DNA from: Candidatus Limnocylindrales bacterium
Lineage (GTDB): Bacteria; Chloroflexota; Limnocylindria; Limnocylindrales; CSP1-4
NCBI GenBank assembly: GCA_036834865.1
Contig: DAITNC010000001.1
Coordinates: 1,939-65,938 of the forward strand
Reading direction: 5' to 3'
DNA: 64,000 nt
In this document: piece after piece, positions 1 through 64,000 of the stretch
Layout of the letters: each line of letters starts with the position of its first letter
How positions within the stretch are numbered: the stretch's first letter is position 1
The notes under the pieces: generated by a model
Database searches by the model: none
Told to the model about the DNA's origin: nothing
The model's input: the letters and a program-made list of their open reading frames with translations, nothing else
Made by a program: the position numbers and the translations under genes

Positions 1-1153
1 CGAAGATCGTGGGCTCGAAGAAGACGCCCGCGTCGAGTCCCGGGCCGGTTGCCGCCCGCCCGCCGCAGACCAGCTCTCCCTCCCGGCGCCCGATCTCGAC
101 GTAGCTCTCGACCTTCGCCCGGCCCGCCTCGTTGATGAGCGGGCCGACATCGGTGGCCGGATCAGCGCCGTCGCCGAGGCGCAGCGCACGCGTCCGCGCT
201 TCGAGCTTCCCGAGGAGCCGCGATTCGATGGACCGCTCTACCACCACCCGGCTGCAGGCAGTGCAGCGCTGGCCCGCCGTCCCGAACGCGGACCAGATGA
301 TCCCGTCGACCGCCAGGTCCAGGTCCGCGTCGGCAAGGACGACGATCGCGTTCTTGCCCCCGAGCTCAAGGGAGACTCGCTTGAGGCGATGCCCGGCCCG
401 CTCCGCGATCCGCCTGCCCGTGGCCGACGAGCCAGTGAACGAGATGACCGGCACGTCCGGCGACTCGACGATGGCGTCGCCCACGTCGGCGCCGCCGCCC
501 GTCACGAGGTTGACCACGCCCGGCGGGAAGCCTGCCTCTGCCATGAGCTCGACGAGGAGCGTCGCGCAGTGCGGCGTGTCGGATGCCGGCTTGAAGACGA
601 CCGTGTTGCCGGCGACGAGCGCGGGCATCGTCTTCCAGGCCGGGATCGCCATCGGGAAGTTCCAGGGCGTGATGATGCCGGCAACCCCGATGGGCTGGCG
701 GATGCTCATCGCCCACTTGTCGGGCAGCTCCGACGGGACCGTGTCGCCGAACATCCGGCGCCCCTCGCCGGCCATCAGCTCGGCGATGTCGATCGCCTCC
801 TGGACATCACCGCGGGCCTCCGGCAGGACCTTGCCCATCTCCCTGGTCAGCGCCCGCGCAAGGCGCTCCTTGTCGCGGCGGAGGAGGCTCGCGTAGCGGA
901 ACAGGATCTCGCCGCGTCGCGGGGCCGGCGTTGCGCGCCAGGCCGGCAGGGCCGTCTCGGCGGCCCGGATCGCCATCGCGACGTCGGCCGGCGTGCCGGC
1001 CGGGAAGCGGCCCACGAGGTCCGTGCGGTCAGCGGGGTTCCGGCTCTCGAACGTGCGGCCGGAGCCCGAGTCGACCCACTCCCCGGCAATGAAGTGATGC
1101 CCGCCGACCGGGCCGAGCCCGGGGTCGGTGGTGGAGGATCCCGTCTCAGACAC
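1..1153 (-). CDS. aldehyde dehydrogenase family protein (partial; C-terminus beyond window edge)
   Basis: Reverse-strand translation gives the ALDH N-terminal pattern '...HHFIAGEWV...' and the diagnostic 'GIITPWNFP' motif near 600-700. Likely GTG start at 1151-1153, overlapping the thiolase stop. The frame is open to position 1. Confidence 0.75.
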   Translation of the reverse strand, partial: MSETGSSTTDPGLGPVGGHHFIAGEWVDSGSGRTFESRNPADRTDLVGRFPAGTPADVAMAIRAAETALPAWRATPAPRRGEILFRYASLLRRDKERLARALTREMGKVLPEARGDVQEAIDIAELMAGEGRRMFGDTVPSELPDKWAMSIRQPIGVAGIITPWNFPMAIPAWKTMPALVAGNTVVFKPASDTPHCATLLVELMAEAGFPPGVVNLVTGGGADVGDAIVESPDVPVISFTGSSATGRRIAERAGHRLKRVSLELGGKNAIVVLADADLDLAVDGIIWSAFGTAGQRCTACSRVVVERSIESRLLGKLEARTRALRLGDGADPATDVGPLINEAGRAKVESYVEIGRREGELVCGGRAATGPGLDAGVFFEPTIF

Positions 1154-2396
1154 GCTCGAACGCCATGGCCACCGACCCGCCCCCGCCCAGGCAGAGCGTC
1201 GCCAGGCCGTAGCGACCCTGACGGCGCCGCAGCTCGTAGAGCAGCGTCGCCACGATCCTCGCGCCCGACGCCCCGATCGGATGCCCGAGGGCGATGGCGC
1301 CGCCGTTCACGTTGACGTTCGCCCAGTCAAGCCCAAGCTCACGCCCGTCGGCGAGCACCTGGGCCGCGAACGCCTCGTTGATCTCCACCAGGTCGAAGGC
1401 GGCGATCGGGAGCCCCGTCCGCGCCGTGAGGTTCCGGACGCCGGCGACCGGCGCCAGGAAGAGCCAGCGGGGCTCGACCTCGCCCTGCGCGTACCCGACG
1501 ATCCGCGCCAGCGGGCGCAGGCCGTATTGCTCCACGACGCGCTCCGAAGCCACCACCGTCGCGGCGCCGCCGTCGGTGATCCCCGGGGCGTTCCCGGCTG
1601 TGACCGTCCCCGGCCCCGCGGCCGGCAGGTCCGGGTCGCGTGGGTCGGGCTGCGGCTGCGCGAAGACGGGGCGCAGCCGGCCGAGTGCCTCCGCCGTGGT
1701 GTCGCGACGGGGCGACTCGTCGGCCGAGACGACGGTCTCGCGGCCGCGCTCGTCGCGGACCATCACCGGGACGAGCTCTTCGGCGAAGCGGCCGGCGTCC
1801 TGGGCGGCAACGGCGCGTCTCTGGCTCTCCAGCGCGAACGCGTCCTGGTCCATCCGCGTCACGCTCGCCGACAGGGCCACGCGCTCCGCGTGGGTTCCCA
1901 TGTGGCAGTCCTCGACCGCGCACCAGAGCCCGTCCAGGACCGCCGCGTCCCGCAGCGCGCCGTCGCCCAGCCGATATCCGAAGCGCGCCTTCGGGAGCAG
2001 GAACGGGGCCCCGTTCATCGACTCCATGCCGCCGGCCACCACGAGGTCGGCATCGCCGGCCCTGATGGCCGCAGCACCGAGCATGATCGCCTTGAGGCCC
2101 GATCCGCAGACGCGGTTGATCGTCGTGGCCGGCACCGCGGCCGGCAATCCGGCGGCCAGCGCGGCCTGGCGGGCGGGGGCCTGGCCCGCGCCCGCCTGGA
2201 GCACCTGGCCCATGTAGACCTCGTCGATCACCGCCCTGGAGGGGAGCCCCGCGCGCTCGACGGCGGCCCGGATCGCGACGCCACCCAGCTCGGTCGCTGG
2301 GACGCTCGCGAGCCCGCCGCCGAACTTCCCGATCGGCGTCCGCGCAGCGGAGACGAGGAAGACGCGGCCATTCGGCCCGTCCGACGGCTGGATCAT
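1146..2396 (-). CDS. acetyl-CoA C-acyltransferase (thiolase)
   Basis: Thiolase signatures are present: 'VSAARTPIGKFGG', 'NVNGGAIALGHPIGASGARI', 'CLGGGGSVAMAFERV'. Start taken at the internal Met (MIQPSDG...), not at the long GC-frame N-terminal extension. Confidence 0.9.
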   Translation of the reverse strand: MIQPSDGPNGRVFLVSAARTPIGKFGGGLASVPATELGGVAIRAAVERAGLPSRAVIDEVYMGQVLQAGAGQAPARQAALAAGLPAAVPATTINRVCGSGLKAIMLGAAAIRAGDADLVVAGGMESMNGAPFLLPKARFGYRLGDGALRDAAVLDGLWCAVEDCHMGTHAERVALSASVTRMDQDAFALESQRRAVAAQDAGRFAEELVPVMVRDERGRETVVSADESPRRDTTAEALGRLRPVFAQPQPDPRDPDLPAAGPGTVTAGNAPGITDGGAATVVASERVVEQYGLRPLARIVGYAQGEVEPRWLFLAPVAGVRNLTARTGLPIAAFDLVEINEAFAAQVLADGRELGLDWANVNVNGGAIALGHPIGASGARIVATLLYELRRRQGRYGLATLCLGGGGSVAMAFERV

Positions 2397-2406
2397 GGCG
2401 GGGATC

Positions 2407-3615
2407 CTACCCCTGGCCGCGCCCGAGGACCGCGTCGGCGACGATCCCCCGGTGGACCTGGTTCGTGCCCTCGTAGATCTGGGCTCCCTTCGCATCCCGC
2501 ATGAGCCGCTCCACGCCCGTCTCGCGCGAGTAGCCGGCACCGCCGAAGAGCTGCACCGCGTCCGTGGTGACTCGCATCGCGGCGTCGGATGCCGTCCACT
2601 TTGCGAGCGAGGCCGAGGCGGCGACCTCCGCCCCGGGTGCGCCCCGATCGCGGGTCGCCGCCGCCCCGCGCGTCAGCGCACGCGCCGTGGCGACCTGCTG
2701 GGCCATCTCGGCGATCATGAAGCGGAGGCCCTGGAGTTCCGCGATCTCCGCGCCGAATGCCCGCCGCTCGTGCAGGTATGCTGCGGCGCGTTCCAACGCC
2801 GCGCGGGCAAGGCCCGTGCAGGCCGCCGCGATCGCGATCCGGCCATCGCCGAGCGCCGAGAGCGCCACGCGGTACCCCTCGCCCTCCCCGGCGAGGCGGT
2901 TCGCGGCCGGGACGATCGCGCCGTCGAAGACGAGCTCCGCGGCGGGACACGCCCTGATCCCCATCTTCTTCTCGTGCGCACCGAACCGGAACCCCGACGT
3001 CCCCTTTTCCACGAGGAAGGCGGTGATGCCGGCGGCGCCGAGCGCCGGATCAAGCGTGGCGAAGACGAGGTAGCGCTCCGCGTCCGGGGCGTTCGAGATC
3101 CAGATCTTCGTCCCGTCCAGTCGATAGGCGGCGGCCTCCGTCGACACATCCGCCCCGAGCTCCCGGCCGTCCGCCCCGAGGCGGGTGGCGTGCGTCCGCA
3201 GGGCTGCGGCGTCGGAGCCGGCACCGGGCTCGGTGAGGGCGAAGGCGCCGAGGGCCCGGCCGGCCTGCATGGCCGGCAGCCAGCGCGCACGCTGCTCGTC
3301 CGTCCCCCAGCGGACCACCGGGTTCTGGTGCAGGACGTGGACGCACAGGGTCACTGCGACGGCCATGTCCGCGGCCGCGATCTCCTCCACGACGACCGTC
3401 CAGGCGGCTGCGGACAGGCCGGCTCCGCCGACGGACTCGGGGAAGGGGCCGGCAAGCAGGCCCAGCTCGGCCATCGCGCCGACCAGCGAGCGGTCGAAGC
3501 GCTCGGCCTCGTCGCGCTCGGTCGCCCCGGGCGCGATCACCTCCCGCGCGAAGGCGCGGACCGTCTCGCCCAGGAGCCGCTCGTCGGGCCCTAGCCCATC
3601 GAACGCGTCGAGCAC
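2407..3615 (-). CDS. acyl-CoA dehydrogenase
   Basis: ACAD family features: 'FALTEPGAGSD', 'YEGTNQV...' at the C-terminus. Start trimmed to a GTG (VLDAF...) and is uncertain. Confidence 0.85.
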   Translation of the reverse strand: MLDAFDGLGPDERLLGETVRAFAREVIAPGATERDEAERFDRSLVGAMAELGLLAGPFPESVGGAGLSAAAWTVVVEEIAAADMAVAVTLCVHVLHQNPVVRWGTDEQRARWLPAMQAGRALGAFALTEPGAGSDAAALRTHATRLGADGRELGADVSTEAAAYRLDGTKIWISNAPDAERYLVFATLDPALGAAGITAFLVEKGTSGFRFGAHEKKMGIRACPAAELVFDGAIVPAANRLAGEGEGYRVALSALGDGRIAIAAACTGLARAALERAAAYLHERRAFGAEIAELQGLRFMIAEMAQQVATARALTRGAAATRDRGAPGAEVAASASLAKWTASDAAMRVTTDAVQLFGGAGYSRETGVERLMRDAKGAQIYEGTNQVHRGIVADAVLGRGQG

Positions 3616-3676
3616 GTCCCCTCCCCTCTCCTGGCGCCCGGCGCCGCGCGCCTCGCCCGGCCCGGTGTTCCCGCGG

Positions 3677-4540
3677 TCAGCCGCGCGGGTAGCGGAAGAA
3701 CCCCTCGCCGCTCTTCTGGCCGAGCTTCCCCGCGGCCACGAGGTCCGCCAGCGTGCGCGGTGGCGCAAAGCGCTCGTCGCCGAGATCGGCGTGCAGGACG
3801 TTCATCACGCCGAGCACGACGTCGAGGCCGATGAAGTCGGCGAGCGCCAGCGGACCCATCGGGTGGTTGAGGCCCACGCGGGCGCCGGTGTCGATGTCCT
3901 CGGCCGTTCCGATTCCCTCCTCGAGGGCGCGTATCGCCTCGGCCACGAGGGGCATGAGGATCCGGTTGACGATGAATCCGGGCCGGTCCGCCGAGACGAT
4001 CACCTGCTTGCCAAGGTCGGTGGCCAGGGCCCGGACCGCCGCGACCGTCGTCTCGTCGGTTGCCGAGCCGCGGATCAGCTCCACGAGCGGCATGACGGGC
4101 ACCGGGCTGAAGAAGTGCATGCCGCAGAAGGCCGGACGGCGGGCCGGAGCGAGCGCGGTCGCGAGGCGGTCAATGGAGATGGAGCTGGTGTTCGAGGCGA
4201 AGATGGAGCGCCCGGGCGCCAGGCCGTCGAGCTCTGCCCACAGCGCGCGCTTGACCGCCTCGTCCTCGAAGACCGCCTCGATCACGAGATCGGCCTCGCC
4301 GACAGCCGCGATCCGGTCCGTCGCCGCGATCCGGTCGGCGATTTCCTGGGCGGTCGTCGGCTCCAGCCGGCCCTTCGCGACGGCACGCCCCAGGTTCGCG
4401 AGGATCCTTGAGCGGCCAGCCTCGGCCCGGGCCAGCTCCGGCTCGTAGAGATCCACGGTTCGGCCCGCGGTCGCCAGCACCTGGGCGATCCCGTGGCCCA
4501 TCAGCCCGGCACCGGCCACGAACGCACGCTCGATCGACAT
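3677..4540 (-). CDS. 3-hydroxyacyl-CoA (3-hydroxybutyryl-CoA) dehydrogenase
   Basis: N-terminal Rossmann motif 'VAGAGLMGHGIAQV' and HBD-family C-terminal domain. Confidence 0.9.
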   Translation of the reverse strand: MSIERAFVAGAGLMGHGIAQVLATAGRTVDLYEPELARAEAGRSRILANLGRAVAKGRLEPTTAQEIADRIAATDRIAAVGEADLVIEAVFEDEAVKRALWAELDGLAPGRSIFASNTSSISIDRLATALAPARRPAFCGMHFFSPVPVMPLVELIRGSATDETTVAAVRALATDLGKQVIVSADRPGFIVNRILMPLVAEAIRALEEGIGTAEDIDTGARVGLNHPMGPLALADFIGLDVVLGVMNVLHADLGDERFAPPRTLADLVAAGKLGQKSGEGFFRYPRG

Positions 4541-4564
4541 GCCGGACAGAGTACGCCGCGCCGG

Positions 4565-5578
4565 TCAGGCGCGAGGTCGCCCGCCGGCCAGCGAGGCGAG
4601 CAGGAGGTCGGCCGCTGCGTAGGGGTCGAGCCGATGGTCGGCGACCGCACGCAGGGTCGAGGCCGTCGCCTCCCCGGCGTCCGGCCCGTGGAGACGGCCC
4701 CGGAGCCGTTCGGCGACGATCTCCCACACCTGCGCTTCGGCACGGGCGAGGCGCGCACCGTCTGCCAGGCCGTCGCGACCGGCCGCTCGATGTCGATCCA
4801 GCGCCGCGAGGAGCGCCGGGACGCCCTCGCCGGTCGAGGCGGTGGTGACCAGCACGTCGGGCCGCTTCGGGCGGGGATGGTCGGCGGCTTCACCGGGTGC
4901 GCCGGCGGTGGGACGAGGGTTCCCATTGGCCGAGAGCATCGCCCGCAGCTGGGCGGCCGTTCGCTGCGCTCCCGGTCGGTCGCCCTTGTTGACGACCACG
5001 ATGTCGGCGACCTCGAGGAGCCCGGCCTTGATGGCCTGGACCTCGTCGCCCATGTCGGGCGCCTCCAGTACGACGGTCGTGTCGGCCGCCGCGGCGACCT
5101 CCACCTCGCTCTGACCCGTGCCCACGGTCTCCAGCAGGACAAGGTCGAACCCGGCCGCGTCGAGGACCGTGGCAGCTGCCGTGCTGGTCGCGGCGAGGCC
5201 GCCGGCGTGCCCGCGCGAGGCCATGCTCCGGATGAAGACTTCGTCGTCGGACGCGTAGGCCTGCATCCGCACGCGGTCGCCGAGGAGGGCGCCCCCGGTG
5301 ATCGGCGAGGAGGGGTCCACGGCCACGACGGCGACCGCACGGCCGGCCAGGCGCGCCTCCGCGATCAGGGCGGCGACGAGCGTGCTCTTGCCAGCGCCGG
5401 GCGCGCCGGTGATCCCGACCAGGTGCGCCCGACCCGTCACCGGGTAGAGGCGCCGGAGGGCCACCTCGGCGGTCGCCGTCCGGTTCTCGACGGCGGTGAG
5501 GAGCCGCGCCAGCGCCCGGCGGTCACCGGCGACAGCAGCGTCCGCGAGCTCCGCCGCCCGGACCCCGGCCTCGCTCAC
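4565..5578 (-). CDS. meaB: methylmalonyl-CoA mutase-associated GTPase MeaB/ArgK
   Basis: P-loop '[12 protein letters not shown]', 'VVNKGD', and MeaB-family architecture. Its start overlaps the stop of the upstream B12-domain gene. Confidence 0.9.
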
Positions 5579-5982
5579 GCCTCGGGCGGCCGGACGTGGC
5601 TCCGGAAGTAGGCCGCGACCTCCGCGATGGTCGTGCCCGGTCCGAACACCGCGGCGACGCCCGCCTCGCGGAGGGCCGGGATGTCATCGTCGGGGATGAT
5701 CCCGCCGGCGGTCACCAGCACGTCGTCGAGGCCGCGCTCGCGCAGGAGTCGGGTCACCTTCGGCAGCAGGGTCATGTGGGCCCCCGACAGGATGGACAGG
5801 CCCACGACGTCGACGTCCTCCTGGAGCGCGGCGGTCGCGATCATCTCCGGGGTCTGGCGGAGGCCCGTGTAGACGACCTCGAACCCCTCGTCGCGCAGGC
5901 CCCGGGCCAGGACCTTCGCGCCCCGGTCGTGGCCGTCCAGGCCGGGCTTCGCGATCAGGACCTTGATCGGCCGTTCGCTCAT
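5575..5982 (-). CDS. methylmalonyl-CoA mutase, B12-binding (small/C-terminal) subunit
   Basis: 135 aa cobalamin-binding domain with 'DGHDRGAKV' (the DxHxxG B12 motif) and '[10 protein letters not shown]'. Confidence 0.9.
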
Positions 5983-6009
5983 GCGTTGCTCCTCTGTCAG
6001 GCGGCGGCG

Positions 6010-6735
6010 TCAGGCGCCCGGCGCCCGCCGTCCGACGTGGGCAAAGAACTCGGCCCGCGTCTTGTCGTTGGTCCGGAAGAGGCCCAGGACATGGCTCGTC
6101 GTCATGACGGTACCCGGCTTGCGGACGCCGCGCATGCCCGTGCACAGGTGGGTGGCCTCGATGACGACGCCGGTTCCGATCGGGCCGAGGCGCGCCTGCA
6201 GGAAGTCCGCGACCTGCGCGGTGAGCCGTTCCTGGACCTGCAACCGGCGGGCGTACATCTCCACGATCCGCGGGATCTTGGAGAGCCCGATGACGCGGCC
6301 GCGCGGGATGTAGGCGACCGCGGCAGTCCCGAAGAATGGCAGGAGGTGGTGCTCGCAGAGCGAGTAGAACGGGATCTCCTTGACGATCACCATCTCGCTG
6401 TAGTCCCCGTCGAAGATGGCGCCGTTGATGAGCCGTTCCGGGTCGACGTGGTAGCCCGCGGTCAGCTCCGCGTACATGCGGTGGACCCGCCCGGGCGTTC
6501 CCAGCAGGCCCTGCCGATCGGGGTCCTCGCCGATCTCGCGCAGGATGCCGCGGACGGCGGCCTCGATGCGGCCGTTCCCCCCGGGCGTCCCGTCGTCGCG
6601 AGCCCCGTCGCCCTCGATCGCGGCCGCGGGGCCGGGCGCTCCAGGGCGGGCCGGCTCCGCGTCCTCTTCGCCGATCTCGGTCTCGATCTCGGCGACGATC
6701 GCTTTCACGTGCTGGGGCAGGTCTCGGTCGGGCAT
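6010..6735 (-). CDS. folE: GTP cyclohydrolase I
   Basis: FolE-family motifs '[10 protein letters not shown]' and 'HLCTGMRGV'. An N-terminal acidic extension makes the exact start uncertain. Confidence 0.85.
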
Positions 6736-6744
6736 GCTCGCATC

Positions 6745-7842
6745 CTAGCCCGATGCGGGCCGGTCCGCGGCCGGGTGTGGCGATGGGCTGACCGGCGAGC
6801 CGGGCGGCGGACCGGCCGCCGCGCGGATCGCCGCGACGACAGCGCCGGGCACGTAGCGCATCAGGTTGTGGCCGAGCCCGGGGAACGAGGCGGCGCGGAT
6901 GGGAGATCGGCCGCCGGCGGCGCGCGCCGCCGCCATCTCGCGGAGGCCGGCCAGGTGCCGTCCGGCGTCGTCGTCGCGGGCCGCGAGCGCCACGATCTCC
7001 GCGTCCACCGCGGTCAGGACGTCCGCCGGATCGTAGGCCCACAACGCGCCAACCGAGCCCGCCAGCGCGTGGGGGTGGATCGCCAGCTTGACCCGGCCCG
7101 CCGCCGTTTCGACGACCTCTGCCCGCGCGGCTCGCTCCTGGTCGGGACCCCACGTGGCCGGGTCGAATCCCTCCCCGTCCGCGAGCCAGGCCGCTGTCGA
7201 GCGGAGCACCTCCGGGGGTTCGGCGATCGCGGCGAGCCACTCGTCGGGCGACATCCCGGTCTCGGCCGGCAGGTCGGTCCACCCGCCGTCGACGAGGACC
7301 AGGCCGGCGCAGCGTTCCCCCAGCGCATTCGCGGTCCACGCGGCGATCGCCGCACCGTAGCCGTGCCCGACGACGACGAACGGCCGCTGGCCTGCTCCGC
7401 CGGGCGCTCCCGCATCGTCCGCCAAGGCGAGGAGGCCGGCGCCCTCGGCGACCGCGATCGCGTCCTCGGCCAGCTGGTCCGGTTCGTACCCGGCTGTCGG
7501 CGCGTCCGAGAGGCCGTGGCCGCGCGCGTCCATCGCAGCCACCCTCGCGACCGTTCGAAGCCGGCGCGCCACGGGCGCCCACGACCATGCGGTCTGGGCG
7601 AGGCCGTGGATCAGCAGGACGCCGGGTGTCGCCCCCGACTCGCCCGTCACCCGGCTCGGCCCGCCCCAGTCCAGGAAGTGGATCCGCACGCCCCCGTCCA
7701 TCGCGACCAGGTATCCCTCGGGCTCGCCGGCAACCTCGGTCGTCGGCGTGCCCGCATGGTCAGCTTCGAACGCCCGCAGCCCGGGACCCGTGAGCGGCCG
7801 GCCGTGCATGAGCTCCATGGCGCCGTAGGATAGGCGCGCCAT
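6745..7842 (-). CDS. alpha/beta hydrolase fold protein
   Basis: 'VLLIHGLAQTAWSW' and 'VVGHGYGAAIA' (GxGxG nucleophile-elbow-like). Start set at the internal Met (MARLSYG...), divergent from the 7841 gene. Confidence 0.6.
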   Translation of the reverse strand: MARLSYGAMELMHGRPLTGPGLRAFEADHAGTPTTEVAGEPEGYLVAMDGGVRIHFLDWGGPSRVTGESGATPGVLLIHGLAQTAWSWAPVARRLRTVARVAAMDARGHGLSDAPTAGYEPDQLAEDAIAVAEGAGLLALADDAGAPGGAGQRPFVVVGHGYGAAIAAWTANALGERCAGLVLVDGGWTDLPAETGMSPDEWLAAIAEPPEVLRSTAAWLADGEGFDPATWGPDQERAARAEVVETAAGRVKLAIHPHALAGSVGALWAYDPADVLTAVDAEIVALAARDDDAGRHLAGLREMAAARAAGGRSPIRAASFPGLGHNLMRYVPGAVVAAIRAAAGPPPGSPVSPSPHPAADRPASG

Positions 7843-8269
7843 GCCGAAGCGACGCCGCGGGATCCCGGCCGCCGACCTCGCCGCCCTCCGCCGGCGCCGC
7901 GAGGCCCGCCACGCCCGGTTCGAGGACCTCGTCGACCGCGCGCTCGCCGGCATCCCGATGCCCTTCGCGGCGGCGCTCCGGGAAGTGGCCATCGTCATTG
8001 CCGACGAGCCCTCGCGCGAGCAGCGGCGCGAGGAAGGCCTCGCGCCCGACGAGACCCTGTACGGCCTCTACGAGGGTGTGCCCCGGACCGAGTGGGGCGC
8101 GGACGACGTGCCCTTCCCGAACACCATCACGATCTTCCGGCTGCCGCTGGAGGAGGACTTCGCCGACCCACTGGAGCTCGAGGACGAGGTGCGGATCACG
8201 GTCATCCACGAGCTGGCGCATCACATGGGCATCGACGACGATCGCCTGGCCGAGCTGGGGGTGGACTGA
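7841..8269 (+). CDS. zincin-like metallopeptidase family protein (HExxH)
   Basis: 142 aa with 'VIHELAHHMG' zinc-binding motif; resembles small predicted Zn-dependent protease family. Confidence 0.7.
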   Translation: MPKRRRGIPAADLAALRRRREARHARFEDLVDRALAGIPMPFAAALREVAIVIADEPSREQRREEGLAPDETLYGLYEGVPRTEWGADDVPFPNTITIFRLPLEEDFADPLELEDEVRITVIHELAHHMGIDDDRLAELGVD

Positions 8270-8272
8270 CCG

Positions 8273-9304
8273 TCAGAGCCCCGCGATCGGGGCGGCCTGC
8301 GCCAGGAGGTCGCCGATGCGCTCGGTCGCCACGTTGCCGCCGCTGAAGACGACGCAGACACGCTCGCCGTCGCGCAGGGGGATCCGGCCGTGCAGGATGG
8401 CGGCGAGCGCCGCGGCCCCGGCGGGCTCGAGGACCTGCTTCATCCGCTCCGCCGCGAAGCGCACCCCGCCCAGGATCTCCGGGTCCGTGAGCGTCACGAT
8501 CCCGGCGAGATGACGCCGGCCGAGCGCCAGCGTCCACTCGCCCGCGAACGGGGCGTTCAGGCCGTCGGCGACGCTGCCGGGCGTCACCGGCACGACCGTG
8601 TCCGCCGCCAGCGCCGCCGAAAGGGCGTTGGATCTCTCCGGCTCGACGCCCCAGACGCGGGTCGCCGGGCGGCGCGTGGCGAGCGCGGTCGCGATCCCGC
8701 AGGCGAGGCCACCCCCGCCCACGCCGACGACCACGAGGTCGACGTCCGGAAGATCCTCGAGGATCTCCACGCCCACGGTCCCCTGGCCGGCGATCGTGAC
8801 GGGGTGGTCGAACGGGTGGATGAACGTCAGTCCGCGCACCTCGCGGACTCGCTCCATCTCTGCCCAGGCCTCGGCCGTCGTCGCCCCATGGAGGATCACC
8901 TCCGCGCCGTACGCCTGGCAGGCCGCCACCTTGGAGCGCACGGCCGTCAGGGGCATGACGACCACGGCGTTGATCCCGGCCTGTCCCGCGGCGACCGCCA
9001 CCGCGGCAGCGTGGTTGCCCGCGGAGATCGCGATGACGCCCGCCGCCTTCTCCGCGGCATCGAGCAGGGCAAGCCGCAGATTGGCGCCGCGGACCTTGAA
9101 CGAGCCGGTCGCCTGGAGGTGTTCCGCCTTCGCGTACACCGTCCCGCCGGCGAGGTGGACGCCGCTCGCCGCCAGCACGACGCGGGCGGCCGTCCGCGAG
9201 GTGAGCAGGGGCGTTCGGTCGACGCGGCCGGCGAGCATCCTGGCCGCCTCGTCGAAGGCCTCGGGCCGGATCGTGTGGGCAGCCGGGTCGAAGTCGATGG
9301 GCAT
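8273..9304 (-). CDS. threonine/serine dehydratase (PLP-dependent, catabolic type)
   Basis: 'SFKVRGA' PLP-lysine motif and 'GGGGL' glycine loop. No C-terminal ACT regulatory domain. Start trimmed to MPIDFDP... Confidence 0.8.
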   Translation of the reverse strand: MPIDFDPAAHTIRPEAFDEAARMLAGRVDRTPLLTSRTAARVVLAASGVHLAGGTVYAKAEHLQATGSFKVRGANLRLALLDAAEKAAGVIAISAGNHAAAVAVAAGQAGINAVVVMPLTAVRSKVAACQAYGAEVILHGATTAEAWAEMERVREVRGLTFIHPFDHPVTIAGQGTVGVEILEDLPDVDLVVVGVGGGGLACGIATALATRRPATRVWGVEPERSNALSAALAADTVVPVTPGSVADGLNAPFAGEWTLALGRRHLAGIVTLTDPEILGGVRFAAERMKQVLEPAGAAALAAILHGRIPLRDGERVCVVFSGGNVATERIGDLLAQAAPIAGL

Positions 9305-9446
9305 GGCGCGGAGTATCGCCGACGATCGCGCGGCGCGCCGGATCTCTGCGCGCGACGGGACGCGCGTCTCCGGGTGGCACTGTCTCCGGGTGGCACTGTC
9401 ACGGGGCACACTTGCATGATTGCGCAAGTGATGAGATACTCCGCCC

Positions 9447-9746
9447 GTGGTCACCGCACAGCACGCGAACACCGACGCCGACCGGCAGCGAGCCGCCGTC
9501 ATCGGGCGCGCGCTCGCCGACCCGAAACGGCTGTGCGTCCTCGAGACGCTTGCCGTCGGCGAGTTCTCCGTGTCGGAGCTCTCGGCGTCCGTCGGCTGCC
9601 ACGTGCCGAACATGTCCCAGCACCTGGCCGTCCTGCGGAGCGCCGGCCTCGTGAGCACCCGCCGCGACGGGAGCACCGTCTACTACCGAATCGCGGACCC
9701 GCGTGTCCTCGAAGCGTACCGTCTCATCTGTGGACTGGCCGGCTAA
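9447..9746 (+). CDS. ArsR-family transcriptional regulator
   Basis: 99 aa winged HTH: 'LADPKRLCVLETL...FSVSELSASVGCHVPNMSQHLAVLRSAGLV'. Confidence 0.8.
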   Translation: MVTAQHANTDADRQRAAVIGRALADPKRLCVLETLAVGEFSVSELSASVGCHVPNMSQHLAVLRSAGLVSTRRDGSTVYYRIADPRVLEAYRLICGLAG

Positions 9747-9789
9747 GGCCATCCCCGCCCCGTTAGCCCGGGAGAAAGGGTTCCGACCG

Positions 9790-10134
9790 ATGGTCGAGAT
9801 CAAGCACGCAACCGACACCACCTTCGACGAGCTCGTCCTGAAGTCCGCCCGTCCGGTGATCGTCGACTTCTGGGCTGCCTGGTGCGGGCCCTGCAAGCTC
9901 GTCGCCCCTGAGCTCGAGAAGCTCGCCAAGAAGTACGACGGCGCCGTGGACGTCGTCAAGGTTGACGTCGACGCCAACCCCGGCCTCAGCCGGGCCTTCA
10001 ACATCATGAGCATCCCGACCATCGCGTTCTTCCCGGGCGAGGGCAAGCAGCCGATGGGCGTCGTCGGCTTCCAGCCCGCCGACCAGCTCGAGCAGCGCTT
10101 CGGCCTGCCGACCTACGCGAAGATCGCCGACTGA
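9790..10134 (+). CDS. trxA: thioredoxin
   Basis: 'WAAWCGPCK' active site; about 114 aa from the internal Met. Confidence 0.9.
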   Translation: MVEIKHATDTTFDELVLKSARPVIVDFWAAWCGPCKLVAPELEKLAKKYDGAVDVVKVDVDANPGLSRAFNIMSIPTIAFFPGEGKQPMGVVGFQPADQLEQRFGLPTYAKIAD

Positions 10135-10270
10135 TCCCTCGCGCGCGGCTCTTCCCGCCCCGCGCAGGCCGCTCGACCGGCCCGCTCGGCCAAGCCGCTC
10201 GGGGCGGTCGGATTCCGGGGCAGGCCGCGGGACTGCACGGCCCGCGCGTCCGCCACCTGGACGGCGGTCG

Positions 10271-10669
10271 TCAGCTGGCCGGGTCGTCCCGGTCGTCGTC
10301 GACGTCTGCTTCGTCCTCGAGCTCGTCCGCGACGGTGTCCACTCCGGCGACGCCAGACAGCTCCGCGTCGACGCGCCGCCAGGCACTTTCGAGCCAGGCG
10401 AGCGCACGGTCGCGGGCGTGGCCGTCGAGCCGCGCCGGCGCGAACCGCACCCAGCCGGCGCCCCGCGGCGACGAGGTGACGTCCGGGGTCCGCAGCGCTG
10501 CCGCGCCCACCTCGTCGCGAAGGTGGAACTCCGCGGCGCCGCCCGCGTCGGACGTGAACAGGACGTCGTCCAGGTAGTAGTCGGTCCCCTTCCGCGTCGG
10601 GACCGCCACCGCGCCCTCGAGCAGGCCCGCCTGCTCCGCGAGGAGCGCCGAGAGCGTCGGCCCGGTCAT
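10271..10669 (-). CDS. hypothetical protein (acidic C-terminus)
   Basis: High GC3 frame with an ATGA overlap to the upstream gene. No recognisable family. Confidence 0.45.
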   Translation of the reverse strand: MTGPTLSALLAEQAGLLEGAVAVPTRKGTDYYLDDVLFTSDAGGAAEFHLRDEVGAAALRTPDVTSSPRGAGWVRFAPARLDGHARDRALAWLESAWRRVDAELSGVAGVDTVADELEDEADVDDDRDDPAS

Positions 10670-11142
10670 CCTGCCGCCGCGAGGATCGCCGCAAGGTCCG
10701 CGGCGTGATCGGCGTAATGGTCGATCGTCTCGCTCGCGAAGAATGCCTGGACCGCTCCGTCCTTCAGCCAGCGGGCCTCCGGCACGACGGTCAGATGGCC
10801 GCGCAGCTCGCCGGCAACGGTCCGTGCTCGATCCAACAGCTCGTCGAGCGGGAGGGCGCGCCAGGCGGCGAGCGCCTCGATGTTGATCGCGTCGCCCCGG
10901 GCGTCCCATTCCGCTTCACCGCGCAGGCGCGCCGGGCTCCTCTCGCCGACGGCCAGCTCGCGAGCGACCGCGAGCGCGCGTTCCTGCCAGAACACGAGGT
11001 GGCCCAGGAGGTCCCGACCGGACCAGCGATCCTCACCGGCCACCGCCAGCTCGAGCTGGGCCGGCGACAGCGTGAAGAGCGCCTCGTACGGGCGCCAGGC
11101 ATCCCGTTCGTCCTCGAGGAAGGAGAGCGCATCGAAGTACAT
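10666..11142 (-). CDS. DinB/ClbS-like four-helix-bundle protein
   Basis: 'LLGHLVFWQERA' ... 'HYADHAADL' histidine pattern typical of the DinB_2/ClbS (DUF1706) fold. Confidence 0.6.
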   Translation of the reverse strand: MYFDALSFLEDERDAWRPYEALFTLSPAQLELAVAGEDRWSGRDLLGHLVFWQERALAVARELAVGERSPARLRGEAEWDARGDAINIEALAAWRALPLDELLDRARTVAGELRGHLTVVPEARWLKDGAVQAFFASETIDHYADHAADLAAILAAAG

Positions 11143-11235
11143 CCCGAGATGGTAGTCCGCCGGTCCCGGTGCGGGCGGGAGATCTCGACGGGCCCGCTCG
11201 ACCGAGCCGTCGCGGCCGCGGCCCGACCGCCCGGG

Positions 11236-13026
11236 TCAGATCGCGACCGGCTCCCGGTACTCCCCGAAGACGTCGCGCAGCACCCGGCATTGCTCGCCCA
11301 GCGTGACGTACGCGGCGGCACAGCGGAGGAAGTGCGGCATCAGGTTCGTGGCCGACGACTCGGGGGCCGCGGCCGCCGCGCGCAGGCCCGAGAGGGCGAC
11401 CGATACCGCGCCCGGATCCCGCTCCCGGCGCGTCCGATCCAGGCGGGCCAGGTGGCGCTCCAGGGAGCCCGCGGGCACCTGCAGGAGCGGCACCGCGAGT
11501 ACCTCGTCGGGGTCGACCTGGGAGTTCATGCCGACGATCCGCCGTTCGCCGGCGTCCACCTCCCGCTGGAACCGATAGGCAGCGTCCGCGATCTCGCGCT
11601 GCGGATAGCCCTGGTCGACTGCCGCGACCATGCCGCCTCGCGCGTCGATCTCGTCGAGATAGCGCCACACCTCGCGCTCGGTCCGGTTCGTCAGCGACTC
11701 CACGAACCAGCTCCCGCCCAGCGGGTCGATCGTGTTCGCGACGCCGGTCTCCTCCGCGATGACCTGCTGCTGCCGCAGGGCGAGGAGCGCGGCCTCGGCC
11801 GTCGGCACGGCCCACGCCTCGTCGTACGCGTCCGTGTGGAGCGACTGGGTCCCCCCGAGGACGGCCGCCAGCGCCTGGATCGCCACCCGGGTCAGGTTGT
11901 TCAGCGGCTGCTGCGGCGTGAGGCTGACCCCGGCCGTCTGGGTGTGGAAGCGCAGCCAGGTCGACCGCTCGCTCTGCGCGCCGTAGCGCGCCGTCATCAG
12001 CTTCCACCAGATGCGCCGCGCCGCGCGGAACTTCGCGATCTCCTCGAAGAAGTCGGCGTGCGAGTTAAAGAAGAACGACAGGCGGGGCGCGAACTCGTCG
12101 ACCCGGAGCCCGCGTGCGAGCGCCGCCTCCGTGTACGCCATCCCGTCGGCGAGCGTGAACGCCAGCTCCTGGACCGCCGTGCTGCCCGCCTCGCGGATGT
12201 GGTAGCCGCTGATCGAGACGGTGTTCCAGCGGGGCAGCTCGCGAGTCCCGAACTCGATCGTGTCGGTCACCAGGCGGAGGGACGGCGCCGGCGGGAAGAG
12301 GTACTCCTTCTGGGCGATGAACTCCTTGAGGATGTCGTTCTGGAGCGTCCCCTCGAGCGCGGCCCGCGGCACGCCGCGCTTCTCCGCGGCCACGATGTAC
12401 ATCGCCCAGATCGGCGCCGCCGGCGAGTTGATCGTCATCGACGTGCTCACCCTGTCGAGCGGCAGTCCGTCGAGGAGCACCTCCATGTCGGCGAGCGAGC
12501 TGACCGCCACCCCGCACGTCCCGAACTCCCCTTCGGCCTCGGGGTCGTCCGTGTCGTAGCCGTAGAGCGTGGGCATGTCGAAGGCGACCGAGAGGCCGGT
12601 CTGGCCCGCCGCCAGCAGGTCGCGGAAGCGGGCGTTCGTGTCCTCCGCCGCTCCGAAGCCGGCGAACATCCGCATGGTCCAGGCGCGGCCGCGGTAGCCG
12701 GTCGGGTGAATGCCCCGCGTGAAGGGCGGCGCACCCGGGAACCCGATGTCACGGAGCGGATCGAAGGCATCCCACCGGCCCGGCCGAAGCGGCTCCCCGC
12801 GGTGGTCGGCCGCGGTGGGCCCTCCCCCGCCGGCCGCGTCGCGCTCCACCGACTCCCCGCCCGTCCCGGCGCCGCTCGCCGCGGCGGCCCAGTCCCATGG
12901 GCCGTACAGGCGCGCCACCTCGACGTCCGAGATGGTCGTGAACCGGGCCGAGCGCTCCGGCGCGCGCGCGCGCGCCGGTTCGAGCCGCTCCCGTTCCCAG
13001 GCATGCTTCCTGGCCTGCCACGTCAT
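11236..13026 (-). CDS. methylmalonyl-CoA mutase, catalytic (large/N-terminal) subunit
   Basis: 596 aa with strong MCM alpha-domain conservation ('[24 protein letters not shown]', 'YHIREAG', '[20 protein letters not shown]'). No B12 domain is attached. Confidence 0.9.
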
Positions 13027-13062
13027 GGGCGGGATGCTAGTCGATCCGCGCGCGCTCTCGGG

Positions 13063-13665
13063 TCAGCGGAGCGCGGCAACCGCGGCCTGGACCTTCGACT
13101 CGTCGACGTCCGCGGCAATCACCACCTGGACCACTGTCCCGTCGGCCGACGGCCAGACCAGGATCGCCTGGTGGGAATCGCCGTTGAGCAGGTTCATGCG
13201 GAAGCCGGGCCGGCCGTTGACCTGCTCGTTGGTCGAGGAGACGATCGTGACCCGGCTTGTGCCACCGGCTCCGGCCCGGTACTCGTCGGCGAGGAGCTGG
13301 GCCGTCAGGCCGGGTGCACGAAAGACGGACAGCTGCATGCCCGGCAGCGACGTCCCGCCGCCTGGATCGAATTGCCAGATCCCGCCGCCGAACTCTGCTT
13401 CCCGGATCCCCGCGTTCCAGAGCGTCCCGAGCGTGGCCTTCGAGCAGAAGCGGCCGGAATCGCGGCTGTCCGCCGCCTGGCCGGCGATCTGGGCGGGGAT
13501 CCGGGCCTCGAGGTCCGGGTAGGCGCCCTTCATCTCCTGCCGGTCGACGCCGCCGCACGGCATCGCGGGGTCGAACGACGGCGGAGGCGACGAACCCGCG
13601 CACGCGGCAACGAGCAACGCCGCGGCCACCACGAAGAGGCCGCGCCGGCCGACTGCCCGAAGCAT
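13063..13665 (-). CDS. lipoprotein, function unknown
   Basis: Signal peptide plus lipobox 'LLVAACAGS'; protein-like composition. Confidence 0.55.
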   Translation of the reverse strand: MLRAVGRRGLFVVAAALLVAACAGSSPPPSFDPAMPCGGVDRQEMKGAYPDLEARIPAQIAGQAADSRDSGRFCSKATLGTLWNAGIREAEFGGGIWQFDPGGGTSLPGMQLSVFRAPGLTAQLLADEYRAGAGGTSRVTIVSSTNEQVNGRPGFRMNLLNGDSHQAILVWPSADGTVVQVVIAADVDESKVQAAVAALR

Positions 13666-14069
13666 GCGAGCAGCGTACCCGGCGGGGCTCCCATGCGTCA
13701 TCGGGCCTCTCGTCATCGGGCCGTGCTGCTGCGGCGCGTGGCGGGCCGGCTGGTCCGGCCCCGGTGCGGGCAGTCACCTGGTACGTCCGTCATGGGCCGG
13801 TGCATGCACGCCACCGACCTTTCCCGGCCCCCGACCGGACGGACGTCGCATAGCCGTGCGCCGCCAACCTGCGTATCTTCCTGATGCAGCCGTCGGCGCG
13901 AGCCACCGGGACAACCCTGGGGCGTCGGCCACGGCCCGGAGCGTCGGGACACACCGACCTGGAGGACGCCGCGGGGAGCGTCATCTGGTGGCCCCTGGGA
14001 CTCCGGGCACGAGTCGAGTAACCACGGATCTCCGGCCCGCAGGCCCGGTCCGCAACGGTGGCTGCGGAC

Positions 14070-14918
14070 TCATCTGGCCGCGGACTCTCCCGCGGACCCT
14101 CCTCCCGCCCCATCACGGGGACGCCGGCCGGCGTCCCCGTTCGTGTCCCCGCCGCGGGTGCCGGAGGCGTCGGCGACACCGAGCGCGGGCTCCCCGCCGA
14201 TGGCCGGATCTCCACCCGTGGGGGCCGCGCCTGCTCGATGGTCCAGGACCACCCGGGCGGCGGCCACGAGGTCCGGGTCGCGGGTGATCGTCCGTTCCAC
14301 CCATTCCAGGTACGTCGGCTCCTGCGCGAAGATCTCTCCGAGCGTGCGCCCGTGGAACTTGCCGAACACGATCCGGGTCGCAAGCGCCGTGCCGATCTCC
14401 GGCAGCGGCCTCCGCGACGCACGCCGAGAGCGGACGCGCTGCAGCGGACCGGTCGGGTCGGAGGCCCGTGGCTCTTCGGCTTCGCCCCAGGTCGCTCGCC
14501 GGAGCGCCGCCGGTACCCGCGGCCGGTGTCGGTAGCCCCCGCCGGCCGGCGTCGTCGTGGCGTTGCGCTGCCGGAAGAGGTCCGTGGTGTCCAGCCGGGC
14601 CGTGACCGGCCGGGACGGCGGAGGCGGAGGCGGCCCACTCGGGCGCGCGGCATCCGGAGCGCGAGCTGTCGGGCCCGATCCGCCCGCCGCTCCTGCGCCC
14701 CGGGCGGGCGTGCCCGCTCCGCCGGTCGCACGGGACCGCAGAGCCTGGTAGGCGGCGTTGATCTCGGCCATTCGACGCGTGGCATCCCGGCGCTCCGAGG
14801 AGTCCGCGGCAAGGTCGGGATGATGCTCCCGGGCCAGGCGTCGCCAGGCGGCCTTCACGGCGGCCTGGCTGGCATCCCGGTCGATCCCGAGCACTTCATG
14901 AGGGTCGCGATGGGCCAT
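14070..14918 (-). CDS. DnaJ (J-domain) protein with DUF3820-like C-terminal domain
   Basis: N-terminal J domain with 'HHPD' tripeptide context ('LAREHHPDLAAD'). Low-complexity linker, then C-terminal 'FGKFHGRTLGEIFAQEPTYLEWV' resembling the PF12843-type motif. Confidence 0.65.
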   Translation of the reverse strand: MAHRDPHEVLGIDRDASQAAVKAAWRRLAREHHPDLAADSSERRDATRRMAEINAAYQALRSRATGGAGTPARGAGAAGGSGPTARAPDAARPSGPPPPPPSRPVTARLDTTDLFRQRNATTTPAGGGYRHRPRVPAALRRATWGEAEEPRASDPTGPLQRVRSRRASRRPLPEIGTALATRIVFGKFHGRTLGEIFAQEPTYLEWVERTITRDPDLVAAARVVLDHRAGAAPTGGDPAIGGEPALGVADASGTRGGDTNGDAGRRPRDGAGGGSAGESAAR

Positions 14919-14956
14919 CCCACCATCCTAGCCCAGCGCGGCGGTACCCTTCGGGA

Positions 14957-16039
14957 ATGCGCCCGTCCCGGACCGCCACGGTCGCGCTCGGCGCGACCGT
15001 GGTCGCGCTCGGCGCGGCGGTGGTCGCGCCGTCCGCCGCCTACCGGTTCGCCCTCGAGTATCGCCGGCGCGCCGGCTTCCCAGCGCGCCGCCCGCCGCTC
15101 GAGACGCCGGCGACGTACGACCTGCCATTCGAGGCGGTGGTCGTCCCGTCCGACGCCGGGCCGCTTCCAGGCTGGTTCATCCCGGCGCCCGGCGGCCGCC
15201 CCGCGCCGGCCGTGGTCCTGGTCCATGGCTGGGAATCGAACCGGGCGCGGATGCTGCCGAACGCCCGGTTCCTGCACGCTGCCGGATTCTCCACGCTCAT
15301 GTTCGATGTTCGCGGCCATGGCGACAACCCGGCCGAGGCCCTCCCGATCAGCGCCGCGGAATTCGGCACCGATGCGCGAGCTGCCGTCGGGCTCGTCGCG
15401 ACACGGCCCGGCGTGACCTCGGTCGGGGTGCTGGGACATTCGATGGGGGCGATCGGAGCCGCGATCGCCGCCGCGGACGATCCGCGGGTGGCCGCCCTGG
15501 TCCTGACGTCCGCTCCGTCCGACCCGCGGAGCCTGACCCGGCGGACGTTCCAGCTCGCGGGGTTGAGCTTGCCCGGACCAGTCGCGCATTCGCTGGCGGC
15601 GCTCACGACCCGCGTCTTCCTGAGCCCGCGAGGTCACGCCCCATCCGCCACCAGCGCCGCGGCGGCCGTGGGCCGCTACGCGGGACCGATCCTCATCATC
15701 CACGGCGCGCAGGACGAGATCGTGGAGCTCGAGGCCGCCCTCCGTCTGGATCGGGCGGCCCGGCGGAACGTCGATCGTGACCTCGAGCTCCTGATCCTGC
15801 CCGAGGGCCTCCATCGCTGGCTCTTCGAGGATCCGGTCTATCGGGAACGGATCGCGGCATTCCTTGCCCGCCACCTGACCGGTGCTCCCGATCCGGACGC
15901 CGCTGCCGCCCGCGCGGTGGCGACGCTCGTCCTCCGCCAGGCCGACACCCACGGGCCGTTCAGCGCTCTCGAGCGCCCGGCGGTGGCGGTGCCGGCCGTC
16001 GGCGTCCCGACGTCATCCGGTCCGCCCCGACCGGCCTAA
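14957..16039 (+). CDS. alpha/beta hydrolase
   Basis: 'VLVHGW', nucleophile elbow 'GHSMG', C-terminal 'IHGAQDEIV'. Confidence 0.7.
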   Translation: MRPSRTATVALGATVVALGAAVVAPSAAYRFALEYRRRAGFPARRPPLETPATYDLPFEAVVVPSDAGPLPGWFIPAPGGRPAPAVVLVHGWESNRARMLPNARFLHAAGFSTLMFDVRGHGDNPAEALPISAAEFGTDARAAVGLVATRPGVTSVGVLGHSMGAIGAAIAAADDPRVAALVLTSAPSDPRSLTRRTFQLAGLSLPGPVAHSLAALTTRVFLSPRGHAPSATSAAAAVGRYAGPILIIHGAQDEIVELEAALRLDRAARRNVDRDLELLILPEGLHRWLFEDPVYRERIAAFLARHLTGAPDPDAAAARAVATLVLRQADTHGPFSALERPAVAVPAVGVPTSSGPPRPA

Positions 16040-16063
16040 ACCCTGCAGCACGGGAGGCGCTCC

Positions 16064-16597
16064 ATGGAACCTGCCCTCGGCACCTGGGAGGCGATCGACT
16101 CCCTGCGCGTGGTCCGGACCTTCATCGACCGGCCGCTGGAGCCCGCGGCGCTCGAGCGGATCCTCAACGCGGGTCGACGCGCGGGCAGCTCCAAGAACGA
16201 GCAGCGCTGGGCCTTCGTGGTCTGCCGGGATCGCGAGCACCTGCGCGAGCTGTCGACGCTCGGACCGTGGGCCGGCCACCTGGCCGGGGCGGCCGTCGCG
16301 GTCGCCCTCGTGACGCCCGACCCTCGGGCGGAGGGCGCAGCGCTCTCCGTGCTGTTCGACCTGGGCAGGGCGGCCCAGAACATGGTCCTCGCGGCGTGGG
16401 AGCTGGAGATCGGCAGCGTCCCTGCCACCGTGTACGAGCACGCGAGGGCCGCCGAGCTCCTTGGCCTGCCGGACGGCATGCATTGCGAGTATCTGCTCTC
16501 GTTCGGCTACCCGGCCGATGAATCGGTGCTCACCGCCCCGAAGCGCCCGGGCGGGCGGCGACCGCTGGCCGAGCTCCTCCACGCAGAACGCTGGTAG
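16064..16597 (+). CDS. nitroreductase family protein
   Basis: 177 aa; 'RRAGSSKNEQRWAFVV' matches the NADH nitroreductase/FMN-binding family pattern. Confidence 0.8.
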   Translation: MEPALGTWEAIDSLRVVRTFIDRPLEPAALERILNAGRRAGSSKNEQRWAFVVCRDREHLRELSTLGPWAGHLAGAAVAVALVTPDPRAEGAALSVLFDLGRAAQNMVLAAWELEIGSVPATVYEHARAAELLGLPDGMHCEYLLSFGYPADESVLTAPKRPGGRRPLAELLHAERW

Positions 16598-16644
16598 GCG
16601 GCTCGCTGCGCTCCGTCGCGGGGCGGCGCCCGCGCGGGCCGGCT

Positions 16645-17946
16645 TCAGGGCGCCACGCCCTCCGACGCCTTGCCGCCGCCCCACATCGCCTCCGGATCGC
16701 CGAGGTCGAGGTCGAGGGCCGAGGCGCCGCTGGCGACCTCGGGCGCCGGCGCGCCGGCTGCCACATAGGAGATGAACGCCGCCTCGAGGCCCAGGTCCTG
16801 CTGCGCCCGCTCGGAACGGAGCCACTTGTGCTCCAGGAGGTCGCAGTACGCCTGAAGCGGGTCCCGGCCGGGCCCGATGACCGACCGCAAGCGTGCCACG
16901 TACGGTTCCAGGACCTCCGCCTGCCACCTGGCGGCGCCCTCGACCGACGAGATGGGCCTCCGCTCGAAGTAGGTCAGCCACGCCCGGTACTCGCGAACAT
17001 CGTTGAGCAGCAGCCGGGCCTGGCCCTCCAGTGCGACGAGACCGGTCCGGCGGGCGAGCTCACGGGCATGGAAGTCGCGCTGGGCGACGGCAGTCCGCAG
17101 GCGGACCGTCCCCGCATCCCCGGGCAGCAGCTCGATCTCGCCGATCGCGAAGCCGAGGTCGTTGAGCCGCCGGATGTGGGCCTGGATCGCGAAGCGGTCG
17201 CCCGCCTGGATCTCGACCTGGCCGTGAAGCTCCTGCCAGAGCGCGGTGTACCGGTGCCTGACCGACTCGGCCGCCGCGATCTGCTCGTCCATCAGCTCCG
17301 GGCGGCCATGGTACGCGGCCAGGTCGGCCAGGCCGAACGCGACATTCTCGACCAGGACGTCGAGGTCATAGGCGCGCTGGCCATCCGAGAGCGCCGCGTA
17401 GGTCTCGCTGGTCTCGGCATCCACGAGGTAGGCCTGGATCGTGCCGCCGTCGCGCCGGAAAAGGGTGTTCGCGAGCGAGCAATCGCCCCAGAACACGCCG
17501 GCACGGTGGAGATCCACGAGGAGCGACGCCATCGCGTCGAGGAGCCGCTCGCGGTAGCCGCCGGCAGTCAGCGGGACGCGCATGAGGAGGCGGCGGTACT
17601 GGAGCGAGTGGCGGAGGTACTCGGTGACGAGGATCGCGGAGTCCTCGAGCGGGCGGACCGCGATCCCGATCGCGCGAACCGACGGCAGCCCCAGCGCCTC
17701 GAGGTGGACGAGCACGTCGTACTCGTGGCGCGCGTTGTCGACCGACTCCTCCTTGAGCGCAAAGGTCGTCTCGTCGGTGACGACGAACCGGACGAGGTGG
17801 CGCGACGGGCCGACCGGCAGGTCGCGCAGGGCCACCCGGTCCGCGGACCAGTGGTGCAGCGGGAGCTCCCAGGGGAAGCCCAGCAGCTGCTCCGAGGTGA
17901 CCCGGAGTCGGAGGTGCGGGAAGGCTTCGCCGTGTTCCGTGCTCAG
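16645..17946 (-). CDS. DUF4032 domain protein (kinase-like fold); start unresolved
   Basis: 'VFWGDCSLANTLFRRDGGTIQAYLVDAETSETY' is typical of DUF4032. No canonical start codon is available between the GNAT stop (17943) and the conserved core, so the 5' end may overlap the GNAT gene or use a rare start. Confidence 0.6.
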   Translation of the reverse strand: MSTEHGEAFPHLRLRVTSEQLLGFPWELPLHHWSADRVALRDLPVGPSRHLVRFVVTDETTFALKEESVDNARHEYDVLVHLEALGLPSVRAIGIAVRPLEDSAILVTEYLRHSLQYRRLLMRVPLTAGGYRERLLDAMASLLVDLHRAGVFWGDCSLANTLFRRDGGTIQAYLVDAETSETYAALSDGQRAYDLDVLVENVAFGLADLAAYHGRPELMDEQIAAAESVRHRYTALWQELHGQVEIQAGDRFAIQAHIRRLNDLGFAIGEIELLPGDAGTVRLRTAVAQRDFHARELARRTGLVALEGQARLLLNDVREYRAWLTYFERRPISSVEGAARWQAEVLEPYVARLRSVIGPGRDPLQAYCDLLEHKWLRSERAQQDLGLEAAFISYVAAGAPAPEVASGASALDLDLGDPEAMWGGGKASEGVAP

Positions 17947-18383
17947 CGCCGCTTCCGGAGATAGGTCGTGAGCGATGCGTCGTACCCGAGGGCCTCGAAG
18001 AGACGCCGAGCGCCGGATCGGTGGTGGCCGGCCGTCACCTCGAGAAACGCGGCGTCGACCGCATCGGCGATCGTCTCCGCCTCCGCCATCAGCCCCCGCC
18101 CGACGCCGCGCCCGCGCATGCCCGGGTCCACGACCAGCGCCATCACCCGCACGATGGCGTCGCCGTGCTCGAAGCGCGGGATGACCTGGCAGGCGACGAA
18201 GCCCGCACGCTCGCCGGCGGCCTCCGCGAGGCGAACCGGGCACTCGCGTTCGACATACCGCTCCAGGCGCCGGACGATATCGGTTGCGCCGGCCGGATAG
18301 CCCTCGTCCGAGAGGAGGCCGGCGATCCACTCCGCGTCGTCCGGGCCGGCATCCCGGAACGTGAGCGCGGCTCCATCGGTCAT
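17943..18383 (-). CDS. GNAT family N-acetyltransferase
   Basis: 147 aa from MTDGAALTF...; 'VVDPGMRGRGVGRGLM' acetyl-CoA-binding motif. Confidence 0.75.
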   Translation of the reverse strand: MTDGAALTFRDAGPDDAEWIAGLLSDEGYPAGATDIVRRLERYVERECPVRLAEAAGERAGFVACQVIPRFEHGDAIVRVMALVVDPGMRGRGVGRGLMAEAETIADAVDAAFLEVTAGHHRSGARRLFEALGYDASLTTYLRKRR

Positions 18384-19030
18384 GCCCGGATGGTACCGCG
18401 AACGCCCGGCCGGGACCGGCCGGCGAACATGGAAGCGGATGCCGGCACGAGGATCAGCGTCGGGCCCGAGGGGGGCGTCCCCATGACTGCGATCCCAGCT
18501 CCGAACGGTCCCGGCCCGGCCGAGACCCGGACGCCCAGCCAGGCAAGGCGCGCCCGAGCGCCGGCCGCGGCGCCTTCCCGCACCTCGACGTAGAGTGCGG
18601 CCGGGCCCTCGCCGTGGCGGGCGAGCGCGGCGGCCAGCCGCCCCTCCGTGTCGGGCTCGAGGAGCACGATCGCGTCGGGACCGCCGAGCAGCGCCCGGGC
18701 ACCCAGGAGCGAGTCGCGAGCTGCGGTCGTCCAGCGCGCGTCCGCCCACCCTGCCGCGGCGCGATCCGCGTCGACGGTTGCCCAACCGAGCGCAAGGAGC
18801 CGCGCACCGGCCGGCGCCTGGTCATCGGTCAGCGGCACCGCCAGTGGCCGCATGTCCACTGCGGCCATCTCGAGGCGGTCGGCAGCACCGCCCGATTGCG
18901 CGGGCTCGTCCTCGACGACCTCCAGCAGCAGCCCGGGAAGCGAGATCGGACGTCCGGCCACGACCACCACGCCGAAGGCCGCCGCGAGCATCGCGCGGAC
19001 ACGCGTGGGGTCGCTTGCGACCCAGCGCAC
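18380..19030 (-). CDS. hypothetical protein (possible VOC/glyoxalase-like fold)
   Basis: Stop abuts the GNAT start (operon-like); high GC3. Weak VOC-like repeat pattern only. Confidence 0.4.
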   Translation of the reverse strand: MRWVASDPTRVRAMLAAAFGVVVVAGRPISLPGLLLEVVEDEPAQSGGAADRLEMAAVDMRPLAVPLTDDQAPAGARLLALGWATVDADRAAAGWADARWTTAARDSLLGARALLGGPDAIVLLEPDTEGRLAAALARHGEGPAALYVEVREGAAAGARARLAWLGVRVSAGPGPFGAGIAVMGTPPSGPTLILVPASASMFAGRSRPGVRGTIRA

Positions 19031-19070
19031 CCCGAGCCGCGCCCCGGCGGGATCGACTGCGGGCGACCGG

Positions 19071-20084
19071 TCAGGCGTCGCGGCGCGCCATGAGGAGGGT
19101 CGCGTCCGAGGGCAGCGGGATTGCCTCGGGCTCGGGCAGGCCGGCCGCCCGGAACAGCTGGGCGTGCTGCGCCACGGTTCTCAGGCGGGCCCCACGGAAC
19201 AGCTCGTCGAGCGCCACGCCCGCGATCAGCTGGCCATGCATGGTCGCGTACTCCTGCAGCCCGTCGGGCAGGCACCAGCCGAGCACGAGCAGCCTGCCCC
19301 CGGGACGGAGCATCCGCCAGGCCGCCTGGAGCGCCACGCCGGGATCCGGCATCTCGTGGAGCGCGTGCTGGAAGTAGGCCAGGTCGAAGGAGCCGACGTC
19401 CAGCGTCGCGTCCACCTCGCGCGCCTCGATGCGGATCCGCGGCCCCAGGCCGTGCCGCTCCACCAGGCGCGTCGCCCGCGCGACCGAATCCGGCTCGGGC
19501 TCGACACCCACCAGGCGCGTCGCGGGGAATCGTCGGGCGATCGCGGCCAGCCAACGGCCGCCGCCGCAGTTGAGGTCGATCACGTCGATCCCCCGCACCA
19601 GGTCCGCCACGAGGTCCGGGAGCGCCGCGAGACCTTCCTCGAAGAAGACCGCGATGTCCTGGCGGGTCAGCTCCTCGATCGACCGGTAGTAGCGTGCCGA
19701 TCGGGTGGCAACGGGAACGCCGGTGCGGAGGTAGTCCGCCATCCTGTCGTAGTCGAGGCTCGCCGTCACGGTGTAGACGAACTGCCCGCCAAGGTACTCG
19801 GGGCGGTCCTTGTCCAGCAGGACCGTCGCCACGTCGCGGTCCAGGGTGACCCGCCGGCCGTCGTCGCCCAGGAGGTCGGAGGCGAAGGCGGCGTCGCACC
19901 AGGCGGAGATGGGCTCGGCCGCCGCCCCCGCCGCGGCTGCCAGCTCGGCCCGCGTCAGCCCGCTTTCGCCGGCCTCCCGGAGGCGGGCGAACAGGCCCAG
20001 CTCGATTCCAAGCTGGATGACCCACGCGCGGTAGAAGCCGGAAAGGCTGGCGACGAGATCGTCGAAGCGGTCGTCGAGCGGCAT
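19071..20084 (-). CDS. class I SAM-dependent methyltransferase (O-methyltransferase-like)
   Basis: 'VIDLNCGGGRW' SAM-binding glycine motif, 'LVLGWCLPDG'. Start trimmed to MPLDDRFDDL... Confidence 0.7.
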   Translation of the reverse strand: MPLDDRFDDLVASLSGFYRAWVIQLGIELGLFARLREAGESGLTRAELAAAAGAAAEPISAWCDAAFASDLLGDDGRRVTLDRDVATVLLDKDRPEYLGGQFVYTVTASLDYDRMADYLRTGVPVATRSARYYRSIEELTRQDIAVFFEEGLAALPDLVADLVRGIDVIDLNCGGGRWLAAIARRFPATRLVGVEPEPDSVARATRLVERHGLGPRIRIEAREVDATLDVGSFDLAYFQHALHEMPDPGVALQAAWRMLRPGGRLLVLGWCLPDGLQEYATMHGQLIAGVALDELFRGARLRTVAQHAQLFRAAGLPEPEAIPLPSDATLLMARRDA

Positions 20085-20190
20085 CGCGGCCCGATTGTCG
20101 CACGCCTGGCGCGTCACGGCGGGCACTCGCGCGCCATCCGGCGGCCGAAACCTGCGAGCGGGCCACCCGCCGGGCTGCCATCCTTCCGGG

Positions 20191-22643
<2,453 letters not shown>

Positions 22644-22660
22644 GGACTCGGCGGGAGTCC
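22644..22660 (+). terminator. stem-loop immediately after tnaA stop (putative intrinsic terminator, no U-tract)
   Basis: ggactc-ggcgg-gagtcc perfect 6-bp stem directly following the TAG stop. Confidence 0.3.
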
Positions 22661-22767
22661 GTCGGGCAGCGACGCCGGCTGGCGGCGGGGCCGGCTGGCA
22701 GTTGCGCCGCCTGGGGCGCTGCGTCGATCCGTCATGCGTCGCAATACGTTGTGCTACACTGTTCGAG

Positions 22768-23208
22768 ATGAGTGATAGGCCTGCTCCAGCCCATCGCGTC
22801 CGGGAGACCACCAGCTTTCGCCTTCCCGCGGAGACCCTCGAGCGGCTCGACGCGCGCGCCCAGGCGGCCGGGACCACCCGAACGGCGCTGGCGGAGCAGT
22901 TCCTCGAGGAGGGCCTGCGCCTCGTCGAGCACCCCGGCATCCGGTTCGTCGACGGGCCATCTGGCCGGCGCGCCGGGGTGACCGGCACGGGCCTCGATGT
23001 CTGGGAGGTCGTCGAGACCATCCGGGCCCATAACGGGAGCGTCGAAGAAACCGCGGAGTACCTCAGCGTCCCTGTCGCCCGCGTCCGCGTGGCGGCACGG
23101 TACTACGCCGCGTTCCCAGCCGAGATCGACGAGTGGATCGCCGGAAATCAGGCGGTCTACGACCGTGAGTTCGAGCTGGCTCGGCGGGAGCGCGAGCTCC
23201 TGGGGTGA
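22768..23208 (+). CDS. DUF433-type putative antitoxin with N-terminal ribbon-helix-helix
   Basis: N-terminal 'TTSFRLPAETLERLDARA' (RHH/CopG-like) and C-terminal 'GLDVWEVVETIRAHNGSVEETAEYLSVP' (DUF433-like). ATGA overlap with the next gene. Confidence 0.55.
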   Translation: MSDRPAPAHRVRETTSFRLPAETLERLDARAQAAGTTRTALAEQFLEEGLRLVEHPGIRFVDGPSGRRAGVTGTGLDVWEVVETIRAHNGSVEETAEYLSVPVARVRVAARYYAAFPAEIDEWIAGNQAVYDREFELARRERELLG

Positions 23209-23603
23209 AGATCCTGCTCGACGAGCATCTCCGGCCGCATATCGCACGCCTGCTCCGCGAACGCGGACGTGACGTCGTGGCCGTCCTCGAGCGACCGGAC
23301 CTGATCGGGATGCTGGACGGCCACGTGTGGAAGGTTGCCATCGCTGAGGGACGAGCCCTCGTCACCGAGAACGCCCGCGACTTTGTCCCTGCCGCGCGCG
23401 CGACCAATGCGGCCGGGCGATCCCACGCGGGTCTCGTGCTGGTCTCCCCACAGACCGTGCTGAGGTCACGCGACGCGACCGGGTTCATCGTCGAGGCGCT
23501 CCACCGCATCGTGATGGCGAACCCGGGCAACTCGTTCGTGGACCGCGTGGCGTGGGTCGAGCCCCCCGTCGACGCGGCCGAGGGAGGCCCGCCCGGGAGC
23601 TGA
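23205..23603 (+). CDS. DUF5615 (PIN-like) putative toxin
   Basis: 'MKILLDEHLRPHIARLLRERGRDVVAV' is typical of DUF5615, the usual partner of DUF433. Confidence 0.55.
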   Translation: MKILLDEHLRPHIARLLRERGRDVVAVLERPDLIGMLDGHVWKVAIAEGRALVTENARDFVPAARATNAAGRSHAGLVLVSPQTVLRSRDATGFIVEALHRIVMANPGNSFVDRVAWVEPPVDAAEGGPPGS

Positions 23604-23613
23604 GAGGCGTCCG

Positions 23614-23886
23614 TCAGCGCAGCAGGCGCCTCGCGAGGGCAGCCGCGATCGCGAGCAGGGCCCCGGAGATGGCGGCCAACGCCACGCCGAACGCGCCCGC
23701 CCGCCAGTTGCCCTTGACGAAGCCGCCGAACAGGACGTGCCAGGCGCCGAACAGGAACGCCCCGGCGAGCGCGGCCGCGATCGCGCCGCCGATCACGATC
23801 CCGGCCCGCCGGCCCAGACCGCCGGACGCCCAGATGACGGCGAGGCGGTCGCGCACGTCGGCCCGCGACGCTCGGACGGTGCTCAT
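23614..23886 (-). CDS. small membrane protein (2 TM), unknown
   Basis: 90 aa, two hydrophobic helices. Start overlaps the stop of the upstream acyl-CoA dehydrogenase gene (ATGA). Confidence 0.4.
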   Translation of the reverse strand: MSTVRASRADVRDRLAVIWASGGLGRRAGIVIGGAIAAALAGAFLFGAWHVLFGGFVKGNWRAGAFGVALAAISGALLAIAAALARRLLR

Positions 23887-25124
23887 CGGCTGCCCCCGGT
23901 CGAGGAACCGCCGCCCAGCGCCGGCCAGCGCTCGAACCCCTGCGCGGGCAGCGGCTCGCAGCGGATGGGCCGGTCTTGGCGGTAGCCCAGCGCGTAGTCG
24001 GCCTGGATCAGCGTGTGGAGCTGGCTGGTCCCCTCGTAGATGACGGCTGCCTTGCTGTTGCGCAGGTAGCGCTCCACCGGGAACTCGTTGCTATAGCCGT
24101 TCGCGCCGTGAACCTGGATCGCGTCGAGCGCGGCTGCGACACTGTGCTCGGTCGCATGCCATTTCGCGAGGGACGTCTCGCGGGTGTTGCGAACGCCGTG
24201 GTTCTTCAGCCACGCGGCGCGCCAGACGAGGAGGCGCCCGATCTCCGTCCCCTTCGCCATGTTCGCCAGCATCTGCTTGACCAGCTGGTGGCGGCCGATC
24301 TCCTGGCCGAAGGTCTCGCGCTGGTGGGCGTAGGTGACGCTCGCGTCCAGGCAGGCCTGCGCGAGCCCGACCGCGCCGGCAGCCACCGTGAAGCGGCCCT
24401 GGTCGATGGCGCTCATCGCGACGAGGAATCCCTCGCCCTCGTCGCCGATCCGGTTCTCTGCCGGCACCGCCACGTTGTCCAGCGTGATCAGGCCGGTGTT
24501 CCCGGCCCGGATCCCCATCTTCCCGTGGAGCGTCCCGGTCGTCAGGCCGGCCATTCCCCGCTCGAGCATGAATGCCGTCACGCCACGGTGGCGCTTCGCC
24601 CGGTCCACGGTGGCGAAGACGAGGAAGTGGTCCGCGAGGTCGGCCAGGCTGATCCAGATCTTCGATCCGTTGAGGATGTACGCGTCGCCGTCGCGGCGGG
24701 CGGTCGTTTGGAGGCTGGCCGCGTCGGTTCCCGCGCCGGGCTCGGTGAGCGCGAACGTCGCGAGCTTCGTGCCCTGCGCCTGCGGCACCAGCCAGCGGCG
24801 GCGCTGCTCGTCGGTCCCCCACTGGAGCAGCGCCAGGGAGTTCAGGCCGACATGGACGCTCATCACGACCCGGAAGGCGGTGTCGGCGCGCTCCAGCTCC
24901 TCGCACAGGATGGCGAACGAGACGTAGTCCATGCCGGCACCGCCCCACGCCTCCGGGATCGGCGCGCCAAGGTAGCCGAGCTCGGCCATCCTGGCGAAGA
25001 CCTCCGGATGGGCCTCGCCCTTCTCGTCCCACTCCCGGATGTTCGGCAGGATCTCGGCCGCGACGAACTCGCGGACGGACTCGCGGACGAGCCGGTTCTC
25101 GTCGGTGAGGCTGAAGTCGATCAC
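23883..25124 (-). CDS. acyl-CoA dehydrogenase
   Basis: 'FALTEPGAGTD', 'YEGTSQLHTLIQA'. Probable GTG start (VIDFSLTDE...) with GGAG 7 nt upstream; an alternative ATG lies at 25166. Confidence 0.85.
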   Translation of the reverse strand: MIDFSLTDENRLVRESVREFVAAEILPNIREWDEKGEAHPEVFARMAELGYLGAPIPEAWGGAGMDYVSFAILCEELERADTAFRVVMSVHVGLNSLALLQWGTDEQRRRWLVPQAQGTKLATFALTEPGAGTDAASLQTTARRDGDAYILNGSKIWISLADLADHFLVFATVDRAKRHRGVTAFMLERGMAGLTTGTLHGKMGIRAGNTGLITLDNVAVPAENRIGDEGEGFLVAMSAIDQGRFTVAAGAVGLAQACLDASVTYAHQRETFGQEIGRHQLVKQMLANMAKGTEIGRLLVWRAAWLKNHGVRNTRETSLAKWHATEHSVAAALDAIQVHGANGYSNEFPVERYLRNSKAAVIYEGTSQLHTLIQADYALGYRQDRPIRCEPLPAQGFERWPALGGGSSTGGSR

Positions 25125-25345
25125 GGCGGCACTCCGCGCAGGTGGCTGGCTGGGTTCGCGCGCCATCGTCGCACGCGACGTGGCATCCGGTGTGGCGGCA
25201 CGGCGCAGGCCGGGACGGGGCCATGCCGTCGGGACGACCTTCGGCCCACCCGCCGCCCGACCGGCGCCCGATATACTCGGGGCAGGTCCGCCGCAGCCCG
25301 CCCGAGTGACGCGGCCCGGCCGGCGACGTACCCGAGGACCCACCC

Positions 25346-26683
25346 ATGGACACCCTGACCGCCCCGGCTGCCTCCGGCCTCGACCTGGCCGCGCTGGCTG
25401 CCGCGAACCTGACGCCGGTCCTTGGTCGCTATTTCGAGCGATCCTGGGCGCGCGGCGAGGGCCATCGCCTGTACGACACCGACGGCAGGGCGTACCTGGA
25501 CTTCGCGAACGGGATCGCCGTCAGCGTCCTCGGCCACGGCCACCCGGCGGTGACGGCCGCGATCCATGCCCAGGTCGACCGGCTGATCGCGCCGTGCGCC
25601 GCGATGGGCTACGCGGAATCGACGGTCCGCCACGCCCGGCTCCTGGCGGAGTTCCTGCCGGAGCCGCTCGACTCCATCTTCTTCATGAACTCCGGCTCGG
25701 AAGCCATCGAGGGCGCCATCAAGCTGGCCCGCCGGGTCACCGGGCGCCCCGGGATCATCGCGTTCCGCGGCGCGTTCCACGGCCGCACGCTCGGCGCCGC
25801 GAGCGTCACGAGCTCCAACATCAACTACCGGCTGGGCTACGAGCCGCTCCTGCCGGGCGTCTACATCAGCCCCTTCCCGTCTGCCTACCGCGACTTTGCC
25901 GGCGACGAGGAGCGGGCGGTCGACGTCTCCCTGAAGCACCTGCGCGACCTTCTGCGGACCACGGTCCCGCCCTCCGCGGTGGCCGCGATGATCATCGAGC
26001 CGATGCAGGGCGAGGGCGGCTATATCCCGGCCCCGCCGGCCTTCCTGCAAGCGCTCCGCTCGATCTGCGACGAGCACGGCATCCTGCTCGTCGCGGACGA
26101 GGTCCAGGCGGGTTTCGGCCGGACCGGGAAGATGTGGGCGTTCGAGCATGCCGGGATCGTCCCGGACGTCGTCTGCATGGCGAAGGCGATCGCGAACGGC
26201 CTGCCGCTGTCCGCGCTGGCGAGCTCGAGAGCGCTCCAGGTGCGCTGGGGCAGGAGCGCCCACGGCACCACGTACGGCGGCAACCCCGTCAGCTGTGCGG
26301 CCGGGATCGCGGTGCTCGAGACCATCCGCGCGGAGCGGCTCGTGGAGAACAGTGCGGCGCGGGGCGCCGAGCTCATGGCTGGCCTGCGCGGCATCGCAGC
26401 CGACGACGTAAGGATCGGCGACGTACGCGGCCTGGGGCTGATGATCGGGGTGGAGTTCGTCCGCGACCCCGCCACGCGGGAGCCCGATGGGGCCCTCTGT
26501 GAGACCGTGATCCAGGGCTGCGCCGACGAGGGGCTGCTGCTCATCTCCTGCGGCGTCGAGCACAACGTGATCCGCTGGATCGCCCCGCTGAACGTCACGT
26601 CAGCGGAGATCGACGAGGCGCTGGGAGTCTTCCGACGCGTGCTCCGCGCGCTGCCGGCCCAGCCGGAGGCCGGCGGCATCTGA
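25346..26683 (+). CDS. class-III aminotransferase (4-aminobutyrate/omega-aminotransferase type)
   Basis: 445 aa; 'LLVADEVQAGFGRTGKMWA' PLP-lysine region, 'TYGGNP'. Confidence 0.85.
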   Translation: MDTLTAPAASGLDLAALAAANLTPVLGRYFERSWARGEGHRLYDTDGRAYLDFANGIAVSVLGHGHPAVTAAIHAQVDRLIAPCAAMGYAESTVRHARLLAEFLPEPLDSIFFMNSGSEAIEGAIKLARRVTGRPGIIAFRGAFHGRTLGAASVTSSNINYRLGYEPLLPGVYISPFPSAYRDFAGDEERAVDVSLKHLRDLLRTTVPPSAVAAMIIEPMQGEGGYIPAPPAFLQALRSICDEHGILLVADEVQAGFGRTGKMWAFEHAGIVPDVVCMAKAIANGLPLSALASSRALQVRWGRSAHGTTYGGNPVSCAAGIAVLETIRAERLVENSAARGAELMAGLRGIAADDVRIGDVRGLGLMIGVEFVRDPATREPDGALCETVIQGCADEGLLLISCGVEHNVIRWIAPLNVTSAEIDEALGVFRRVLRALPAQPEAGGI

Positions 26684-26734
26684 CGCCCGGGCGTCCCCGT
26701 CCCGTCCCGCCGGCGGCGCTCCCCCGGGGGCGCC
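26682..26734. terminator. two GC palindromes in the convergent gap after the class-III aminotransferase gene (putative bidirectional terminator)
   Basis: Perfect 14-nt palindrome gacgcccgggcgtc overlapping the stop, and gcgctcccccgggggcgc 20 nt further on. Confidence 0.3.
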
Positions 26735-26744
26735 GGCCGGTCGG

Positions 26745-26936
26745 CTACTGCCGCCTGCTGTCGGTCAGGAAGGCCATCACGTCCGCGAGCCGGAAGCGGC
26801 GATCGCCGCGCCGGCAGACGCGGAAGAACGGGAGCTCACCGCGGTCGCCGAGGCGCTTCACGGTGTTGACATGCAGGTGGAGCATTTCCGCGACCTCGCT
26901 CGCGGTGAGGAGCGGTCCAAGCTCGCTGACGGCCAT
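26745..26936 (-). CDS. helix-turn-helix (excisionase/MerR-like HTH_17) DNA-binding protein
   Basis: 64 aa, 'LLTASEVAEMLHLHVNTVKRLGDRGELP'; GAGGA RBS 5 nt upstream of ATG. The long upstream ORF extension was rejected. Confidence 0.55.
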   Translation of the reverse strand: MAVSELGPLLTASEVAEMLHLHVNTVKRLGDRGELPFFRVCRRGDRRFRLADVMAFLTDSRRQ

Positions 26937-27291
26937 TCGAGTCCTCGCCTGTTCGGTGGCGGTCATACCGGGCACGTGACGTGGTGACGTGTAGGGTGCG
27001 ACCCGCTTCGTGGGGGAGCGTAGGGGTCCGGGTGGCCATGCGCCAAGCCGTACCTTCGGTCTAGGAGGGTCGTACGGTGCGGTCGGGATGGGATCAGCGC
27101 CCGGGGGGCCCCCGGGCGGTCGCGAGACCCGCGGTCCCGGGCGATCGACCGAGGAGCTGTCGACGGTCCATCTGGCAGTTGACGCAGCCACGTACGCGAC
27201 GGAGCATGCATCGCCGGGCCGACACCACGGGCGTCGGCGGGACGCGTCCTCACGCGCCCGGGGCATCGCGACGAGGAGCCGACTCCAGGCC

Positions 27292-27852
27292 ATGACGAAC
27301 CGTCCCTCGAGCGAGCAGGCGCAGGTGACGATCGCCTCCGAGGCGGCGCGCTGGGACGATCTCAGCCAGCTGCTCCAGCGCGGCGTGTTCTGCCCGCTCG
27401 CGGCCCGATGCTCCGTCGCTGACTTCCTCACGGGGCAGCTCGGGCTCGACCCCGACTACGTCCGTGACCGGATCGCGACCGTGTTCGTGGACGGCGCGGT
27501 GGTGGACGACCTCGCGGTCGCCACGCTGCGACCCGGCTCGACGCTCACCCTGTCGGCGGCGATGCCCGGGCTCGTGGGGGCGACCCTGCGCAAGGGCGGC
27601 TTCTACTCCGCGATGCGCTCGGAGATCAGCTGGAAGGGCGATGACGACGCGCGCCAGCCGCTCGACGGTCCACCGGGCACGATCCGGCTCAAGCTGTTCA
27701 ACAGCGTCATGCGCGAGATCGGCCCGACCCTGCTGCAGCGCGGCGTCCTGGTCGACCGCCGGGAAGCGGCGAGCGTCGCGGGAGCCCAGGGCACGGACGT
27801 GACCGACGCTCCCGGAGGCACGTGGGTGTCACTCAGGGTGGCCCCGCGATGA
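27292..27852 (+). CDS. hypothetical protein with beta-grasp (MoaD/ThiS-like) features
   Basis: 186 aa; 'IATVFVDGAVVDDLAVATLRPGSTLTL' resembles the C-terminal strand pattern of MoaD/ThiS. Immediately precedes the GG-terminated carrier. Confidence 0.45.
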   Translation: MTNRPSSEQAQVTIASEAARWDDLSQLLQRGVFCPLAARCSVADFLTGQLGLDPDYVRDRIATVFVDGAVVDDLAVATLRPGSTLTLSAAMPGLVGATLRKGGFYSAMRSEISWKGDDDARQPLDGPPGTIRLKLFNSVMREIGPTLLQRGVLVDRREAASVAGAQGTDVTDAPGGTWVSLRVAPR

Positions 27853-27871
27853 GGCGGGTCGGGCCCCGGTC

Positions 27872-28090
27872 GTGACGATCAAGCTGTTCGCCTCATTCCA
27901 GAAGGGGCGCTTCGCGGTCGAGACGAGGGAGTACCCGCCGGCGACGACCGTCGAGGAGATCGTCACGGACCTCCACATCCCGAAGCGCGAGATCGGCGTG
28001 CTGCTGGTGAACGGGCGGCACGTCTCCTTCGATCACCGCCCCGGCGGCGGCGACGTGCTGGCGATCTTCCCGGTCATCGGGGGCGGCTGA
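27872..28090 (+). CDS. MoaD/ThiS-family sulfur-carrier (ubiquitin-like) protein ending in Gly-Gly
   Basis: 72 aa, '...GGGDVLAIFPVIGGG*' with the C-terminal GG directly before the stop. Confidence 0.7.
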   Translation: MTIKLFASFQKGRFAVETREYPPATTVEEIVTDLHIPKREIGVLLVNGRHVSFDHRPGGGDVLAIFPVIGGG

Positions 28091-28097
28091 CCGACGG

Positions 28098-29294
28098 TCA
28101 GCCCGCCAGCGGGATCAGGTGGACGGCTGTCGCCTTGAACGTGACGAGGACCCTCCCGCCCGGGCCCAGCCCCATCTCCTCGGCCGAGGCCCGCGTGATG
28201 GAGGCGACGAGCGAGATCCCGCAGTCGATGGTCACCCGGACCAGCGAGCCCTGGGCAACCATCCTGGAGACGTCGCCCGGGAGCTGGTTCCGGGCGCTCG
28301 AGACGACTCTCGGCAACGAGCCCGTCGCTGACGTTCCCGGTGACCCGGAGACCGGCCCGGACACCTCGCCCGCCGGCGACCCGCCCACAACGCCGGACCA
28401 CAGCGTCACGTCCTCCGGCCGCAGACAGCACAGGACCGCGCGTCCCGGCCCGATGGCGGAGACGGCCTCGATCTGGCAGCCGCCGACGTCGACCATCGCA
28501 ACTCCCGCGCGGGTCGAGACGACGCGGCCAGGCAGGCGGGTCTCGGCGCCCACGAAGGCGGCCACGTCCTCGTCGAACGGCGCCGAGAGCACCCGCTCGG
28601 GCACGTCGCACTGGCGGAGTCGCCCCTCGACGACCACCGCCATCCGGTCGCCGAGACGGACGGCCTCGTCGAGATCGTGGGTCACGACAACGCAGGCGAC
28701 ATGCGTCTCGTGAAGGAGCAGCTCGAGATCGTCCACGAGCTTCGAGCGGGTGGCCGCGTCGACTGACGCGAACGGCTCGTCGAGCAGCAGGAGGTCCGGC
28801 TCGAGGACCAGCGCCCGTGCCAGGCTGACCCGCTGAGCTTCGCCGCTCGAGATCTGGCGGGCCGGACGGCGGCGCAGGTGGCCCACGCCCAGGCGCTCGA
28901 GCCATTCGGCAACCCTCGCCTCGACCTCGCCCGAGGAGACGCCGCGAAAGCGCAACCCGGCGGCGACGTTCGCGAACACCGACGTGTTGAGCAACAGCGG
29001 GTCGGGCAGGACGAGGCCGATGTGCCGACGGAACGCGAGCTCGTCGCGGGGCGCGACCGGCGATCCCCGAAACGAAAGCCGCCCGCGTGAAAGCGGGACG
29101 AGGCACGCCAGGGCCAGCAGGAGCGTGCTCTTCCCGGCCCCGTTCGGGCCGACCACGGCCAGCGTCTCGCGGTCCGCGAGTGCCAGGTGATCGATTGCCA
29201 GGACCGGGCGGGCGCCACGAACCACCACGAGGTCGCTGATCTCGACGAGGGGCGGCGTCGCGTCCGCGTTCGGTTCGTTCATGGTCGTGGGCAC
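28098..29294 (-). CDS. tupC: tungstate/molybdate ABC transporter ATP-binding protein with C-terminal TOBE domain
   Basis: Walker A 'GPNGAGKST', signature 'ISSGEAQR', Walker B 'LLLLDEPF'; C-terminal TOBE-like region. Confidence 0.85.
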   Translation of the reverse strand: MPTTMNEPNADATPPLVEISDLVVVRGARPVLAIDHLALADRETLAVVGPNGAGKSTLLLALACLVPLSRGRLSFRGSPVAPRDELAFRRHIGLVLPDPLLLNTSVFANVAAGLRFRGVSSGEVEARVAEWLERLGVGHLRRRPARQISSGEAQRVSLARALVLEPDLLLLDEPFASVDAATRSKLVDDLELLLHETHVACVVVTHDLDEAVRLGDRMAVVVEGRLRQCDVPERVLSAPFDEDVAAFVGAETRLPGRVVSTRAGVAMVDVGGCQIEAVSAIGPGRAVLCCLRPEDVTLWSGVVGGSPAGEVSGPVSGSPGTSATGSLPRVVSSARNQLPGDVSRMVAQGSLVRVTIDCGISLVASITRASAEEMGLGPGGRVLVTFKATAVHLIPLAG

Positions 29295-29301
29295 GGGCTC
29301 C

Positions 29302-30000
29302 CTAGCGCTGCGGACCGCGCTGCTGGGCCCACGTCAGCACGCCGTTGACCAGGAACGCCAGGGCCAGCAGGACGATGCCGAGCGCGACGGCCTTGATGAA
29401 CTCCCCGCGGCTCACGTCCAGGACGATCGCCGTGGTGAGCACGCGCGTCTGGTGGAGGATGTTGCCGCCGACCATCATCGCGGCGCCCACCTCCGAGATC
29501 ACACTGCCGAAGCCGGCCATGAGCGCCGCCAGCAGCGGCAACCGCGCTTCGCGCCACAGCCACCACACGGTCTGCCATCGCGACGCCCCCAGGCCCATCA
29601 GCTGCAGCCGCAGGCGCGGGTCAAGCTGCCCGAGCGCGGCGACTGTGAGGCCCAGGATGACGGGCGTCGCGATGATCACCTCGGCGATCACCATCGCGGA
29701 CGGCGTGTAGATGAGGCCCAGGTCACCCAGCGGACCACTGCGCCAGAGCGTGAACGCGACGAACAGCCCAACGACGACGGGCGGCAGCGCCATGCCAGTG
29801 TTGACCACGCTGATGACGAGCCCGCGGCTGCGAAACCGCGACAGGGCGAGCCACGTCCCGATCGGCAACCCGATCAGCAGGCTCAGGGCGGTCGCCAGCC
29901 CTGAGACGGCAAGCGACAGGAGGGTGATCTCGACGAGGTCGCCGCCGACCAGGCTCTGGAGCAGCTGCTGGGCCTGGTCGACGAGCGAGCCCGTGGTCAC
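29302..30000 (-). CDS. tupB: tungstate ABC transporter permease
   Basis: 232 aa, six TM helices, EAA-like loop; positioned between the binding protein and the ATPase. Confidence 0.85.
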   Translation of the reverse strand: MTTGSLVDQAQQLLQSLVGGDLVEITLLSLAVSGLATALSLLIGLPIGTWLALSRFRSRGLVISVVNTGMALPPVVVGLFVAFTLWRSGPLGDLGLIYTPSAMVIAEVIIATPVILGLTVAALGQLDPRLRLQLMGLGASRWQTVWWLWREARLPLLAALMAGFGSVISEVGAAMMVGGNILHQTRVLTTAIVLDVSRGEFIKAVALGIVLLALAFLVNGVLTWAQQRGPQR

Positions 30001-30010
30001 GCGCGGCAGT

Positions 30011-30925
30011 CTACTTGAGCGAGCTGTAGTCCTTGCCGGCGTCCGGGTTGAAGAGCGCCAGGCCGTATGTGTCGGTGCCGAACGTGCCGATGATCTGCTG
30101 CCCGGCGGTCCCGGTGACGTAGTCCTCGAACGCCTTTGCGCCCGCGGCGTTGACCTTCGGCCACTTCGCCGGGTTCACGGCGATGACGCTGTAGATGTTG
30201 ATGAGCGACGAGTCGCTCTTCACGAGGGCCTGGAGAGAGAGCTTCGATCTGTTGGCAAGGAACGTCGCGGTGTCGGTCAGCGTGTAGCCGCCCTTTTCCG
30301 AGGCGATCTGCAGCGTCGGCCCCATGCCCTGGCCGGACTGGACGTACCAGCTGCCCGCGGGCGTGATTCCCGCGGACTTCCAGAGGCTCAGCTCCTTGGT
30401 GTTCGTACCGGAGCTGTCATCGCGCGAGACGAACGTCGCAGCCGCGGCGGCGATCTTCTTGAAGGCGTCCACCGCCGAGGTCATGCCGCTGATCCCGGCC
30501 GGATCCGCCGCCGGGCCGACGATCCAGAAGTAGTTGTGCGCCACGAGGCGCCGGTCGACGCCCCATCCGGCGTCCATGAACGCCTGCTCCTGCGTCGGCG
30601 CATGGACGAACAGGACGTCGGCGTTGCCCTGCTGGCCCATCGTGAGCGCCTGGCCCGTGCCGACGGCGACGGTCTTCACGGTGTAGCCGGATGCCTTCTC
30701 GAAGGCGGGCACGAGGACGTCGAGCAGCCCCGAGTCCTGGAGCGAGGTCGTCGTGGCGAGGATCAGGGCGGTGGAGCCGGCCGGGGCGGCACTGGCGACC
30801 GGTGCGCTCGCCTGCGGGCTCGGCGACGCGGCCGAGCTGCAGGCCGCGGCGACCAGGACGAGCGCGATGAGGGGGGCGGTTCGCTCCAGCAGCCTGCGCT
30901 TCAACATCACCGTGCCACGTGCCAC
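30011..30925 (-). CDS. tupA: tungstate ABC transporter substrate-binding lipoprotein
   Basis: Lipobox 'LVAAACSS'; TupA-type 'ILATTTSLQDSGLLD' and 'ADVLFVHAP' motifs. GGAGGA lies 6 nt upstream of a GTG start. Confidence 0.8.
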   Translation of the reverse strand: MARGTVMLKRRLLERTAPLIALVLVAAACSSAASPSPQASAPVASAAPAGSTALILATTTSLQDSGLLDVLVPAFEKASGYTVKTVAVGTGQALTMGQQGNADVLFVHAPTQEQAFMDAGWGVDRRLVAHNYFWIVGPAADPAGISGMTSAVDAFKKIAAAAATFVSRDDSSGTNTKELSLWKSAGITPAGSWYVQSGQGMGPTLQIASEKGGYTLTDTATFLANRSKLSLQALVKSDSSLINIYSVIAVNPAKWPKVNAAGAKAFEDYVTGTAGQQIIGTFGTDTYGLALFNPDAGKDYSSLK

Positions 30926-31209
30926 AACCATTCCTCCAGAGATCCTGCCCACGGCCCACTCGCCCCGGGGAGCCGATGCCGCGTCGACCGAACGAGTGTC
31001 GGTTCGGAGCCCGGCCGGGAAGAGGGCCAGATGTCACCTTGAGCGAGATCATATGTGGCCATTCGGTCCGGCATCAACAGGTGTGCTGCCCATTCCTGTC
31101 CGCTTTACCTCGATATCCAGGCGCGCCTGCCTGACCCGCCGCGGACCCCGGGTAGAATGCAGTCGCGACGGGAGGCGCAACGAGTCCCGGCGAGGCAGCG
31201 GGAGGCGGG
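30926..31209. promoter_or_regulatory. divergent tupA / thiF-like intergenic region (candidate cofactor-responsive control region)
   Basis: 284-nt non-coding gap between divergently transcribed tungstate-transporter and E1-like genes; contains the hairpin ccgaac-gagtgtcg-gttcgg and a relatively AT-richer stretch. Confidence 0.3.
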
Positions 31210-32250
31210 TTGGCGACGAACGAGGTAGAAGACCGCGACCGGTACGCTCGCCAGTCGAGGTTCTGGGCAATCGGAACGGCTGGCCAGGAGCGGCTCAGTG
31301 CGGGCCGCGTCCTTGTCGTCGGGTGCGGTGCGCTCGGTTCCGCCGCGGTGAATCTCCTGGCCCGGGCGGGCGTGGGCCAGATCACGATCGTCGACCGCGA
31401 TTTCGTCGAGCTGGGCAATCTCCAGCGGCAGCTGCTTTTCGACGAGGCGGACGCCGCTGCCGGGACGCCGAAGGCCGTCGCCGCAGCCCTTGCCGTCGGG
31501 CGCATCAACTCCGAGATCGAAGTCCGCCCCTTCGTCGCCGACGTGACCCCGACCAACGTCGAGGAGTTCGTGGCGCATGCTGACGTGGTGCTCGATGGGA
31601 CGGACAACTTCGAGACCCGGTATCTCCTGAACGACGCCTGCGTGAAGCGTGGTGTCCCCTGGGTCTACGGCGGGGTGATCGGGTCGACGGGCATGTCGAT
31701 GACGATCGTGCCGGGCGAGACCCCATGCTTCCGGTGCCTGTTCCCGACGCCGCCCCCGGTCGGCACGATGGAAACCTGCGAGACGGCCGGCGTGCTTGCC
31801 GCGGGCGTCGTCACGGTGGCCGCCATCCAGTGCGCCGAGGTGATGAAGCTCCTCGTCGGCGACAGCCAGAACCGGAGCCGCGGGCTCACCGCCATCGACA
31901 TCTGGACCAACGACCACCTGCAGGCAGAGGGCACGCTCCGTGATCCCGGTTGCCCATGTTGCGGGCAGCGTCGCTTCGAGTACCTCGACGCGGTCGTGAC
32001 GAGCCGAACGGCGTCGCTCTGCGGTCGTGACGCGGTCCAGGTGAGCCCGGGCCGGCCCCTGGCGGTCGACCTCGCCGACCTCGGCCGGAGGCTCGGGGCG
32101 ACCGGGCCGGTGACCTCCAACGACTACCTCGTGCGGTGTGTCGTGGACGGGCACGAGATGACGATCTTCGTCGACGGTCGCGCGATCATCAAGGGCACGT
32201 CCGACCTCGCCGTGGCCCGCTCGCTGTACGCCCGGTATGTCGGCGCGTGA
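31210..32250 (+). CDS. ThiF/MoeB-family E1-like adenylyltransferase
   Basis: 'VLVVGCGALGSAAVNLLARAGVG' nucleotide-binding motif, CxxC...CxCC zinc cysteines. TTG start with GGAGG upstream. Confidence 0.85.
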   Translation: MATNEVEDRDRYARQSRFWAIGTAGQERLSAGRVLVVGCGALGSAAVNLLARAGVGQITIVDRDFVELGNLQRQLLFDEADAAAGTPKAVAAALAVGRINSEIEVRPFVADVTPTNVEEFVAHADVVLDGTDNFETRYLLNDACVKRGVPWVYGGVIGSTGMSMTIVPGETPCFRCLFPTPPPVGTMETCETAGVLAAGVVTVAAIQCAEVMKLLVGDSQNRSRGLTAIDIWTNDHLQAEGTLRDPGCPCCGQRRFEYLDAVVTSRTASLCGRDAVQVSPGRPLAVDLADLGRRLGATGPVTSNDYLVRCVVDGHEMTIFVDGRAIIKGTSDLAVARSLYARYVGA

Positions 32251-33400
32251 CGTGATCTACCTGGACAACGCCGCGACCTCGTTTCCGAAGCCGCCGGGCG
32301 TGGCGGAGAGCATCGTCGACTTCCTCGAGCACGGCGCCGGAAACCCGGGCCGGTCCGGCCATTCCCTGGCGATGGCCGCGCAGACCGTCGTCGCCGCCAC
32401 GAGGCGCCAGCTCGCCTCGCTGTTCGGGGTGCCCGACCCTTCGCGCGTCGTCTTTGCGCTCAACGCGACCGACGCCCTGAACACCGCGCTCTGGGGACTG
32501 CTGCGGCCGGGCGACCGCGTCGTCACCACCAGCATCGAGCACAACGCCGTCGCCCGGCCGCTCCACGCCCTGGCCGAACGCGGCATCGAGGTCACCCGGG
32601 TCGCCTGCGCCCCGGACGGCATGCTCGACCTGGACGACCTGGTCCGCGCGCTCCGGTCCGGCCCGGTCCGGCTGGTCGCGATGTGCCACGCCAGCAATGT
32701 CGTCGGCACGATCCTCCCGGTCCGGGACGCGGCGCAGCGGGCCCACGAGCACGGGGCGCTCTTCCTCCTGGACGCGGCGCAGACCGCGGGCGTCCTGCCC
32801 ATCGACGTGCGTGAGATGGGGATCGACCTGCTCGCAGTTCCGGGGCACAAGGGCCTGCTCGGGCCGACGGGCACCGGCGGGCTCTACGTGGCGCCTGACG
32901 TACGGCTCTCGCCGCTGCGCCAGGGCGGCACGGGCACGAGGTCCGAAGACGAGCGCCAGCCCGAGGAGCTGCCCGAGGCGCTCGAGGCGGGCACGCTCAA
33001 CACCGTGGGCATCGCCGGGCTGGGCGCAGCCCTCCGCTACCTCGGGGAGCGGGGGCAGCAGGGCATCCGGGCCCACGAGGTCGCCCTGACGACCAGGCTC
33101 ATCGACGGGCTGCGGGACGTCCCGGGCGTCCGGGTCCATGGGTCCGGGGATGCGGGCCGCCAGGTTGGAGTCGTCTCGCTGTCCGTGGAGGGCTGGGAGC
33201 CGGTGGACCTTGCAGCGGTGCTGGACAGCTCGTTCGGGATCGCGGTCAGGGCGGGGCTGCACTGCGCGCCGCTCGCGCACCGAACGCTGGGTACCTTCCC
33301 GCGCGGCACTGTCCGGCTTTCACCGGGCTGCTTCACCACCGACGAAGACGTGGACCAGGCGCTGGCCGCACTGCGGAAGCTGGCCGGCAGCGCCGCCTGA
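32237..33400 (+). CDS. cysteine desulfurase (class V aminotransferase)
   Basis: 'YLDNAATSFPKP', 'SGHKGLLGPTGTGGLYV' (PLP Lys), 'AGLHCAPLAHRTLG' (active-site Cys loop). Confidence 0.85.
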   Translation: MSARDVIYLDNAATSFPKPPGVAESIVDFLEHGAGNPGRSGHSLAMAAQTVVAATRRQLASLFGVPDPSRVVFALNATDALNTALWGLLRPGDRVVTTSIEHNAVARPLHALAERGIEVTRVACAPDGMLDLDDLVRALRSGPVRLVAMCHASNVVGTILPVRDAAQRAHEHGALFLLDAAQTAGVLPIDVREMGIDLLAVPGHKGLLGPTGTGGLYVAPDVRLSPLRQGGTGTRSEDERQPEELPEALEAGTLNTVGIAGLGAALRYLGERGQQGIRAHEVALTTRLIDGLRDVPGVRVHGSGDAGRQVGVVSLSVEGWEPVDLAAVLDSSFGIAVRAGLHCAPLAHRTLGTFPRGTVRLSPGCFTTDEDVDQALAALRKLAGSAA

Positions 33401-33429
33401 GCCCCGCGGTTCCCCATGGCGGACGTCGC

Positions 33430-34740
33430 TCATCGAAGACATTGGAACGGGCCGGTGCACCAGAGGCAGGCCGCGCAGGGCACCCTGCTGATGTGGCAGT
33501 CCTGCTCGAAGTCGGCGCCTCTCACGTAGTCGCACATCGCCAGGTTGCAGTCGTAGCAGAACGGAAAGTCGTACGCCGTCACGTCTCCGCGGAAGGTGCG
33601 CCATTCCTCGGCATTCCAGGTCTCGAGGATCCCCTGCGTCGCGACGTTGCCGAAGGTCCTTGGCTCCACCACCTTGACGAGCCCGGCCAGGTGGCACTGG
33701 AAACGGTGCCAGAGGAAGTAGCAGGGGTGAAGGTCGCCATCCCACGAGACAAAGGCCGATCCTTCCTCGACGAACTCGCACCGCCGCACCTGGGTCGGAA
33801 CCGTGTTCGGGAGCTGCAGGTCGACACCGAGCTCGCGCGCGATGCCCGTTGCGTCGCCGAACGCCTCCTCGACCTCGCGGAGGCGCGCCTCGTCGAAGCG
33901 GAGCAGCTCGGCCACCTTGAGCGACACGTGCTGGGCGGTGGCGTCGGCGATCATGCCGCGGACGGATTCGATCGCCCGGGCGTCCTCGGCCGACGGCGAG
34001 ATCTGCATGAACGTGTCGAGGTAGCGCCCGAAGTCCACTCCTTCCGCGGCCGCCCGGTCTCGCCACGCTCGGTAGATCCCGAGCGCGCGATCGGACGTTG
34101 GGCTGAACGCCGCTTCGCCTGCCATCGCGGCGTCGTACGGGAGCATGTGGCTGACGATGAGGAACCCGAAGCCGTGGCCGGCAGCCCACCTGACCAGGTC
34201 CGGAAGCTGGTGGAGGTTGCTCCGCATCGCGACGAACTCGAGGCCCAGGCTGACCGATCGGCCGGAGCGGGCTGCCGAGTCGTGGAGCCACCCGGCGGCG
34301 GACTCGATCGCCCCGATGCGCGCCCCGCCGTGGAGCGCCTTGAGCTGGCCCGGCTCGACCGAATCGGCCGAGATGCAGATGCGATCGACGCCCGCCGCGA
34401 CCAGCGACTCGGCTCGCCGGTGCCCGAGCAGCTGGCCGTTTGTCTGGAACCCGATCCAGCCACTGGTGGGCATCGCGGCCCGCGCCGTCTCGATGAACCC
34501 CTCGAGTCCCCGGTGGAGCGTCGGCTCGCCGATCCCGTTGAGGACGAGCGCGTCGAGGTTCGGAAAGGCGGGGGCCAGGCGTTCGAAGGTCTCCGCGCTC
34601 ATGTCGCCCTCGACGAGACCCTGCCCCGGGGCCTGCTTGACGCACATGGCGCAGCGAAGGTTGCAGCGCGTCGTCACCTCCACGAAGAGCTTGGAGGGAT
34701 ACGGGCGGCGATACGCAGGCATCGTCACGGAGGGCGGCAT
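33430..34740 (-). CDS. radical SAM protein with SPASM domain (MoaA/NifB/PqqE family; Cmo-like)
   Basis: 'TTRCNLRCAMC' CX3CX2C cluster, plus a C-terminal seven-Cys SPASM-type pattern (CX9C, CX2CX5C, CX6CX2CX2C). Confidence 0.8.
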   Translation of the reverse strand: MPPSVTMPAYRRPYPSKLFVEVTTRCNLRCAMCVKQAPGQGLVEGDMSAETFERLAPAFPNLDALVLNGIGEPTLHRGLEGFIETARAAMPTSGWIGFQTNGQLLGHRRAESLVAAGVDRICISADSVEPGQLKALHGGARIGAIESAAGWLHDSAARSGRSVSLGLEFVAMRSNLHQLPDLVRWAAGHGFGFLIVSHMLPYDAAMAGEAAFSPTSDRALGIYRAWRDRAAAEGVDFGRYLDTFMQISPSAEDARAIESVRGMIADATAQHVSLKVAELLRFDEARLREVEEAFGDATGIARELGVDLQLPNTVPTQVRRCEFVEEGSAFVSWDGDLHPCYFLWHRFQCHLAGLVKVVEPRTFGNVATQGILETWNAEEWRTFRGDVTAYDFPFCYDCNLAMCDYVRGADFEQDCHISRVPCAACLWCTGPFQCLR

Positions 34741-34930
34741 GTGCAAAGCGTGACCGTTCCGAGCCCGGCGTGCAGGGCCACCGCGCCCCTTGGGCGGGGA
34801 CCCCTCGATGGCGTTGGGGCGAACCGGTAGTCTACGGATGGCCGTCCCGAGCTCGGTGCTGATCCCGCGCGCGAGCGGCAGGTTCCTTTCGATTCCGCCT
34901 TCGTTCGATGCCGCCCTGGAGGGACGTCGC

Positions 34931-36145
34931 ATGCCCGGGTTCGAGGAAGCGCGCCGGATCGTGCTCGAGCGGGTCAGCCCCATGGGCTGCGAGGTGGTGC
35001 CGCTGCTCGGCGCGGTCGGGCGGGTCCTTGCCGCCGACCAGGCAGCCCCCTGGGACATGCCCCAGTGGGACAACTCCGCGATGGACGGCTTCGCGGTCCG
35101 GGCATCCGACTGCGCCGATCCGAACGGCCTGGCCGTTGCCGGCTTTCTCCCCGCCGGCCAACCCGCGGTCGAGGCGCTCGCGAACGGAACGGCGATCCGG
35201 ATCATGACGGGTGCGCCGCTGCCGCCGGGCGCCGACGCGGTCGTCCCCTTCGAGGAGGCGGAGGAGCGCGCCGGGCTGGTCTTCGCGAGGCGTCGCCCGG
35301 TCGCGGGCGATCACGTCCGCCGGAGGGGCGGCGACATCCGCGAGGGCGCGACCGCGCTCGAGGCGGGGGCCGTCATCGGGGCCGCCGAGGTCTCCCTGCT
35401 CGCGTCACTGTCCAGGACGTCGGTGCCCGTCGTCCGCCGGCCCCGGGTCGCGATCCTCTCCACCGGGGACGAGCTCCTGGAGCCCGGAGAGCCGCTCGCC
35501 GCCGGGAAGATCTACAACAGCAATGCGCAGGCGTTGGCGGCGGCCGCCCTGCGGGCCGGCGCGATACCGGTCGTGCTGCCCATCGCGCGCGACGACCGCG
35601 CGGCGTTGCGGACCCAGCTCGTCGAGGGCCTGCGCGCCGACGCGCTGGTCACGACCGCCGGCGTCTCGGTCGGGGACCGCGACCTCGTGCGCGAGGTGTT
35701 GCGCGACCTTGCGGTCGAGGAGGTGTTCTGGAAGGTCGACATCCAGCCCGGCCGCCCGACGGCATTCGCGCTCTCGGGGATCACGCCGGTCTTCTCGCTG
35801 CCCGGGAACCCGGTCGCCGCACTGCTCACGTTCGAGATGTTCGTCCGGCCGGCCCTGCGCCGGATGATGGGTCATTCGCGGCCGCTGGACGTGCCGGTCC
35901 GCGCCCGTCTCGGAGACGCGGTCATGCCAAGGCAGGATCGAGTCACCCTGAGGCGGGTCCGCCTCGAGCGGATCGGCGACCAGATCGTGGCGTCGAGCGC
36001 GGGCAGCCAGGCCACGGGCTTCCTGCGGACGATGGTCGGCGCCGATGGGGTCGCCATCATTCCCGCCGGCCTGGACAGCGTTGCCGCCGGCAGTGTCGTG
36101 GACGTCTACACGCTCCGCGAGGACTGCCTGATCGGGGGCGCCTGA
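34931..36145 (+). CDS. moeA: molybdopterin molybdenum/tungsten-transferase MoeA
   Basis: MoeA family ('TGAPLPPGADAVV', 'ILSTGDEL', 'LPGNPVAA'). GGAGGG RBS 7 nt upstream of the ATG; the long in-frame upstream extension was rejected. Confidence 0.85.
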   Translation: MPGFEEARRIVLERVSPMGCEVVPLLGAVGRVLAADQAAPWDMPQWDNSAMDGFAVRASDCADPNGLAVAGFLPAGQPAVEALANGTAIRIMTGAPLPPGADAVVPFEEAEERAGLVFARRRPVAGDHVRRRGGDIREGATALEAGAVIGAAEVSLLASLSRTSVPVVRRPRVAILSTGDELLEPGEPLAAGKIYNSNAQALAAAALRAGAIPVVLPIARDDRAALRTQLVEGLRADALVTTAGVSVGDRDLVREVLRDLAVEEVFWKVDIQPGRPTAFALSGITPVFSLPGNPVAALLTFEMFVRPALRRMMGHSRPLDVPVRARLGDAVMPRQDRVTLRRVRLERIGDQIVASSAGSQATGFLRTMVGADGVAIIPAGLDSVAAGSVVDVYTLREDCLIGGA

Positions 36146-36193
36146 GCGCGCCCCAGGGACTGGATCCGGCTCCGCGCTCGCGGAGCCGGACGC

Positions 36194-37930
36194 TCAGAAG
36201 TTGAAGACCGCGTCCAGGTCCGCGTCCTTCACCTGGAACTTCACGTTGTGCGGCGCCAGCGCCTCCTCCTCGAAGAAGCGGGGCAGGCGATCGTCCGCCG
36301 CGCTGAAACCGGCCCGGGTGTTGAAGTCGCGCTCCGCGGTGAGCACCTTCTTGCCCAGGGCCGTCACGTCGTCGGCCGTGAGGTTGATGTCGTAGAAGCC
36401 GTTCAGGAGCTCGACCAGCGCGTTGAAGGTCTCGGGCTGGTCGAGGACCGGGAAGGCGATGAAGAGACACATGCCGGTGGAGTCGATCGCCGCGGTCGCG
36501 ATCTGCAGGTTGCGTGACAGCTCAACCTGGCCCTCCGGCTTGAGGGGATCGACGAAGCCGCCCACCTTGAGGATGTTTGCCGTGACGGCGTAGCCGGCCG
36601 TGTGGTCGGCGCCCATCGGGGTCGTGGCGTAGGTGACGCCCATGCCCTGGACGGCCCGTGGATCGTAGGCCGGGAGCGCCTGGTTCTTGACCACCGGCAC
36701 TCGCTCGACGCCGAAGGCCTTGCCGGTCGCGCCGGCGCCCGAGCCGATGATCCGGCCGAGCGGGGTGCCCTTGCCGACCTCGGACAGGACGCGGATGGCG
36801 CCCTGGCCGTCGCCGAACTTGAGGAGCCCGCCTTCCATGGCGACGCCGATGGCCACGCCGGTCTCGATCGTGTCGAGACCGAAGTCATCGTCCATCCGGT
36901 CGAGCTGCTGGATGATGTCGAGGTCGGAGATGCCGCAGTTGCCCCCATGCGACCAGACGGTCTCGTACTCGGCCTGCTTGCTCAGGTACTTGCCGGTCGT
37001 GTCGTTGTAGATGCCGGAGCACTGGATGATGCAGCCGCGGTGGCAGCCGTGCGTGGCCTCACCGCCTCGCTCGGTCATCGTCGCGGCCTGCGTCTCGCCG
37101 CTGATCTTCGTCGCGCCCTCGAACTGGCCCGCGCTGAAGTTGCGCGTCGGGTAGCCGCCAGCCTCGTTGAGGATGTTCGTCAGGACGTTGGTCCCGAACG
37201 CCGGGAGGCCGGTGCCGGTGACGCCGTGGCTCCGAAGCCCCTCGTTGAAGATCTTCGCCGCGGCCTTGAAGCGCGCCGCGTCGGCCGGCGGTCGGGTCAC
37301 GGTCCCGGTCTCGTCGAGGATGAACGCCTTGATCTTCTTGGAGCCCATCACAGCGCCCACGCCGCCGCGCCCCATGTGGCGGGTCGGGTGCAGCTCGCGG
37401 TCGCAGGCCGCGATCGAGGCGGCTGGCAGCATCATCTCGCCGGCTTGGCCGATGAGCATGAAGGTGACCTTCTCGCCATAGGCGGCCCGGAGCGCCTCGA
37501 CGCTGGCGTAGGTGCCGAGGCCCTTGAGGCCGTTGTCAACCTTGAACGAGACGCCCTTCCTGTTGATGAGGACCGTCCAGAGGTCGTCGCCCGCGGGCCT
37601 GCCTTCGACGATGATCGCCGCGTAGCCGAGCCGGGCGATCGCCTGGCCCGCCTGGCCGCCGGCGTTCGCCTCCTTGATCCCGCCCGTGAGCGGGCTCTTG
37701 CAGCCGACGGAGATGCGGCCGCTCGTGGATGCCGCGGATCCGGTGAGCATGCCCGGCGCGAAGACGAGCTTGTTGGCCGCGCTCAGCGGGTGGCACTGCG
37801 GATCGACCTCGGCGCTCACGACGAGCGAGGTCATGGCGCGGCCGCCCAGCCCGGCGTAGTCGCCAAGCGGCTGGATCGTCGCCTTCGGGCCGCCCTCGGC
37901 ACTCATGTCGATGCGAAGGATCTTGTCCAT
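36194..37930 (-). CDS. aor: tungsten-containing aldehyde:ferredoxin oxidoreductase
   Basis: AOR N- and C-terminal domains ('MDKILRIDMS', 'GRISVGCKSPLTGG', 'DSTGMCLF'). Confidence 0.9.
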   Translation of the reverse strand: MDKILRIDMSAEGGPKATIQPLGDYAGLGGRAMTSLVVSAEVDPQCHPLSAANKLVFAPGMLTGSAASTSGRISVGCKSPLTGGIKEANAGGQAGQAIARLGYAAIIVEGRPAGDDLWTVLINRKGVSFKVDNGLKGLGTYASVEALRAAYGEKVTFMLIGQAGEMMLPAASIAACDRELHPTRHMGRGGVGAVMGSKKIKAFILDETGTVTRPPADAARFKAAAKIFNEGLRSHGVTGTGLPAFGTNVLTNILNEAGGYPTRNFSAGQFEGATKISGETQAATMTERGGEATHGCHRGCIIQCSGIYNDTTGKYLSKQAEYETVWSHGGNCGISDLDIIQQLDRMDDDFGLDTIETGVAIGVAMEGGLLKFGDGQGAIRVLSEVGKGTPLGRIIGSGAGATGKAFGVERVPVVKNQALPAYDPRAVQGMGVTYATTPMGADHTAGYAVTANILKVGGFVDPLKPEGQVELSRNLQIATAAIDSTGMCLFIAFPVLDQPETFNALVELLNGFYDINLTADDVTALGKKVLTAERDFNTRAGFSAADDRLPRFFEEEALAPHNVKFQVKDADLDAVFNF

Positions 37931-38300
37931 GCCGTGCGTGTCCTTTCTCGTCCGCGACCCCCACGGGATCTTCGTCGCCCGGCGAGCTCCTCGGCGGACC
38001 CCCGGGCCCACCCGGCGCGTGGCCATGTGTGTCCACTCTCCAGTCGGGCTCGCCTCCGCTCCGGCGAAGGGTCAGGTCCCGAGCCTGGCAGCGTACGGAT
38101 CCTGGTGACCTGCACGATCGCGGGCGCCGGCCCGTCGACATAGTGCCGAAGGACACGATACTCCGAGGGACTCCTGATCTGCCCGACCCCCGGGGAAACC
38201 AAGCGACCACCGGCGCAGTGGCTCGCTGGCCGTTCCGCGACCCTGCGTCCCGGCCGTCGTCGCGCCCACCTACCATTGGCGGGCAGATGCGGACCCCAGC

Positions 38301-41270
38301 GTGAAGCCACAACCGGTCGGTCCGGTGACGCTCGTCGAGCCCGGTGGGCGGGTCCACCGCTCGACCGTCACCGGGGCGCGGCGCCGCGAGCTGGAGGCGG
38401 CGCTCCGGCTGGCGGTGCGCGGCGAGGTCGGCTTCGATGGCGGCACGCGCGCCGTCTACGCCACCGACTCGTCGAACTACCGCCAGGTGCCCCTTGGGGT
38501 CGTCTTCCCGCGTGACCACGAGGATGTCGTCGCGTCGATGCGTGTCTGCGCCGAGTTCGACGCGCCGGTCCTCGCCCGCGGCGCGGGCACCAGCCTGGCG
38601 GGCCAGGCCTGCAACGTCGCGGTCGTGCTCGACACAAGCCGGCACATGAGGAAGATCCTCGAGATCGACCCGGTCGCTCGGACCGCCCGGGTGCAGCCGG
38701 GCGTGGTGCTCGACGACCTGCGACGCGCTGCAGAGGAGCATGGGCTGACGTTCGGGCCCGACCCCGCGACGCACGCCTGGTGCACGCTCGGCGGGATGAT
38801 CGGCAACAACTCGTGCGGCAGCCACGCGCTCTTCGCCGGCAAGACCGTCGACAACGTCGAGCGGCTCACCGTCGTGGAGTACGGGGGCGCCACCCTGGAC
38901 GTGGGCGCCTACGACGACGTCGCCTTCGGTGCGGTGGTGGCCCGCGGCGGCCGCCTGGCGGAGGTGCTCGAAGGCCTGCGCGAGATCGGGGGCAGGCACG
39001 CGGACCTGGTGCGGGCGCGCTTCCCGCAGATCCCCCGGCGGGTGAGCGGCTACAACCTGGACCAGCTCCTGCCCGAGCACGGCTTCAATGTCGCCCGCGC
39101 CCTCGTCGGGACGGAATCCACCTGCGCGGTGGTCACCGAGGCGACGCTGCGCCTGAGCGCCAGCCCGAGGCACCGCCGCCTCGTGGTGCTGGGCTACCGG
39201 GACGTCTTCATTGCCGCCGACGCCGTGCCGTCGCTGCTCCGCCATCCGCTGCTGGCGCTGGAGGGATTCGACGGCACCCTCGTCGACCAGATGCGGGCAC
39301 GCCCGCTGAACGTCGAGCACCTCGCGCTCCTGCCGGAGGGCGGCGGCTGGCTGATGGCCGAGCTCGGCGCCGACGATCCTCGCGAGGCTGACCGGCTGGC
39401 CAAACGGTTCGTCGCCGACCTGCCGGGCGAGGTCACCTGGCGCCGCTACGACGACGCGGAGCGGCAGGGCCGGGTGTGGCTCGTGCGCGAGTCCGGTCTC
39501 GGTGCCACCGCCATCACGGAGGACGGCACACGCAACCACGAGGGCTGGGAAGACGCGGCCGTCGCGCCGGAGCAGCTCGGGGCCTACCTCCGCGCGATCA
39601 CCGCGCTGCGGGCGGAGTTTGGCTACTCGGGTGCCTGGTACGGCCACTTCGGCCAGGGGTGCGTGCACACGCGCAACAACTTCGACTTCAGCACCGCCGA
39701 GGGCCTTGGGGCCTACCGGCACTTCATCGAGCGGGCCGCCGATCTCGTCGTGTCGCTGGGCGGCTCCCTGTCGGGCGAGCACGGCGACGGCCAGGCCCGC
39801 GGGGAGCTCCTCGTCCGGATGTACGGGCCCGACCTGGTCGACGCCTTCCGCCAGTTCAGGGCCGTCTTCGATCCGCGCGGGCGGATGAACCCGGGCAAGG
39901 TCGTGGACGCCTACCCGATCGATGCCAACCTGCGCTACGGGCCCACCTACCGGCCGGCGAGCCTGGGGCCGTCGACGTTCGCGTTCGGCAGCGCCGGACA
40001 TTCGCTCCAGGCAGCGGCAGAGCGGTGCGTGGGCGTGGGTCGCTGCCTGCGCGACGACGCCGGGACCATGTGCCCCTCTTTCCGCGCCACCCGCGACGAG
40101 CGGCACTCGACGCGGGGCCGCGCGAAGCTCCTTGTCGAGCTGTTCCAGGGTGAGACCACCCGGGGGAGCTGGCGCAATCGGGACGTTCGCGAGGCGCTCG
40201 ACCTCTGCCTCGCGTGCAAGGGCTGCGCCGTGGATTGCCCCACCGGCGTGGACATGGCGGCATACAAGTCGGAGTTCCTCTCTCACCATTACGCGCGCCG
40301 GCTGCGGCCGCGGGCCATGTACGCGCTCGGCCTCCTGCCCTGGACGGCGAGGGTGGCGACCCGCCTGCCCCGGTTGTCGAACGCCATCCTGGGCGCGCCC
40401 GGCGTCGGGAAGGCCGTACGCCGGCTGGCGGGGATCACGACGGCACGGCCCGTTCCGCGGTTCGCCGGGCGGTCATTCCGCCACGGCAGCACCGCCGCGG
40501 TTCGCCGGGACGATCCGCATGCCACGGTCGTCGTCTGGCCCGACACGTTCACGGACGCTTTCCGCCCCGAGATCGCCGCCGATCTCGTGGCCGTCCTCGA
40601 GGCCATCGGCGAGCGCGTGGCCGTTCCCTCGTCGTGGGCGTGCTGTGGCAGGCCGCTCTACGACGCCGGCATGCTGGGGCTGGCCCGCCGCTCCCTCACG
40701 GACCTCCTGGACGTGCTCGAGCCGTGGACGTCCCGCGGGATCCCGGTGGTCGTGCCCGAGCCGAGCTGCCTGGCCGCGTTCCGGGACGAGCTCCCCGCGC
40801 TCCTTCCCGGCGACCCCCGGTCGGCGGTGCTGGCATCGCTGGCGCGCAGCCCTGCCGAGCACATGCTGGCGACCCCGGCGTTCGACGCGGCGATCGCCGA
40901 CGCGCAGGCCCGCCGTCGCGGCGGCGGCGGGCCTGCGCGGGCCGTGGTGCATCCTCATTGTCACGGCCGGGCGATCGGGACGCCCCGGGCGGATCGCGAG
41001 CTCCTGGAGCGGCTGGGCTTCCGGCCCGAGATGCTCGACGCCGGCTGCTGCGGACTCGCCGGGTCGTTCGGGTACCGGGCGGAGCACGAGGCGTTGTCCC
41101 GGCGGATCGGCGCGGAATACTGGCTTCCCAGGGTGAGGACCGCGATCGACGGGGGCGAGAAGGCCGCGCTGGTGGTGGATGGCTTCAGCTGCGCGACGCA
41201 GCTCGAACAGCTCTCGGCTCTCGAGTCGACCGCCCTCGTCTCGCTCGTGCGTCGATCGCTCGGCTGCTGA
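38301..41270 (+). CDS. FAD-binding oxidase fused to Fe-S/CCG domains (GlcD-GlcF-like; D-lactate/glycolate dehydrogenase family)
   Basis: 989 aa: N-terminal PCMH FAD domain ('GAGTSLAGQA'), ferredoxin-like 'CLACKGCAVDCP', and two C-terminal Cys-rich CCG repeats. Confidence 0.85.
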   Translation: MKPQPVGPVTLVEPGGRVHRSTVTGARRRELEAALRLAVRGEVGFDGGTRAVYATDSSNYRQVPLGVVFPRDHEDVVASMRVCAEFDAPVLARGAGTSLAGQACNVAVVLDTSRHMRKILEIDPVARTARVQPGVVLDDLRRAAEEHGLTFGPDPATHAWCTLGGMIGNNSCGSHALFAGKTVDNVERLTVVEYGGATLDVGAYDDVAFGAVVARGGRLAEVLEGLREIGGRHADLVRARFPQIPRRVSGYNLDQLLPEHGFNVARALVGTESTCAVVTEATLRLSASPRHRRLVVLGYRDVFIAADAVPSLLRHPLLALEGFDGTLVDQMRARPLNVEHLALLPEGGGWLMAELGADDPREADRLAKRFVADLPGEVTWRRYDDAERQGRVWLVRESGLGATAITEDGTRNHEGWEDAAVAPEQLGAYLRAITALRAEFGYSGAWYGHFGQGCVHTRNNFDFSTAEGLGAYRHFIERAADLVVSLGGSLSGEHGDGQARGELLVRMYGPDLVDAFRQFRAVFDPRGRMNPGKVVDAYPIDANLRYGPTYRPASLGPSTFAFGSAGHSLQAAAERCVGVGRCLRDDAGTMCPSFRATRDERHSTRGRAKLLVELFQGETTRGSWRNRDVREALDLCLACKGCAVDCPTGVDMAAYKSEFLSHHYARRLRPRAMYALGLLPWTARVATRLPRLSNAILGAPGVGKAVRRLAGITTARPVPRFAGRSFRHGSTAAVRRDDPHATVVVWPDTFTDAFRPEIAADLVAVLEAIGERVAVPSSWACCGRPLYDAGMLGLARRSLTDLLDVLEPWTSRGIPVVVPEPSCLAAFRDELPALLPGDPRSAVLASLARSPAEHMLATPAFDAAIADAQARRRGGGGPARAVVHPHCHGRAIGTPRADRELLERLGFRPEMLDAGCCGLAGSFGYRAEHEALSRRIGAEYWLPRVRTAIDGGEKAALVVDGFSCATQLEQLSALESTALVSLVRRSLGC

Positions 41271-41346
41271 CGCTGCTGGCCGCAGCTCCGCTCCGTCGAC
41301 CGGGGTCCGGGCCGCGGCCGGCTCCCGGTCGACGACCACAGCCCGG

Positions 41347-42249
41347 CTACCAGTATTCCTCGGTGTGGATCGTCCCGATGGCGCGGCCGCGGTCGCGGAC
41401 GAACCCGCGGTCCGCCAGCCGCCCGATCACGGTCTCGATCATCCCGGGGTTGCCGCACAGGTAGACGTGGAAGTTGTCCGGCTCCAGCTGGAGGCCGGTC
41501 GCCTCCTCGATGACCCCGGAGAAGAGGACCTCCTGGAGGTAGCCGGTACGGCCACGCCAGGTGGGATCCTCCTGGGGGCGCGTGATGACCGGGAGGTAGG
41601 TGAGGTTGGGGCAGTGCCGGGCGAGGCTTGTCAGCTCGGTTCGGTAGCCCAGGTCCCACGAGCAGCGCGCACCGTGGAGGACGACGATGCGGCGGGTCCC
41701 GCCGCACTCCAGGTCGGTGCGCAGCATGGAGATGTACGGTGCGAGGCCGGTCCCGGTGGCCACCAGGATCACGTGGTGGTCCCGGGGGGCCTTCTCCAGG
41801 GTGAACATCCCCACCGCCTTCGGGCCGACGTAGATGCGGTCCTTGATCCCGAGGTTGAAGAGGCGCGGCGTGAGATCCCCGCTCATGACCACGGTGATGC
41901 AGAACTCCAGGAACTCGTCGGACTGGCTGCTCGACGCGATCGAGTAGGCCCGCCGGATCAGCTTGTCGGGGTCCGGGCGCGCGGTCGTGACGGCTCGCTG
42001 CGCCGCCGACTCGGCGGCCGGCTGGGCCGGCGCGGTGACCTCCGCCGTCCGGGCCTCCTCCGGGCGGTACGCCAGCTCGTCAGGCTCGGCCTCGTCGATC
42101 CGGGGCTCCGAGGCCTTGAGGCCGAGGACGACGTACTGGCCGGCCTTGAACTCGAACTGGGGCGCGTCGGGGACGATCCGCAGGATGATCAGCCCGGGCG
42201 CCAGCTCGACTCGCTGGGCCACGGTCGCGTTGTACTCCGCTGCCGCCAT
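41347..42249 (-). CDS. fpr: ferredoxin-NADP+ reductase (plant-type FNR)
   Basis: 'RAYSIASS' FAD motif, 'ATGTGLAPY' NADP motif, C-terminal 'TEEYW'. Confidence 0.85.
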   Translation of the reverse strand: MAAAEYNATVAQRVELAPGLIILRIVPDAPQFEFKAGQYVVLGLKASEPRIDEAEPDELAYRPEEARTAEVTAPAQPAAESAAQRAVTTARPDPDKLIRRAYSIASSSQSDEFLEFCITVVMSGDLTPRLFNLGIKDRIYVGPKAVGMFTLEKAPRDHHVILVATGTGLAPYISMLRTDLECGGTRRIVVLHGARCSWDLGYRTELTSLARHCPNLTYLPVITRPQEDPTWRGRTGYLQEVLFSGVIEEATGLQLEPDNFHVYLCGNPGMIETVIGRLADRGFVRDRGRAIGTIHTEEYW

Positions 42250-42315
42250 ACGGCCTCCCAATCGCCAGGTGCAGGATCCGCGGCCGGCTGGTCACGGATC
42301 GCCTGATCGTTCGAA

Positions 42316-42391
42316 TGGCGCCCCCGGCAGGAGTCGAACCCGCAACCAACCGGGTAGAAACCGGTCGCTCTGTCCATTGAGCTACGGGGGC
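42316..42391 (-). tRNA. tRNA-Arg (anticodon TCT)
   Basis: Reverse complement folds as a cloverleaf: GCCCCCG acceptor, T-loop GGTTCGACTCC, anticodon stem ACCGG/CCGGT with loop TTTCTAC, CCA encoded. Confidence 0.8.
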
Positions 42392-42570
42392 GTCACGTTA
42401 GCGTAGCCCAAGCGCGGACCCTCGCGACCCGCGCAACGCGAGACGGCCGCCGGGCGACAGCTGCGCCGCGCGCCGGTCGCGCTCGGGCCGCGCCTGTCGC
42501 CGAACGCCCGTGCTATGCTCCGCGGCCCGCGGGCGGTCTCGAGCCGCGCCGCGTCACCGGAGGTTGCAGC

Positions 42571-44145
42571 GTGGCCGCGGACCAGCGCACGACCCGCCTC
42601 GTCGATTCGCTCGCGACGCTGCCGCCGGCTGGTCCCGCCCGGGTCGTCTCGACGTCCGCCATTCCTCGCCGCCCGCGCCCGCCGATCGAGCTGCGCGGCG
42701 TCCCCGACGGAATGGTGGCGGCCCAGCTGGACCTGGGCCTGGCCAGGGAGCTCCCCGGGTTCCCCATCGAGGCAGACTGGAAGGACCCGGCCCGCCTGTG
42801 GGGCCACGCCTTCCACCCGATGTGCTCGTACCTCGCGAGCTTCCCGGCAGCGCTCGCGCACGCCTTCATCGCCCGCTACTCCCGGCCGGGCGACGTGGTC
42901 CTGGACCCCTTCGCCGGTCGCGGCACCGTCCCGCTCCAGGCCTGCGTGGAGGGGCGCCTTGGCGTGGGCAACGATCTCAACCCGTTCGCCCACGTCCTGA
43001 CCGCCGCGAAGGTGGACCCGCCAACGGCCGGCGAAGCGGCCGCGCGCCTCGCCCGGCTCCGGATCGACTGGTCCTTCGAGGCCTCCGGGTGGCAGGCCCT
43101 CGGCGATGGCCTGGTCCTGGCCGCCGGTCGGGCGCTCGCGGCGGCCGGGACGACGAGCGGCGGCGGCCACGCCCTGCCCGTCGCCGGGCTCGCGGTCCCC
43201 GGCGCGGGGTCGGGCGGCTCGGTTCGCCAGGGCGATGAGCTCGTCCCGCTCGAGGTCGCCCTCTGCTATCACCCGCACACGCTGGCCCAGCTCCTGTTCG
43301 TGCGGAGCCGCCTGGACCTCGGGGATCGAACCGACCGCTTCCTGGCTGCGGCCGTGACCGGGATCCTGCACGGGAAGAGTCGGAGCTACCTCTCGGAGCT
43401 GATGCCGAACACCTTCAGCATGGCGCCGCGCTACGTCCGGGACTTCGCCAGGCGGACCGCGTTCGCAGGGTCCGAGCGAGACGTCTTCGCCTGCCTGGGC
43501 GAGAAGCTGGGGCGCCTGGACCGCGACGGCCGCCCCGCGGTCCGCGGCATCGCCCTCCTCGGCGACGCCCGCGACGCGGGATCCCGGGTACGGGCTGCCC
43601 TGCGGGAGCGGGCGCTTCCCGACCGGGCGCGACTCGTCGTCACCTCGCCGCCCTATCTCCGCGTCCTCAAGTACGGCTACTACAACTGGCTGCGCGCCTG
43701 GTTCCTGGGCTTCGACGCGGCCGAGATCGACCGGACCCTCGACGACGCGCACCGCCGCGAGCCCTACCTCGCCTTCCTCCGCGAGACCCTGGCGGGCCTG
43801 CGACCCGCGCTCGCGGACGACGCCGTTGTCGTGATGGTGATCGGCGACGTCCTGGCCGACCGCGGCAAGCGGATCGGGGACGGCGTGGGCCTGGCTGACG
43901 CCGCCTGGGAGGCAGCTGCCGAGCCGGAAGGCTACCGCCTGGCCGGGATCGCCCTGGACCCGATCGCGGCGCCGCGCAAGATGACGAAGCTGTGGGGCAA
44001 TGCCGCCGGCGCCGCGACGAAGACCGACCGGATCCTCGTGATGGGCACAACCGAGGCCGGCCGGCGCCGCGCCCTCGCCGGGGCCGGCGTGCCGATCCGC
44101 TGGGATGGGCCGCGGAGCCGGGCCTCCGGTACACTCCGGCGATGA
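42571..44145 (+). CDS. DNA methyltransferase (N4-cytosine/N6-adenine, PF01555-like) with permuted motif order
   Basis: Motif I 'GDVVLDPFAGRGT' preceded by 'H..P..FP..L' near the N-terminus; 'VVTSPPYLRVLKY' (motif IV) about 250 aa later. GTG start with GGAGG upstream. Confidence 0.7.
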   Translation: MAADQRTTRLVDSLATLPPAGPARVVSTSAIPRRPRPPIELRGVPDGMVAAQLDLGLARELPGFPIEADWKDPARLWGHAFHPMCSYLASFPAALAHAFIARYSRPGDVVLDPFAGRGTVPLQACVEGRLGVGNDLNPFAHVLTAAKVDPPTAGEAAARLARLRIDWSFEASGWQALGDGLVLAAGRALAAAGTTSGGGHALPVAGLAVPGAGSGGSVRQGDELVPLEVALCYHPHTLAQLLFVRSRLDLGDRTDRFLAAAVTGILHGKSRSYLSELMPNTFSMAPRYVRDFARRTAFAGSERDVFACLGEKLGRLDRDGRPAVRGIALLGDARDAGSRVRAALRERALPDRARLVVTSPPYLRVLKYGYYNWLRAWFLGFDAAEIDRTLDDAHRREPYLAFLRETLAGLRPALADDAVVVMVIGDVLADRGKRIGDGVGLADAAWEAAAEPEGYRLAGIALDPIAAPRKMTKLWGNAAGAATKTDRILVMGTTEAGRRRALAGAGVPIRWDGPRSRASGTLRR

Positions 44146-44369
44146 AGCCCATGTTCCACCCGGACGATCTCGCGTCGATGGATCCACTCGTCCTGATGAA
44201 GAACCTGGACCACGTCCGCATGACGAGCCGGCGACTCAGCTACGTCCTCCAGCAGCAGGTCCACCTCTACACCCCCGAGGCGAACAGGCTGCGCGAGGAG
44301 ATCGACACGTACGTCGAAGCGGAGCGCCAGATCGAGGGCGAGATGTCGCGGCGCACCATCCGCGCCTGA
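44142..44369 (+). CDS. small hypothetical protein, translationally coupled to the methyltransferase
   Basis: 75 aa, ATGA overlap with the methyltransferase stop; strong GC3 bias supports coding. Confidence 0.5.
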   Translation: MKPMFHPDDLASMDPLVLMKNLDHVRMTSRRLSYVLQQQVHLYTPEANRLREEIDTYVEAERQIEGEMSRRTIRA

Positions 44370-44419
44370 GGGGCCGCTCCAGTCGGCCGCCGCGACCGAC
44401 GGCCCGACCCGTGCCCGCC

Positions 44420-44797
44420 TCAGGCGGTCGCCGGAGCCGTTTCGAGCGGAGTCGCGACGATCGCCAGCCCGTGCCGGGCGCCCGCCGTCCCGCGACGCGC
44501 CACCTGGGGCTCGTCGGCGATGACGGCCGCGACCATGGCCGCGAGCTCGATCGTCTGGAAGAGGCTGAACCCGATCCCGAGCTCCCCGAGCTCGCCAAGC
44601 CCGTACCCCCGGAAGAGCCGCCGGCTCGCCACCACCCACATCTCGTCGTAGAGATCCGGCCAGCCCACGCGCCTCCGGGCGCGGCAGAAACGGACGAACT
44701 CGGCGGCCTCTCGCGCAGGCGTTCCGGGCGCACGGGTACACGGGTCCATCGATCTCCACTCTCCTCCGCCCGGCAGCGCGAACCAGGGCATGGTCAA
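44420..44797 (-). CDS. hypothetical protein
   Basis: 125 aa ORF convergent with the small ORF. Protein-like segment 'LYDEMWVVASRRLFRGYGLGELGELGIGFSLF'; no family recognised. Confidence 0.35.
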   Translation of the reverse strand: MTMPWFALPGGGEWRSMDPCTRAPGTPAREAAEFVRFCRARRRVGWPDLYDEMWVVASRRLFRGYGLGELGELGIGFSLFQTIELAAMVAAVIADEPQVARRGTAGARHGLAIVATPLETAPATA

Positions 44798-45027
44798 GGT
44801 GGCGGGCGCGGCGCCGCGGTCTGTGCGGATCGGCCGCGTTCGGGCGTTTCACGCCCCGGTGATGTGGCCGGCAGCTCCCTCATCCGGCAACTCCGAGATC
44901 CTACCCGCCGGGGGGTCGCCGGCGGAAGGGCCTTGTCCACCAAGTGCGCCCCGAACTTGTCCACAGGAACAGGCGTTCGGTGGACGAGCCGCGGCCGGCG
45001 GGTGGACAGGCGGGCGGCCGCACCGGG

Positions 45028-46101
45028 TCAGGTCCTGCGCGTCACCCCATGCCCGGGCGCGTCGCCCAGGAGCCACCGGCAGTCAGGGCCCAGCTCGAGG
45101 CCCGTGAACGGATCCTGGGCCAGGAGCAGGCAGCCATCGAGGTCCACCCACTCCGCGAGGCTCGCGACGGCCGCGGACGCGGCGATCCCGACCGACGTCT
45201 CCTCCATGCAGCCGAGGAACGTCCGGAAGCCCAGCTCCCTGGCGCGCGCCAGCATCCGCGCCGCGGGGCCCACGCCGCCGCACTTGGCGAGCTTCACGTT
45301 GACCCCGTCGACGACCCCGACCAGCGCATCGAGATCCTCGATCGCGACGGCCGACTCGTCGGCGACGATCGGGAGCGGCGAGATCGCCTGCAGGTCGCGG
45401 AGCCAGTCGTAGCGCCGGGGCGGGAACGGCTGCTCGATCAGCTCGACGCCCAGCCGGACGAGCTGTGGGACGATCGCCGCAGCCCCCTCCGGCGTCCAGC
45501 CGACGTTGGCGTCGACCCGGATGGGACCGTCGAACACGCTCCGAACCGCCTCCAGCGTGGCGAGATCCTTCGGCCCACCCACCTTGATCTTCAGGGCCGG
45601 AAAGCGGGCGCTTCGGCGGGCCCGCTCCGCGACGACCGCCGGCTCGTCCAGGCCCAGCGTGAAGTCGGTCGGCGGGATCTCGGGCGAAAGTCCCAGCAGG
45701 CGGTGCAGGGGCAGGCCCAGGGCCTTGCCGGCGAGGTCGTGCAGGGCGATGTCGAGGGCGCACTTGGCCGCCCCGTTGCCGCGGATCGCGTCGTCGAACG
45801 CGGCGCCGATCGCGGCCAGCGCGGCCCGTGCGGCGTCGACGCCGGAAAGGTCGAGCGCCCCTGGCGGCACGGCCGCGAGGAGATGAGCCATGACGACCGG
45901 CATCGTCAACGGCGTCTCGCCGTAGTACGTCTCGGGGCAGCCCTCGCCGATGCCGACCAGGCCCGGCAGCGTCGGCGAGCGCAGCTCGACCACGACCGTC
46001 GTGACGGCGTGGCCCTTGCCGGGCGCATTCCGGGCGATCACGAAGGGATCCCGGAACGGGAGGTGGAGCGTCTCGACGCGCAGGTCCCACGCGGCGCTCA
46101 C
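45028..46101 (-). CDS. dipeptide epimerase (L-Ala-D/L-Glu epimerase; enolase superfamily)
   Basis: MR/MLE-type motifs ('LKIKVG', 'IRVDANVGW', 'IEQP', 'ADES' catalytic Lys/Asp/Glu positions). GTG start overlaps the DUF1611 stop. Confidence 0.8.
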   Translation of the reverse strand: MSAAWDLRVETLHLPFRDPFVIARNAPGKGHAVTTVVVELRSPTLPGLVGIGEGCPETYYGETPLTMPVVMAHLLAAVPPGALDLSGVDAARAALAAIGAAFDDAIRGNGAAKCALDIALHDLAGKALGLPLHRLLGLSPEIPPTDFTLGLDEPAVVAERARRSARFPALKIKVGGPKDLATLEAVRSVFDGPIRVDANVGWTPEGAAAIVPQLVRLGVELIEQPFPPRRYDWLRDLQAISPLPIVADESAVAIEDLDALVGVVDGVNVKLAKCGGVGPAARMLARARELGFRTFLGCMEETSVGIAASAAVASLAEWVDLDGCLLLAQDPFTGLELGPDCRWLLGDAPGHGVTRRT

Positions 46102-47201
46102 GCCCCTGCCTCCACGACCCAGGGAAGGGAGTCCACTGCCGCGTGAACCTCGGCCCACAGCCGGTCGGCGCCGAAGCGAACCGGGTCGTCGGCCGGGAGC
46201 CCCGTCTCGGCGGCCACCTCGGCGATCGCCCGCCTCGCCGCCGCCTCGTCCGCGAGGAGCGACGTGTTCACGGCCACCGCGACCACCTTCGACGGCGCCA
46301 CGGTCCCGGCAATCCGCTCGTGCAGCTCGATGAACGGGCGGAGCGGCGCGATCGGGAAGGATCGGTCTGGCAGGTGGTCGAAGTCGTGGGCGGCGAGTCC
46401 CACCTTGTGGACGAGCACCATCGCGTGCGGTGTCGCGCCGTGAATCAGGCCCAGCGTCACGGCGCTGTAGGCCGGGTGGTCCAGCGAACCCTGACCCTCG
46501 ACCAGGACCCAGTCCCCCATCCCCTCGCCCTGCTCCACGAGCCACTCGACGGTCCCGTTGAGGAAGTCGCTGATGACGCGATCCACGGCCACGCCCCAGC
46601 CGTCGATCATCATCCCGGTCTGGCCGCTGGGGACGAAGACGGCCCGATCGCCGGCGGCAAGGGCGGCCCGCCGGAGCTCGAGCGCCACGGACATCTTGCC
46701 GATCGCGCAGTCCGTGCCCACGGTGAGGATCACGCGACGGCCCGGGAGATGGCGCCGCCCGACCGCGCAATCCATCCGGTCCGGCGCGCGACGGTAGTCC
46801 ACGATGCGGACGCCGGCGGCCGCCGCGGTGGCCGCGATCTCGGGGTCGTCGCCGAGCAGCGTGTGGAGGCCCGAGTGCAGGTCCAGGCCGGCCCGGATCG
46901 CCTCGAGGAGGATCGCGCGCCATGCGTCCGGGAGTCGGCCGCCGGTCGGCGCGATGCCGATGAGGAGCGTGTCGGGACGCGGCCGGCCGGGGATCGCGAG
47001 CGCCTCGTCCAGCGTGGCCACGGCCGGGATGTCGTGCCCCGGCAGCCACTCACCTGCGTTGCGGCCTGCGATCGCCGAGTCCAGGATGGCCACGATCTCG
47101 TCGCGGCCGTAGCGGATGACACCCCACGCGGTCTTGGCGTGATGGGGGCCGAACTCGCCCTCGGTCAGGATCACCAGCCGGCGCGGCGCCGTGGGCTCCA
47201 T
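46098..47201 (-). CDS. DUF1611 domain protein (Rossmann-like; frequent dipeptide-epimerase neighbour)
   Basis: Start at MEPTAPRRLVILTEGEF...; conserved 'ILTVGTDCAIGKM' P-loop-like segment. The upstream extension overlaps tRNA-Glu and was rejected. Confidence 0.7.
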   Translation of the reverse strand: MEPTAPRRLVILTEGEFGPHHAKTAWGVIRYGRDEIVAILDSAIAGRNAGEWLPGHDIPAVATLDEALAIPGRPRPDTLLIGIAPTGGRLPDAWRAILLEAIRAGLDLHSGLHTLLGDDPEIAATAAAAGVRIVDYRRAPDRMDCAVGRRHLPGRRVILTVGTDCAIGKMSVALELRRAALAAGDRAVFVPSGQTGMMIDGWGVAVDRVISDFLNGTVEWLVEQGEGMGDWVLVEGQGSLDHPAYSAVTLGLIHGATPHAMVLVHKVGLAAHDFDHLPDRSFPIAPLRPFIELHERIAGTVAPSKVVAVAVNTSLLADEAAARRAIAEVAAETGLPADDPVRFGADRLWAEVHAAVDSLPWVVEAGA

Positions 47202-47293
47202 CGGTCCTCCTGGGCAGTTGACGGGTCGCCGACCGTGGTCGCCGAAAGGGTAACGCCCCCGGGGCGCGGACCGGGGGCGTCGGGATATTCGGT

Positions 47294-47370
47294 TGGTACC
47301 GCATACCGGATTCGAACCGGTGATCTCCGCCTTGAGAGGGCGGCGTCCTGGGCCTCTAGACGAATGCGGC
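47294..47370 (-). tRNA. tRNA-Glu (anticodon CTC)
   Basis: Reverse complement GCCGCATTCGTCTAGAGGCCCAGGACGCCGCCCTCTCAAGGCGGAG...GGTTCGAATCC...CCA; the D-arm 'GTCTAGAGGCC' is typical of tRNA-Glu. Confidence 0.8.
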
Positions 47371-47486
47371 AGGGCGGCCCGCACGGACCCATGAGAGCCC
47401 CGACCGGGTCCCGATGCTACCAGAGCCGCCGTCGCATTGGCAAACCTGGCCGGCGCCCCGGGTGCCGCGCCACGGCGGCGGCGCGG

Positions 47487-48416
47487 CTACAGGCGGTTGG
47501 TCTCCAGGAAGGCCCTGACGCGGTCAGCGACCTGGCGATGGCTCTCGGCCCCGAGCACCAGGCCATAGTGCGAATGCGCGCCGTACTGCTCGTGCTCGGC
47601 GCCGAGCCAGCTCGCGAGCCGCTCCGCCGCGACCGCGGCGGCGGACCCGTCGAGCCCCGAGCCGATCACGAGGCGCGGCACGTCGTGCAGGCGGCCCGGA
47701 TCCACGGGCACGCCCGCGAGCATGTCGGCCCGCGCCCGCCCGGACTCCCGGGGCTTCTGGCCCAGGAGGTGCTGGACCCGCAGGACATCGTCCAGGGTGA
47801 GGTCGCGGTTCTCCTGCTGGAGCTTCTCGGGCGGCAACTCCCAGCCCAGGACGGCCCGACCGTAGGCAGCCGGCACGTCGCGGACGACGTGCGGCTTGAC
47901 CGGCGGCCGCAGCTGGGCGGGAAGCTGGGCGTCGACCAGGACCAGGCCCGCGACGCCCGCGCGCTCGGCGGCGGCCTTCAGGACCAGCAGGCCTCCCATT
48001 CCGTGCCCGATGGCCACCGGGTCCGGGCCGAGCCGCTCGATCGCCGCGACCACGTCGTCGAGGTAGGTGTCGAACGAGAGGGTTGCGGGATCCGCCGTCT
48101 TCGACCAGTAGTGGTTGCGCAGGTTCAGGGCGTGCCCCTCCCAGCCGCGGCCGGCGAACGACCGGAGCCAGCGCTCCCAGAGCCAGGACCCCGCCAGCTC
48201 GCCGTGCACGAACAGGAGGGGCCGGCGGCGCGAGCGACGTTCCGGCAGCCACGACTCGATGTAGAGGCCGCGCTCCTCCAGCTCGATCTCGTCCTTGCGG
48301 ACGGGCCGCCCGCCCGCGTTGCCGCCGTTGCCGCCGTGACCGCCGCCGGGCTCGGCAGGGGCGGGACGCGGGTACTCACGGTCCAGGGGGTCGTCGAACA
48401 TCTCGTCGCCTACCAC
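47487..48416 (-). CDS. alpha/beta hydrolase
   Basis: 'LLFVHGELAGSW', nucleophile elbow 'GHGMGG'. Confidence 0.65.
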   Translation of the reverse strand: MVGDEMFDDPLDREYPRPAPAEPGGGHGGNGGNAGGRPVRKDEIELEERGLYIESWLPERRSRRRPLLFVHGELAGSWLWERWLRSFAGRGWEGHALNLRNHYWSKTADPATLSFDTYLDDVVAAIERLGPDPVAIGHGMGGLLVLKAAAERAGVAGLVLVDAQLPAQLRPPVKPHVVRDVPAAYGRAVLGWELPPEKLQQENRDLTLDDVLRVQHLLGQKPRESGRARADMLAGVPVDPGRLHDVPRLVIGSGLDGSAAAVAAERLASWLGAEHEQYGAHSHYGLVLGAESHRQVADRVRAFLETNRL

Positions 48417-49729
48417 TCCAGCGGGTTGATGACGAAGCCGGACAGCGGCTTGGGGTAGAAGTAGGTGGACTTCTGGGGCATCACGTCGCCGGCGGCCGCA
48501 ACCGCCACGATCTCCGCGACCGGCGTCGGCTCCAGCAGGAAGGCCGCATCCGCGCCGTCCACCGCGCCGTCCACCCAGCCGATCGCCTCGGCCGCGGACT
48601 TCGTGTAGGCGACGCGTCCCCCGGAAGCGGTCGCCGCCCTGTCGATCCCGGTGAGCCGCTCGAGAGCCACCGCCAGGAGAGTCACGTCCAACCGGCGAAG
48701 CGCCTCGCTGCCGGCTGGCAGAAACGCGCCGAAGGCGTTGCGGCGGGCGACCAGGATGGCGCCGCCCGTCCGCGTCCAGAGCCCGAAACGGCCGGCGCCG
48801 CCAGGGGCCAAAGCGGCCTGCCCGAACGCCCGGGCGAGGGCGGCGCCGTCCGCGGGCTCGACATCGAAGAGTGCGCGGGCAGCGGTCAGCAGCCCGGCGC
48901 CGTCCGCGACGCCGCGGGCCACTCGATGGGTCGGCAGCACCGTCAGGGACCCGCCGCTCGTCTCGAGCAGGAGCATGAGCAGGTAGTCGAAGGCGGGATC
49001 GACTTCATGCGCGCTGCTCAGCCGACGCTCGTCGCGGTAGCGCAGCGCCGTCTCGTAGCGGTGGTGGCCATCCGCGATCGTGATGGGAGCCCGCCCGGCG
49101 GCTTCCCGGAGCACGCTGACAACGGCCTCGGTCGGCCCGTCCTCGGGAAGCATCCAGAGTCGATGTCGGGCGCCGTCGTCGTCAATGACGTCGGCAACCG
49201 CGTCCCCGGCTGTCGCGTCGGCCATGAGCCGCGAAGACTCGCCGGATGCGTCGGCGAAGAGCCCCACGACCCCCGAGAAGTTCGCGCCGGACGCCCGCAT
49301 CAGCTTGTGGCGATCCTCGCGGGGCCCGCTGAGGGTCCGCTCGTGCGGCAGGATCCCCGAGCCGGGCCCGAACGCCTCCAGCTTCACCCGGGCGTAGAAG
49401 CCGCGCTGGACGTGCGGCGCGTCGGATCCGGGGCGCGCGTAGGCCTGCTCGTACACGTAGAGCGCCGGCCGTGGATCCTTGGCGAGCGTCCCGTCCGAGC
49501 GCCAGCTCGCGAACGTGCGCGCGGCCGCGCGGTACTTGTCGTTGGGGTCCGCGGCGCCCGGAAGGTCCACGGGAAGGTCGATGGCGACGACGTTGCGCGG
49601 GTCGCGCGCCGCGAGGATGGCCCGCTGTGCGGGCGAGATCACGTCGTACGGCGGCGCGACGACGCGGGCGAGGTCCGGCACCGCGTCATGGCTGTAGCGC
49701 AGGGCGCGGAACGCGCGGATCTCGGGCAC
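48410..49729 (-). CDS. DUF1015 family protein
   Basis: 'ALRYSHDAVPDLARVVAPPYDVIS', the N-terminal hallmark of DUF1015. GTG start with GGAGG 4 nt upstream. Confidence 0.7.
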   Translation of the reverse strand: MPEIRAFRALRYSHDAVPDLARVVAPPYDVISPAQRAILAARDPRNVVAIDLPVDLPGAADPNDKYRAAARTFASWRSDGTLAKDPRPALYVYEQAYARPGSDAPHVQRGFYARVKLEAFGPGSGILPHERTLSGPREDRHKLMRASGANFSGVVGLFADASGESSRLMADATAGDAVADVIDDDGARHRLWMLPEDGPTEAVVSVLREAAGRAPITIADGHHRYETALRYRDERRLSSAHEVDPAFDYLLMLLLETSGGSLTVLPTHRVARGVADGAGLLTAARALFDVEPADGAALARAFGQAALAPGGAGRFGLWTRTGGAILVARRNAFGAFLPAGSEALRRLDVTLLAVALERLTGIDRAATASGGRVAYTKSAAEAIGWVDGAVDGADAAFLLEPTPVAEIVAVAAAGDVMPQKSTYFYPKPLSGFVINPLEW

Positions 49730-49856
49730 GCGACCTCCATGGGACCGGGCTGGGGCCGGGGCTGCGCGCCCGGCCGGACGAAGCGTCGCGGCCGCGGCTG
49801 GGCGCCGTCGAGAGTGTACCGCCCCGGACCGTCCGGGCACGTGCTAGCCTCCCGGC

Positions 49857-50327
49857 ATGCCTGCCCGCGCTGCCGGTCGCGTCCGGACCGTTCCGCTCGC
49901 CGCGCTCATGGCCCTGGCCGTCGCCGGCTGCAGCGCCTTCACGCCGACGACGGAGCCGGCCACCCCGACGGACTTCGCCGGGATCGTGGTGGAGCTGCAG
50001 GGCGAAGGAATCGACGTGAACCGCGTGGTGAGCGGCGACGCCGGCTGCGGCGACCAGCGGCTCTCGCGCACCGCGATCGGCTTCGATGCCCGCGGTGGCG
50101 ACCAGACAACCACCGTCCGCGTCTACCTCTACGCCTTCAAGGACCAGTCGGTCTACGACCAGCTGCGGCCGGCGGTGGACGCCTGCGCCCGCTCGTACGT
50201 GACGGACGCGGCCGCGTTCGGGTCGGTCGATGCGCCGCCCTACGTGCTCGCCGGCAACGGGCCCTGGACCCCGGCATTCAAGAACGCGCTCCGGACCGCG
50301 CTGGAGCGAGCCGCGGTTGGCGGCTGA
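49857..50327 (+). CDS. lipoprotein, unknown function
   Basis: Signal peptide plus lipobox 'LAVAGCS'. Confidence 0.5.
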   Translation: MPARAAGRVRTVPLAALMALAVAGCSAFTPTTEPATPTDFAGIVVELQGEGIDVNRVVSGDAGCGDQRLSRTAIGFDARGGDQTTTVRVYLYAFKDQSVYDQLRPAVDACARSYVTDAAAFGSVDAPPYVLAGNGPWTPAFKNALRTALERAAVGG

Positions 50328-50380
50328 GGGCTTCGATCCTGCCGCCGGCTCCGATCCGGCTCCGGTGCTAGCCTTTCGAC

Positions 50381-51085
50381 ATGACCGACCCCAACGGCCA
50401 TCTCCTCGCGACCGAACCCCCGCGGACCGCAGCACAGGCTGCCCACGACGGTCTCGACCGGGCGATTCTCGTGGCCCTGCGCGACATTGGCGCCTGCGGG
50501 CCGGACCGGCTTGCGACCAGCGTCGGCGCCAGCCGCGCCAGCGTCCTCCAACGCCTGCACTGGCTGGAATCGCGCGGCTCCGTCATCCGCCAGGCCATCC
50601 GCCACGGCGTGGGTCGGCCGCGCCACCTGTATGACGTCACCCCAGAAGCGCAGCGAAGCCTTCCCGCCAACTACGACGGCCTCGCTACGACGCTCCTCGA
50701 GTCGATCGTCGAGGTCGGCGGCGATCCGCTGGTCGAGGCGGTCTTCGAGGCCCGCCGGCGGCTCCTCGCGGAGCGGATCCGGGCCCGCTTCGCGGAGACC
50801 CTCGGACCGTCGCCTTCGCTCGCCGCGCGCGTCCGGGAGCTGGCGGTCATCCAGGACGAGTCCGGCTACCTGTGTCGCGCCGCGCCCCTCGACGGCATCG
50901 AAGGGCCGCTGGAGCTGCGGGAGGCGAACTGCGCGATCCTGGGCGCGGCAGCGGGTCACCCGGCCGCATGTCGCGCGGAGATCCTGCTGTTCGAGGAGGT
51001 CCTGCAGGCGCGCGTGACCCGCCTCACGCACATCGCGGCGGGCGACCGCTCCTGCACCTACCGGATCGAGCCCCGCGAAGCCTGA
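50381..51085 (+). CDS. winged-helix transcriptional regulator with C-terminal 4-Cys motif (SufR/ArsR-like)
   Basis: N-terminal HTH ('LVALRDIGACGPDRLATSVGASRASVLQRLHWLESRG'); the C-terminus has four spaced Cys residues. Confidence 0.6.
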   Translation: MTDPNGHLLATEPPRTAAQAAHDGLDRAILVALRDIGACGPDRLATSVGASRASVLQRLHWLESRGSVIRQAIRHGVGRPRHLYDVTPEAQRSLPANYDGLATTLLESIVEVGGDPLVEAVFEARRRLLAERIRARFAETLGPSPSLAARVRELAVIQDESGYLCRAAPLDGIEGPLELREANCAILGAAAGHPAACRAEILLFEEVLQARVTRLTHIAAGDRSCTYRIEPREA

Positions 51086-51089
51086 CCGG

Positions 51090-52145
51090 CTACGCCTCTT
51101 CGCGCTCCACCTCGACGCGGGTCGCCGGCTCCAGGCGCGGGAGCGGCACGTCGCTCACGTTCGGCACGAACGAGGCCTGCATGGCCGTCCGGGCAACCTC
51201 CTCCTGCTCCGCGAGACTGAGGATCCCCAGCCGGCCCAGCGTCGCCAGCTCGTCGCGGATGTAGGTCTTCAGCATCTCCGGACCGTCCGTGTTGATCGTG
51301 AAGCGGACCTCGTTGCGCCGGAAGGTGTCGAAGATCCAGCGGAACTCGTCCCAGCCGGAGACCACTCGGGTGTTCAGGTTCGACGTCGGGCAGATCTCCA
51401 GGACGATTCCGCGCTCGCGGATCATGGCCATCGTCCGGGGGTCGTAGGCAGCCTTGACCCCGTGGCCGATCCGGTCGGGCTCCAGCTCCTCGATGACGTC
51501 GGCGATCTCCTCCACCGGCCCGGACTCGCCGGTGTGGACGGTGATCCCCAGGTGGTGGCGCCGCACCCGCTGGAACAGCCGCCGGTATTCCTTCACCCGG
51601 AACCCGGACGACTCCGGGCCCGCGATGTCGATGCCGACGATCCCGCGGTCGCGTCCGCTGATCGCCTTCTCGGCGATGATCTCGTTCAGCTGGTATGGGA
51701 AGGCGCGGTCAAGGCAGAGGATCAGGCCCGGCCTGATGGGGTATTCCAGGACTGCCCGGTCCATCCCGCGCATCGCCGCCGCGATGATGTGGTCCAGGTC
51801 CTGCTCGCCGCCGCGGTTCCGCTTCGCCGGGTTGAAGCGGAGCTCCATCGTCGTCACGTTGTTCTTGCGATAGGCCCCGCCGACCACTTCGTAGACCGAG
51901 CGCTCGATCGCGATCGGAGACGACTGGATCAGCTCGGTCCAGTGAAACAGGTCCAGGTACCCGTCGAAGGAGTGCCCGTGCCGGCTTGAGACCGTGATCA
52001 TGTCCCGGAACTCCCAGTAGTCCTTCGTCGGGAGCCGGATCCCCTGGCTGTGCGCGATGCCCCACATGATCGCCGGCGTCACCGCGCCGCCCAGGTGGCA
52101 GTGGAGCTCGGCGAGCGGGATCTTGCGCGAGAGCGGGCGGGTCAT
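51090..52145 (-). CDS. add: adenosine deaminase
   Basis: 'LAELHCHLGG', 'ITVHTGESG', 'NTDGPEM' metal-binding motifs. Start trimmed to MTRPLSRK... Confidence 0.85.
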   Translation of the reverse strand: MTRPLSRKIPLAELHCHLGGAVTPAIMWGIAHSQGIRLPTKDYWEFRDMITVSSRHGHSFDGYLDLFHWTELIQSSPIAIERSVYEVVGGAYRKNNVTTMELRFNPAKRNRGGEQDLDHIIAAAMRGMDRAVLEYPIRPGLILCLDRAFPYQLNEIIAEKAISGRDRGIVGIDIAGPESSGFRVKEYRRLFQRVRRHHLGITVHTGESGPVEEIADVIEELEPDRIGHGVKAAYDPRTMAMIRERGIVLEICPTSNLNTRVVSGWDEFRWIFDTFRRNEVRFTINTDGPEMLKTYIRDELATLGRLGILSLAEQEEVARTAMQASFVPNVSDVPLPRLEPATRVEVEREEA

Positions 52146-52383
52146 GCCGACAGGATATCGCGGGAGCGGGCGAGCGCCGCTCCGTGGACGCGGCACCGTG
52201 CGCCGACCGCAACGCGCCGGTCGCGGCTGGCTTGGGGACCGGTATGGACGGCTGGGTTGCAGTACGGTACGGGCTGCGCACCCGTGCATGCATTCCCGCT
52301 GCTGGCTGGACAGACACCTGCAGGGTCACCGGCATGGCGGTGTGTCGGAGGGTGCCCGAGCGTCGCACCAAAAGGAGGAGCTC

Positions 52384-53397
52384 ATGTCCATCTCGCGTCC
52401 CCGCGAGCTCGCGCTCGCGGGTGCGATTGCCATCGTCCTGGCCGCCTGTTCCGGCGGCGCGAGTCCAACTCCTGCCGCCCCGGCCAGCGTAGCGCCCTCG
52501 GCCGCCGCGCCGTCAACCGCGCCGAGCCCATCGCCGGCCGCCGCCCCGTCAACCGCGCCGAGCCCATCGCCGGCCGCCAGCCCGTCGCCGGCCGCGGCGA
52601 CGATCGCGGTTCCTGCCGGCCAGCTCATCTTCACCGGCAAGCTGGTCATCTGCTCCGACATCCCGTATCCGCCGCAGGAGTTCTTCGACAGCTCGGGGAA
52701 CGCCACCGGCTCCGACATCGACATCGGCACCGAGATCGCCAAGCGCCTCGGCCTGACCGCGCAGGTCCAGAACTCGGTGTTCGACACGATCATCGCCGCG
52801 CTCACCGGCGGCAAGTGCGACATCATCATCTCGGCCCAGAACATCACGACCGACCGCGTGAAGCAGGTCGACATGATCCCGTACTACGAGGCCGGCCAGT
52901 CGTTCGTGGTCGCCACGGGCAACCCCAAGAGCATCAAGGTGCAGGACGACCTGTGCGGCAAGGCAATCGGCGCCGAGACCGGCACGACCGAGGTCGACTA
53001 CCTGAACGGGACCGGCGACTACAAGGGCCAGGGCCTGTCCGCCGCCTGCACGGCGAAGGGCAAGGCCGCGATCACGGTCAAGAGCTACGCCAAGGACAGC
53101 GACGCCCTGCTGGCCCTCCAGACCGGGAAGGTCGACGCCTACTTCGCCGACTCGCCGGTCGCCGGGTACTACACGGTCCAGCATCCGGACCAGTTCCAGC
53201 TCTCGGGCCTGACGCTCGGCGTGGCGCTCGAGGGCATCAGCGTCTCGAAGTCGAACACGGGGCTCCGGGACGCCGTCCAGCAGGCGCTGGTCGCGATGAT
53301 CAACGACGGGACGTACCTGTCGATCCTCAAGAAGTACGGTGACGACCCCGGAGCGATCACGGCGAGCGTGGCGGGGCAGCTGAACAAGACGAAGTAG
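52384..53397 (+). CDS. amino-acid ABC transporter substrate-binding lipoprotein (family 3)
   Basis: AGGAGGAG RBS, lipobox 'LAACSGG'. An Ala/Pro/Ser linker contains a tandem 12-aa duplication. Confidence 0.85.
   Translation: MSISRPRELALAGAIAIVLAACSGGASPTPAAPASVAPSAAAPSTAPSPSPAAAPSTAPSPSPAASPSPAAATIAVPAGQLIFTGKLVICSDIPYPPQEFFDSSGNATGSDIDIGTEIAKRLGLTAQVQNSVFDTIIAALTGGKCDIIISAQNITTDRVKQVDMIPYYEAGQSFVVATGNPKSIKVQDDLCGKAIGAETGTTEVDYLNGTGDYKGQGLSAACTAKGKAAITVKSYAKDSDALLALQTGKVDAYFADSPVAGYYTVQHPDQFQLSGLTLGVALEGISVSKSNTGLRDAVQQALVAMINDGTYLSILKKYGDDPGAITASVAGQLNKTK
52507..52578 (+). repeat. tandem in-frame duplication (2 x 36 nt) in binding-protein linker
   Basis: 'ccgtcaaccgcgccgagcccatcgccggccgcc' occurs twice back to back, encoding APSTAPSPSPAA x2. 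Confidence 0.8.
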
Positions 53398-53431
53398 GCG
53401 CCCCAGCTCCGGCAGCGCGAGCCATCCGGCC

Positions 53432-54343
53432 ATGAGCGGCGCCCGTCGCACCAGGTCCGGGTCGATGCCACGGCTAGCCCGCGGGCTAGCCGTGGCATTC
53501 CTGTTGGTCATCGTCCTCGCGGGCTGTGCCGGCCAGAGCCGGGCGCCCTTCAGGTTCGACACTGACGTCTTCACGCATGCCCTCTTCAGCCCGGACAGCC
53601 AGATCCTCAACGGGCTGTGGCTCACCGTCGTTATCTCGGTGGTCAGCCAGGTCATCGGCATCCTGCTCGGGATCTTCGGGGCGCTGGGCCGGATGTCGCG
53701 ACGAGCGCCGTTCCGGCTGATCGCTAACTTCTACATCTGGGTCTTCCGCGGGACGCCGCTCCTCGTCCAGCTCGTGTTCTTCTTCTTCGGCCTGGGCGCG
53801 GCCCACATCTACGATTGGCCGGCCATCAACCTGCTGGGGCTCTCGATCCCCGGCGAGATCCAGGCCGGGATCTTCGCGCTCGGCCTCAACGAGGGCGCCT
53901 ACATGTCCGAGATCGTGCGGGCCGGGATCATCTCGATCGATGCCGGGCAGATGGAGGCCGCGAAGTCGCTGGGGATGACGTTCGGCCTCGGCATGCGCCG
54001 CATCGTCCTGCCCCAGGCCGCGCGGATCATCATCCCGCCGCTGGGTAACGAGTTCAACAACATGCTCAAGACCACGTCCCTGCTGTTCGTGATCGGCGTC
54101 CAGGAGCTCTACACGACCTTCTCCATCAAGCAGAGCCAGAACTTCCAGCCGTTCGAGATGTATCTCGCCTGCGCTCTCTGGTTCCTGCTCCTCACGACGA
54201 TCTGGAGCGTCATCCAGGCCTATATCGAGCGGCGGCTCGGCAAGGGCGTGGCCGGGGCGTCGACCGGTGGACGAAGCCTGCGCGACCGGATGTTCGGCAA
54301 GCGCGGGCCGGTCGAGCCCAGCCTCGTGAGCGGGGGCCGCTGA
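53432..54343 (+). CDS. amino-acid ABC transporter permease
   Basis: HisM/GlnP-like permease, 'EAAKSLGMT' EAA loop. Confidence 0.85.
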
Positions 54344-55164
54344 TGGCGGTGGAGCGGCCGGGCGACCTCCTCGCGGCGATCGGCGGCGTCCCGGCGGCGG
54401 CGACCGAGCTGGTGGTCGAGGCGACCGACGTCCACAAGTGGTTCGGCCGGCTGCACGTTCTCAAGGGCGTCTCGATGACCGTGAAGCGCCAGGAGGTCGT
54501 CGTCGTCATCGGCGCCTCGGGCTCCGGCAAGACGACGTTCATCCGCTGCGTCAACCACCTGGAGAAGATCCAGCAGGGGCGGATCTCGGTGAACGGCCAC
54601 CTCATCGGGTACCGCGACGTGAACGGCCGCCTGGTCGAAGACCGGGAGCGCAACATCGCGAAGCAGCGCCAGGAGATCGGGATGGTCTTCCAGCGCTTCA
54701 ACCTGTTCCCCCACAAGACGGCGCTGGAGAACATCACCGAGGCTCCCATCCACGTCCGCGGGGTCCCCCAGGACGAGGCGATCGAGACGGGCCGCGCCCT
54801 GCTCTCGCGGGTCGGCCTGTCCGCCAAGTCGGACGTCTACCCGACCCAGCTCTCCGGCGGCCAGCAGCAGCGGGTAGCGATTGCCCGGGCGCTGGCCATG
54901 AAGCCCGCGCTCATGCTGTTCGACGAGCCGACCAGCGCGCTCGACCCGGAGATGATCGGCGAAGTCCTGGAGGTCATGAAGGAGCTCGCCCGGGAGGGCA
55001 TGACGATGATCGTCGTCACCCACGAGATGGGCTTCGCCCGCGAGGTCGCGGACCGGGTCGTGATGATGGATGACGGCCAGATCATCGAGGACGGCACGCC
55101 GGAGCACTTCTTCACCAGCCCGACGCACGAGCGCACGAAGAGCTTCCTCTCCAAGATCCTCTGA
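54343..55164 (+). CDS. amino-acid ABC transporter ATP-binding protein
   Basis: 'GASGSGKTT', '[14 protein letters not shown]', '[11 protein letters not shown]'. Confidence 0.9.
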
Positions 55165-55225
55165 GGGGTGCGGCTCCGGCCGGGCGCCCGGCGGTCGCCC
55201 GAACGCCGTCCGGCGCGAGCCGGGT

Positions 55226-56230
55226 TCAGGCGGGGATGACCCGCCCCTGGGAGTCGAGGGTCGCCTGACGCCGGAGCGCGCGCAGCTCGGCGCCCGGAAC
55301 CTGGTCGCGTGCGTGGTACGACGAGCGCACCAGCGGCCCCGATTCGACGTGCCGGAACCCGAGCGCCAGCGCCTCCACCTTCATCTCCGCGAACTCGTCG
55401 GGGTGGTAGTAGCGGACCAGCGGCAGGTGGGCCACCGAGGGCCGCAGGTACTGGCCGATCGTGAGGATGTCGCAGTCCACGGCGCGCAGGTCGCGGAACG
55501 CCTGCGAGAGCTCGGCGCGCTCCTCGCCGAGGCCCACCATGATGGAGCTCTTCGTGTGGGCGACCCGCCCCAGCTCGGCCGCGTACGCCTTCGCACGCTG
55601 CAGCACGCCCAGGCTCCTGTCGTAGCGGGCACGCTTCCGGACCGGGACCTGCAGCCGCTCGACGGTCTCCACGTTGTGGTTGAGGATGTCCGGGCCGGCG
55701 GCCATCACCGTCCGGAGCGGGACCTGCTGGCCGTTGAAGTCGGGGATGAGCACTTCCACGCCCATCCCCGGGCAGCGGTCGCGCAACCGCCGGATGGTCT
55801 CCGCGAAGACGCTCGCGCCCCCGTCGGGGAGGTCGTCCCGGGCGACGGAGGTGACGACCACGTGCTCGAGGCCCATCGCAGCCACGGCCTCCGCCACCCG
55901 GCGGGGCTCGTCCGCGTCGAACCACGTCGGCCGGCCGGTCCTGATGGCGCAGAACCCGCAGGCCCGCGTGCACGTGTCGCCGAGGATCATCACGGTCGCG
56001 GTCCGCTGGTCCCAGCACTCCCCGACGTTCGGGCAGCGGGCCTCCTCGCAGACGGTGTTGAGGTTCTGGGTCCGCATGAGGCGCCGGAGATCCTCGTAGC
56101 GGTCGCCGCCCGCGATCCTGGCCTTGAGCCAGTCGGGATGGCGACGGGCGGCCGGCCCGCCCTCGGCCAGGACGGCCGTTCCGGGGTCCGGCGCCCCCGG
56201 GGGCATGAAGATCGGCAGCTCGCGGTTCAT
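55226..56230 (-). CDS. lipA: lipoyl synthase
   Basis: 'CEEARCPNVGEC' auxiliary cluster and 'CTRACGFC' radical-SAM cluster. Confidence 0.9.
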   Translation of the reverse strand: MNRELPIFMPPGAPDPGTAVLAEGGPAARRHPDWLKARIAGGDRYEDLRRLMRTQNLNTVCEEARCPNVGECWDQRTATVMILGDTCTRACGFCAIRTGRPTWFDADEPRRVAEAVAAMGLEHVVVTSVARDDLPDGGASVFAETIRRLRDRCPGMGVEVLIPDFNGQQVPLRTVMAAGPDILNHNVETVERLQVPVRKRARYDRSLGVLQRAKAYAAELGRVAHTKSSIMVGLGEERAELSQAFRDLRAVDCDILTIGQYLRPSVAHLPLVRYYHPDEFAEMKVEALALGFRHVESGPLVRSSYHARDQVPGAELRALRRQATLDSQGRVIPA

Positions 56231-56565
56231 CGTGGGCCAGTGTACGGCGCCGGCCCGCGCTGGCCCACGAGCCGAAGGCGGCCCGCGGCTGTGCCCTCCA
56301 GGAGCACGAGCAGAAGGTGGTCGAGGTGGTAGCCACTGTCCACGTCCGAGACCCCGTCGAGCATTCCCAGGCGGACGTCGTCCGTTCGCACATAGAGCTC
56401 GCGCCCGCAGCGCTCCAAGTTCGGGCAGGTGTCGACCGACGCCGGGACGGTCGCGTCCGGACAGGCGTCCAGCGGGCCCTCGGCCTCCTCGGACGCCCCG
56501 CTGCGCGGGTCCGCCGCGTCTCCTCCTAGTAGAGCGGCGTCTCCGGGCCGACGCTCTCGAGCCAC
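56227..56565 (-). CDS. hypothetical small protein between E2 and lipA
   Basis: 112 aa ORF with about 85 % GC3 (coding-like) filling an otherwise 295-nt gap; three Cys residues. The start overlaps the E2 3' end, so it is uncertain. Confidence 0.3.
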   Translation of the reverse strand: MARERRPGDAALLGGDAADPRSGASEEAEGPLDACPDATVPASVDTCPNLERCGRELYVRTDDVRLGMLDGVSDVDSGYHLDHLLLVLLEGTAAGRLRLVGQRGPAPYTGPR

Positions 56566-57923
56566 GCCTTCACGTCGCGGAGGAAGAAGCCGGCCTGGGC
56601 GCCGTCGTTCGCGCGGTGGTCGATCCCGATCACCATGTTCATCACCGAACGGATCGCGATCACATCGCCCTGGGGCGTCTCGCGCACGACGGGGCGCTTC
56701 GTGATGGCCTCCATGGTGAGGATCGCGACCTCCGGAACGTTGATGATCGGCATCGTCAGGTTGCTGCCGAACCAGCCGGTGTTGTCCACCGTGAAGGTCC
56801 CGCCCCCGAAGTCGTCCGACCGGAACCGGTTGGCTCGGGCACGGACCGCCACCTCCGCGATGGCCCGGTTGATCCCGTTGATGGAGAGCTGGTCCACGTC
56901 GCGGATGACGGGCACGATCAGGCCGTCGTCAACGGCCACCGCGACGCCCAGGTTGACGTGACGCCGGGCCATCAGCCCCTCGTCCGTCCACACGGCGTTG
57001 AAGGTGGGCTGCTTCCGGAGCGCCTCGACGACGGCCTTCATCACGAACGGGACGTAGCTGAGGCCCATGCCCTCGCGCGCCTCGTACTCGCGCTTCACGG
57101 TTTCGCGCAGCCGCACCAGGCTCGTCACGTCCACCTCGACGTGCACGTACGCGTGGGGCGCCTGGAGGGCGCGTGTCATCTGCGCGGCGATCCCTTTCCG
57201 CATCTTCGTCATCGACACGAGGACTTCGTCCGCGCCGGGCGGGAAGACGACCGCTGGGCCGGTCGCGGTCGCGGGGCCGGTGCCCGTCGCGGGCGCGGCG
57301 CCGGTCACCCCGGCCGACGGGGTCCCGCCGGCGGCTGCCCTGGCGACGCCCGTGCTGGTCGCCCCGGTGCGAATCGCCTCGACGACGGCGAGGACGTCGT
57401 CGCGGGTGATCCTGCCCCCGCCGCCGGTCCCGGCGACCTGGGTGACGGACAGGCCGTGCTCGCGGAGCAGCCGACGGACCGCCGGAGTCATCCGCGCGTC
57501 CGGGTCGCCGAGCTCGGGGAGCGGCGCGGCGAGCGACGCGGCGGGCACGACCGGCGGATGGGTGGGAGCGGGAGCGGGAGCCTCCGCGCGGGTCCCGGGC
57601 ACCTGGGCCGGTGGGTTCGCGGTGGCGGACGGCGCAGCGGATGCCGCATCCGGTGCCGACGGCGTCGGGGCCGGCGCTTCGTCCGCGTCCGAGGTCTCGA
57701 TCTCGGCGATGTCGGCGTTGTTCGGGACGGTGGCGCCTTCCTCCGCGAGGATCGCGGTCAGGACGCCCGCGAACGGCGACGGCACCTCGGCGTTCACCTT
57801 GTCGGTGATCACCTCGACGATCGGCTCGTACTTCTCCACCCGGTCCCCGGGCTTCTTGAGCCACCGGCCGATCGTGCCCTCGGCGACGCTCTCGCCGAGC
57901 TGCGGCATCCTCACCTTCGCCAC
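56526..57923 (-). CDS. 2-oxoacid dehydrogenase E2 (dihydrolipoamide acyltransferase)
   Basis: Lipoyl domain 'EGTIGRWLKKPGDRVEKYEPIVEVITDKV', Ala/Pro linkers, catalytic 'DHRANDGA'. Confidence 0.9.
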   Translation of the reverse strand: MAKVRMPQLGESVAEGTIGRWLKKPGDRVEKYEPIVEVITDKVNAEVPSPFAGVLTAILAEEGATVPNNADIAEIETSDADEAPAPTPSAPDAASAAPSATANPPAQVPGTRAEAPAPAPTHPPVVPAASLAAPLPELGDPDARMTPAVRRLLREHGLSVTQVAGTGGGGRITRDDVLAVVEAIRTGATSTGVARAAAGGTPSAGVTGAAPATGTGPATATGPAVVFPPGADEVLVSMTKMRKGIAAQMTRALQAPHAYVHVEVDVTSLVRLRETVKREYEAREGMGLSYVPFVMKAVVEALRKQPTFNAVWTDEGLMARRHVNLGVAVAVDDGLIVPVIRDVDQLSINGINRAIAEVAVRARANRFRSDDFGGGTFTVDNTGWFGSNLTMPIINVPEVAILTMEAITKRPVVRETPQGDVIAIRSVMNMVIGIDHRANDGAQAGFFLRDVKAWLESVGPETPLY

Positions 57924-58030
57924 CGGGCGTCCTCCTCCACGGGACCGATGTCGGCCCTGTCGTCCACGTCCTCGCTAGTGTGGCCGATCCGGGCCGGCAC
58001 GGCACGCGAGCGGTCCATCTAACCCGAGCG

Positions 58031-59014
58031 TCAGTAGGCCGCCAGCTTCCGGATCGCGGCCGCGATCTTCTCAGGCGTGACAAGGAACGCGTCCTCCAGG
58101 ACGCTCGCGTACGGCGCCGCGGGCGACTCGGGGCCGGCAAGGCGGGTGACAGGGCCGTCGAGGTAGTCGAACGCTTCCTCGGCCACGAGCGCCGCGACCT
58201 CGGCCCCGAACCCGCCGAACCGGTTGTCCTCGTGGACCACCAGGCACTTGCCGGTCTTGCGGACGGACGCCAGCACGGTGGCGGCGTCGAGGGGCCGGAT
58301 CGTCCGGAGGTCCACGACCTCCGTCTCGATCCCCTCCCCGGCAACGCGAGCCGCGGCGTCAAGCGCGTAGTGGACCATCAGGCCGTACGCCACCACCGTG
58401 ACCCGGCTTCCCTCGCGGGTCACCGTGGCGCGACCGAGCGGCACCGTGTACTCGCCGTCGGGCACCTCGCCGCGCACGCTCCGGTACATCTTCTTGTGCT
58501 CCAGGAAGATGACCGGGTCGGGGTCCCGGATCGCCGACAGCAGGAGGCCTTTCGCGTCGTACGGGGTCGAGGGGATCACCACCTTCAGGCCCGGCACGTG
58601 GGCGAAGAACGCCTCCACGGACTGGCTGTGATAGAGCGCGCCGTGGACGCCCGCCCCGAACGGCGCCCGGATGGTGATGGGGCAGCCGTACGTCCCGTTG
58701 CTGCGGTACCGGATCCGGGCCGCCTCCTCGATGATCTGGTTCATGGCCGGGAAGATGAAGTCGGCGAACTGGATCTCGGCCACCGGCCGCAGGCCGTTGG
58801 CAGCCGCGCCGATGCTGACCCCGGCGATCATGGATTCGGTGAGCGGGGTGTCGATCACCCGGTCGTCGCCGAACTCCGCCCAGAGCCCGTCGGTGGCAAA
58901 GAAGACGCCGCCCTTCTTGCCGACGTCCTCCCCGAGCACGATCACGGCGCTGTCGCGGCGCATCTCCTCGCGCAGCCCCTCGCGGACCGCCTCGATGAAT
59001 GTGCGGACGGCCAT
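58031..59014 (-). CDS. 2-oxoacid dehydrogenase E1 beta subunit
   Basis: Transketolase-like pyrimidine-binding domain ('VIVLGEDVG', 'DTPLTES'). Confidence 0.9.
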   Translation of the reverse strand: MAVRTFIEAVREGLREEMRRDSAVIVLGEDVGKKGGVFFATDGLWAEFGDDRVIDTPLTESMIAGVSIGAAANGLRPVAEIQFADFIFPAMNQIIEEAARIRYRSNGTYGCPITIRAPFGAGVHGALYHSQSVEAFFAHVPGLKVVIPSTPYDAKGLLLSAIRDPDPVIFLEHKKMYRSVRGEVPDGEYTVPLGRATVTREGSRVTVVAYGLMVHYALDAAARVAGEGIETEVVDLRTIRPLDAATVLASVRKTGKCLVVHEDNRFGGFGAEVAALVAEEAFDYLDGPVTRLAGPESPAAPYASVLEDAFLVTPEKIAAAIRKLAAY

Positions 59015-60048
59015 CAGCCGGGCTCCGCGTAGACGTGCCGCGTGAGCGTGGCGGGATCCGGGTCGGCGGCCGCCTCCGCGAAGTCGGTCGCGTCATCGAC
59101 GAGCCCGCGGATCTCGGTCGCGAGCGTCGCCTCCTCGGCCTCGCCCAGGAGGCCGGCCGCCCGGAGCTCGTCGCGGAACGCGGGCAGTGGGTCGCGGCCG
59201 CGCCCGGCCGCCAGGTCCTCCTCCGTCCGGTACTTCGTCTGCTGGTCGTCCGACGAGTGGCCGGTCAACCGGGTGACCTTTGCCTCGATCAACGTGGGGC
59301 CGTCGCCCGTGAGCGCCCGCGCCACTGCGTCGCGCATCGCCAGGTAGCAGCCCAGGACGTCCGTCCCGTCCACGATCACGCCCGGCATGTTGTAGCCCGC
59401 GGCGCGGACCGCCACGTCGCGAACGGCAACCTGCTTCTCTGCCGGCACGCTGATCGCGTAACCGTTGTTCTCGACGAGGAGGACCATGGGGAGGCGGTGA
59501 ATCCCGGCGAAGTTCAGGGCCTCGTGGACGTCTCCCTGGTTGGCGGCGCCCTCCCCCATCATCACGGTCGTCACCTGTGGCTCGCCACGGAGCTTCGACG
59601 CCAGTGCGATGCCTGCGGCGTGGAGCGCCTGCGTCCCGACGGGCGACGAGCTGCTGAAGATCCGGTACGCCGCGCCGCCGTAGTGGGCCGGCATCTGGCG
59701 CCCGCCCGAGCCGGGATCGTCGGCCCGCCCGAACTGCTGGAGCATCACCTCGCGCGGCGTCATCCCGAACGCGAGCACCGCGGCCATGGAGCGGTAGTAC
59801 GGGAGGAGCCAGTCGCGGCCGGGAGTGAGCGCGGCGCAGATCCCGGCCTCGGCGCCCTCGTGGCCCTGGGCGCTGATCACGAAGTGCACGCGACCGGACC
59901 GGTTGAGGATCCAGGCGCGCTCGTCGAGCGCCCGGGCGAGTGCCATCAGGCGGTAAATCTCGCGCAGCCGTGCCGCCGGCAGGCCGGAGCGGGCGGCGGG
60001 ATCGGGCGTGATGGGCGCCCCCGAGTTCGTCACGCGGCGACTGTACAC
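59014..60048 (-). CDS. 2-oxoacid dehydrogenase E1 alpha subunit (TPP-binding)
   Basis: 'MGEGAANQGDVHEALNFA' TPP-binding motif. Confidence 0.85.
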   Translation of the reverse strand: MYSRRVTNSGAPITPDPAARSGLPAARLREIYRLMALARALDERAWILNRSGRVHFVISAQGHEGAEAGICAALTPGRDWLLPYYRSMAAVLAFGMTPREVMLQQFGRADDPGSGGRQMPAHYGGAAYRIFSSSSPVGTQALHAAGIALASKLRGEPQVTTVMMGEGAANQGDVHEALNFAGIHRLPMVLLVENNGYAISVPAEKQVAVRDVAVRAAGYNMPGVIVDGTDVLGCYLAMRDAVARALTGDGPTLIEAKVTRLTGHSSDDQQTKYRTEEDLAAGRGRDPLPAFRDELRAAGLLGEAEEATLATEIRGLVDDATDFAEAAADPDPATLTRHVYAEPG

Positions 60049-60097
60049 GGGCCGTGGCCTGGCGCGGCCAACGAGAACCCCCCGGGCGCGAAGCGGA

Positions 60098-61543
60098 TCA
60101 GAAGTTGAGCGAGCGCCCGTCGACGGCCATGGCTGCCTCGCCGAGGATCTCCGAGAGCGTGGGATGCGGGTGCGTTGCCGCGCCGATCTCCCATGGCTGC
60201 GCCTGCAGCGCGCCGGCCAGCGAGGCCTCCGCGATGAGGTCCGTGGCGTGCGGTCCGATCAGGTGCACGCCCAGCGTGTCGCCGGTCTCAGCGTGGCCGA
60301 TCACCTTGGCGAAACCCTCGTAGTCGCCCCCGATCACGGCCTTCGCGATGGCCTGGAACGGGACCTTCCCGACCTTGACGGGCAGCCCGCGCTTCTCGCA
60401 CTCCTGCTCGGTCAGGCCGACGGACGCGATCTCCGGCCGGCAATACGTTGCCCGCGGCTGGGCGACGTAGTCCATGGCGTGGACGTCGGGGTCGCCGGCG
60501 ATCGTATGGACCGCGGTCAGCCCCTCGTGCGCGGCGGTGTGGGCCAGCCAGAGCCCACCGACGATGTCGCCGATCGCCCAGACGTGCGGCTCGGCGGTGC
60601 GCATATGGCCGTCGACCACGACGATCCCGCGGTCGGTCACGGCGCGCGTGGTCTCGAGTCCCAGGTCCTCGATGTTGGCCGCGCGCCCGGCGGCGACGAG
60701 CAGGACGTCGGCAGCGATCTCGTTGGCCTCGCCGCCCTCCGGGCCGACCGTCAGGCGGATGCCGTCCTCCCCGACGACCAGCGAGGCGGGGTCGAACCGG
60801 GCGTTCGTCATCACGTCGATCCCGCGCCTGACGAAGCTCTTCTCGAGCTCCTTCGAGACGTCGCGATCCTCCAGCGGGACGATCGCGGGGAGGTACTCGA
60901 GGAGCGTCACCCTCACGCCGAGGTCGTGGAAGCACGACGCGAACTCGCAGCCGACCGCGCCCGCCCCGATGATGACCATGCTCGCGGGCAGCTCGGACAG
61001 CCGCAGCACGTCGTCCGAGGTCAGGACGCGGATGCCGTCCGGCGTGATCCCGGGCAGGCTCTTGACCCGGGATCCGGTGGCAAGGATCACGTCCGTCGCC
61101 TCCAGGACGCGCTCGCCCCCCGCGCCCGGTGTGCCGTCCTCGCCGTGGAGCCTGACCCTGACCTTGCCGGGCCCCTCGAGGCGCCCGCGGCCGGCCACCC
61201 ATTCGACCTTGTTCTTGCCGACCAGGCTCTTGAGCCCGGTCCACATCCGGCGCACCACCTGGTCCTTGCGGGCGGCAATCACGGCGTAGTCGACGGCCAC
61301 CTCACCCGGGAGCATCACCCCCAGCTCGCGGCTCTTCGTGCTCACGCGGTGCGCGAAGTCGGCGGATTCGAGGAGCGCCTTGGTGGGGATGCACCCGCGG
61401 TGCAGGCACGTGCCGCCGATCTTGTCCTCGTCGACAAGGGCGACCTTCATGCCCAGCTGCGCCGCCCGGAAGGCGGCTGAGTAGCCCCCGGTCCCGGCGC
61501 CGAGGACTACGAGGTCAAACGAGTTGGACGAGCCGACAGCCAT
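60098..61543 (-). CDS. lpdA: dihydrolipoyl dehydrogenase (E3)
   Basis: 'GGTCLHRGCIPTK' redox disulfide, FAD/NAD Rossmann motifs, C-terminal 'HAHPTLSE'. Confidence 0.9.
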   Translation of the reverse strand: MAVGSSNSFDLVVLGAGTGGYSAAFRAAQLGMKVALVDEDKIGGTCLHRGCIPTKALLESADFAHRVSTKSRELGVMLPGEVAVDYAVIAARKDQVVRRMWTGLKSLVGKNKVEWVAGRGRLEGPGKVRVRLHGEDGTPGAGGERVLEATDVILATGSRVKSLPGITPDGIRVLTSDDVLRLSELPASMVIIGAGAVGCEFASCFHDLGVRVTLLEYLPAIVPLEDRDVSKELEKSFVRRGIDVMTNARFDPASLVVGEDGIRLTVGPEGGEANEIAADVLLVAAGRAANIEDLGLETTRAVTDRGIVVVDGHMRTAEPHVWAIGDIVGGLWLAHTAAHEGLTAVHTIAGDPDVHAMDYVAQPRATYCRPEIASVGLTEQECEKRGLPVKVGKVPFQAIAKAVIGGDYEGFAKVIGHAETGDTLGVHLIGPHATDLIAEASLAGALQAQPWEIGAATHPHPTLSEILGEAAMAVDGRSLNF

Positions 61544-61818
61544 GGGTCAGGGCACCTTTCGGGCGCCAGACTGGCCGCGCACGAGAGATGCGCGACCGGC
61601 GCGGGGCGCCGATCCGGGGACGGCCGCGGCCGACCGACCGGTTGGGGGAGGGATCACGCGGTCGATGGTACGCGGGCCCCGCGCGTGCGCGCAACACGGC
61701 CCGCGGCGTTCGCGGTTTCAAGGGCCAGTGGCGCGAACCGTCACCCATCGGTCCGCTCGTCGCGCGACAATGGGAACGGACACGGCTGCCGCCGGCCCAC
61801 GCACGGGATACCACCACG

Positions 61819-63936
61819 ATGTCGCTCCTCACCCTTCGGCTGACCACGCGGACCCGCGCCGTTCGCACGGCGCGGGCGCTCATCGGAGCGCTCCTGCTGG
61901 TCGCGCTGCTGGCGTCGGCGGTTCTCGGCGCAAGCCCGCGGCGCCTCGCGACGCAGGTCACGGATGACGTGGGGGCCCTGGGCGGCGCCGCGGGCACGCT
62001 GCAGCAGCCGCTCGCCGATCTCCAGCGGACGGACAACGTCCAGCTCTGGGTCTGGTTCACCGATACCACCGGGGCTCTGTCGGCGCCTGACTTCGCGACC
62101 CAGGCTGCCGCGCTCAGCGGCTTCGGCGGGAACGACCTCCTGCTCGTCATCGCGATGACCGACCACGCCTACGGCTACTGGAAATCGAACTCCATCCCGC
62201 TCTCCAACGCCCAGCTCGAGAGCGTGCTCGGCGCGGACCTGGAGCCCGCGCTGCAGGCGGGCGACAACAGCGGCGCCATCGTCGCCACGGCCGCCGGCAT
62301 CCACGGCGCGATGAGCGGCGGGACGGGCAGCCCGGCCGCCTCGTCCGCCCCGGCCGGCGGCGGATCGGCCAGCGGCACCGGTGGTGGCGGCGGCGGGCCG
62401 CTCGGCACGCTCCTGGCCGTCCTGCTGATCGTGGGGCTCATCGCGGGCGCGGGGTGGTGGTTCCTCTACGGCCGGAAGCGCCCCGCGGCGGACGGCGGCG
62501 GCGGCGGCGCCGGAACGGTCGGCGCGTCCGGCGGTGGGACCGTGGACGAGATCGCGGCGATGAAGACGCCGGACCTGGAGAAGCTGGCCAACCAGGCCCT
62601 CGTCGCGACCGACGACGCCGTGCGCGACAGCGAGCAGGAGCTCGGGTTCGCCCAGGCCGAGTTCGGAGATGCCGAGGTCGCCCCATTCCAGGCCGCGATC
62701 GAGGGCGCAAAGGCCGACCTCGCGGCCGCCTTCAAGCTTCGCCAGCAGCTCGACGACGCCGTCCCGGAGGACGCCGCCACCCATCGCCGGATGCTCGAGG
62801 ACCTGGTTCGCGGCTGTCGCCACGCCCAGGACCAGCTCGACGCCGTGAAGGAGGAGTTCGAGCGGCTGCGCGAAATCGAGGCAAAGGCACCCCAGATTCT
62901 CGCCGCGCTGCCGGCCCAGGCGGATGCCCTCGAGGCGCGCCTCCCCGCCGCGCGGGAGGCCATGTCGCGGCTTGCCACGTTCGCCGACGCGAGCTGGCAG
63001 TCCGTCGCCCCCAACATCGACGAGGCGGGGCACCGCCTGGCCGCCGTGCGCGAAGCGGTCGACGAGGGCGCGAAGGCCCAGTCCGCGAACGACACCCAGA
63101 CCGCCGCGCGCGCGGCCGTCCTGGGCCAGGATGCCCTTGGCCAGGGGACCGCGTTCCTCGACGGAATCGATCGGCTCGCGACGCAGCTCGACGACGCGAA
63201 GGCGAAGGTCGGCCAGATGCTCGTCGATGCGGACGCCGACCTGGCACAGGCGAAGAAGGCGGCGGCAGGTTCGGCTGATGCCGCGCTCGCAGCACGCCTG
63301 GCACAGGCCGACACGCTGCTCGCAGGGGCACGGACCGCCCTCGCCGGCCCCAAGCCGGACGTCGCGGCGGCCTTCGCGCAGGCCCGCGATGCCCACACGA
63401 TCGCCGACGACATCCTGGCAACCCTGCGCACGGCGGCCGAGCAGCTCGCCCGCAATGCGGCCCGCATGGACGCCTCGATCCAGGCCGCCCAGGCGACCGT
63501 GACGCGTGCCACCGACTTCATCGCCACGCGGCGCGGGGCCGTCGGCACGGAGGCGCGGACGCGGCTTGCCGAGGCCCAGCGTCACCTGGACCAGGCCGTC
63601 GCGGCCGGTGCCACGGACCCGGTCGGCGCGACCCGCGAAGCAGACCAGGCAACGGCCCTCGCGAACGCCGCCTACCAGGCGGCCACCGATGACTACGGCC
63701 GCTACGACGACCCGTGGCACGGCGGGGGCCGGGGCGGAGGCGGAGGGGCCGGCATCGGCGGGAACATCGCCGGCGCGCTCATCGGCGGCATCATCGGCGG
63801 CATGCTCAGCGGCGGGGGCCGGGGCGGATTCGGCGGGTTCGGAGGGGGCGGGTTCGGTGGCGGCTGGGGCGGCGGCTCGTCCGGAGGCGGCGGATTCGGC
63901 GGGGGCGGCGGCTCGTCCGGAGGCGGTCGGTGGTAG
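61819..63936 (+). CDS. TPM-domain (YgcG-like) membrane protein with long coiled coil and Gly-rich tail
   Basis: Signal/TM helix, TPM-like domain, TM 'LGTLLAVLLIVGLIAGAGWWF', about 330 aa Ala/Gln/Asp-rich predicted coiled coil, C-terminal GGGFGGG repeats. Confidence 0.7.
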   Translation: MSLLTLRLTTRTRAVRTARALIGALLLVALLASAVLGASPRRLATQVTDDVGALGGAAGTLQQPLADLQRTDNVQLWVWFTDTTGALSAPDFATQAAALSGFGGNDLLLVIAMTDHAYGYWKSNSIPLSNAQLESVLGADLEPALQAGDNSGAIVATAAGIHGAMSGGTGSPAASSAPAGGGSASGTGGGGGGPLGTLLAVLLIVGLIAGAGWWFLYGRKRPAADGGGGGAGTVGASGGGTVDEIAAMKTPDLEKLANQALVATDDAVRDSEQELGFAQAEFGDAEVAPFQAAIEGAKADLAAAFKLRQQLDDAVPEDAATHRRMLEDLVRGCRHAQDQLDAVKEEFERLREIEAKAPQILAALPAQADALEARLPAAREAMSRLATFADASWQSVAPNIDEAGHRLAAVREAVDEGAKAQSANDTQTAARAAVLGQDALGQGTAFLDGIDRLATQLDDAKAKVGQMLVDADADLAQAKKAAAGSADAALAARLAQADTLLAGARTALAGPKPDVAAAFAQARDAHTIADDILATLRTAAEQLARNAARMDASIQAAQATVTRATDFIATRRGAVGTEARTRLAEAQRHLDQAVAAGATDPVGATREADQATALANAAYQAATDDYGRYDDPWHGGGRGGGGGAGIGGNIAGALIGGIIGGMLSGGGRGGFGGFGGGGFGGGWGGGSSGGGGFGGGGGSSGGGRW
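63715..63936 (+). repeat. low-complexity Gly-rich coding repeat (GGGFGGG)n
   Basis: Reiterated ggcgg/ggcggc triplets encoding GGGRGGFGGFGGGGFGGGWGGGSSGGGG at the C-terminus of the TPM protein. Confidence 0.7.
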
Positions 63937-64000
63937 CCACCGGGGGATAGCATGGGTCGGGTCGCGGCGCATCGGTGCGCCCGACTCGGCGTGGACGGAG

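Follow-up and report, generated by a model that had tools for sequence, protein, structure and literature searches.

A tungsten aldehyde:ferredoxin oxidoreductase gene cluster from a Candidatus Limnocylindrales bacterium groups the enzyme with a putative tungstate importer and tungsten-cofactor genes

We analysed a 64-kb stretch of DNA from a Candidatus Limnocylindrales bacterium (the window) and found a gene cluster, real but mostly ordinary, in which an aldehyde:ferredoxin oxidoreductase (AOR) is grouped with a putative tungstate importer and tungsten-cofactor genes. In the reading that we prefer, with a probability of about 0.68, the locus comprises a single-subunit tungsten AOR and part of its cofactor-supply machinery, and a small ubiquitin-like protein (Ubl) hands its sulfur to the pyranopterin dithiolene by the ordinary molybdopterin (MPT) synthase reaction. 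That is, Ubl is probably the usual MoaD-type carrier. The one fresh element of the locus is an unnamed conserved partner protein, referred to here as unk186.

Since the GC content of the window is about 72%, GC3 was used for gene calling. The limits of the region are gene starts, at 27292 for the first gene and at 42249 for the last, which lies on the minus strand (Table 1). Every gene that an earlier note on this DNA had named was found in place and passed HMM and motif checks, with domains detected for AOR, MoeA, radical SAM/SPASM, TupABC, ThiF, Aminotran_5, ThiS, FAD/Fe-S and FNR. The core of the cluster was found again in dozens of genomes, and its clustering is far beyond chance.

Table 1. 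Features of the region and its immediate flanks, in positions of the 64-kb window.
Feature	Position	Strand	Evidence
HTH_17 (excisionase-type) DNA-binding protein, 73 aa	26745–26966	-	Pfam PF12728, 46.9 bits
unk186, conserved protein, 186 aa	27292–27852	+	no Pfam or NCBIfam match
Ubl, ThiS/MoaD-family putative sulfur carrier (WorX-type), 72 aa	27872–28090	+	Pfam ThiS, Ub-Mut7C
tup operon	28098–30907	-	genes spaced 7–10 nt apart
tupC, ATPase	28098–29294	-	ABC_tran and TOBE; closest to WtpC
tupB, permease	29302–30000	-	NF038017 253 (cut-off 100); TupB NF041773 144 (cut-off 320)
tupA, TupA-like binding protein	30011–30907	-	NF041772 217 (cut-off 400)
Divergent intergenic region tupA/E1, 302 bp	30908–31209		promoter-like sites on both strands
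Sigma-70-like site	31077–31048	-	consensus match only
Sigma-70-like site	31131–31158	+	consensus match only
MoeB/ThiF-type E1 adenylyltransferase, long form	31210–32250	+	ThiF PF00899, 256 bits
Cysteine desulfurase (CSD), class-V, group-II (SufS-like), TIGR01977	32237–33400	+	Aminotran_5
Radical SAM/SPASM (rSAM) 'putative metalloenzyme maturase'	33430–34740	-	Radical_SAM and SPASM; TIGR04311
MoeA, molybdopterin metal-insertion enzyme	34931–36145	+	MoeA_N, MoCF_biosynth and MoeA_C above gathering
Tungsten AOR, single-subunit (Class I)	36194–37930	-	AFOR_N and AFOR_C
FAD-linked oxidase fused to Fe-S and CCG domains, 989 aa	38301–41270	+	FAD_binding_4, FAD-oxidase_C, Fer4_8, CCG
FNR-like NAD(P)-flavoprotein	41347–42249	-	Pfam
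tRNA-Arg	42316–42391

The AOR scored 190 bits against AFOR_N and 253 bits against AFOR_C. In the PDB it matched 9mqx (5e-87), the Pyrococcus furiosus AOR (1e-78) and the Aromatoleum aromaticum AorB (2e-75), versus 2e-47 for FOR and 1e-12 or weaker for BamB/WOR5. Judged by these matches, the protein falls with characterised AORs and not with FOR, GAPOR, WOR5 or BamB. It contains the [4Fe-4S] cysteines (C296/C300/C304 and C488), two pterin motifs of the DxxGL(D/C) type (DDFGLD348 and DSTGMC483), and the catalytic Glu (in EYE) and His, aligned to E313 and H448 of the P. furiosus enzyme. In each of the 22 cassette-linked AORs amenable to scoring, the first cysteine spacing is CxxxC, not CxxC. [quoted passage not shown]

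The gene for Ubl starts 19 nt downstream of unk186. Its product scored 37.6 bits against the Pfam ThiS model PF02597 (gathering score 22.5) and 42.5 bits against Ub-Mut7C, also above gathering; it stayed under the NCBIfam MoaD cut-offs (20.7 versus 49.5 for moaD_arch) and is by Pfam equally ThiS-like. Among solved structures, it is nearest to 1vjk, a MoaD-like protein of P. furiosus (3.9e-4), and to E. coli MoaD. Designed Kelch 'SAKe' proteins, which were the top PDB matches, were dismissed as artefacts of repeat-summing. The description of the protein as ThiS/MoaD-like and ending in GG held for the family, while the exact end is VIGGG, a GGG and not a GG; among orthologues the terminal GG (...FP.xGG end) was kept in 41 of 42. 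With its beta-grasp domain, C-terminal Gly-Gly and an E1 in the same locus, Ubl is by sequence a member of the ThiS/MoaD sulfur carriers, and a C-terminal thiocarboxylate is predicted for it.

The E1 carries a ThiF domain, the nucleotide-binding Gly motif (GCGALG38) and two zinc CxxC pairs (CFRC173 and CPCC248), features that make it a MoeB/ThiF adenylyltransferase by motif. Against PRK12475 ('MoeB/ThiF family') it scored 371 (cut-off 510), and equivalog or subfamily cut-offs were not reached; among solved structures it comes nearest to E. coli MoeB (4e-38) and ThiF. The translational link between E1 and a class-V desulfurase was confirmed, as the desulfurase gene overlaps the E1 stop by 14 nt. 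The desulfurase scored 455 bits against TIGR01977 (cut-off 377), has SufS and CsdB as its best solved relatives, and contains the PLP-lysine motif GHK203-205 and the catalytic Cys343 (in HCA). Among relatives, it occurs only together with the long-form E1. Like the selenocysteine lyase SclA of the Se-dependent molybdenum hydroxylase locus (Enterococcus faecalis EF2568), it is a TIGR01977 desulfurase beside a pterin-metal enzyme. Unlike that locus, the one studied here lacks selD, yqeB and yqeC and offers the Ubl/E1 pair as partner. Selenium delivery by an SclA-like lyase was rejected on the missing selD and on the score against the SclA model NF040779 (377, cut-off 525).

From these genes we infer the following direction of sulfur flow. 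TupABC would take up tungstate, while the SufS-like desulfurase would draw persulfide sulfur from cysteine and pass it directly to E1/Ubl. The ThiF/MoeB-type E1 would adenylate the C-terminal glycine of Ubl, and the persulfide would yield the thiocarboxylate. With the help of a MoaE from another place in the genome, the Ubl sulfur would then be used to convert cPMP to molybdopterin, which is the ordinary MPT synthase reaction that builds the pyranopterin dithiolene. MoeA would insert tungsten, with two MPT per W in AOR, and rSAM/SPASM and unk186 may act as conserved extra factors in an AOR-specific step, probably a late one. The predicted chemistry is the same as with E. coli MoaD/MoaE, MoeB and IscS/TusA, where the E1 adenylates the GG end, a desulfurase provides sulfur and the thiocarboxylate goes into the dithiolene. 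Unlike in E. coli, MoaE is absent from the window and Ubl remains under the MoaD equivalog cut-offs. In addition, a SufS-like desulfurase coupled to the E1 replaces IscS and a rhodanese or TusA relay, and the E1, which has no rhodanese domain, is extended at its C-terminus by a further domain of about 95 aa. This domain shows conserved LCGRDAVQVSP and DGRAIIKGT stretches, with the conserved Cys271 in the LCGR of the former.

The earlier note had stated that MoaE is not present, and this was borne out for the region and the whole window. A Pfam scan of about 52 GC3-supported ORFs across the 64 kb gave no match to PF02391, and when all six-frame ORFs of the window were searched by phmmer for E. 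coli MoaE, MoaC and MoaA, a weak match of the rSAM to MoaA was all that came up. MogA/MoaB was also absent from all 64 kb. Because MoaA, MoaC and MoaE are missing, the locus is not self-contained, contrary to the earlier claim, and its MoaE partner is an assumption.

The lack of MoaE had further been taken to mean that the relay does not follow general molybdenum cofactor (Moco) chemistry. This conclusion does not hold: the lack is only local, and orthologous cassettes put Ubl beside moaE. MoaE is encoded with the small MPT synthase subunit not in the 64-kb window but in six related loci (L016, L025, L015, L032, L030 and L091; MoaE calls confirmed by Pfam PF02391). The gene order is AOR-unk186-Ubl-E1-MoaC-MoaE-rSAM, with MoeA and MoaA divergent, in Anaeromyxobacter oryzae (L016), AOR-unk186-Ubl-MoaC-MoaE-rSAM in L025, and AOR-Ubl-MoaE-rSAM, with CSD and ThiF alongside, in L091; the cassettes of L015, L032 and L030 are similar in carrying moaE. 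A related arrangement, AOR-Ubl-ThiF-MoaC-rSAM, was found in L093. A MoaD-like gene that is followed by moaE elsewhere and complements general Moco synthesis had been named as a finding that would speak against the earlier interpretation. Of the two parts of this finding we observed the first, and only in the sense that the genes adjoin in orthologous cassettes from other genomes (L091, L016 and similar). Since Ubl stands beside moaE, moaC, moaA and moeA in such cassettes, it is most simply a MoaD-type carrier of dithiolene sulfur and not part of a novel sulfido pathway. Thus, of the two fates that had been proposed for the relayed sulfur, the dithiolene is likely, whereas the terminal sulfido ligand is not favoured.

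We consider it quite unlikely that the Ubl thiocarboxylate gives a non-dithiolene sulfur in a separate AOR-specific pathway, be it a terminal sulfido on W or a sulfur inserted by rSAM/SPASM. A window without MoaE would fit such a pathway, as would the rSAM and unk186, which are conserved extras without a role in the canonical pathway. A further point in its favour is that FOR and GAPOR, which are related enzymes, have been reported to be activated by sulfide. Moreover, L030 holds Ubl, unk186, E1 and CSD in one locus beside a complete MoaD-MoaE fusion, where a second MoaD would be superfluous, so Ubl may not be simply redundant with MoaD. However, Ubl is the sole MoaD-like gene beside moaE in most moaE cassettes (L016, L025, L091, L015 and L032), and in the best model of the AOR site available at present, tungsten carries two oxo ligands and no sulfido (PMC10413684). 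In addition, deletion of tk1065, the gene of the AOR-adjacent MoaD-family Ubl of Thermococcus kodakarensis, lowered cellular MPT to about half, as expected of a MoaD-type role (PMC11323500). The same deletion reduced AOR activity to about 54% and abolished FOR activity (PMC11323500).

The moaE and moaC neighbours in orthologous cassettes likewise argue against the idea that Ubl and E1, instead of carrying sulfur, modify AOR or its maturation factors by SAMPylation-like protein conjugation, a role that we regard as highly improbable. It would agree with the conserved terminal GG and the dedicated E1, with the unk186 beta-grasp domain and its invariant internal linker, and with the protein conjugates formed by T. 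kodakarensis Ubls, the AOR-adjacent one included (PMC11323500). But the E1 is in translational coupling with a cysteine desulfurase, and no E2-like or JAMM/deconjugase gene was found in this locus and the more than 80 related loci inspected.

The neighbourhood comparison that the earlier note had suggested turned out in support of a tie between Ubl, E1 and rSAM and the AOR. Since AOR, Ubl, ThiF E1 and rSAM occur together at one locus in six or more phyla, the relay is AOR-linked. Among 44 rSAM-anchored loci with AOR, Ubl was present in 36, unk186 in 30 and E1 in 21. The six AOR-anchored places had Ubl and ThiF throughout (6/6 each), rSAM and Tup in five, and MoaA and MoeA in three each. Contiguous operons were seen in L010 (AOR-unk186-Ubl-E1-rSAM) and L007 (unk186-Ubl-E1-CSD), and Chloroflexota relatives carry unk186-Ubl-E1(-CSD) as a single uninterrupted operon.

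This linkage also bears on whether the set is 'private'. E1, desulfurase and Ubl might be the only (housekeeping) MoeB, sulfur donor and MoaD of the organism, serving all Mo/W enzymes and placed beside aor for co-regulation. We hold this to be unlikely; of the source genome, the analysis covered the 64-kb window. Tight linkage to one AOR clade over at least six phyla speaks against a housekeeping set, as do the two MoaD-type genes within the single locus L030, and L094 has Ubl and ThiF in the aor operon despite a DMSO-reductase-type molybdoenzyme nearby. On the other hand, housekeeping-type proteins are the nearest matches of the E1 (PRK12475 and, in the PDB, E. coli MoeB), a second MoaD or MoeB is not visible in the window, and cassettes of other phyla contain the full set of MoaA, MoaC, MoaE and MoeA, as for a sole pathway copy. 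The Ubls of T. kodakarensis are functionally redundant (PMC11323500), which would fit a housekeeping role as well.

For the importer, best match and context favour Tup identity, with scores for TupA and TupB below the equivalog cut-offs. The putative TupA has a lipoprotein signal (lipobox) and, at residue 52, a TTTS motif, which we take to be typical of TupA. Between tupA and E1, three sigma-70-like sites were found versus 0.4 expected. Searches for a Moco/W-co riboswitch upstream of aor, tup or Ubl were negative, at the Rfam gathering score for the entire window and at E<=1 over 26500-42500. MoeA scored about 335 against NCBIfam equivalogs (cut-offs 440-560), and its metal is presumed to be W here. 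It occupies the equivalent place in L088 and is absent in L002-L004.

The rSAM scored 558 bits against TIGR04311 (cut-off 400), versus 219 against TIGR04317, the tungsten-cofactor oxidoreductase rSAM maturase model (cut-off 380), where the match fell into two stretches, the best covering residues 16-215 only. By these scores, the Cmo-type TIGR04317 is a sister family of which the protein is no member, and its description as Cmo-like applies at the superfamily level only. The radical SAM cysteines are C26x3C30x2C33, followed by 11 mostly invariant C-terminal cysteines (SPASM PF13186, 49 bits), and a structure search found no close solved structure. AOR adjoins the rSAM in 26 of 39 informative loci; in the other 13 no AOR occurs within 10 kb, and thus the rSAM family is not strictly AOR-bound.

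A second beta-grasp-like protein had been noted in front of Ubl, and unk186 does lie upstream and contain a beta-grasp. Besides this beta-grasp core, which is ThiS/MoaD-like, it has a second part of alpha/beta type and an invariant linker, SAAMPG..GA.LR. The family comprises about 1,200 cluster representatives and has no Pfam model. Duplication of Ubl was rejected as its origin, the hhalign match being merely 15 columns long with 7.6% probability, and tblastn for annotated examples on plasmids gave no match. The AOR family is not known to have a cofactor chaperone or a bis-MPT assembly factor of its own. Tentatively, unk186 and the TIGR04311 rSAM/SPASM might share a late, AOR-specific step, not described to date, by which the W-bis-pyranopterin cofactor is made or inserted, with unk186 as a carrier or chaperone with a MoaD-like domain. 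Its beta-grasp core could dock on Ubl or the MPT synthase machinery, and the invariant, predicted-flexible SAAMPG..GA.LR loop could either be held out to the cofactor or serve as a substrate for the rSAM.

The association of AOR with a ThiS-like 'WorX', ThiF and rSAM has been published, with partial genetics available. The novelty claimed for the locus was therefore overstated: WorX and thiF beside WORs (PMC13328260), tk1064-1066 (PMC11323500) and aorDE (PMC6365974, PMC9295118) are all on record. As in T. kodakarensis tk1066 (AOR), tk1065 (UblC) and tk1064 (radical SAM) and in Pyrococcus aor-cmo, the AOR adjoins a MoaD/ThiS-family Ubl and an rSAM proposed as a W-cofactor maturase. Unlike in these archaea, the rSAM here belongs to TIGR04311 and did not pass the archaeal-type model TIGR04317, and the bacterial locus adds E1, desulfurase, TupABC, MoeA and unk186; the T. 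kodakarensis E1 (tk2117) is encoded elsewhere. By its description, CsWOR87 of Cetobacterium somerae is similar as well: it is a WOR/AOR of one subunit that has thiF and a ThiS-like gene next to it and TupABC nearby (PMC13328260). Its authors predict a role of WorX in pterin cofactor biosynthesis, and their description does not mention a desulfurase, an unk186-type protein or the specific SPASM rSAM family (PMC13328260). In the A. aromaticum aorABCDE operon, small MoaD-like accessory genes encode AorD and AorE, putative W-cofactor maturation factors (PMC6365974, PMC9295118); compared by description only, this tandem would parallel unk186 and Ubl if both are of beta-grasp type. AorE, which with AorD is recorded under WP_041646405 and WP_041646407, would in that case be a candidate homologue of unk186. 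The A. aromaticum AOR is three-subunit and NAD-linked, whereas the AOR here is single-subunit without AorA or AorC. Co-expression of the MoaD-like aorDE raised the specific activity of recombinant AOR from 4.5 to 16 U/mg (PMC9295118).

The cluster bears on how the W bis-pyranopterin cofactor is assembled and inserted, and on the roles of the neighbouring 'cmo' rSAM, 'WorX' and AorD/E genes. As biocatalysts that turn acids into aldehydes, AORs are in demand, and cofactor maturation limits how well they can be produced heterologously. As candidate parts we list Ubl, E1 and rSAM as the core, unk186 as a frequent extra, and CSD, MoaE, MoaC, MoaA, MoeA and Tup as optional. Knock-outs are conceivable in A. 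oryzae Red232, which is cultured, has a complete genome (NZ_AP025591.1) and holds the fullest cassette, at about 5,258,863-5,280,170. Beyond this parts list and the pointer to A. oryzae, the specific window contributes little.

A mobile genomic island between the HTH_17 gene and tRNA-Arg was considered and rejected because the clusters of L004, L003 and L088 lie between the same flanking genes, with an acyl-CoA dehydrogenase and a class-III aminotransferase on one side and a DNA methyltransferase on the other. The HTH_17 gene is divergent from unk186 and keeps this position only in these closest relatives; its product is possibly a local regulator and peripheral to the cluster. The FAD/Fe-S oxidoreductase and FNR had been put forward as a redox partner module. 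The FAD/Fe-S gene was found in none of the 44 AOR loci and none of the six AOR-anchored places, and since L088, whose AOR is 96% identical, lacks both genes, neither belongs to the module. A link of FNR to AOR via ferredoxin is possible and is not conserved. Upstream of AOR in L006, L007 and L009 we observed distant FNR-like and NfnAB-like genes.

At a GC content of ~72%, the window yields ORF lists dominated by spurious reading frames, so genes were called by third-position GC. An earlier note had proposed a tungsten-enzyme island with limits 27292 and 42249; these are exactly the positions at which the first gene and the last one, on the minus strand, start. All gene identifications made in that note were borne out by searches of Pfam and NCBIfam. 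The NCBIfam model matched by the radical SAM/SPASM enzyme (rSAM) is entitled 'radical SAM/SPASM family putative metalloenzyme maturase'. The rSAM, the ThiF/MoeB-type adenylyltransferase (E1), the cysteine desulfurase and the tungsten aldehyde:ferredoxin oxidoreductase (AOR) all retain their catalytic motifs. In addition, the tungstate importer ATPase carries the TOBE domain, both the TTTS motif and the lipobox were found in TupA, and the desulfurase gene start overlaps the E1 stop by 14 nt. Functional statements throughout are inferred from sequence data, structure prediction and genomic context.

Features of the AOR locus and selected flanking features (window coordinates)
Feature	Position	Strand	Family match
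NAD-type aldehyde dehydrogenase	2-1306		
HTH_17 (excisionase-type) DNA-binding protein, 73 aa	26745-26966	-	HTH_17
unk186, unnamed protein, 186 aa	27292-27852	+	none (Pfam, NCBIfam)
Ubl, ubiquitin-like protein, 72 aa, C-terminus VIGGG	27872-28090	+	ThiS/Ub-Mut7C (Pfam)
tupCBA, probable tungstate importer	28098-30907	-	Pfam, NCBIfam
E1 (ThiF/MoeB)	31210-32250	+	Pfam, NCBIfam
Class-V cysteine desulfurase	32237-33400	+	Pfam, NCBIfam; subfamily TIGR01977
rSAM/SPASM	33430-34740	-	TIGR04311, 558 bits (cut-off 400)
MoeA	34931-36145	+	Pfam, NCBIfam
AOR	36194-37930	-	Pfam, NCBIfam
FAD-oxidase/Fe-S/CCG protein, 989 aa	38301-41270	+	Pfam, NCBIfam
FNR-like flavoprotein	41347-42249	-	Pfam, NCBIfam
tRNA-Arg(TCT)	42316-42391	-	

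From an alignment of rSAM homologues we obtained 80 genome loci with 10-kb flanks, the best 80 of 246 rSAM matches. The closest among these were Chloroflexota/Limnocylindrales (83-87% identity), and others came from Anaeromyxobacter, Acidobacteriota, Nitrospirota, Betaproteobacteria, Desulfobacterota, Syntrophales and Geobacter. Genes were counted per locus by local tblastn and HMM searches. The 39 informative loci, in which the rSAM had at least 5 kb of flank in each direction, held AOR in 26 cases, Ubl in 22, unk186 in 20, any E1 in 11, desulfurase in 4, Tup in 6 and MoeA in 4; the 44 AOR-bearing loci held Ubl (36), unk186 (30), any E1 (21), desulfurase (6), Tup (6) and MoeA (5). Because these loci had been picked via the rSAM, we added an AOR-anchored sample of six distinct places (AORs 73-96% identical), with Ubl and ThiF in all six, rSAM/SPASM and Tup in five, MoaA and MoeA in three, unk186 and desulfurase in two, and MoaE and MoaC in one. 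Linkage of Ubl, E1 and rSAM to AOR recurs across genomes. In Chloroflexota relatives the genes are contiguous: L010 reads AOR-unk186-Ubl-E1-rSAM on a single strand and L007 unk186-Ubl-E1-desulfurase. In the window, as in its closest relatives, tupABC has been inserted between Ubl and E1.

The earlier note had called the locus self-contained and had taken the lack of MoaE to place the Ubl/E1/desulfurase triad outside the general pterin pathway. We ran E. coli MoaE (confirmed as 100% identical to PDB 1fm0_E), MoaC and MoaA (whose strong matches fall on real ORFs) as queries against every six-frame ORF in the window and in the related loci. None of the three was found in the 64-kb window, so the locus is not self-contained. 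Orthologous cassettes do contain moaE, which removes the argument from its absence. Anaeromyxobacter oryzae Red232 (L016) has AOR-unk186-Ubl-E1-MoaC-MoaE-rSAM with divergent MoaA and MoeA, L025 has AOR-unk186-Ubl-MoaC-MoaE-rSAM, L015 and L032 have Ubl-E1-MoaC-MoaE, and L091 has AOR-Ubl-MoaE-rSAM with desulfurase and ThiF adjoining; L093 has AOR-Ubl-ThiF-MoaC-rSAM beside MoeA, MoaA and Tup. The MoaE ORFs were confirmed as PF02391. Of the two-part observation that the note named as refuting its reading (moaE after the MoaD-like gene in other genomes, together with complementation of general Moco synthesis), the first part was found, as gene adjacency. Since orthologous cassettes hold moaE next to Ubl, the simplest reading is that Ubl would be the MoaD-type small subunit of molybdopterin (MPT) synthase travelling with this AOR clade. 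The Ubl/unk186 pair may have a distinct role beyond MPT synthase, because L030 encodes a MoaX-like MoaD-MoaE fusion (ThiS and MoaE domains in one ORF, 6947-7924, minus strand) adjoining an AOR cassette with separate Ubl, unk186, E1, desulfurase, MoaC and TupABC. A few Ubl orthologues of Nitrospirota type (L059, L036, L054, L040, L063) extend 2-22 residues beyond the conserved GG. If these extensions are not artefacts of assembly or of a misplaced stop codon, the C-terminus would have to be processed before it could be activated.

A word-indexed search gave 317 unk186 homologues, all unnamed and without Pfam domains. Its profile recovered 1,214 members at E<=1e-3 (1,087 at E<=1e-10) among 1.84 billion cluster representatives, and none of ten divergent members had a significant Pfam match. 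An AlphaFold2 model from 28 sequences was reasonably confident (pLDDT 79, pTM 0.76). Where the GG end of a sulfur carrier would fall, unk186 has an invariant SAAMPG..GA.LR stretch, predicted to be flexible, that runs on into a second alpha/beta part. We found no recognisable resemblance to MoaE and no detectable duplication of Ubl.

In its core, the E1 most resembles E. coli MoeB and ThiF; in place of a rhodanese domain it carries a C-terminal domain of ~95 aa marked by the conserved motif LCGR(D/N)AVQVSP. Among 13 E1 orthologues, a desulfurase occurred in 7 loci with the long-form E1 and in 0/3 with the short form, and this co-occurrence suggests that the extra domain mediates the hand-off between E1 and desulfurase. 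The desulfurase is SufS-like and scores above the TIGR01977 cut-off; it missed that of the selenocysteine lyase model SclA.

The AOR belongs to the AOR clade proper, with 9mqx, P. furiosus AOR and A. aromaticum AorB as best solved relatives and FOR, WOR5 and BamB far more distant. In 22/22 scorable cassette-linked AORs (window and L002-L078) the first Fe-S cysteine pair is CxxxC (consensus C[HQ][RK]GC.I[QR]C; residues 296-304 in the window), versus CxxC in P. furiosus AOR and 9mqx; at the sequence level, this spacing is a clade signature.

The proposed FAD/Fe-S and FNR redox partner module was not sustained. The FAD/Fe-S gene occurs in none of the 39 informative or 44 AOR-bearing loci, and neither gene at any of the six AOR-anchored places. 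Both are missing from L088 (AOR 96% identical), which otherwise has exactly the gene order of the window, MoeA included, with 560 bp from AOR to the DNA methyltransferase; they are therefore neighbours outside the module. The pair (38301-42249) lies between AOR and tRNA-Arg and looks like a recent two-gene insertion. In three Limnocylindrales-like MAGs (L009, 2897-7809; L006; L007), three genes upstream of AOR comprise an FNR-like, a PyrK/NfnA-like (FAD_binding_6 and DHODB_Fe-S_bind) and a GltD/NfnB-like gene (Fer4_20 and Pyr_redox_2), a trio which suggests that a ferredoxin:NAD(P) oxidoreductase partners the clade.

Similar neighbourhoods have been described. 'WorX', named by the Adams laboratory, is a ThiS-like gene adjoining many tungsten oxidoreductases, with thiF and 'SAM-like' neighbours and a predicted role in pterin biosynthesis (PMC13328260). 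In T. kodakarensis, AOR (tk1066) is followed by a MoaD-family Ubl (tk1065) and a radical SAM gene (tk1064), and tk1065 deletion in sulfur-poor medium halved cellular MPT and lowered AOR and FOR activity (PMC11323500). [quoted passage not shown] Both rSAM families already bear maturase names in NCBIfam. AOR cryo-EM with QM/MM favoured two oxo ligands on W, with sulfido not reported (PMC10413684). The dedicated sulfur relay of the earlier note stands as AOR-linked, and it very probably serves the pyranopterin dithiolene. It is probably the usual MoaD/MoeB chemistry, in a copy that goes with AOR, and not a new pathway. Set against the published record, the locus is a more complete version than usual of an AOR maturation neighbourhood that is already known but still uncharacterised biochemically.

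The HTH_17 gene, which is transcribed away from unk186 and separated from it by 325 bp, may encode a local regulator. Its position is conserved in the closest relatives alone (L004, L003, L088); in more distant cassettes its place is taken by sigma-54 activators that carry a MimR_N domain. The remaining window (1-26700, 44000-64000) encodes core metabolism, including beta-oxidation, methylmalonyl-CoA mutase with MeaB, GTP cyclohydrolase I, a 2-oxoacid dehydrogenase complex with lipoyl synthase and an amino-acid ABC transporter; no further Mo/W enzymes or Moco genes were found in these two stretches.

In 13/39 informative loci the TIGR04311 rSAM was an orphan, with AOR, Ubl and unk186 all missing within 10 kb, for example in Geobacter (L071, L072, L080), Desulfobacteraceae (L028, L035) and Acidobacteriota (L026, L027). 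The scanned neighbours in L071 and L028 were unrelated (e.g. ECF sigma factor, MFS transporter, histidine kinase). Either such an rSAM works in trans, or this family also has other clients. Additional unnamed candidates of the AOR neighbourhood are a conserved 128-aa ORF without Pfam match between MoaA and MoeA in two cassettes (L089/L090, L093) and a 51-aa ORF between MoaC and rSAM in L093 (11403-11558).

Follow-up and report, generated by a model that had tools for sequence, protein, structure and literature searches.

A large, unannotated bacterial protein family linked to the genes of tungsten aldehyde:ferredoxin oxidoreductases and its possible role as a cofactor-maturation adaptor

Enzymes of the aldehyde:ferredoxin oxidoreductase (AOR) family depend on the completion and insertion of a tungsten-bis-pterin cofactor, and bacterial AOR genes travel with a MoaD-like carrier and an E1 of their own. 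AORs can be used for the reduction of acids to aldehydes and for the hydrogen-driven recycling of NADH, and the production of active recombinant AOR is limited by cofactor maturation. Gene clusters in which AOR is linked to MoaD and MoeB have been assigned to tungsten cofactor synthesis (Iyer, Burroughs & Aravind, 2006; PMC1779556). In addition to AOR, they encode a MoeB/ThiF-type E1, MoeA, and a small MoaD/ThiS protein with a terminal GG, and are found in taxa including Geobacter, Desulfuromonas, and Syntrophobacter; the MoaD gene was described as "strictly adjacent" to AOR. A ThiS-like protein (PF02597) encoded beside AOR/WorL and ThiF was termed WorX and is assumed to take part in pterin processing (PMC13328260). 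In Aromatoleum aromaticum (aorABCDE), the AOR structural genes are followed by two consecutive genes, aorD and aorE, whose products both "resemble MoaD" and are absent from the purified enzyme (PMC6365974, PMC9295118). Co-expression of aorDE raised the specific activity of the recombinant Aromatoleum AOR from 4.5 to 16 U/mg; when tungstate was supplied as well, it reached 85 U/mg (PMC9295118).

A comparable cluster with the AOR, the small carrier, the E1, and MoeA is present in the window, i.e., the whole stretch of 64,000 nucleotides analyzed here. It includes two tandem genes on the forward strand. The first (27292..27852, +, start codon ATG 27292) encodes a protein of 186 aa, referred to here as X186 and its family as X. 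The second (27872..28090, +, start codon GTG) encodes a 72-aa sulfur-carrier protein of the MoaD/ThiS type ("WorX" type), which ends with ...FPVIGGG followed by the stop codon. The spacer between the two genes, given as 20 nt in the first-pass annotation, was counted as 19 nt; both open reading frames were confirmed as real genes at these positions. The third-position GC content rises from 0.68–0.79 upstream of position 27292 to 0.92–0.96 within the X186 reading frame, and because of this jump the ATG at 27292, not the in-frame GTG at 27010, is regarded as the start. That X186 is a real gene also follows from its 317 homologs (E ≤ 1e-3), which share its length and start.

As had been stated before, the 72-aa protein has the canonical form of a carrier ending in GG. 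It belongs to an already known kind, the AOR-linked MoaD/ThiS-type proteins described in 2006 and named WorX in 2026. It is a straightforward member of the AOR-linked MoaD set (PMC1779556) and the counterpart of WorX (PMC13328260). It matches the Pfam families ThiS (PF02597, 37.6 bits, cut-off 22.5) and Ub-Mut7C (PF14451, 42.5 bits, cut-off 23). Since its scores lie under the NCBIfam equivalog cut-offs of MoaD, SAMP1, and ThiS, it is considered a member of the superfamily and not an ortholog of any of these three. The closest natural relatives with solved structures are of the MoaD type (1vjk and 1fm0_D). Among the orthologous carriers neighboring X, the GG terminus was found in 54 of 56, nearly always as GGG or AGG. 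Two carriers of the Nitrospirota type extend beyond their GG.

Both the E1-like adenylyltransferase for this carrier and a sulfur source are encoded close by. The former, the presumed carrier activator, is a ThiF/MoeB-family protein of 346 aa (31210..32250, +; PF00899, E=3e-76; NF009123, 371 bits). Its gene overlaps by 14 nt with that of a cysteine desulfurase family protein (class-V aminotransferase; 32237..33400, +; TIGR01977, 455 bits, cut-off 377), the presumed sulfur source. The genes directly downstream of the carrier (28098..30952, −) encode a tungstate ABC transporter consisting of TupC, an ATPase with a TOBE domain, TupB, and TupA (Pfam ABC_tran and TOBE, BPD_transp_1, PBP_like_2); the best NCBIfam matches were WtpC and TupA, each under its equivalog cut-off. 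A radical SAM/SPASM protein (33430..34740, −, start estimated) was assigned as a putative metalloenzyme maturase (TIGR04311, 556 bits, cut-off 400) and also matches TIGR04317, the radical SAM maturase of tungsten-cofactor oxidoreductases. It is followed by MoeA, which inserts the metal into molybdopterin (34931..36145, +, likely start ATG 34931; MoeA_N, MoCF_biosynth, MoeA_C), and by an enzyme of the tungsten AOR family (AOR/WorL; 36194..38026, −; AFOR_N, AFOR_C), the likely client of the cluster. No Moco riboswitch was detected upstream with Rfam at gathering or permissive thresholds. A 74-aa DNA-binding protein of the HTH_17 (excisionase/BldC) type (26745..26969, −; PF12728, TIGR01764) is encoded divergently from X186. 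The presence of such a gene upstream of X is restricted to the closest Chloroflexota loci, where it lies 0.4 to 7.6 kb away; the protein is a possible regulator, whose membership in the system is uncertain. The first-pass annotation had named the ThiF-like E1 and the radical SAM gene as neighbors, both of which were found together with AOR and TupABC, and had suggested either ubiquitin-like conjugation or sulfur transfer. The clustering of the carrier, the E1, the cysteine desulfurase, the radical SAM maturase, MoeA, AOR, and TupABC speaks for a sulfur-transfer and cofactor system.

X186 belongs to a large bacterial family that is annotated as "hypothetical" in every source. Between 317 and 1,902 homologs were retrieved, all carrying this label and none with a Pfam domain; the family falls into 1,212 clusters when grouped at 50% identity, and at least 539 species genomes contain a member. 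Neither X186 nor 39 relatives (40 members in total) matched Pfam or NCBIfam at E ≤ 0.01. A single weak match to TetR_C_31 (E=0.04) was dismissed as noise, and the family profile gave no real match among all PDB sequences, only a spurious one to thioredoxin reductase (E=1.7). Gene fusions that might reveal a partner were absent from the best 150 representatives, all of which are 136–297 aa long, and no annotated homolog was found on plasmid records. Searches for X homologs, including a second one seeded with a member from Pseudomonadota, yielded no Aromatoleum protein among the matches listed. For the purpose of this study, the family was defined by the motifs LSAAMPGL.GA..R....Y..(M/L/F)R and KLFN, a length of 175–220 aa, and an adjacent AOR gene. 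X186 contains every one of these motifs, and its AOR is encoded on the other strand at a distance of 8.3 kb. Because X186 matches no Pfam family, it is not WorX.

A MoaD-like strand pattern had been noticed in X186 (IATVFVDGAVVDDLAVATLRPGSTLTL, residues 61–87), and the resemblance proved to be beyond chance. The alignment of the X family profile with that of the co-encoded carriers using hhalign (residues 33–87) gave P values of 1.2e-5 to 3.2e-5 at a probability of 73–81%. In a Foldseek search with a model of residues 6–95, ThiS (3cwi) ranked first (prob 0.99, target-normalized TM score (TMt) 0.61), followed by MoaD (6jbz_B, 2q5w_D, 5mpo), TGS, and SAMP1/2. The E values of these matches were 0.075 or weaker and not formally significant; the top ThiS and MoaD matches reached prob 0.99 and 0.96, respectively, and TMt 0.49–0.61. 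This coherent list was obtained with the isolated N-terminal model only. The full-length AF2 model (pLDDT 80, pTM 0.76) gave nothing at E ≤ 0.001 in PDB or BFVD, and MoaD appeared only at rank 40. Taken together, profile and model comparisons provide moderate evidence that the N-terminal half of X186 adopts a ThiS/MoaD-type β-grasp fold, with a predicted core at about residues 30–89 (27379..27558, +) that lacks the terminal Gly-Gly. The structure prediction and fold comparison proposed in the first-pass annotation supported the β-grasp for this half; the rest of the protein remained without a match.

The remainder of the chain is modeled as a C-terminal α/β module (β130–136, α137–150, β152–155, α156–163, β178–184; 27679..27843, +), which contains the conserved motifs KLFN and GPxxLxRG and matches nothing in PDB by fold or by sequence. 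Strands 11–15 and 32–35 appear in the full-length model only. The chemistry of X is unconstrained, because this module and the signature loop described below resemble nothing known. The hexapeptide LLQRGV occurs twice in X186 (residues 27–32 and 147–152). An hhalign comparison of the N-terminal with the C-terminal half gave P=0.0018 at a probability of only 15%, which may be taken as a weak hint of an internal duplication. A relationship of X to the pterin-binding N-domain of AOR, a tandem β-grasp (PF02730, AFOR_N), was considered and rejected (hhalign probability 0.4% against 57 AOR sequences, no PF02730 match).

Conservation was calculated over 110 X sequences. Conservation is highest in the loop LSAAMPGLvGAtlR..Y..R just after the β-grasp, which corresponds to LSAAMPGLVGATLRKGGFYSAMR in X186 (residues 87–109; 27550..27618, +) and is invariant or nearly so. 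L87, S88, P92, G93, G96, R100, and R109 were found in all sequences. Residues 96–103 are predicted with a pLDDT < 50, so that the loop is probably flexible or becomes ordered only upon binding of a partner. In the C-terminal module, N137 is invariant, and K134, L135, F136, and G151 are conserved in >95% of the sequences. The invariant polar residues D72, S88, R100, R109, and N137, together with the nearly invariant K134, would suit the binding of phosphate or carboxylate groups. The invariant AAMPG is located at the position of the carrier's GG, and the chain runs on beyond it. X186 itself ends with ...RVAPR, the C-termini of the family vary, and 16–26 of the 110 sequences have S or D in place of the internal G102–G103. 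No Cys or His is invariant among these sequences (C40 is present in only 66), which rules out X as a persulfide acceptor or metal site. X186 thus has the β-grasp of a ThiS/MoaD carrier and lacks both a match to the family model and the C-terminal Gly-Gly. The absence of this terminus and of an invariant Cys excludes the functions of a carrier and of a persulfide acceptor. Two of the three roles that had been offered for X186, a second carrier and the partner receiving the thiocarboxylate sulfur (in the sense of a persulfide acceptor), were consequently abandoned, and the third, an adaptor, is the best of them.

The presence of two β-grasp proteins beside an E1 might also indicate ubiquitin-like conjugation, or X186 might be a pro-carrier, which would serve as a second carrier or modifier once cleavage has exposed a glycine terminus. 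MoaX of Mycobacterium tuberculosis is a precedent for a cleaved MoaD-MoaE fusion, and the two Nitrospirota-type carriers running beyond their GG would fit such processing. However, neither an E2-like gene nor a JAMM/JAB protease gene was found among the Pfam-annotated genes of the cluster, for which the larger window ORFs were scanned, or among those of the related loci L001 and L003, and G102–G103 is not conserved. Furthermore, the C-terminal half of X is conserved and forms a single unit together with the N-terminal half in the model, as seen from the pTM and the strands specific to the full-length model. We regard conjugation or a pro-carrier as highly improbable.

The genomic context of X was compared in 83 related loci, in which AOR was scored within 10 kb and the carrier within 3–4 kb. 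AOR is located directly upstream of X on the same strand in 63 loci, and 73 loci have an AOR within 10 kb; of the remaining ten, three contain too little upstream sequence to tell. Five to seven X genes have no AOR within 10 kb. They share no common theme, their neighbors including genes for LarC, an ADP-forming acyl-CoA synthetase, a class-III aminotransferase, and glutamine synthetase; one X comes after the nickel-insertion gene larC. A carrier gene is found near X in 62/83 loci, and 19 loci with room for it have none within 3–4 kb. A ThiF/MoeB-type activating enzyme is encoded near X in 43/83 loci; in many related loci, its gene comes right after the carrier. The order AOR-X-carrier-ThiF is kept in distant Chloroflexota at 43–46% identity and recurs throughout Desulfobacterota, Anaeromyxobacter, Nitrospirota, and spirochaetes. 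In Desulfosarcina variabilis and other genomes, a lone AOR-X pair lies among unrelated genes. Because such pairs are kept on their own, AOR and not the carrier is the constant partner of X; the emphasis of the first-pass annotation on the carrier has to be corrected in this respect. The random distribution of homologs that it had named as speaking against its proposal was not observed, since linkage to AOR, MoaD-like, and ThiF genes is tight. The position of AOR in the window, on the opposite strand and not adjacent to X186, is as in the closest Chloroflexota relatives (L005, L006, L008). The locus L003 additionally encodes a rhodanese.

That X is strictly adjacent to AOR and shares its strand, also in the stand-alone pairs, could mean that X is a loosely bound structural or regulatory AOR subunit, which for instance stabilizes the enzyme or docks an electron partner and takes no part in cofactor synthesis. 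This is quite unlikely, as X contains no residues for binding a redox cofactor and often co-occurs with carrier and E1, and purified bacterial class I WORs and AorABC of Aromatoleum were reported without such a subunit (PMC13328260, PMC6365974).

Since X almost always follows AOR, has a fold like that of a sulfur carrier but is unable to carry sulfur, and is accompanied by an ordinary carrier, the most likely function of the X186/carrier pair is assistance in building or loading the tungsten cofactor of AOR. More specifically, we give about even odds to the interpretation of X186 as a cofactor-maturation adaptor dedicated to AOR and of the region as the sulfur-relay part of a self-contained tungsten-AOR maturation cluster. 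Here, the ThiF/MoeB-like E1 would adenylate the C-terminal Gly-Gly of the 72-aa carrier, and the adjacent cysteine desulfurase would then supply the sulfur for its thiocarboxylation. TupABC would import tungstate, MoeA would insert the metal, and the radical SAM protein would act as a maturase. X186, presumably composed of a degenerate ThiS/MoaD β-grasp, the invariant and probably flexible loop, and the small α/β module, may dock on apo-AOR and/or the thiocarboxylated carrier via its β-grasp face and the loop; these binding partners, like the adaptor or chaperone role, are what we infer from the gene linkage and the fold. It would thereby couple the sulfur chemistry of the pterin dithiolene or the tungsten cofactor, and the loading of the cofactor, to AOR alone. 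Against an adaptor, it has to be considered that some X genes have no AOR within 10 kb, that the Foldseek E values for the β-grasp fall short of formal significance, that the signature loop and the C-terminal module match no known protein, that gene adjacency is equally compatible with X as an enzyme or an enzyme subunit, that archaeal AORs mature without X, and that even WorX is absent from the archaeal WOR clusters analyzed (PMC13328260).

Two enzymatic or sulfur-handling roles were weighed against the adaptor. All known carrier/E1 pairs have a third, sulfur-accepting enzyme (MoaE, ThiG, CysM; PMC1779556), and X186 could be a non-homologous analog of MoaE that forms, with the thiocarboxylated carrier, an AOR-dedicated molybdopterin synthase converting cPMP to the dithiolene-bearing pterin. 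The absence of MoaE from the three Pfam-annotated clusters (the window, L001, and L003), the invariant or nearly invariant Arg, Lys, and Asn of X, and its β-grasp with an extension, reminiscent of MoaD-MoaE fusions, are in accordance with this. On the other hand, X shows no likeness to MoaE in sequence or fold (profile search and Foldseek with both models) despite the many MoaE chains in PDB, its C-terminal module of about 60–80 aa is far smaller than MoaE, and it is tied to AOR more faithfully than to the carrier, as the 19 carrier-less loci demonstrate; a housekeeping moaE may also exist elsewhere in the genomes with X. A MoaE analog is considered unlikely. Alternatively, X186 could be the specificity factor of a cofactor sulfuration that passes carrier sulfur to an extra sulfido/SH ligand on the AOR tungsten, comparable to FdhD and XdhC/MOCOS for other pyranopterin enzymes. 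Several archaeal enzymes of the AOR family are reported to be activated by sulfide. The dedicated cysteine desulfurase, E1, and carrier in the AOR cluster, the rhodanese in L003, and the position of X between AOR and carrier in the conserved gene order would agree with such a function, but X contains no conserved Cys for a sulfur relay, AOR has no established sulfido ligand, and AOR-X pairs without a carrier exist. The probability of a sulfuration factor is considered low.

The new aspect of these results is a third, very widespread component of the AOR-linked systems, which follows AOR more faithfully than the carrier does. In the clusters described in 2006, in which X is not a separate entity, MoaD was considered the gene adjacent to AOR (PMC1779556), whereas here the adjacent gene is usually X (180–215 aa, no GG terminus, unrecognized by Pfam ThiS). 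Family-based neighborhood surveys probably miss X owing to the lack of a Pfam or NCBIfam model, and a tool of this kind probably scores it as "none". For laboratories working with tungsten enzymes, X provides a concrete target for deletion or co-expression, and it is a clean case in which the fold of a sulfur carrier has been adopted for a module that is not a carrier.

In gene order and description, the arrangement of aorD (WP_041646405) and aorE (WP_041646407) corresponds to X followed by the carrier. The enzymes differ, since the AOR of Aromatoleum belongs to the three-subunit class, whereas the AOR in the window is a lone large subunit encoded on the strand opposite to X186. With the MoaD-MoaE, ThiS-ThiG, and Ubl-ThiF fusions, X has in common a β-grasp followed by additional polypeptide and a separate solo carrier in the operon, although its extension is unlike MoaE, ThiG, or ThiF. 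A solo carrier alongside a fused form has been noted for ThiS-ThiF fusions (PMC1779556). A further comparison, of function only, can be drawn with the dedicated cofactor chaperones of other pyranopterin enzymes, TorD/NarJ/DmsD, XdhC, and FdhD, none of which is related to X in sequence or fold according to the PDB searches. No factor like TorD, XdhC, or FdhD has been established for the AOR family. Tentatively, and with less confidence than in the adaptor role as such, the X family may be this missing dedicated cofactor chaperone or insertase, a pseudo-carrier whose dead β-grasp and invariant loop would bind the carrier in its thiocarboxylated form and/or the tungsten-bis-pterin cofactor, and which would transfer sulfur or the completed cofactor to apo-AOR. 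The X family would then follow the same logic, a small accessory gene beside one client whose product is absent from the mature enzyme and serves cofactor loading or sulfuration, and X would play the part of TorD/NarJ, XdhC, and FdhD for the AOR family on a different fold.

The tandem arrangement proposed in the first-pass annotation, a 186-aa ORF followed by a 72-aa ORF ending in Gly-Gly, was confirmed by ORF reading. The gene of the 186-aa protein (X186; X in other genomes) extends on the plus strand from an ATG at 27292 to the stop at 27852. After a spacer of 19 nt, the 72-aa MoaD/ThiS-type carrier with the C-terminal end FPVIGGG is encoded on the same strand (GTG, 27872–28090). The GC content of the window is 72%. 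At 27292, third-position GC climbs from 0.68–0.79 to 0.92–0.96, and X186 and its close homologues share the N-terminal start MT(N/T)..., so the 186-aa reading is right. Both observations rule against a longer in-frame ORF from 27010, which is non-coding.

The carrier is of an ordinary, already known kind with a putative role. It scores above the Pfam thresholds for ThiS and Ub-Mut7C, terminates in Gly-Gly, and has MoaD-type proteins as its closest natural solved relatives in a PDB comparison. Designed "SAKe" proteins scored better and were disregarded, as they gave no significant aligned stretch. Orthologues adjoining X elsewhere have about 74 aa and end in ...FP(P/V/L)xGGG or AGG. The carrier is the AOR-linked MoaD of Iyer, Burroughs and Aravind 2006 (PMC1779556) and the ThiS-like "WorX" of the 2026 tungsten oxidoreductase classification, in which WorX is defined by PF02597 (PMC13328260). 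Two carrier homologues in Thermodesulfovibrionales/Nitrospiraceae (loci L024:7250–7546 and L027:4892–5152) run about 13–15 residues beyond ...FPPIAGG (QRESIE...); judged by their sequences, exposure of Gly-Gly would depend on processing at the C-terminus, unless the extension is an assembly or annotation artefact.

X186 and the carrier are located inside a cluster for tungsten cofactor synthesis and use. According to the window annotation, this one cluster also encodes the tungstate transporter TupC, TupB, and TupA (28098–30952, minus strand), a ThiF/MoeB E1 (31210–32250, plus strand), a cysteine desulfurase (TIGR01977; 32237–33400, plus strand, 14-nt overlap with ThiF), a radical-SAM/SPASM "metalloenzyme maturase" (TIGR04311; 33430–34740, minus strand), MoeA (34931–36145, plus strand), and a tungsten oxidoreductase of the aldehyde oxidoreductase (AOR) family (36194–38026, minus strand). 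The scanned window ORFs included no moaA, moaC, or moaE, and a Moco riboswitch is absent. Past its Pfam ThiF domain, ThiF continues for about 95 aa (residues 251–346; 31960–32250); this C-terminal extension lies within the NCBIfam PRK12475 span and contains neither a Pfam nor a rhodanese domain. Divergent from X186, a 74-aa HTH_17 DNA-binding protein is encoded on the minus strand (26745–26969). The adjoining non-coding intergenic block of about 100 nt (26996–27095) is near-identical in L004, shows 80–85% identity in L005–L008, and exceeds the flanking coding DNA in conservation. Its neighbour is invariably the HTH_17 gene, also in loci where 3–7.6 kb separate that gene from X; the block therefore travels with the gene. 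The block has no Rfam match; its minus strand contains a possible hairpin, CCGUAC-(18-nt loop containing CCUCC)-GUACGG, which lacks covariation support. An apparent toxin–antitoxin pair (RHH, CopG-like, then DUF5615/PIN-like, 4-nt overlap; 22702–23603) is located 3.1 kb upstream of the cluster. Two tRNA genes are present on the minus strand (42319–42391 and 47297–47370), the first flanked by an FNR-like reductase gene and by an ORF of which only residues 87–139 (of 524) match a DNA methylase; this site may mark the border of an integrated element.

X186 belongs to a real, large, and unnamed family. A homologue search yielded 317 proteins of about 175–230 aa, all without a Pfam domain and "hypothetical" in every source that names them, and a second search seeded with a distant member yielded 1,902 proteins. 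When 1.84 billion cluster representatives were searched exhaustively with a profile, 1,212 clusters matched at E ≤ 1e-3 and 1,088 at E ≤ 1e-10; the 150 best-scoring representatives were all small and stand-alone, with no fusions among them. X is encoded in at least 539 species-representative genomes of Chloroflexota, Desulfobacterota (Geobacter, Desulfuromonas, Desulfosarcina, Syntrophales), Anaeromyxobacter, Nitrospirota, spirochaetes, and some Pseudomonadota. In a diverse set of 40 members, not one matched a Pfam or NCBIfam model, and the family profile matched no PDB sequence. The 2026 neighbourhood survey was built on Pfam and InterPro families (PMC13328260), and X has neither; no paper singling out this 180–215-aa family was found in the literature.

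The window proteins were compared with 83 loci fetched for X family members, and the predicted linkage of X homologues to MoaD-like, ThiF, and AOR genes was borne out. AOR lies directly upstream of X on the same strand in 63 of the 83 loci (median 158 nt between aligned segments) and within 10 kb in 73; three of the ten remaining loci have too little upstream sequence to judge. A GG-terminated carrier is found within 3–4 kb of X in 62 loci, ThiF within 5 kb in 43, and the radical SAM maturase and TupC nearby in 15 each. The order AOR-X-carrier-ThiF is kept in members just 43–46% identical to X186; the window and its closest relatives in Chloroflexota show a rearranged block, with tupCBA between X/carrier and ThiF/AOR. 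Desulfosarcina variabilis, like several metagenome-assembled genomes, has the AOR-X pair alone among unrelated genes. AOR is thus the constant partner of X, and the two are inherited together. One reading makes X an analogue of MoaE that forms an AOR-private molybdopterin synthase. The lack of moaE in the annotated clusters speaks for it, but X does not resemble MoaE, and some AOR-X pairs occur without a carrier; this reading is rather improbable.

The single large gap between AOR and X is due to an inserted IS1595-family transposase gene (L082:8797–9789, Geobacteraceae). In a Chloroflexota locus (L001:8184–9921), the AOR upstream of X was called as three pieces (194, 277, and 92 aa), so that the gene is a pseudogene with frameshifts or the assembly contains errors; similar fragmentation was seen by tblastn in several other loci (L012, L060). 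X lacked a nearby AOR in five to seven loci, whose contexts share no theme. In Desulfoferrobacter suflitae DRH4 (L055:9821–10612), the X homologue follows the nickel-insertion gene larC (PF01969) instead of AOR, and a LarC homologue is encoded within 3–4 kb of X in L037. LarC is part of another cofactor pathway, which involves thiocarboxylate chemistry. Because of these neighbours, the AOR-specificity of X may not be strict.

The AlphaFold model of X186, based on a 40-sequence alignment, had a mean pLDDT of 80 and a pTM of 0.76. The N-terminal part is ordered β11–15, α21–30, β32–35, α42–49, α54–60, β61–66, β84–89, followed by a low-confidence loop (residues 96–103, pLDDT <50), α105–115, and a variable linker; the C-terminal part comprises β130–136, α137–150, β152–155, α156–163, a variable stretch, and β178–184. 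Foldseek found nothing significant for the full model (MoaD 2q5w_D only at rank 40). With a model of residues 6–95 (pLDDT 85), the list was coherent: ThiS 3cwi (prob 0.99, E 0.075, target-normalised TM 0.61) was followed by MoaD 6jbz_B (prob 0.96), MoaD 2q5w_D, and a TGS domain, with human MOCS2A, SAMP2, SAMP1, ThiS 1zud, and RnfH as further matches. The X profile also aligned with that of the co-encoded carriers over residues 24/33–87 (P = 1.2e-5 to 3.2e-5, probability 73–81%). Both results bear out the earlier β-grasp guess, and we assign the core to the ThiS/MoaD type with moderate confidence. Strands 11–15 and 32–35 appeared solely in the full-length model, which suggests that both predicted halves share one sheet.

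Across 110 sequences, the signature L87-S-A-A-M-P-G-L-v-G-A-t-l-R100-r-g-g-f-Y105-x-x-m-R109 and the motifs K134-L-F-N137 and G144-P-x-x-L-x-R-G151 are conserved, and G31 and D72 are invariant. No Cys or His is invariant, G102-G103 is not invariant, and the C-terminus varies. The invariant AAMPG aligns with the xxxGG tail of the carrier, and the X chain runs on. X has kept the carrier fold and lost the carrier chemistry: it has neither a GG terminus for adenylation, which disfavours the initial suggestion of a second carrier, nor a cysteine relay, which disfavours that of a sulfur acceptor. A conjugation system formed by X and the carrier, also considered initially, or a pro-carrier function of X is highly improbable, since no JAMM or E2 protein was found among the Pfam-annotated genes of the cluster and of loci L001 and L003, the GG is unconserved, and the two halves fold as a single unit.

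We give about even odds to a role of X as an AOR-dedicated accessory factor, which would link apo-AOR to the sulfur-carrier system, to the finished cofactor, or to both; its binding site would consist of the invariant, presumably flexible loop and the conserved Arg, Lys, and Asn residues. A specificity factor in a tungsten sulfuration step seems unlikely, and a loosely bound AOR subunit equally so. As a widespread and unannotated protein, X186 offers a concrete handle on the maturation of the AOR-family cofactor.

The cluster type and its carrier have been described previously (PMC1779556, PMC13328260); within it, X186 joins a degenerate ThiS/MoaD fold to a novel extension. Kinship with the N-terminal domain of AOR was rejected by comparison, and X is unrelated to any known pyranopterin-enzyme chaperone. 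The aorABC genes of Aromatoleum aromaticum are followed by aorD and aorE, whose products "resemble MoaD"; both are missing from the purified enzyme, and their co-expression increases recombinant AOR activity (PMC6365974, PMC9295118). The layout of aorD-aorE is the same as that of X and the carrier, and by this analogy AorD of A. aromaticum may belong to the X family.

Follow-up and report, generated by a model that had tools for sequence, protein, structure and literature searches.

A radical SAM/SPASM protein of family TIGR04311 as a candidate maturase for one clade of tungsten aldehyde:ferredoxin oxidoreductases

The window analyzed here is a 64,000-nucleotide stretch of contig DAITNC010000001.1 from a Candidatus Limnocylindrales bacterium (phylum Chloroflexota; GenBank assembly GCA_036834865.1). 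It carries a gene for a radical SAM/SPASM protein together with genes for a tungsten aldehyde:ferredoxin oxidoreductase (AOR) and for metal uptake, metal insertion, and sulfur transfer, as follows.

27292-27852, plus strand: p212, a cassette-specific conserved hypothetical protein of 186 aa with the invariant loop LSAAMPGLVGATLRR..Y..MR (homolog alignment)
27872-28090, plus strand: ThiS/MoaD-type ubiquitin-like protein (Ubl) of 72 aa with a GG end, equivalent to WorX (Pfam ThiS, Ub-Mut7C)
28098-30952, minus strand: tungstate ABC transporter TupABC (Pfam PBP_like_2, BPD_transp_1, ABC_tran plus TOBE), comprising TupA (30011-30952), TupB (29302-30000), and an ATPase with a TOBE domain (28098-29294) (NCBIfam/Pfam)
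31210-32250, plus strand: ThiF/MoeB-type E1 adenylyltransferase, the presumed activator of the Ubl (Pfam ThiF, 256 bits)
32237-33400, plus strand: cysteine desulfurase with a class V aminotransferase fold, TIGR01977 family (455 bits; cut-off, 377)
33430-34740, minus strand: radical SAM/SPASM enzyme of 436 aa, a member of NCBIfam TIGR04311 (composition, Pfam, NCBIfam)
33439-33780, minus strand: extended SPASM domain of this enzyme, residues 321 to 434 (Pfam SPASM and cysteine census)
33826-34098, minus strand: helical insert (residues about 215 to 305, about 85 in all) that separates the radical SAM core from the SPASM domain (alignment, BLASTP, AF2)
34642-34665, minus strand: codons of the CX3CX2C motif (C26, C30, C33), the [4Fe-4S] site for SAM cleavage (translation and census)
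34741-34930, no strand: divergent intergenic region of 190 bp between the radical SAM gene and moeA (start positions)
34931-36145, plus strand: MoeA, molybdopterin molybdo/tungsto-transferase (Pfam MoeA_N, MoCF_biosynth, MoeA_C)
36194-37930, minus strand: single-subunit (class I-type) tungsten AOR of 578 aa (Pfam AFOR_N, AFOR_C)

The radical SAM ORF has a coding composition (GC3 of 0.88 in a window of 72% GC) and runs from an ATG at 34740 to a stop at 33430-33432, and its start is backed by the metagenomic protein P0001, which is 98% identical and likewise 436 aa long. Pfam assigns residues 20 to 154 to Radical_SAM (E value, 6.6e-11) and residues 321 to 399 to SPASM (PF13186; E value, 6e-13; 49.3 bits against a cut-off of 21.5). 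The CX3CX2C motif reads C26-N-L-R-C30-A-M-C33, and its cysteines are kept in 195 to 199 of 200 TIGR04311-like members, the remainder being gaps. An earlier note on this DNA had described a radical SAM/SPASM enzyme with a CX3CX2C core, and this is borne out by the translation, the Pfam scan, and a full-length TIGR04311 match. Its description of the gene as divergent from moeA and close to aor also holds, with 190 bp between ATG 34740 and the moeA ATG at 34931 and with the AOR gene 1.45 kb off, moeA lying between. In addition, the flanking intergenic DNA holds no credible small ORF, in agreement with the statement that a peptide precursor is absent. The gene context given there was incomplete in that two conserved partners, the ThiS-like Ubl and p212, were missed; both lie 5.3 to 6.4 kb from the radical SAM gene in the window and are adjacent in many relatives. 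Neither a Moco/Wco riboswitch nor a consensus promoter was detected in the 190-bp region upstream of the radical SAM gene, so that no riboswitch connects the gene with cofactor regulation.

Among the neighboring genes, the AOR was assigned the start Met at residue 33 of its ORF, the longest version of which reaches 38026. Its relatives in the PDB are 9mqx_D, 1aor, and 8c0z, and the catalytic Glu/His and the cluster cysteines are conserved in the alignment. The E1 scores 371 bits against PRK12475, below the cut-off of 510, and the best NCBIfam matches of the Tup genes are TupA, TupB, and WtpC, each under its equivalog cut-off. The p212 protein has no match in Pfam or NCBIfam and no fold match in the PDB; its 317 homologs are, where named, all called hypothetical, and its AF2 model contains a low-confidence loop at residues 94 to 120. 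An "SAAMPG" strand similar to the C terminus of MoaD and a weak Foldseek match to MoaD (2q5w_D; probability, 0.20) prompted the idea that p212 is a MoaD/Ubl-like protein, but this homology is unsupported because a profile-profile comparison with the Ubls of the cassette gave a probability of 7%.

The radical SAM protein matches TIGR04311 with 557.6 bits (cut-off, 400; E value, 1.8e-167), residues 14 to 435 covering model positions 1 to 423 of 423. TIGR04311 (rSAM_Geo_metal) is a curated family called "radical SAM/SPASM family putative metalloenzyme maturase," and the window protein is an ordinary member, with the length, insert, and cysteine pattern of the family and nothing that sets it apart. 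More than 1,640 database homologs were found, and all of the named ones carry the same family name. Since the family is already curated and named, the protein is not a newly discovered type. The next-best family is TIGR04317 (W_rSAM_matur), "tungsten cofactor oxidoreductase radical SAM maturase," which matches in two separate stretches with 219.2 bits, below its cut-off of 380; genuine members span 393 to 475 bits, and Pyrococcus furiosus Cmo belongs to it with 475 bits. The earlier note had called the protein the bacterial counterpart of archaeal cmo. AOR-linked Cmo proteins are indeed its closest named relatives, but it is not an ortholog of archaeal Cmo, as it falls below the TIGR04317 cut-off and within the sister family TIGR04311, and TIGR04317 itself already has AOR-adjacent bacterial members, in Caldisericum and Desulfitibacter. 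The name of Cmo, "cofactor-modifying protein," was given on sequence grounds by Kletzin et al. in 1995, according to the citation of that work in PMC11323500. Searches of the literature for TIGR04311, TIGR04317, or "cofactor modifying protein" returned no match, and those on the roles of either family returned only statements that the proteins "might be involved," with no biochemistry or genetics.

The scores against other families lie far below their cut-offs, including MoaA (TIGR02666; 64.6 versus 284 bits, with no match to Mob_synth_C, PF06463), PqqE (43.6 versus 381), NirJ (37.1 versus 515), AhbC (34.3 versus 650), and the mycofactocin enzyme MftC (34.1 versus 265). Placement inside a characterized family such as NirJ, which would have refuted the earlier note's reading, therefore does not apply. 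In addition, no pqq, nir, ahb, or sulfatase gene is present among the window ORFs scanned against Pfam. The anaerobic sulfatase maturase anSME, PqqE, and NirJ/AhbC/AhbD have in common with the window protein an overall two-domain architecture, with auxiliary Fe-S clusters that are predicted for the latter, and a fold-level similarity; the window protein differs in the spacing of its second SPASM half-motif and in an extra C-X2-C...C tail.

This C-terminal region was characterized by a cysteine census of 200 TIGR04311-like and 116 TIGR04317-like sequences. The standard SPASM motif has seven cysteines (CX9-15GX4C - gap - CX2CX5CX3C - gap - C), and a seven-cysteine pattern had been ascribed to this protein; its C-terminal half in fact holds 11 cysteines, 9 of which are conserved family-wide. 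Each of the nine (C321, C340, C395, C398, C403, C415, C422, C425, and C434) is conserved to 98% or more in both families, and the corresponding signature (C...C, CX2CX4-6C...C, CX2C...C), common to TIGR04311 and TIGR04317, is complete in the window protein. C349 (about 90%) and C428 (about 88%) are additional to the nine in TIGR04311. The first SPASM half-motif is canonical (C321-X13-G335-X4-C340), whereas the second deviates (C395-X2-C398-X4-C403-X11-C415) and is followed by C422-X2-C425-X2-C428-X5-C434. A third auxiliary [4Fe-4S] cluster on this CX2CX2CX5C tail was considered; C428 is kept in 88% of TIGR04311 and is missing from TIGR04317, and the cluster was rejected because nine universal cysteines are too few for three four-cysteine clusters. 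Cluster geometry was not taken from the AF2 model, in which the tail (residues 391 to 436) has a pLDDT below 50. The insert of about 85 residues is present in TIGR04311 and absent from Cmo/TIGR04317, as seen in alignments with TIGR04317 members and in BLASTP against Cmo, and it is modeled as helices at residues 217 to 304 with a pLDDT of about 75 to 95. Cmo/TIGR04317 proteins, among them the P. furiosus protein and tk1064 of Thermococcus kodakarensis, thus have the CX3CX2C core and the nine cysteines in common with the window protein, and their neighborhood of an AOR and a ThiS/MoaD-like Ubl is also that of its family. In contrast, BLASTP identity to Cmo is 24%, and Cmo proteins lack the insert, C349, and C428 of the window protein.

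The genomic contexts of the family were compared across 80 related loci, 41 of which formed a full-flank subset, each with flanks of 5 kb or more to the left and right. An AOR gene is present in 42 of the 80 loci and in 26 of the 41 full-flank loci, in 25 of these within 5 kb, and the AORs of the 26 loci form one tight clade. p212 occurs in 19 of the 26, and neither the Ubl (18 loci) nor p212 (19 loci) was ever found without an AOR. Across all 80 loci, a Ubl ortholog is present in 37, mostly GG-terminated and in a few cases with a short tail beyond GG; the E1 is present in 21, with translational coupling between its gene and the radical SAM gene in Syntrophales, and the cysteine desulfurase in 8. 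Recurrent members of the cassette are WorX (the name given to the ThiS/MoaD-like protein in a 2026 classification, PMC13328260), the ThiF/MoeB-type E1, and p212, sometimes with a cysteine desulfurase, MoeA (also near the cassette in loci L084, L085, L087, and L088), and TupABC (recurring in loci L002 to L004, L030, L033, L084, L085, and L086). AOR linkage is scattered over the radical SAM tree and five phyla, with AOR-linked groups in Chloroflexota, Myxococcota, Nitrospirota, Syntrophales, Acidobacteriota, and Betaproteobacteria; gene order varies and the partners are constant. In the closest relatives, the AOR gene directly abuts the radical SAM gene. Contexts anchored on p212 recovered the same cassette, with the long radical SAM gene, Tup, and MoeA, and in the contexts examined p212 occurs only with this long, insert-bearing form.

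The AORs beside TIGR04311, which include that of the window, have a median identity of 77% among themselves and are about 43% identical to the AORs beside TIGR04317, so that each radical SAM family is paired with a different AOR clade and the AOR and radical SAM families co-diversify. In the TIGR04317 contexts, the AOR gene lies directly upstream in five of six and a ThiS-like gene is present in three of six, whereas none of the six showed p212, a partner of the window protein's family. In Pyrococcus abyssi, the stop codon of the ThiS gene directly adjoins the start of the radical SAM gene, and T. kodakarensis likewise has the order AOR-Ubl-radical SAM (PMC11323500). In Fervidicoccus, a single cluster reads MoeA-MoaA-MoaC-AOR-ThiS-radical SAM, the last being a TIGR04317 enzyme.

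Since the TIGR04311 enzyme travels with one AOR clade and with sulfur-carrier proteins, it most likely helps to build or install the tungsten cofactor, and a cofactor, as the earlier note had proposed, is the most likely substrate. On balance, it is probably a maturase dedicated to this one tungsten AOR clade, and we infer that it would act after cPMP synthesis on the tungsten-pterin cofactor. The module as a whole would ensure that a tungsten AOR of this clade is made in active form. TupABC would take up tungstate and MoeA would insert the metal, while sulfur would be mobilized from the cysteine desulfurase through the ThiF/MoeB-type E1 to the GG-terminated WorX; p212, the radical SAM enzyme, and the AOR itself would complete the set. 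The N-terminal [4Fe-4S] cluster is predicted to cleave SAM to a 5'-deoxyadenosyl radical, which may abstract hydrogen from a pterin-type substrate beyond cPMP (MPT, W-MPT, or the bis-pterin tungsten cofactor), possibly bound at that point to WorX, p212, or apo-AOR. The nine-cysteine domain could hold two auxiliary clusters, which would leave one cysteine over, and may function in substrate binding or in the shuttling of electrons or sulfur. As far as is known, the cofactor in AOR crystal structures is an ordinary bis-pyranopterin that carries no further modification, and the need for radical chemistry is thus not evident.

Characterized SPASM enzymes act mostly on peptides or proteins, which counts against a cofactor substrate and is in keeping with an alternative in which an anSME-like protein maturase modifies the AOR polypeptide or the p212 loop (LSAAMPGLVGATLRR..Y..MR) and not the pterin. 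SkfB, SuiB, and anSME are among the structural neighbors of the window protein, the invariant loop of p212 is disordered in the AF2 model, as expected of a substrate or docking segment, and both the restriction of p212 to the long, insert-bearing enzyme in every context examined and the tight one-to-one pairing of an AOR clade with a radical SAM family would fit a protein substrate. However, p212 is missing from 7 of the 26 AOR-linked full-flank loci and from all six sister-family contexts, though the nine-cysteine domain is common to both families, and the small-molecule enzymes BlsE, MoaA, NirJ, and AhbC are also top structural and HMM neighbors; moreover, we know of no modification reported in the solved AOR structures. 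A protein substrate is therefore judged unlikely, although it is the strongest of the alternatives. A maturase of RiPP type with an unannotated small precursor peptide would agree with the SPASM architecture, and a 30-codon GTG ORF is present in the divergent intergenic region. Such an ORF is unremarkable at 72% GC, and the intergenic region is not conserved because the AOR gene abuts the radical SAM gene in the closest relatives. Unbiased clustering of neighbors yielded no conserved small ORF besides the GG-terminated Ubl, and profile scans found no leader-peptide-binding RRE domain, which makes a RiPP role very improbable.

The AOR linkage itself has exceptions, as neither an AOR nor a Ubl nor p212 lies within 10 kb in 15 of the 41 full-flank loci (37%). 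These loci include whole clades (Geobacter/Desulfuromonadales, Desulfobacteraceae, and Acidobacteriota) and have mixed neighbors, such as PabB-like genes, ECF sigma factors, an ACR3-like permease, MCPs, and alanine racemase. Unbiased clustering revealed no conserved substitute partner in them, the ACR3-like permease and a thioredoxin-like protein occurring in four loci each. Such heterogeneity, together with the deliberately generic NCBIfam name, could point to a general Fe-S/metalloenzyme maturase or another function unrelated to AOR, with proximity reflecting cotransfer of anaerobic gene islands. This explanation is improbable, since the linkage recurs in many groups with a shifting order and the same partners, recurs independently in the sister family in both Archaea and Bacteria, and is accompanied by the co-diversification of the two families. 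Another alternative is a MoaA-like GTP 3',8-cyclase paralog that would supply cPMP for the tungsten cofactor in particular. Among characterized enzymes, MoaA has the most similar radical SAM core and is the best HMM match after the two maturase families; it is among the top fold matches, both proteins are placed in a pterin-cofactor pathway by context, and the window ORFs scanned include no canonical moaA. However, the score of 65 bits is far from the cut-off of 284, and the window protein has a full nine-cysteine SPASM domain and no Mob_synth_C, whereas MoaA has Mob_synth_C and a twitch domain with a three-cysteine auxiliary site. The radical SAM enzyme is not a substitute for MoaA, and its replacement of MoaA was rejected, because the Fervidicoccus cluster (locus L087) encodes canonical MoaA and MoaC along with the sister enzyme. 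The cyclase reading is thus largely refuted and has very little probability left.

A more specific and rather doubtful proposal is that the TIGR04311 and Cmo enzymes, with the Ubl and p212, perform a sulfur step on the tungsten cofactor that depends on radical SAM chemistry. This step would either form the dithiolene by a route independent of MoaE or provide the tungsten with a terminal sulfido ligand. The GG-terminated Ubl would be the thiocarboxylate donor, charged by the adjacent E1 and the cysteine desulfurase, and the sulfur might be received by the ninth conserved cysteine or by a site-differentiated auxiliary cluster. If true, this would be a previously unrecognized stage of pyranopterin cofactor biosynthesis, specific to AOR-family enzymes.

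A bacterial tungsten AOR with dedicated MoaD-like genes, as here, is also found in Aromatoleum aromaticum, whose aorABCDE operon includes AorD and AorE as MoaD-like putative W-cofactor maturation factors (PMC6365974). That operon encodes a three-subunit AorABC and has no radical SAM gene, whereas the window has a single-subunit AOR with a radical SAM enzyme, an E1, and p212; a preprint on the Aromatoleum nanowire contains nothing on aorD or aorE. The newest classification of the AOR family, which dates from June 2026 (PMC13328260), makes no reference to a radical SAM partner. The window and its relatives reveal two sister radical SAM families, each paired with its own AOR clade and a dedicated Ubl, and p212 is a further protein that belongs to the bacterial AOR module. 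No enzyme other than the tungsten AORs is known to reduce non-activated carboxylic acids. These AORs are in demand for biocatalysis, but the active form is hard to make in foreign hosts. The compact gene set that the loci described here define for such an AOR contains the AOR gene itself, WorX, E1, p212, and the radical SAM enzyme, to which the desulfurase, MoeA, and Tup may be added.

The radical SAM gene occupies window positions 33430 to 34740 on the reverse strand. Because of the window's high GC content (72%), ORFs were chosen by third-position GC, and this ORF has a GC3 of 0.88. Its start, ATG 34740, is backed by a metagenomic protein (P0001) of equal length and 98% identity, and the 436-amino-acid (aa) product carries the SAM-cluster motif C26-X3-C30-X2-C33 and the Pfam domains Radical_SAM (residues 20 to 154) and SPASM (residues 321 to 399). 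The moeA gene is divergent, its ATG at 34931 leaving a spacing of 190 bp, and an AOR-family gene lies on the far side of moeA. The earlier note, which had described a radical SAM gene divergent from moeA and adjacent to aor, is thus confirmed at the coordinates that it gave. The tungsten island spans positions 27292 to 37930, as follows.

27292-27852, forward: p212, without a Pfam or NCBIfam match
27872-28090, forward: ThiS/MoaD-like protein (Ubl), 72 aa, GG end
28098-30952, reverse: tupCBA-like tungstate transporter
31210-32250, forward: ThiF/MoeB-type E1
32237-33400, forward: cysteine desulfurase, TIGR01977 family
33430-34740, reverse: radical SAM gene
34931-36145, forward: moeA
36194-37930, reverse: AOR

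In an alignment with 1aor and 9mqx, the AOR has kept its cluster cysteines as well as the catalytic Glu and His. Canonical moaA, moaC, and moaE were not found among the window ORFs, and a search for a Moco riboswitch found none.

Against NCBIfam, the window protein matches TIGR04311 ("radical SAM/SPASM family putative metalloenzyme maturase") over its full length with 557.6 bits (cutoff of 400), and the second-best family, TIGR04317 ("tungsten cofactor oxidoreductase radical SAM maturase"), reaches 219 bits (cutoff of 380). The protein falls far below the cutoffs of the MoaA, PqqE, NirJ, AhbC/D, and MftC models. More than 1,640 homologs are present in databases, with all of the named ones bearing the TIGR04311 name, and an exhaustive search of cluster representatives also reached genuine TIGR04317 members, which are shorter (~365 aa), and a group of intermediate proteins (~430 aa) that fall under the cutoffs of both families. 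Cmo of P. furiosus (P0476), the original "cofactor modifying protein," reaches 475 bits against TIGR04317 and 226 against TIGR04311 and shares 24% identity with the window protein. On the basis of these scores and this identity, the window gene is a member of the sister family TIGR04311 and not a Cmo ortholog, and the earlier note's description of it as the bacterial counterpart of cmo is not retained; bacterial TIGR04317 members adjoining AOR already exist. The family is curated but uncharacterized, and the window gene is an ordinary representative of it.

In TIGR04317 contexts, AOR is directly upstream in five of six and a ThiS-like gene is present in three of six, with the ThiS stop abutting the radical SAM start in P. 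abyssi. Recognition of this association with AOR dates back to the naming of Cmo, and the TIGR04317 name incorporates it. A matching arrangement occurs in T. kodakarensis (AOR, tk1066; UblC, tk1065; radical SAM, tk1064), and the literature on it goes no further than stating that the radical SAM protein "might be involved" in maturation of the cofactor (PMC11323500). A 2026 WOR classification named the ThiS-like neighbor WorX, of unknown function, and never mentions the radical SAM partner (PMC13328260). The 72-aa GG-ended window protein is the WorX equivalent. No mention of TIGR04311 or TIGR04317 was found in the searchable literature.

The loci of 80 relatives (46 to 87% identity, one genome per species) were compared, with neighbors scored by tblastn with the window proteins and by an independent, unbiased all-against-all clustering of neighboring ORFs, which gave concordant pictures. 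In 41 of these loci, the full-flank subset, each side extends for 5 kb or more.

Neighbors of the related radical SAM genes
AOR: 42/80 loci; 26/41 full-flank loci, 25 within 5 kb
GG-terminated Ubl: 37/80 loci; 18/41 full-flank loci
p212: 29/80 loci; 19/41 full-flank loci
ThiF-type E1: 21/80 loci; 12/41 full-flank loci
Cysteine desulfurase: 8/80 loci; 5/41 full-flank loci

Neither the Ubl nor p212 occurred without AOR in the 80 loci, and most Ubl ORFs end in GG, with a short tail beyond it in a few. AOR linkage extends across the whole radical SAM tree, including Chloroflexota, Anaeromyxobacter, Nitrospirota, Syntrophales, Acidobacteriota, and Betaproteobacteria. The AORs encoded next to TIGR04311 genes cluster tightly in a single clade (pairwise identity, median 77%), and those beside TIGR04317 genes are 62 to 81% identical to one another, whereas identity between the two groups is only ~43%. 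Each radical SAM family is thus paired with its own AOR clade, and these sequence comparisons argue for a specific enzyme-maturase relationship. Locus L085 has a second AOR, located away from the radical SAM gene, that belongs to neither clade.

The Ubl and radical SAM genes are 5.3 kb apart in the window, but they are neighbors or translationally coupled in many relatives and in Thermococcales. In the closest relatives (L002 to L004), AOR and the radical SAM gene share a strand and are separated by ~70 to 100 bp, and this apparent operon is split in the window by the oppositely oriented moeA. A conserved protein of ~170 aa (p170), without a Pfam or NCBIfam match and absent from the window, follows the radical SAM gene 3' on the same strand in 12 loci, mostly Nitrospirota (L044, L051, L054, L057, L059, L061, L064, L067, L068, L070, L077, and L078). 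In four AOR-less loci, including L037 (8849 to 9919), a multipass protein resembling, by eye, an ACR3-type arsenite permease is directly upstream on the same strand. Four loci share a small thioredoxin-like protein, and in the Chloroflexota-type cassette of L085, a DUF4213/DUF364 protein (10544 to 11320) overlaps the radical SAM 3' end, a single case.

Compared with Cmo, TIGR04311 proteins have in the alignment an extra helical insert of ~85 residues (~215 to 305) at the core/SPASM junction, which appears as helices at 217 to 304 in the AF2 model of the window protein. In a census of 200 TIGR04311-like and 116 TIGR04317-like sequences, three N-terminal and nine C-terminal cysteines (C321, C340, C395, C398, C403, C415, C422, C425, and C434) are conserved in ≥98% of the sequences of each family, and C349 (90%) and C428 (88%) are frequent in TIGR04311 only. 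SPASM half-motif 1 of the window protein is canonical (C-X13-G-X4-C); half-motif 2 is unusually spaced, with a C-X2-C...C tail after it. The nine C-terminal cysteines are the requirement of two fully ligated [4Fe-4S] clusters plus one, and a third cluster in this domain is unsupported. The tail has a pLDDT of <50, so its geometry is unreadable from the AF2 model. Searches by sequence and fold found no close solved structure; PqqE and MoaA sequence matches are confined to the N-terminal core, and the fold neighbors are generic SPASM/twitch enzymes (BlsE, SkfB, MoaA, SuiB, and anSME).

The p212 protein (186 aa) has ~317 relatives, none with a Pfam domain and all, where named, called "hypothetical." The motif LSAAMPGLVGATLRR..Y..MR shows no variation and sits in a loop (residues 94 to 120) left disordered by AF2, and no solved structure in the PDB matched its fold. 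A relationship to the Ubls is not supported, the profile comparison being negative. Among the 80 loci, the 29 that encode p212 all have it in an AOR/radical SAM cassette, and distant homologs used as anchors led to the same cassette, with a radical SAM gene of 448 to 481 aa, Tup, and MoeA. Since p212 was not seen in six Cmo (TIGR04317) contexts, it may accompany the TIGR04311-specific insert, as these few cases suggest. Candidate roles for it are those of a cofactor chaperone, a docking partner, or a substrate, and it may merit a separate family definition.

Divergent from AOR is a 989-aa fusion (38301 to 41270, forward) of FAD-linked oxidase, 4Fe-4S dicluster, and CCG domains that resembles YdiJ (D-2-hydroxyglutarate dehydrogenase), followed by an FNR-like NAD(P)/FAD reductase (41347 to 42261, reverse), with matches of 31% identity near the cassette in loci L006, L007, and L009. 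Both may serve as redox partners or belong to a hydroxyacid/aldehyde pathway. Directly past the reductase gene is tRNA-Arg(TCT) (42316 to 42391, reverse) and, after it, an ORF (42571 to 44145, forward) with a partial DNA methylase (N6_N4_Mtase) match, which could mark a mobile or variable region boundary adjoining the island. The longest ORF of a DUF1611 protein (46098 to 47384, reverse) overlaps tRNA-Glu(CTC) (47294 to 47370, reverse); its N-terminal end is therefore overcalled, with the true start downstream of the tRNA. Positions 1146 to 13026 hold an acyl-CoA metabolism cluster (thiolase, acyl-CoA dehydrogenase, 3-hydroxyacyl-CoA dehydrogenase, MeaB, a separate B12-binding subunit, and the methylmalonyl-CoA mutase large subunit) with an embedded GTP cyclohydrolase I (6010 to 6735). 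At 55226 to 61543 (reverse), lipoyl synthase, the window's second radical SAM gene, precedes a full 2-oxoacid dehydrogenase complex (E2, E1 beta, E1 alpha, and E3), all being ordinary housekeeping genes.

The linkage to AOR, its recurrence in two sister families spanning Archaea and Bacteria, co-diversification with AOR, and the pathways represented in the island together indicate that the radical SAM enzyme is most likely a maturase dedicated to the TIGR04311-linked AOR clade, acting at a step after cPMP synthesis. Besides tungstate uptake and MoeA, the island would supply a sulfur relay from the desulfurase through E1 to the Ubl. We somewhat favor a pterin or tungsten cofactor, which the Ubl, p212, or apo-AOR might present, as the substrate, although both substrate and chemistry are inferred. 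The main rival, a modification of protein residues on AOR or p212, is unlikely by our estimate.

A function unrelated to AOR appears improbable, although Geobacter/Desulfuromonadales, Desulfobacteraceae, and some Acidobacteriota lack AOR within 10 kb, and no common theme was found among the neighbors in these clades. A compact archaeal cluster of Fervidicoccus fontis (L087, 1 to 6155) has the order MoeA-MoaA-MoaC-AOR-ThiS-radical SAM (Cmo). Canonical MoaA, the GTP 3',8-cyclase, thus coexists with a TIGR04317 enzyme, which excludes a MoaA-replacement role and leaves a MoaA-like cyclase hardly credible. In this cluster, nearly the whole tungsten-cofactor pathway adjoins AOR, with MoaE absent. 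A RiPP maturase is equally implausible, and no small credible ORF was found in the intergenic DNA flanking the window gene.

Beyond the long-known association, the present work defines a signature of nine cysteines, separates two families that each have an AOR clade of their own, excludes a role as MoaA, and identifies p212 as part of the module.
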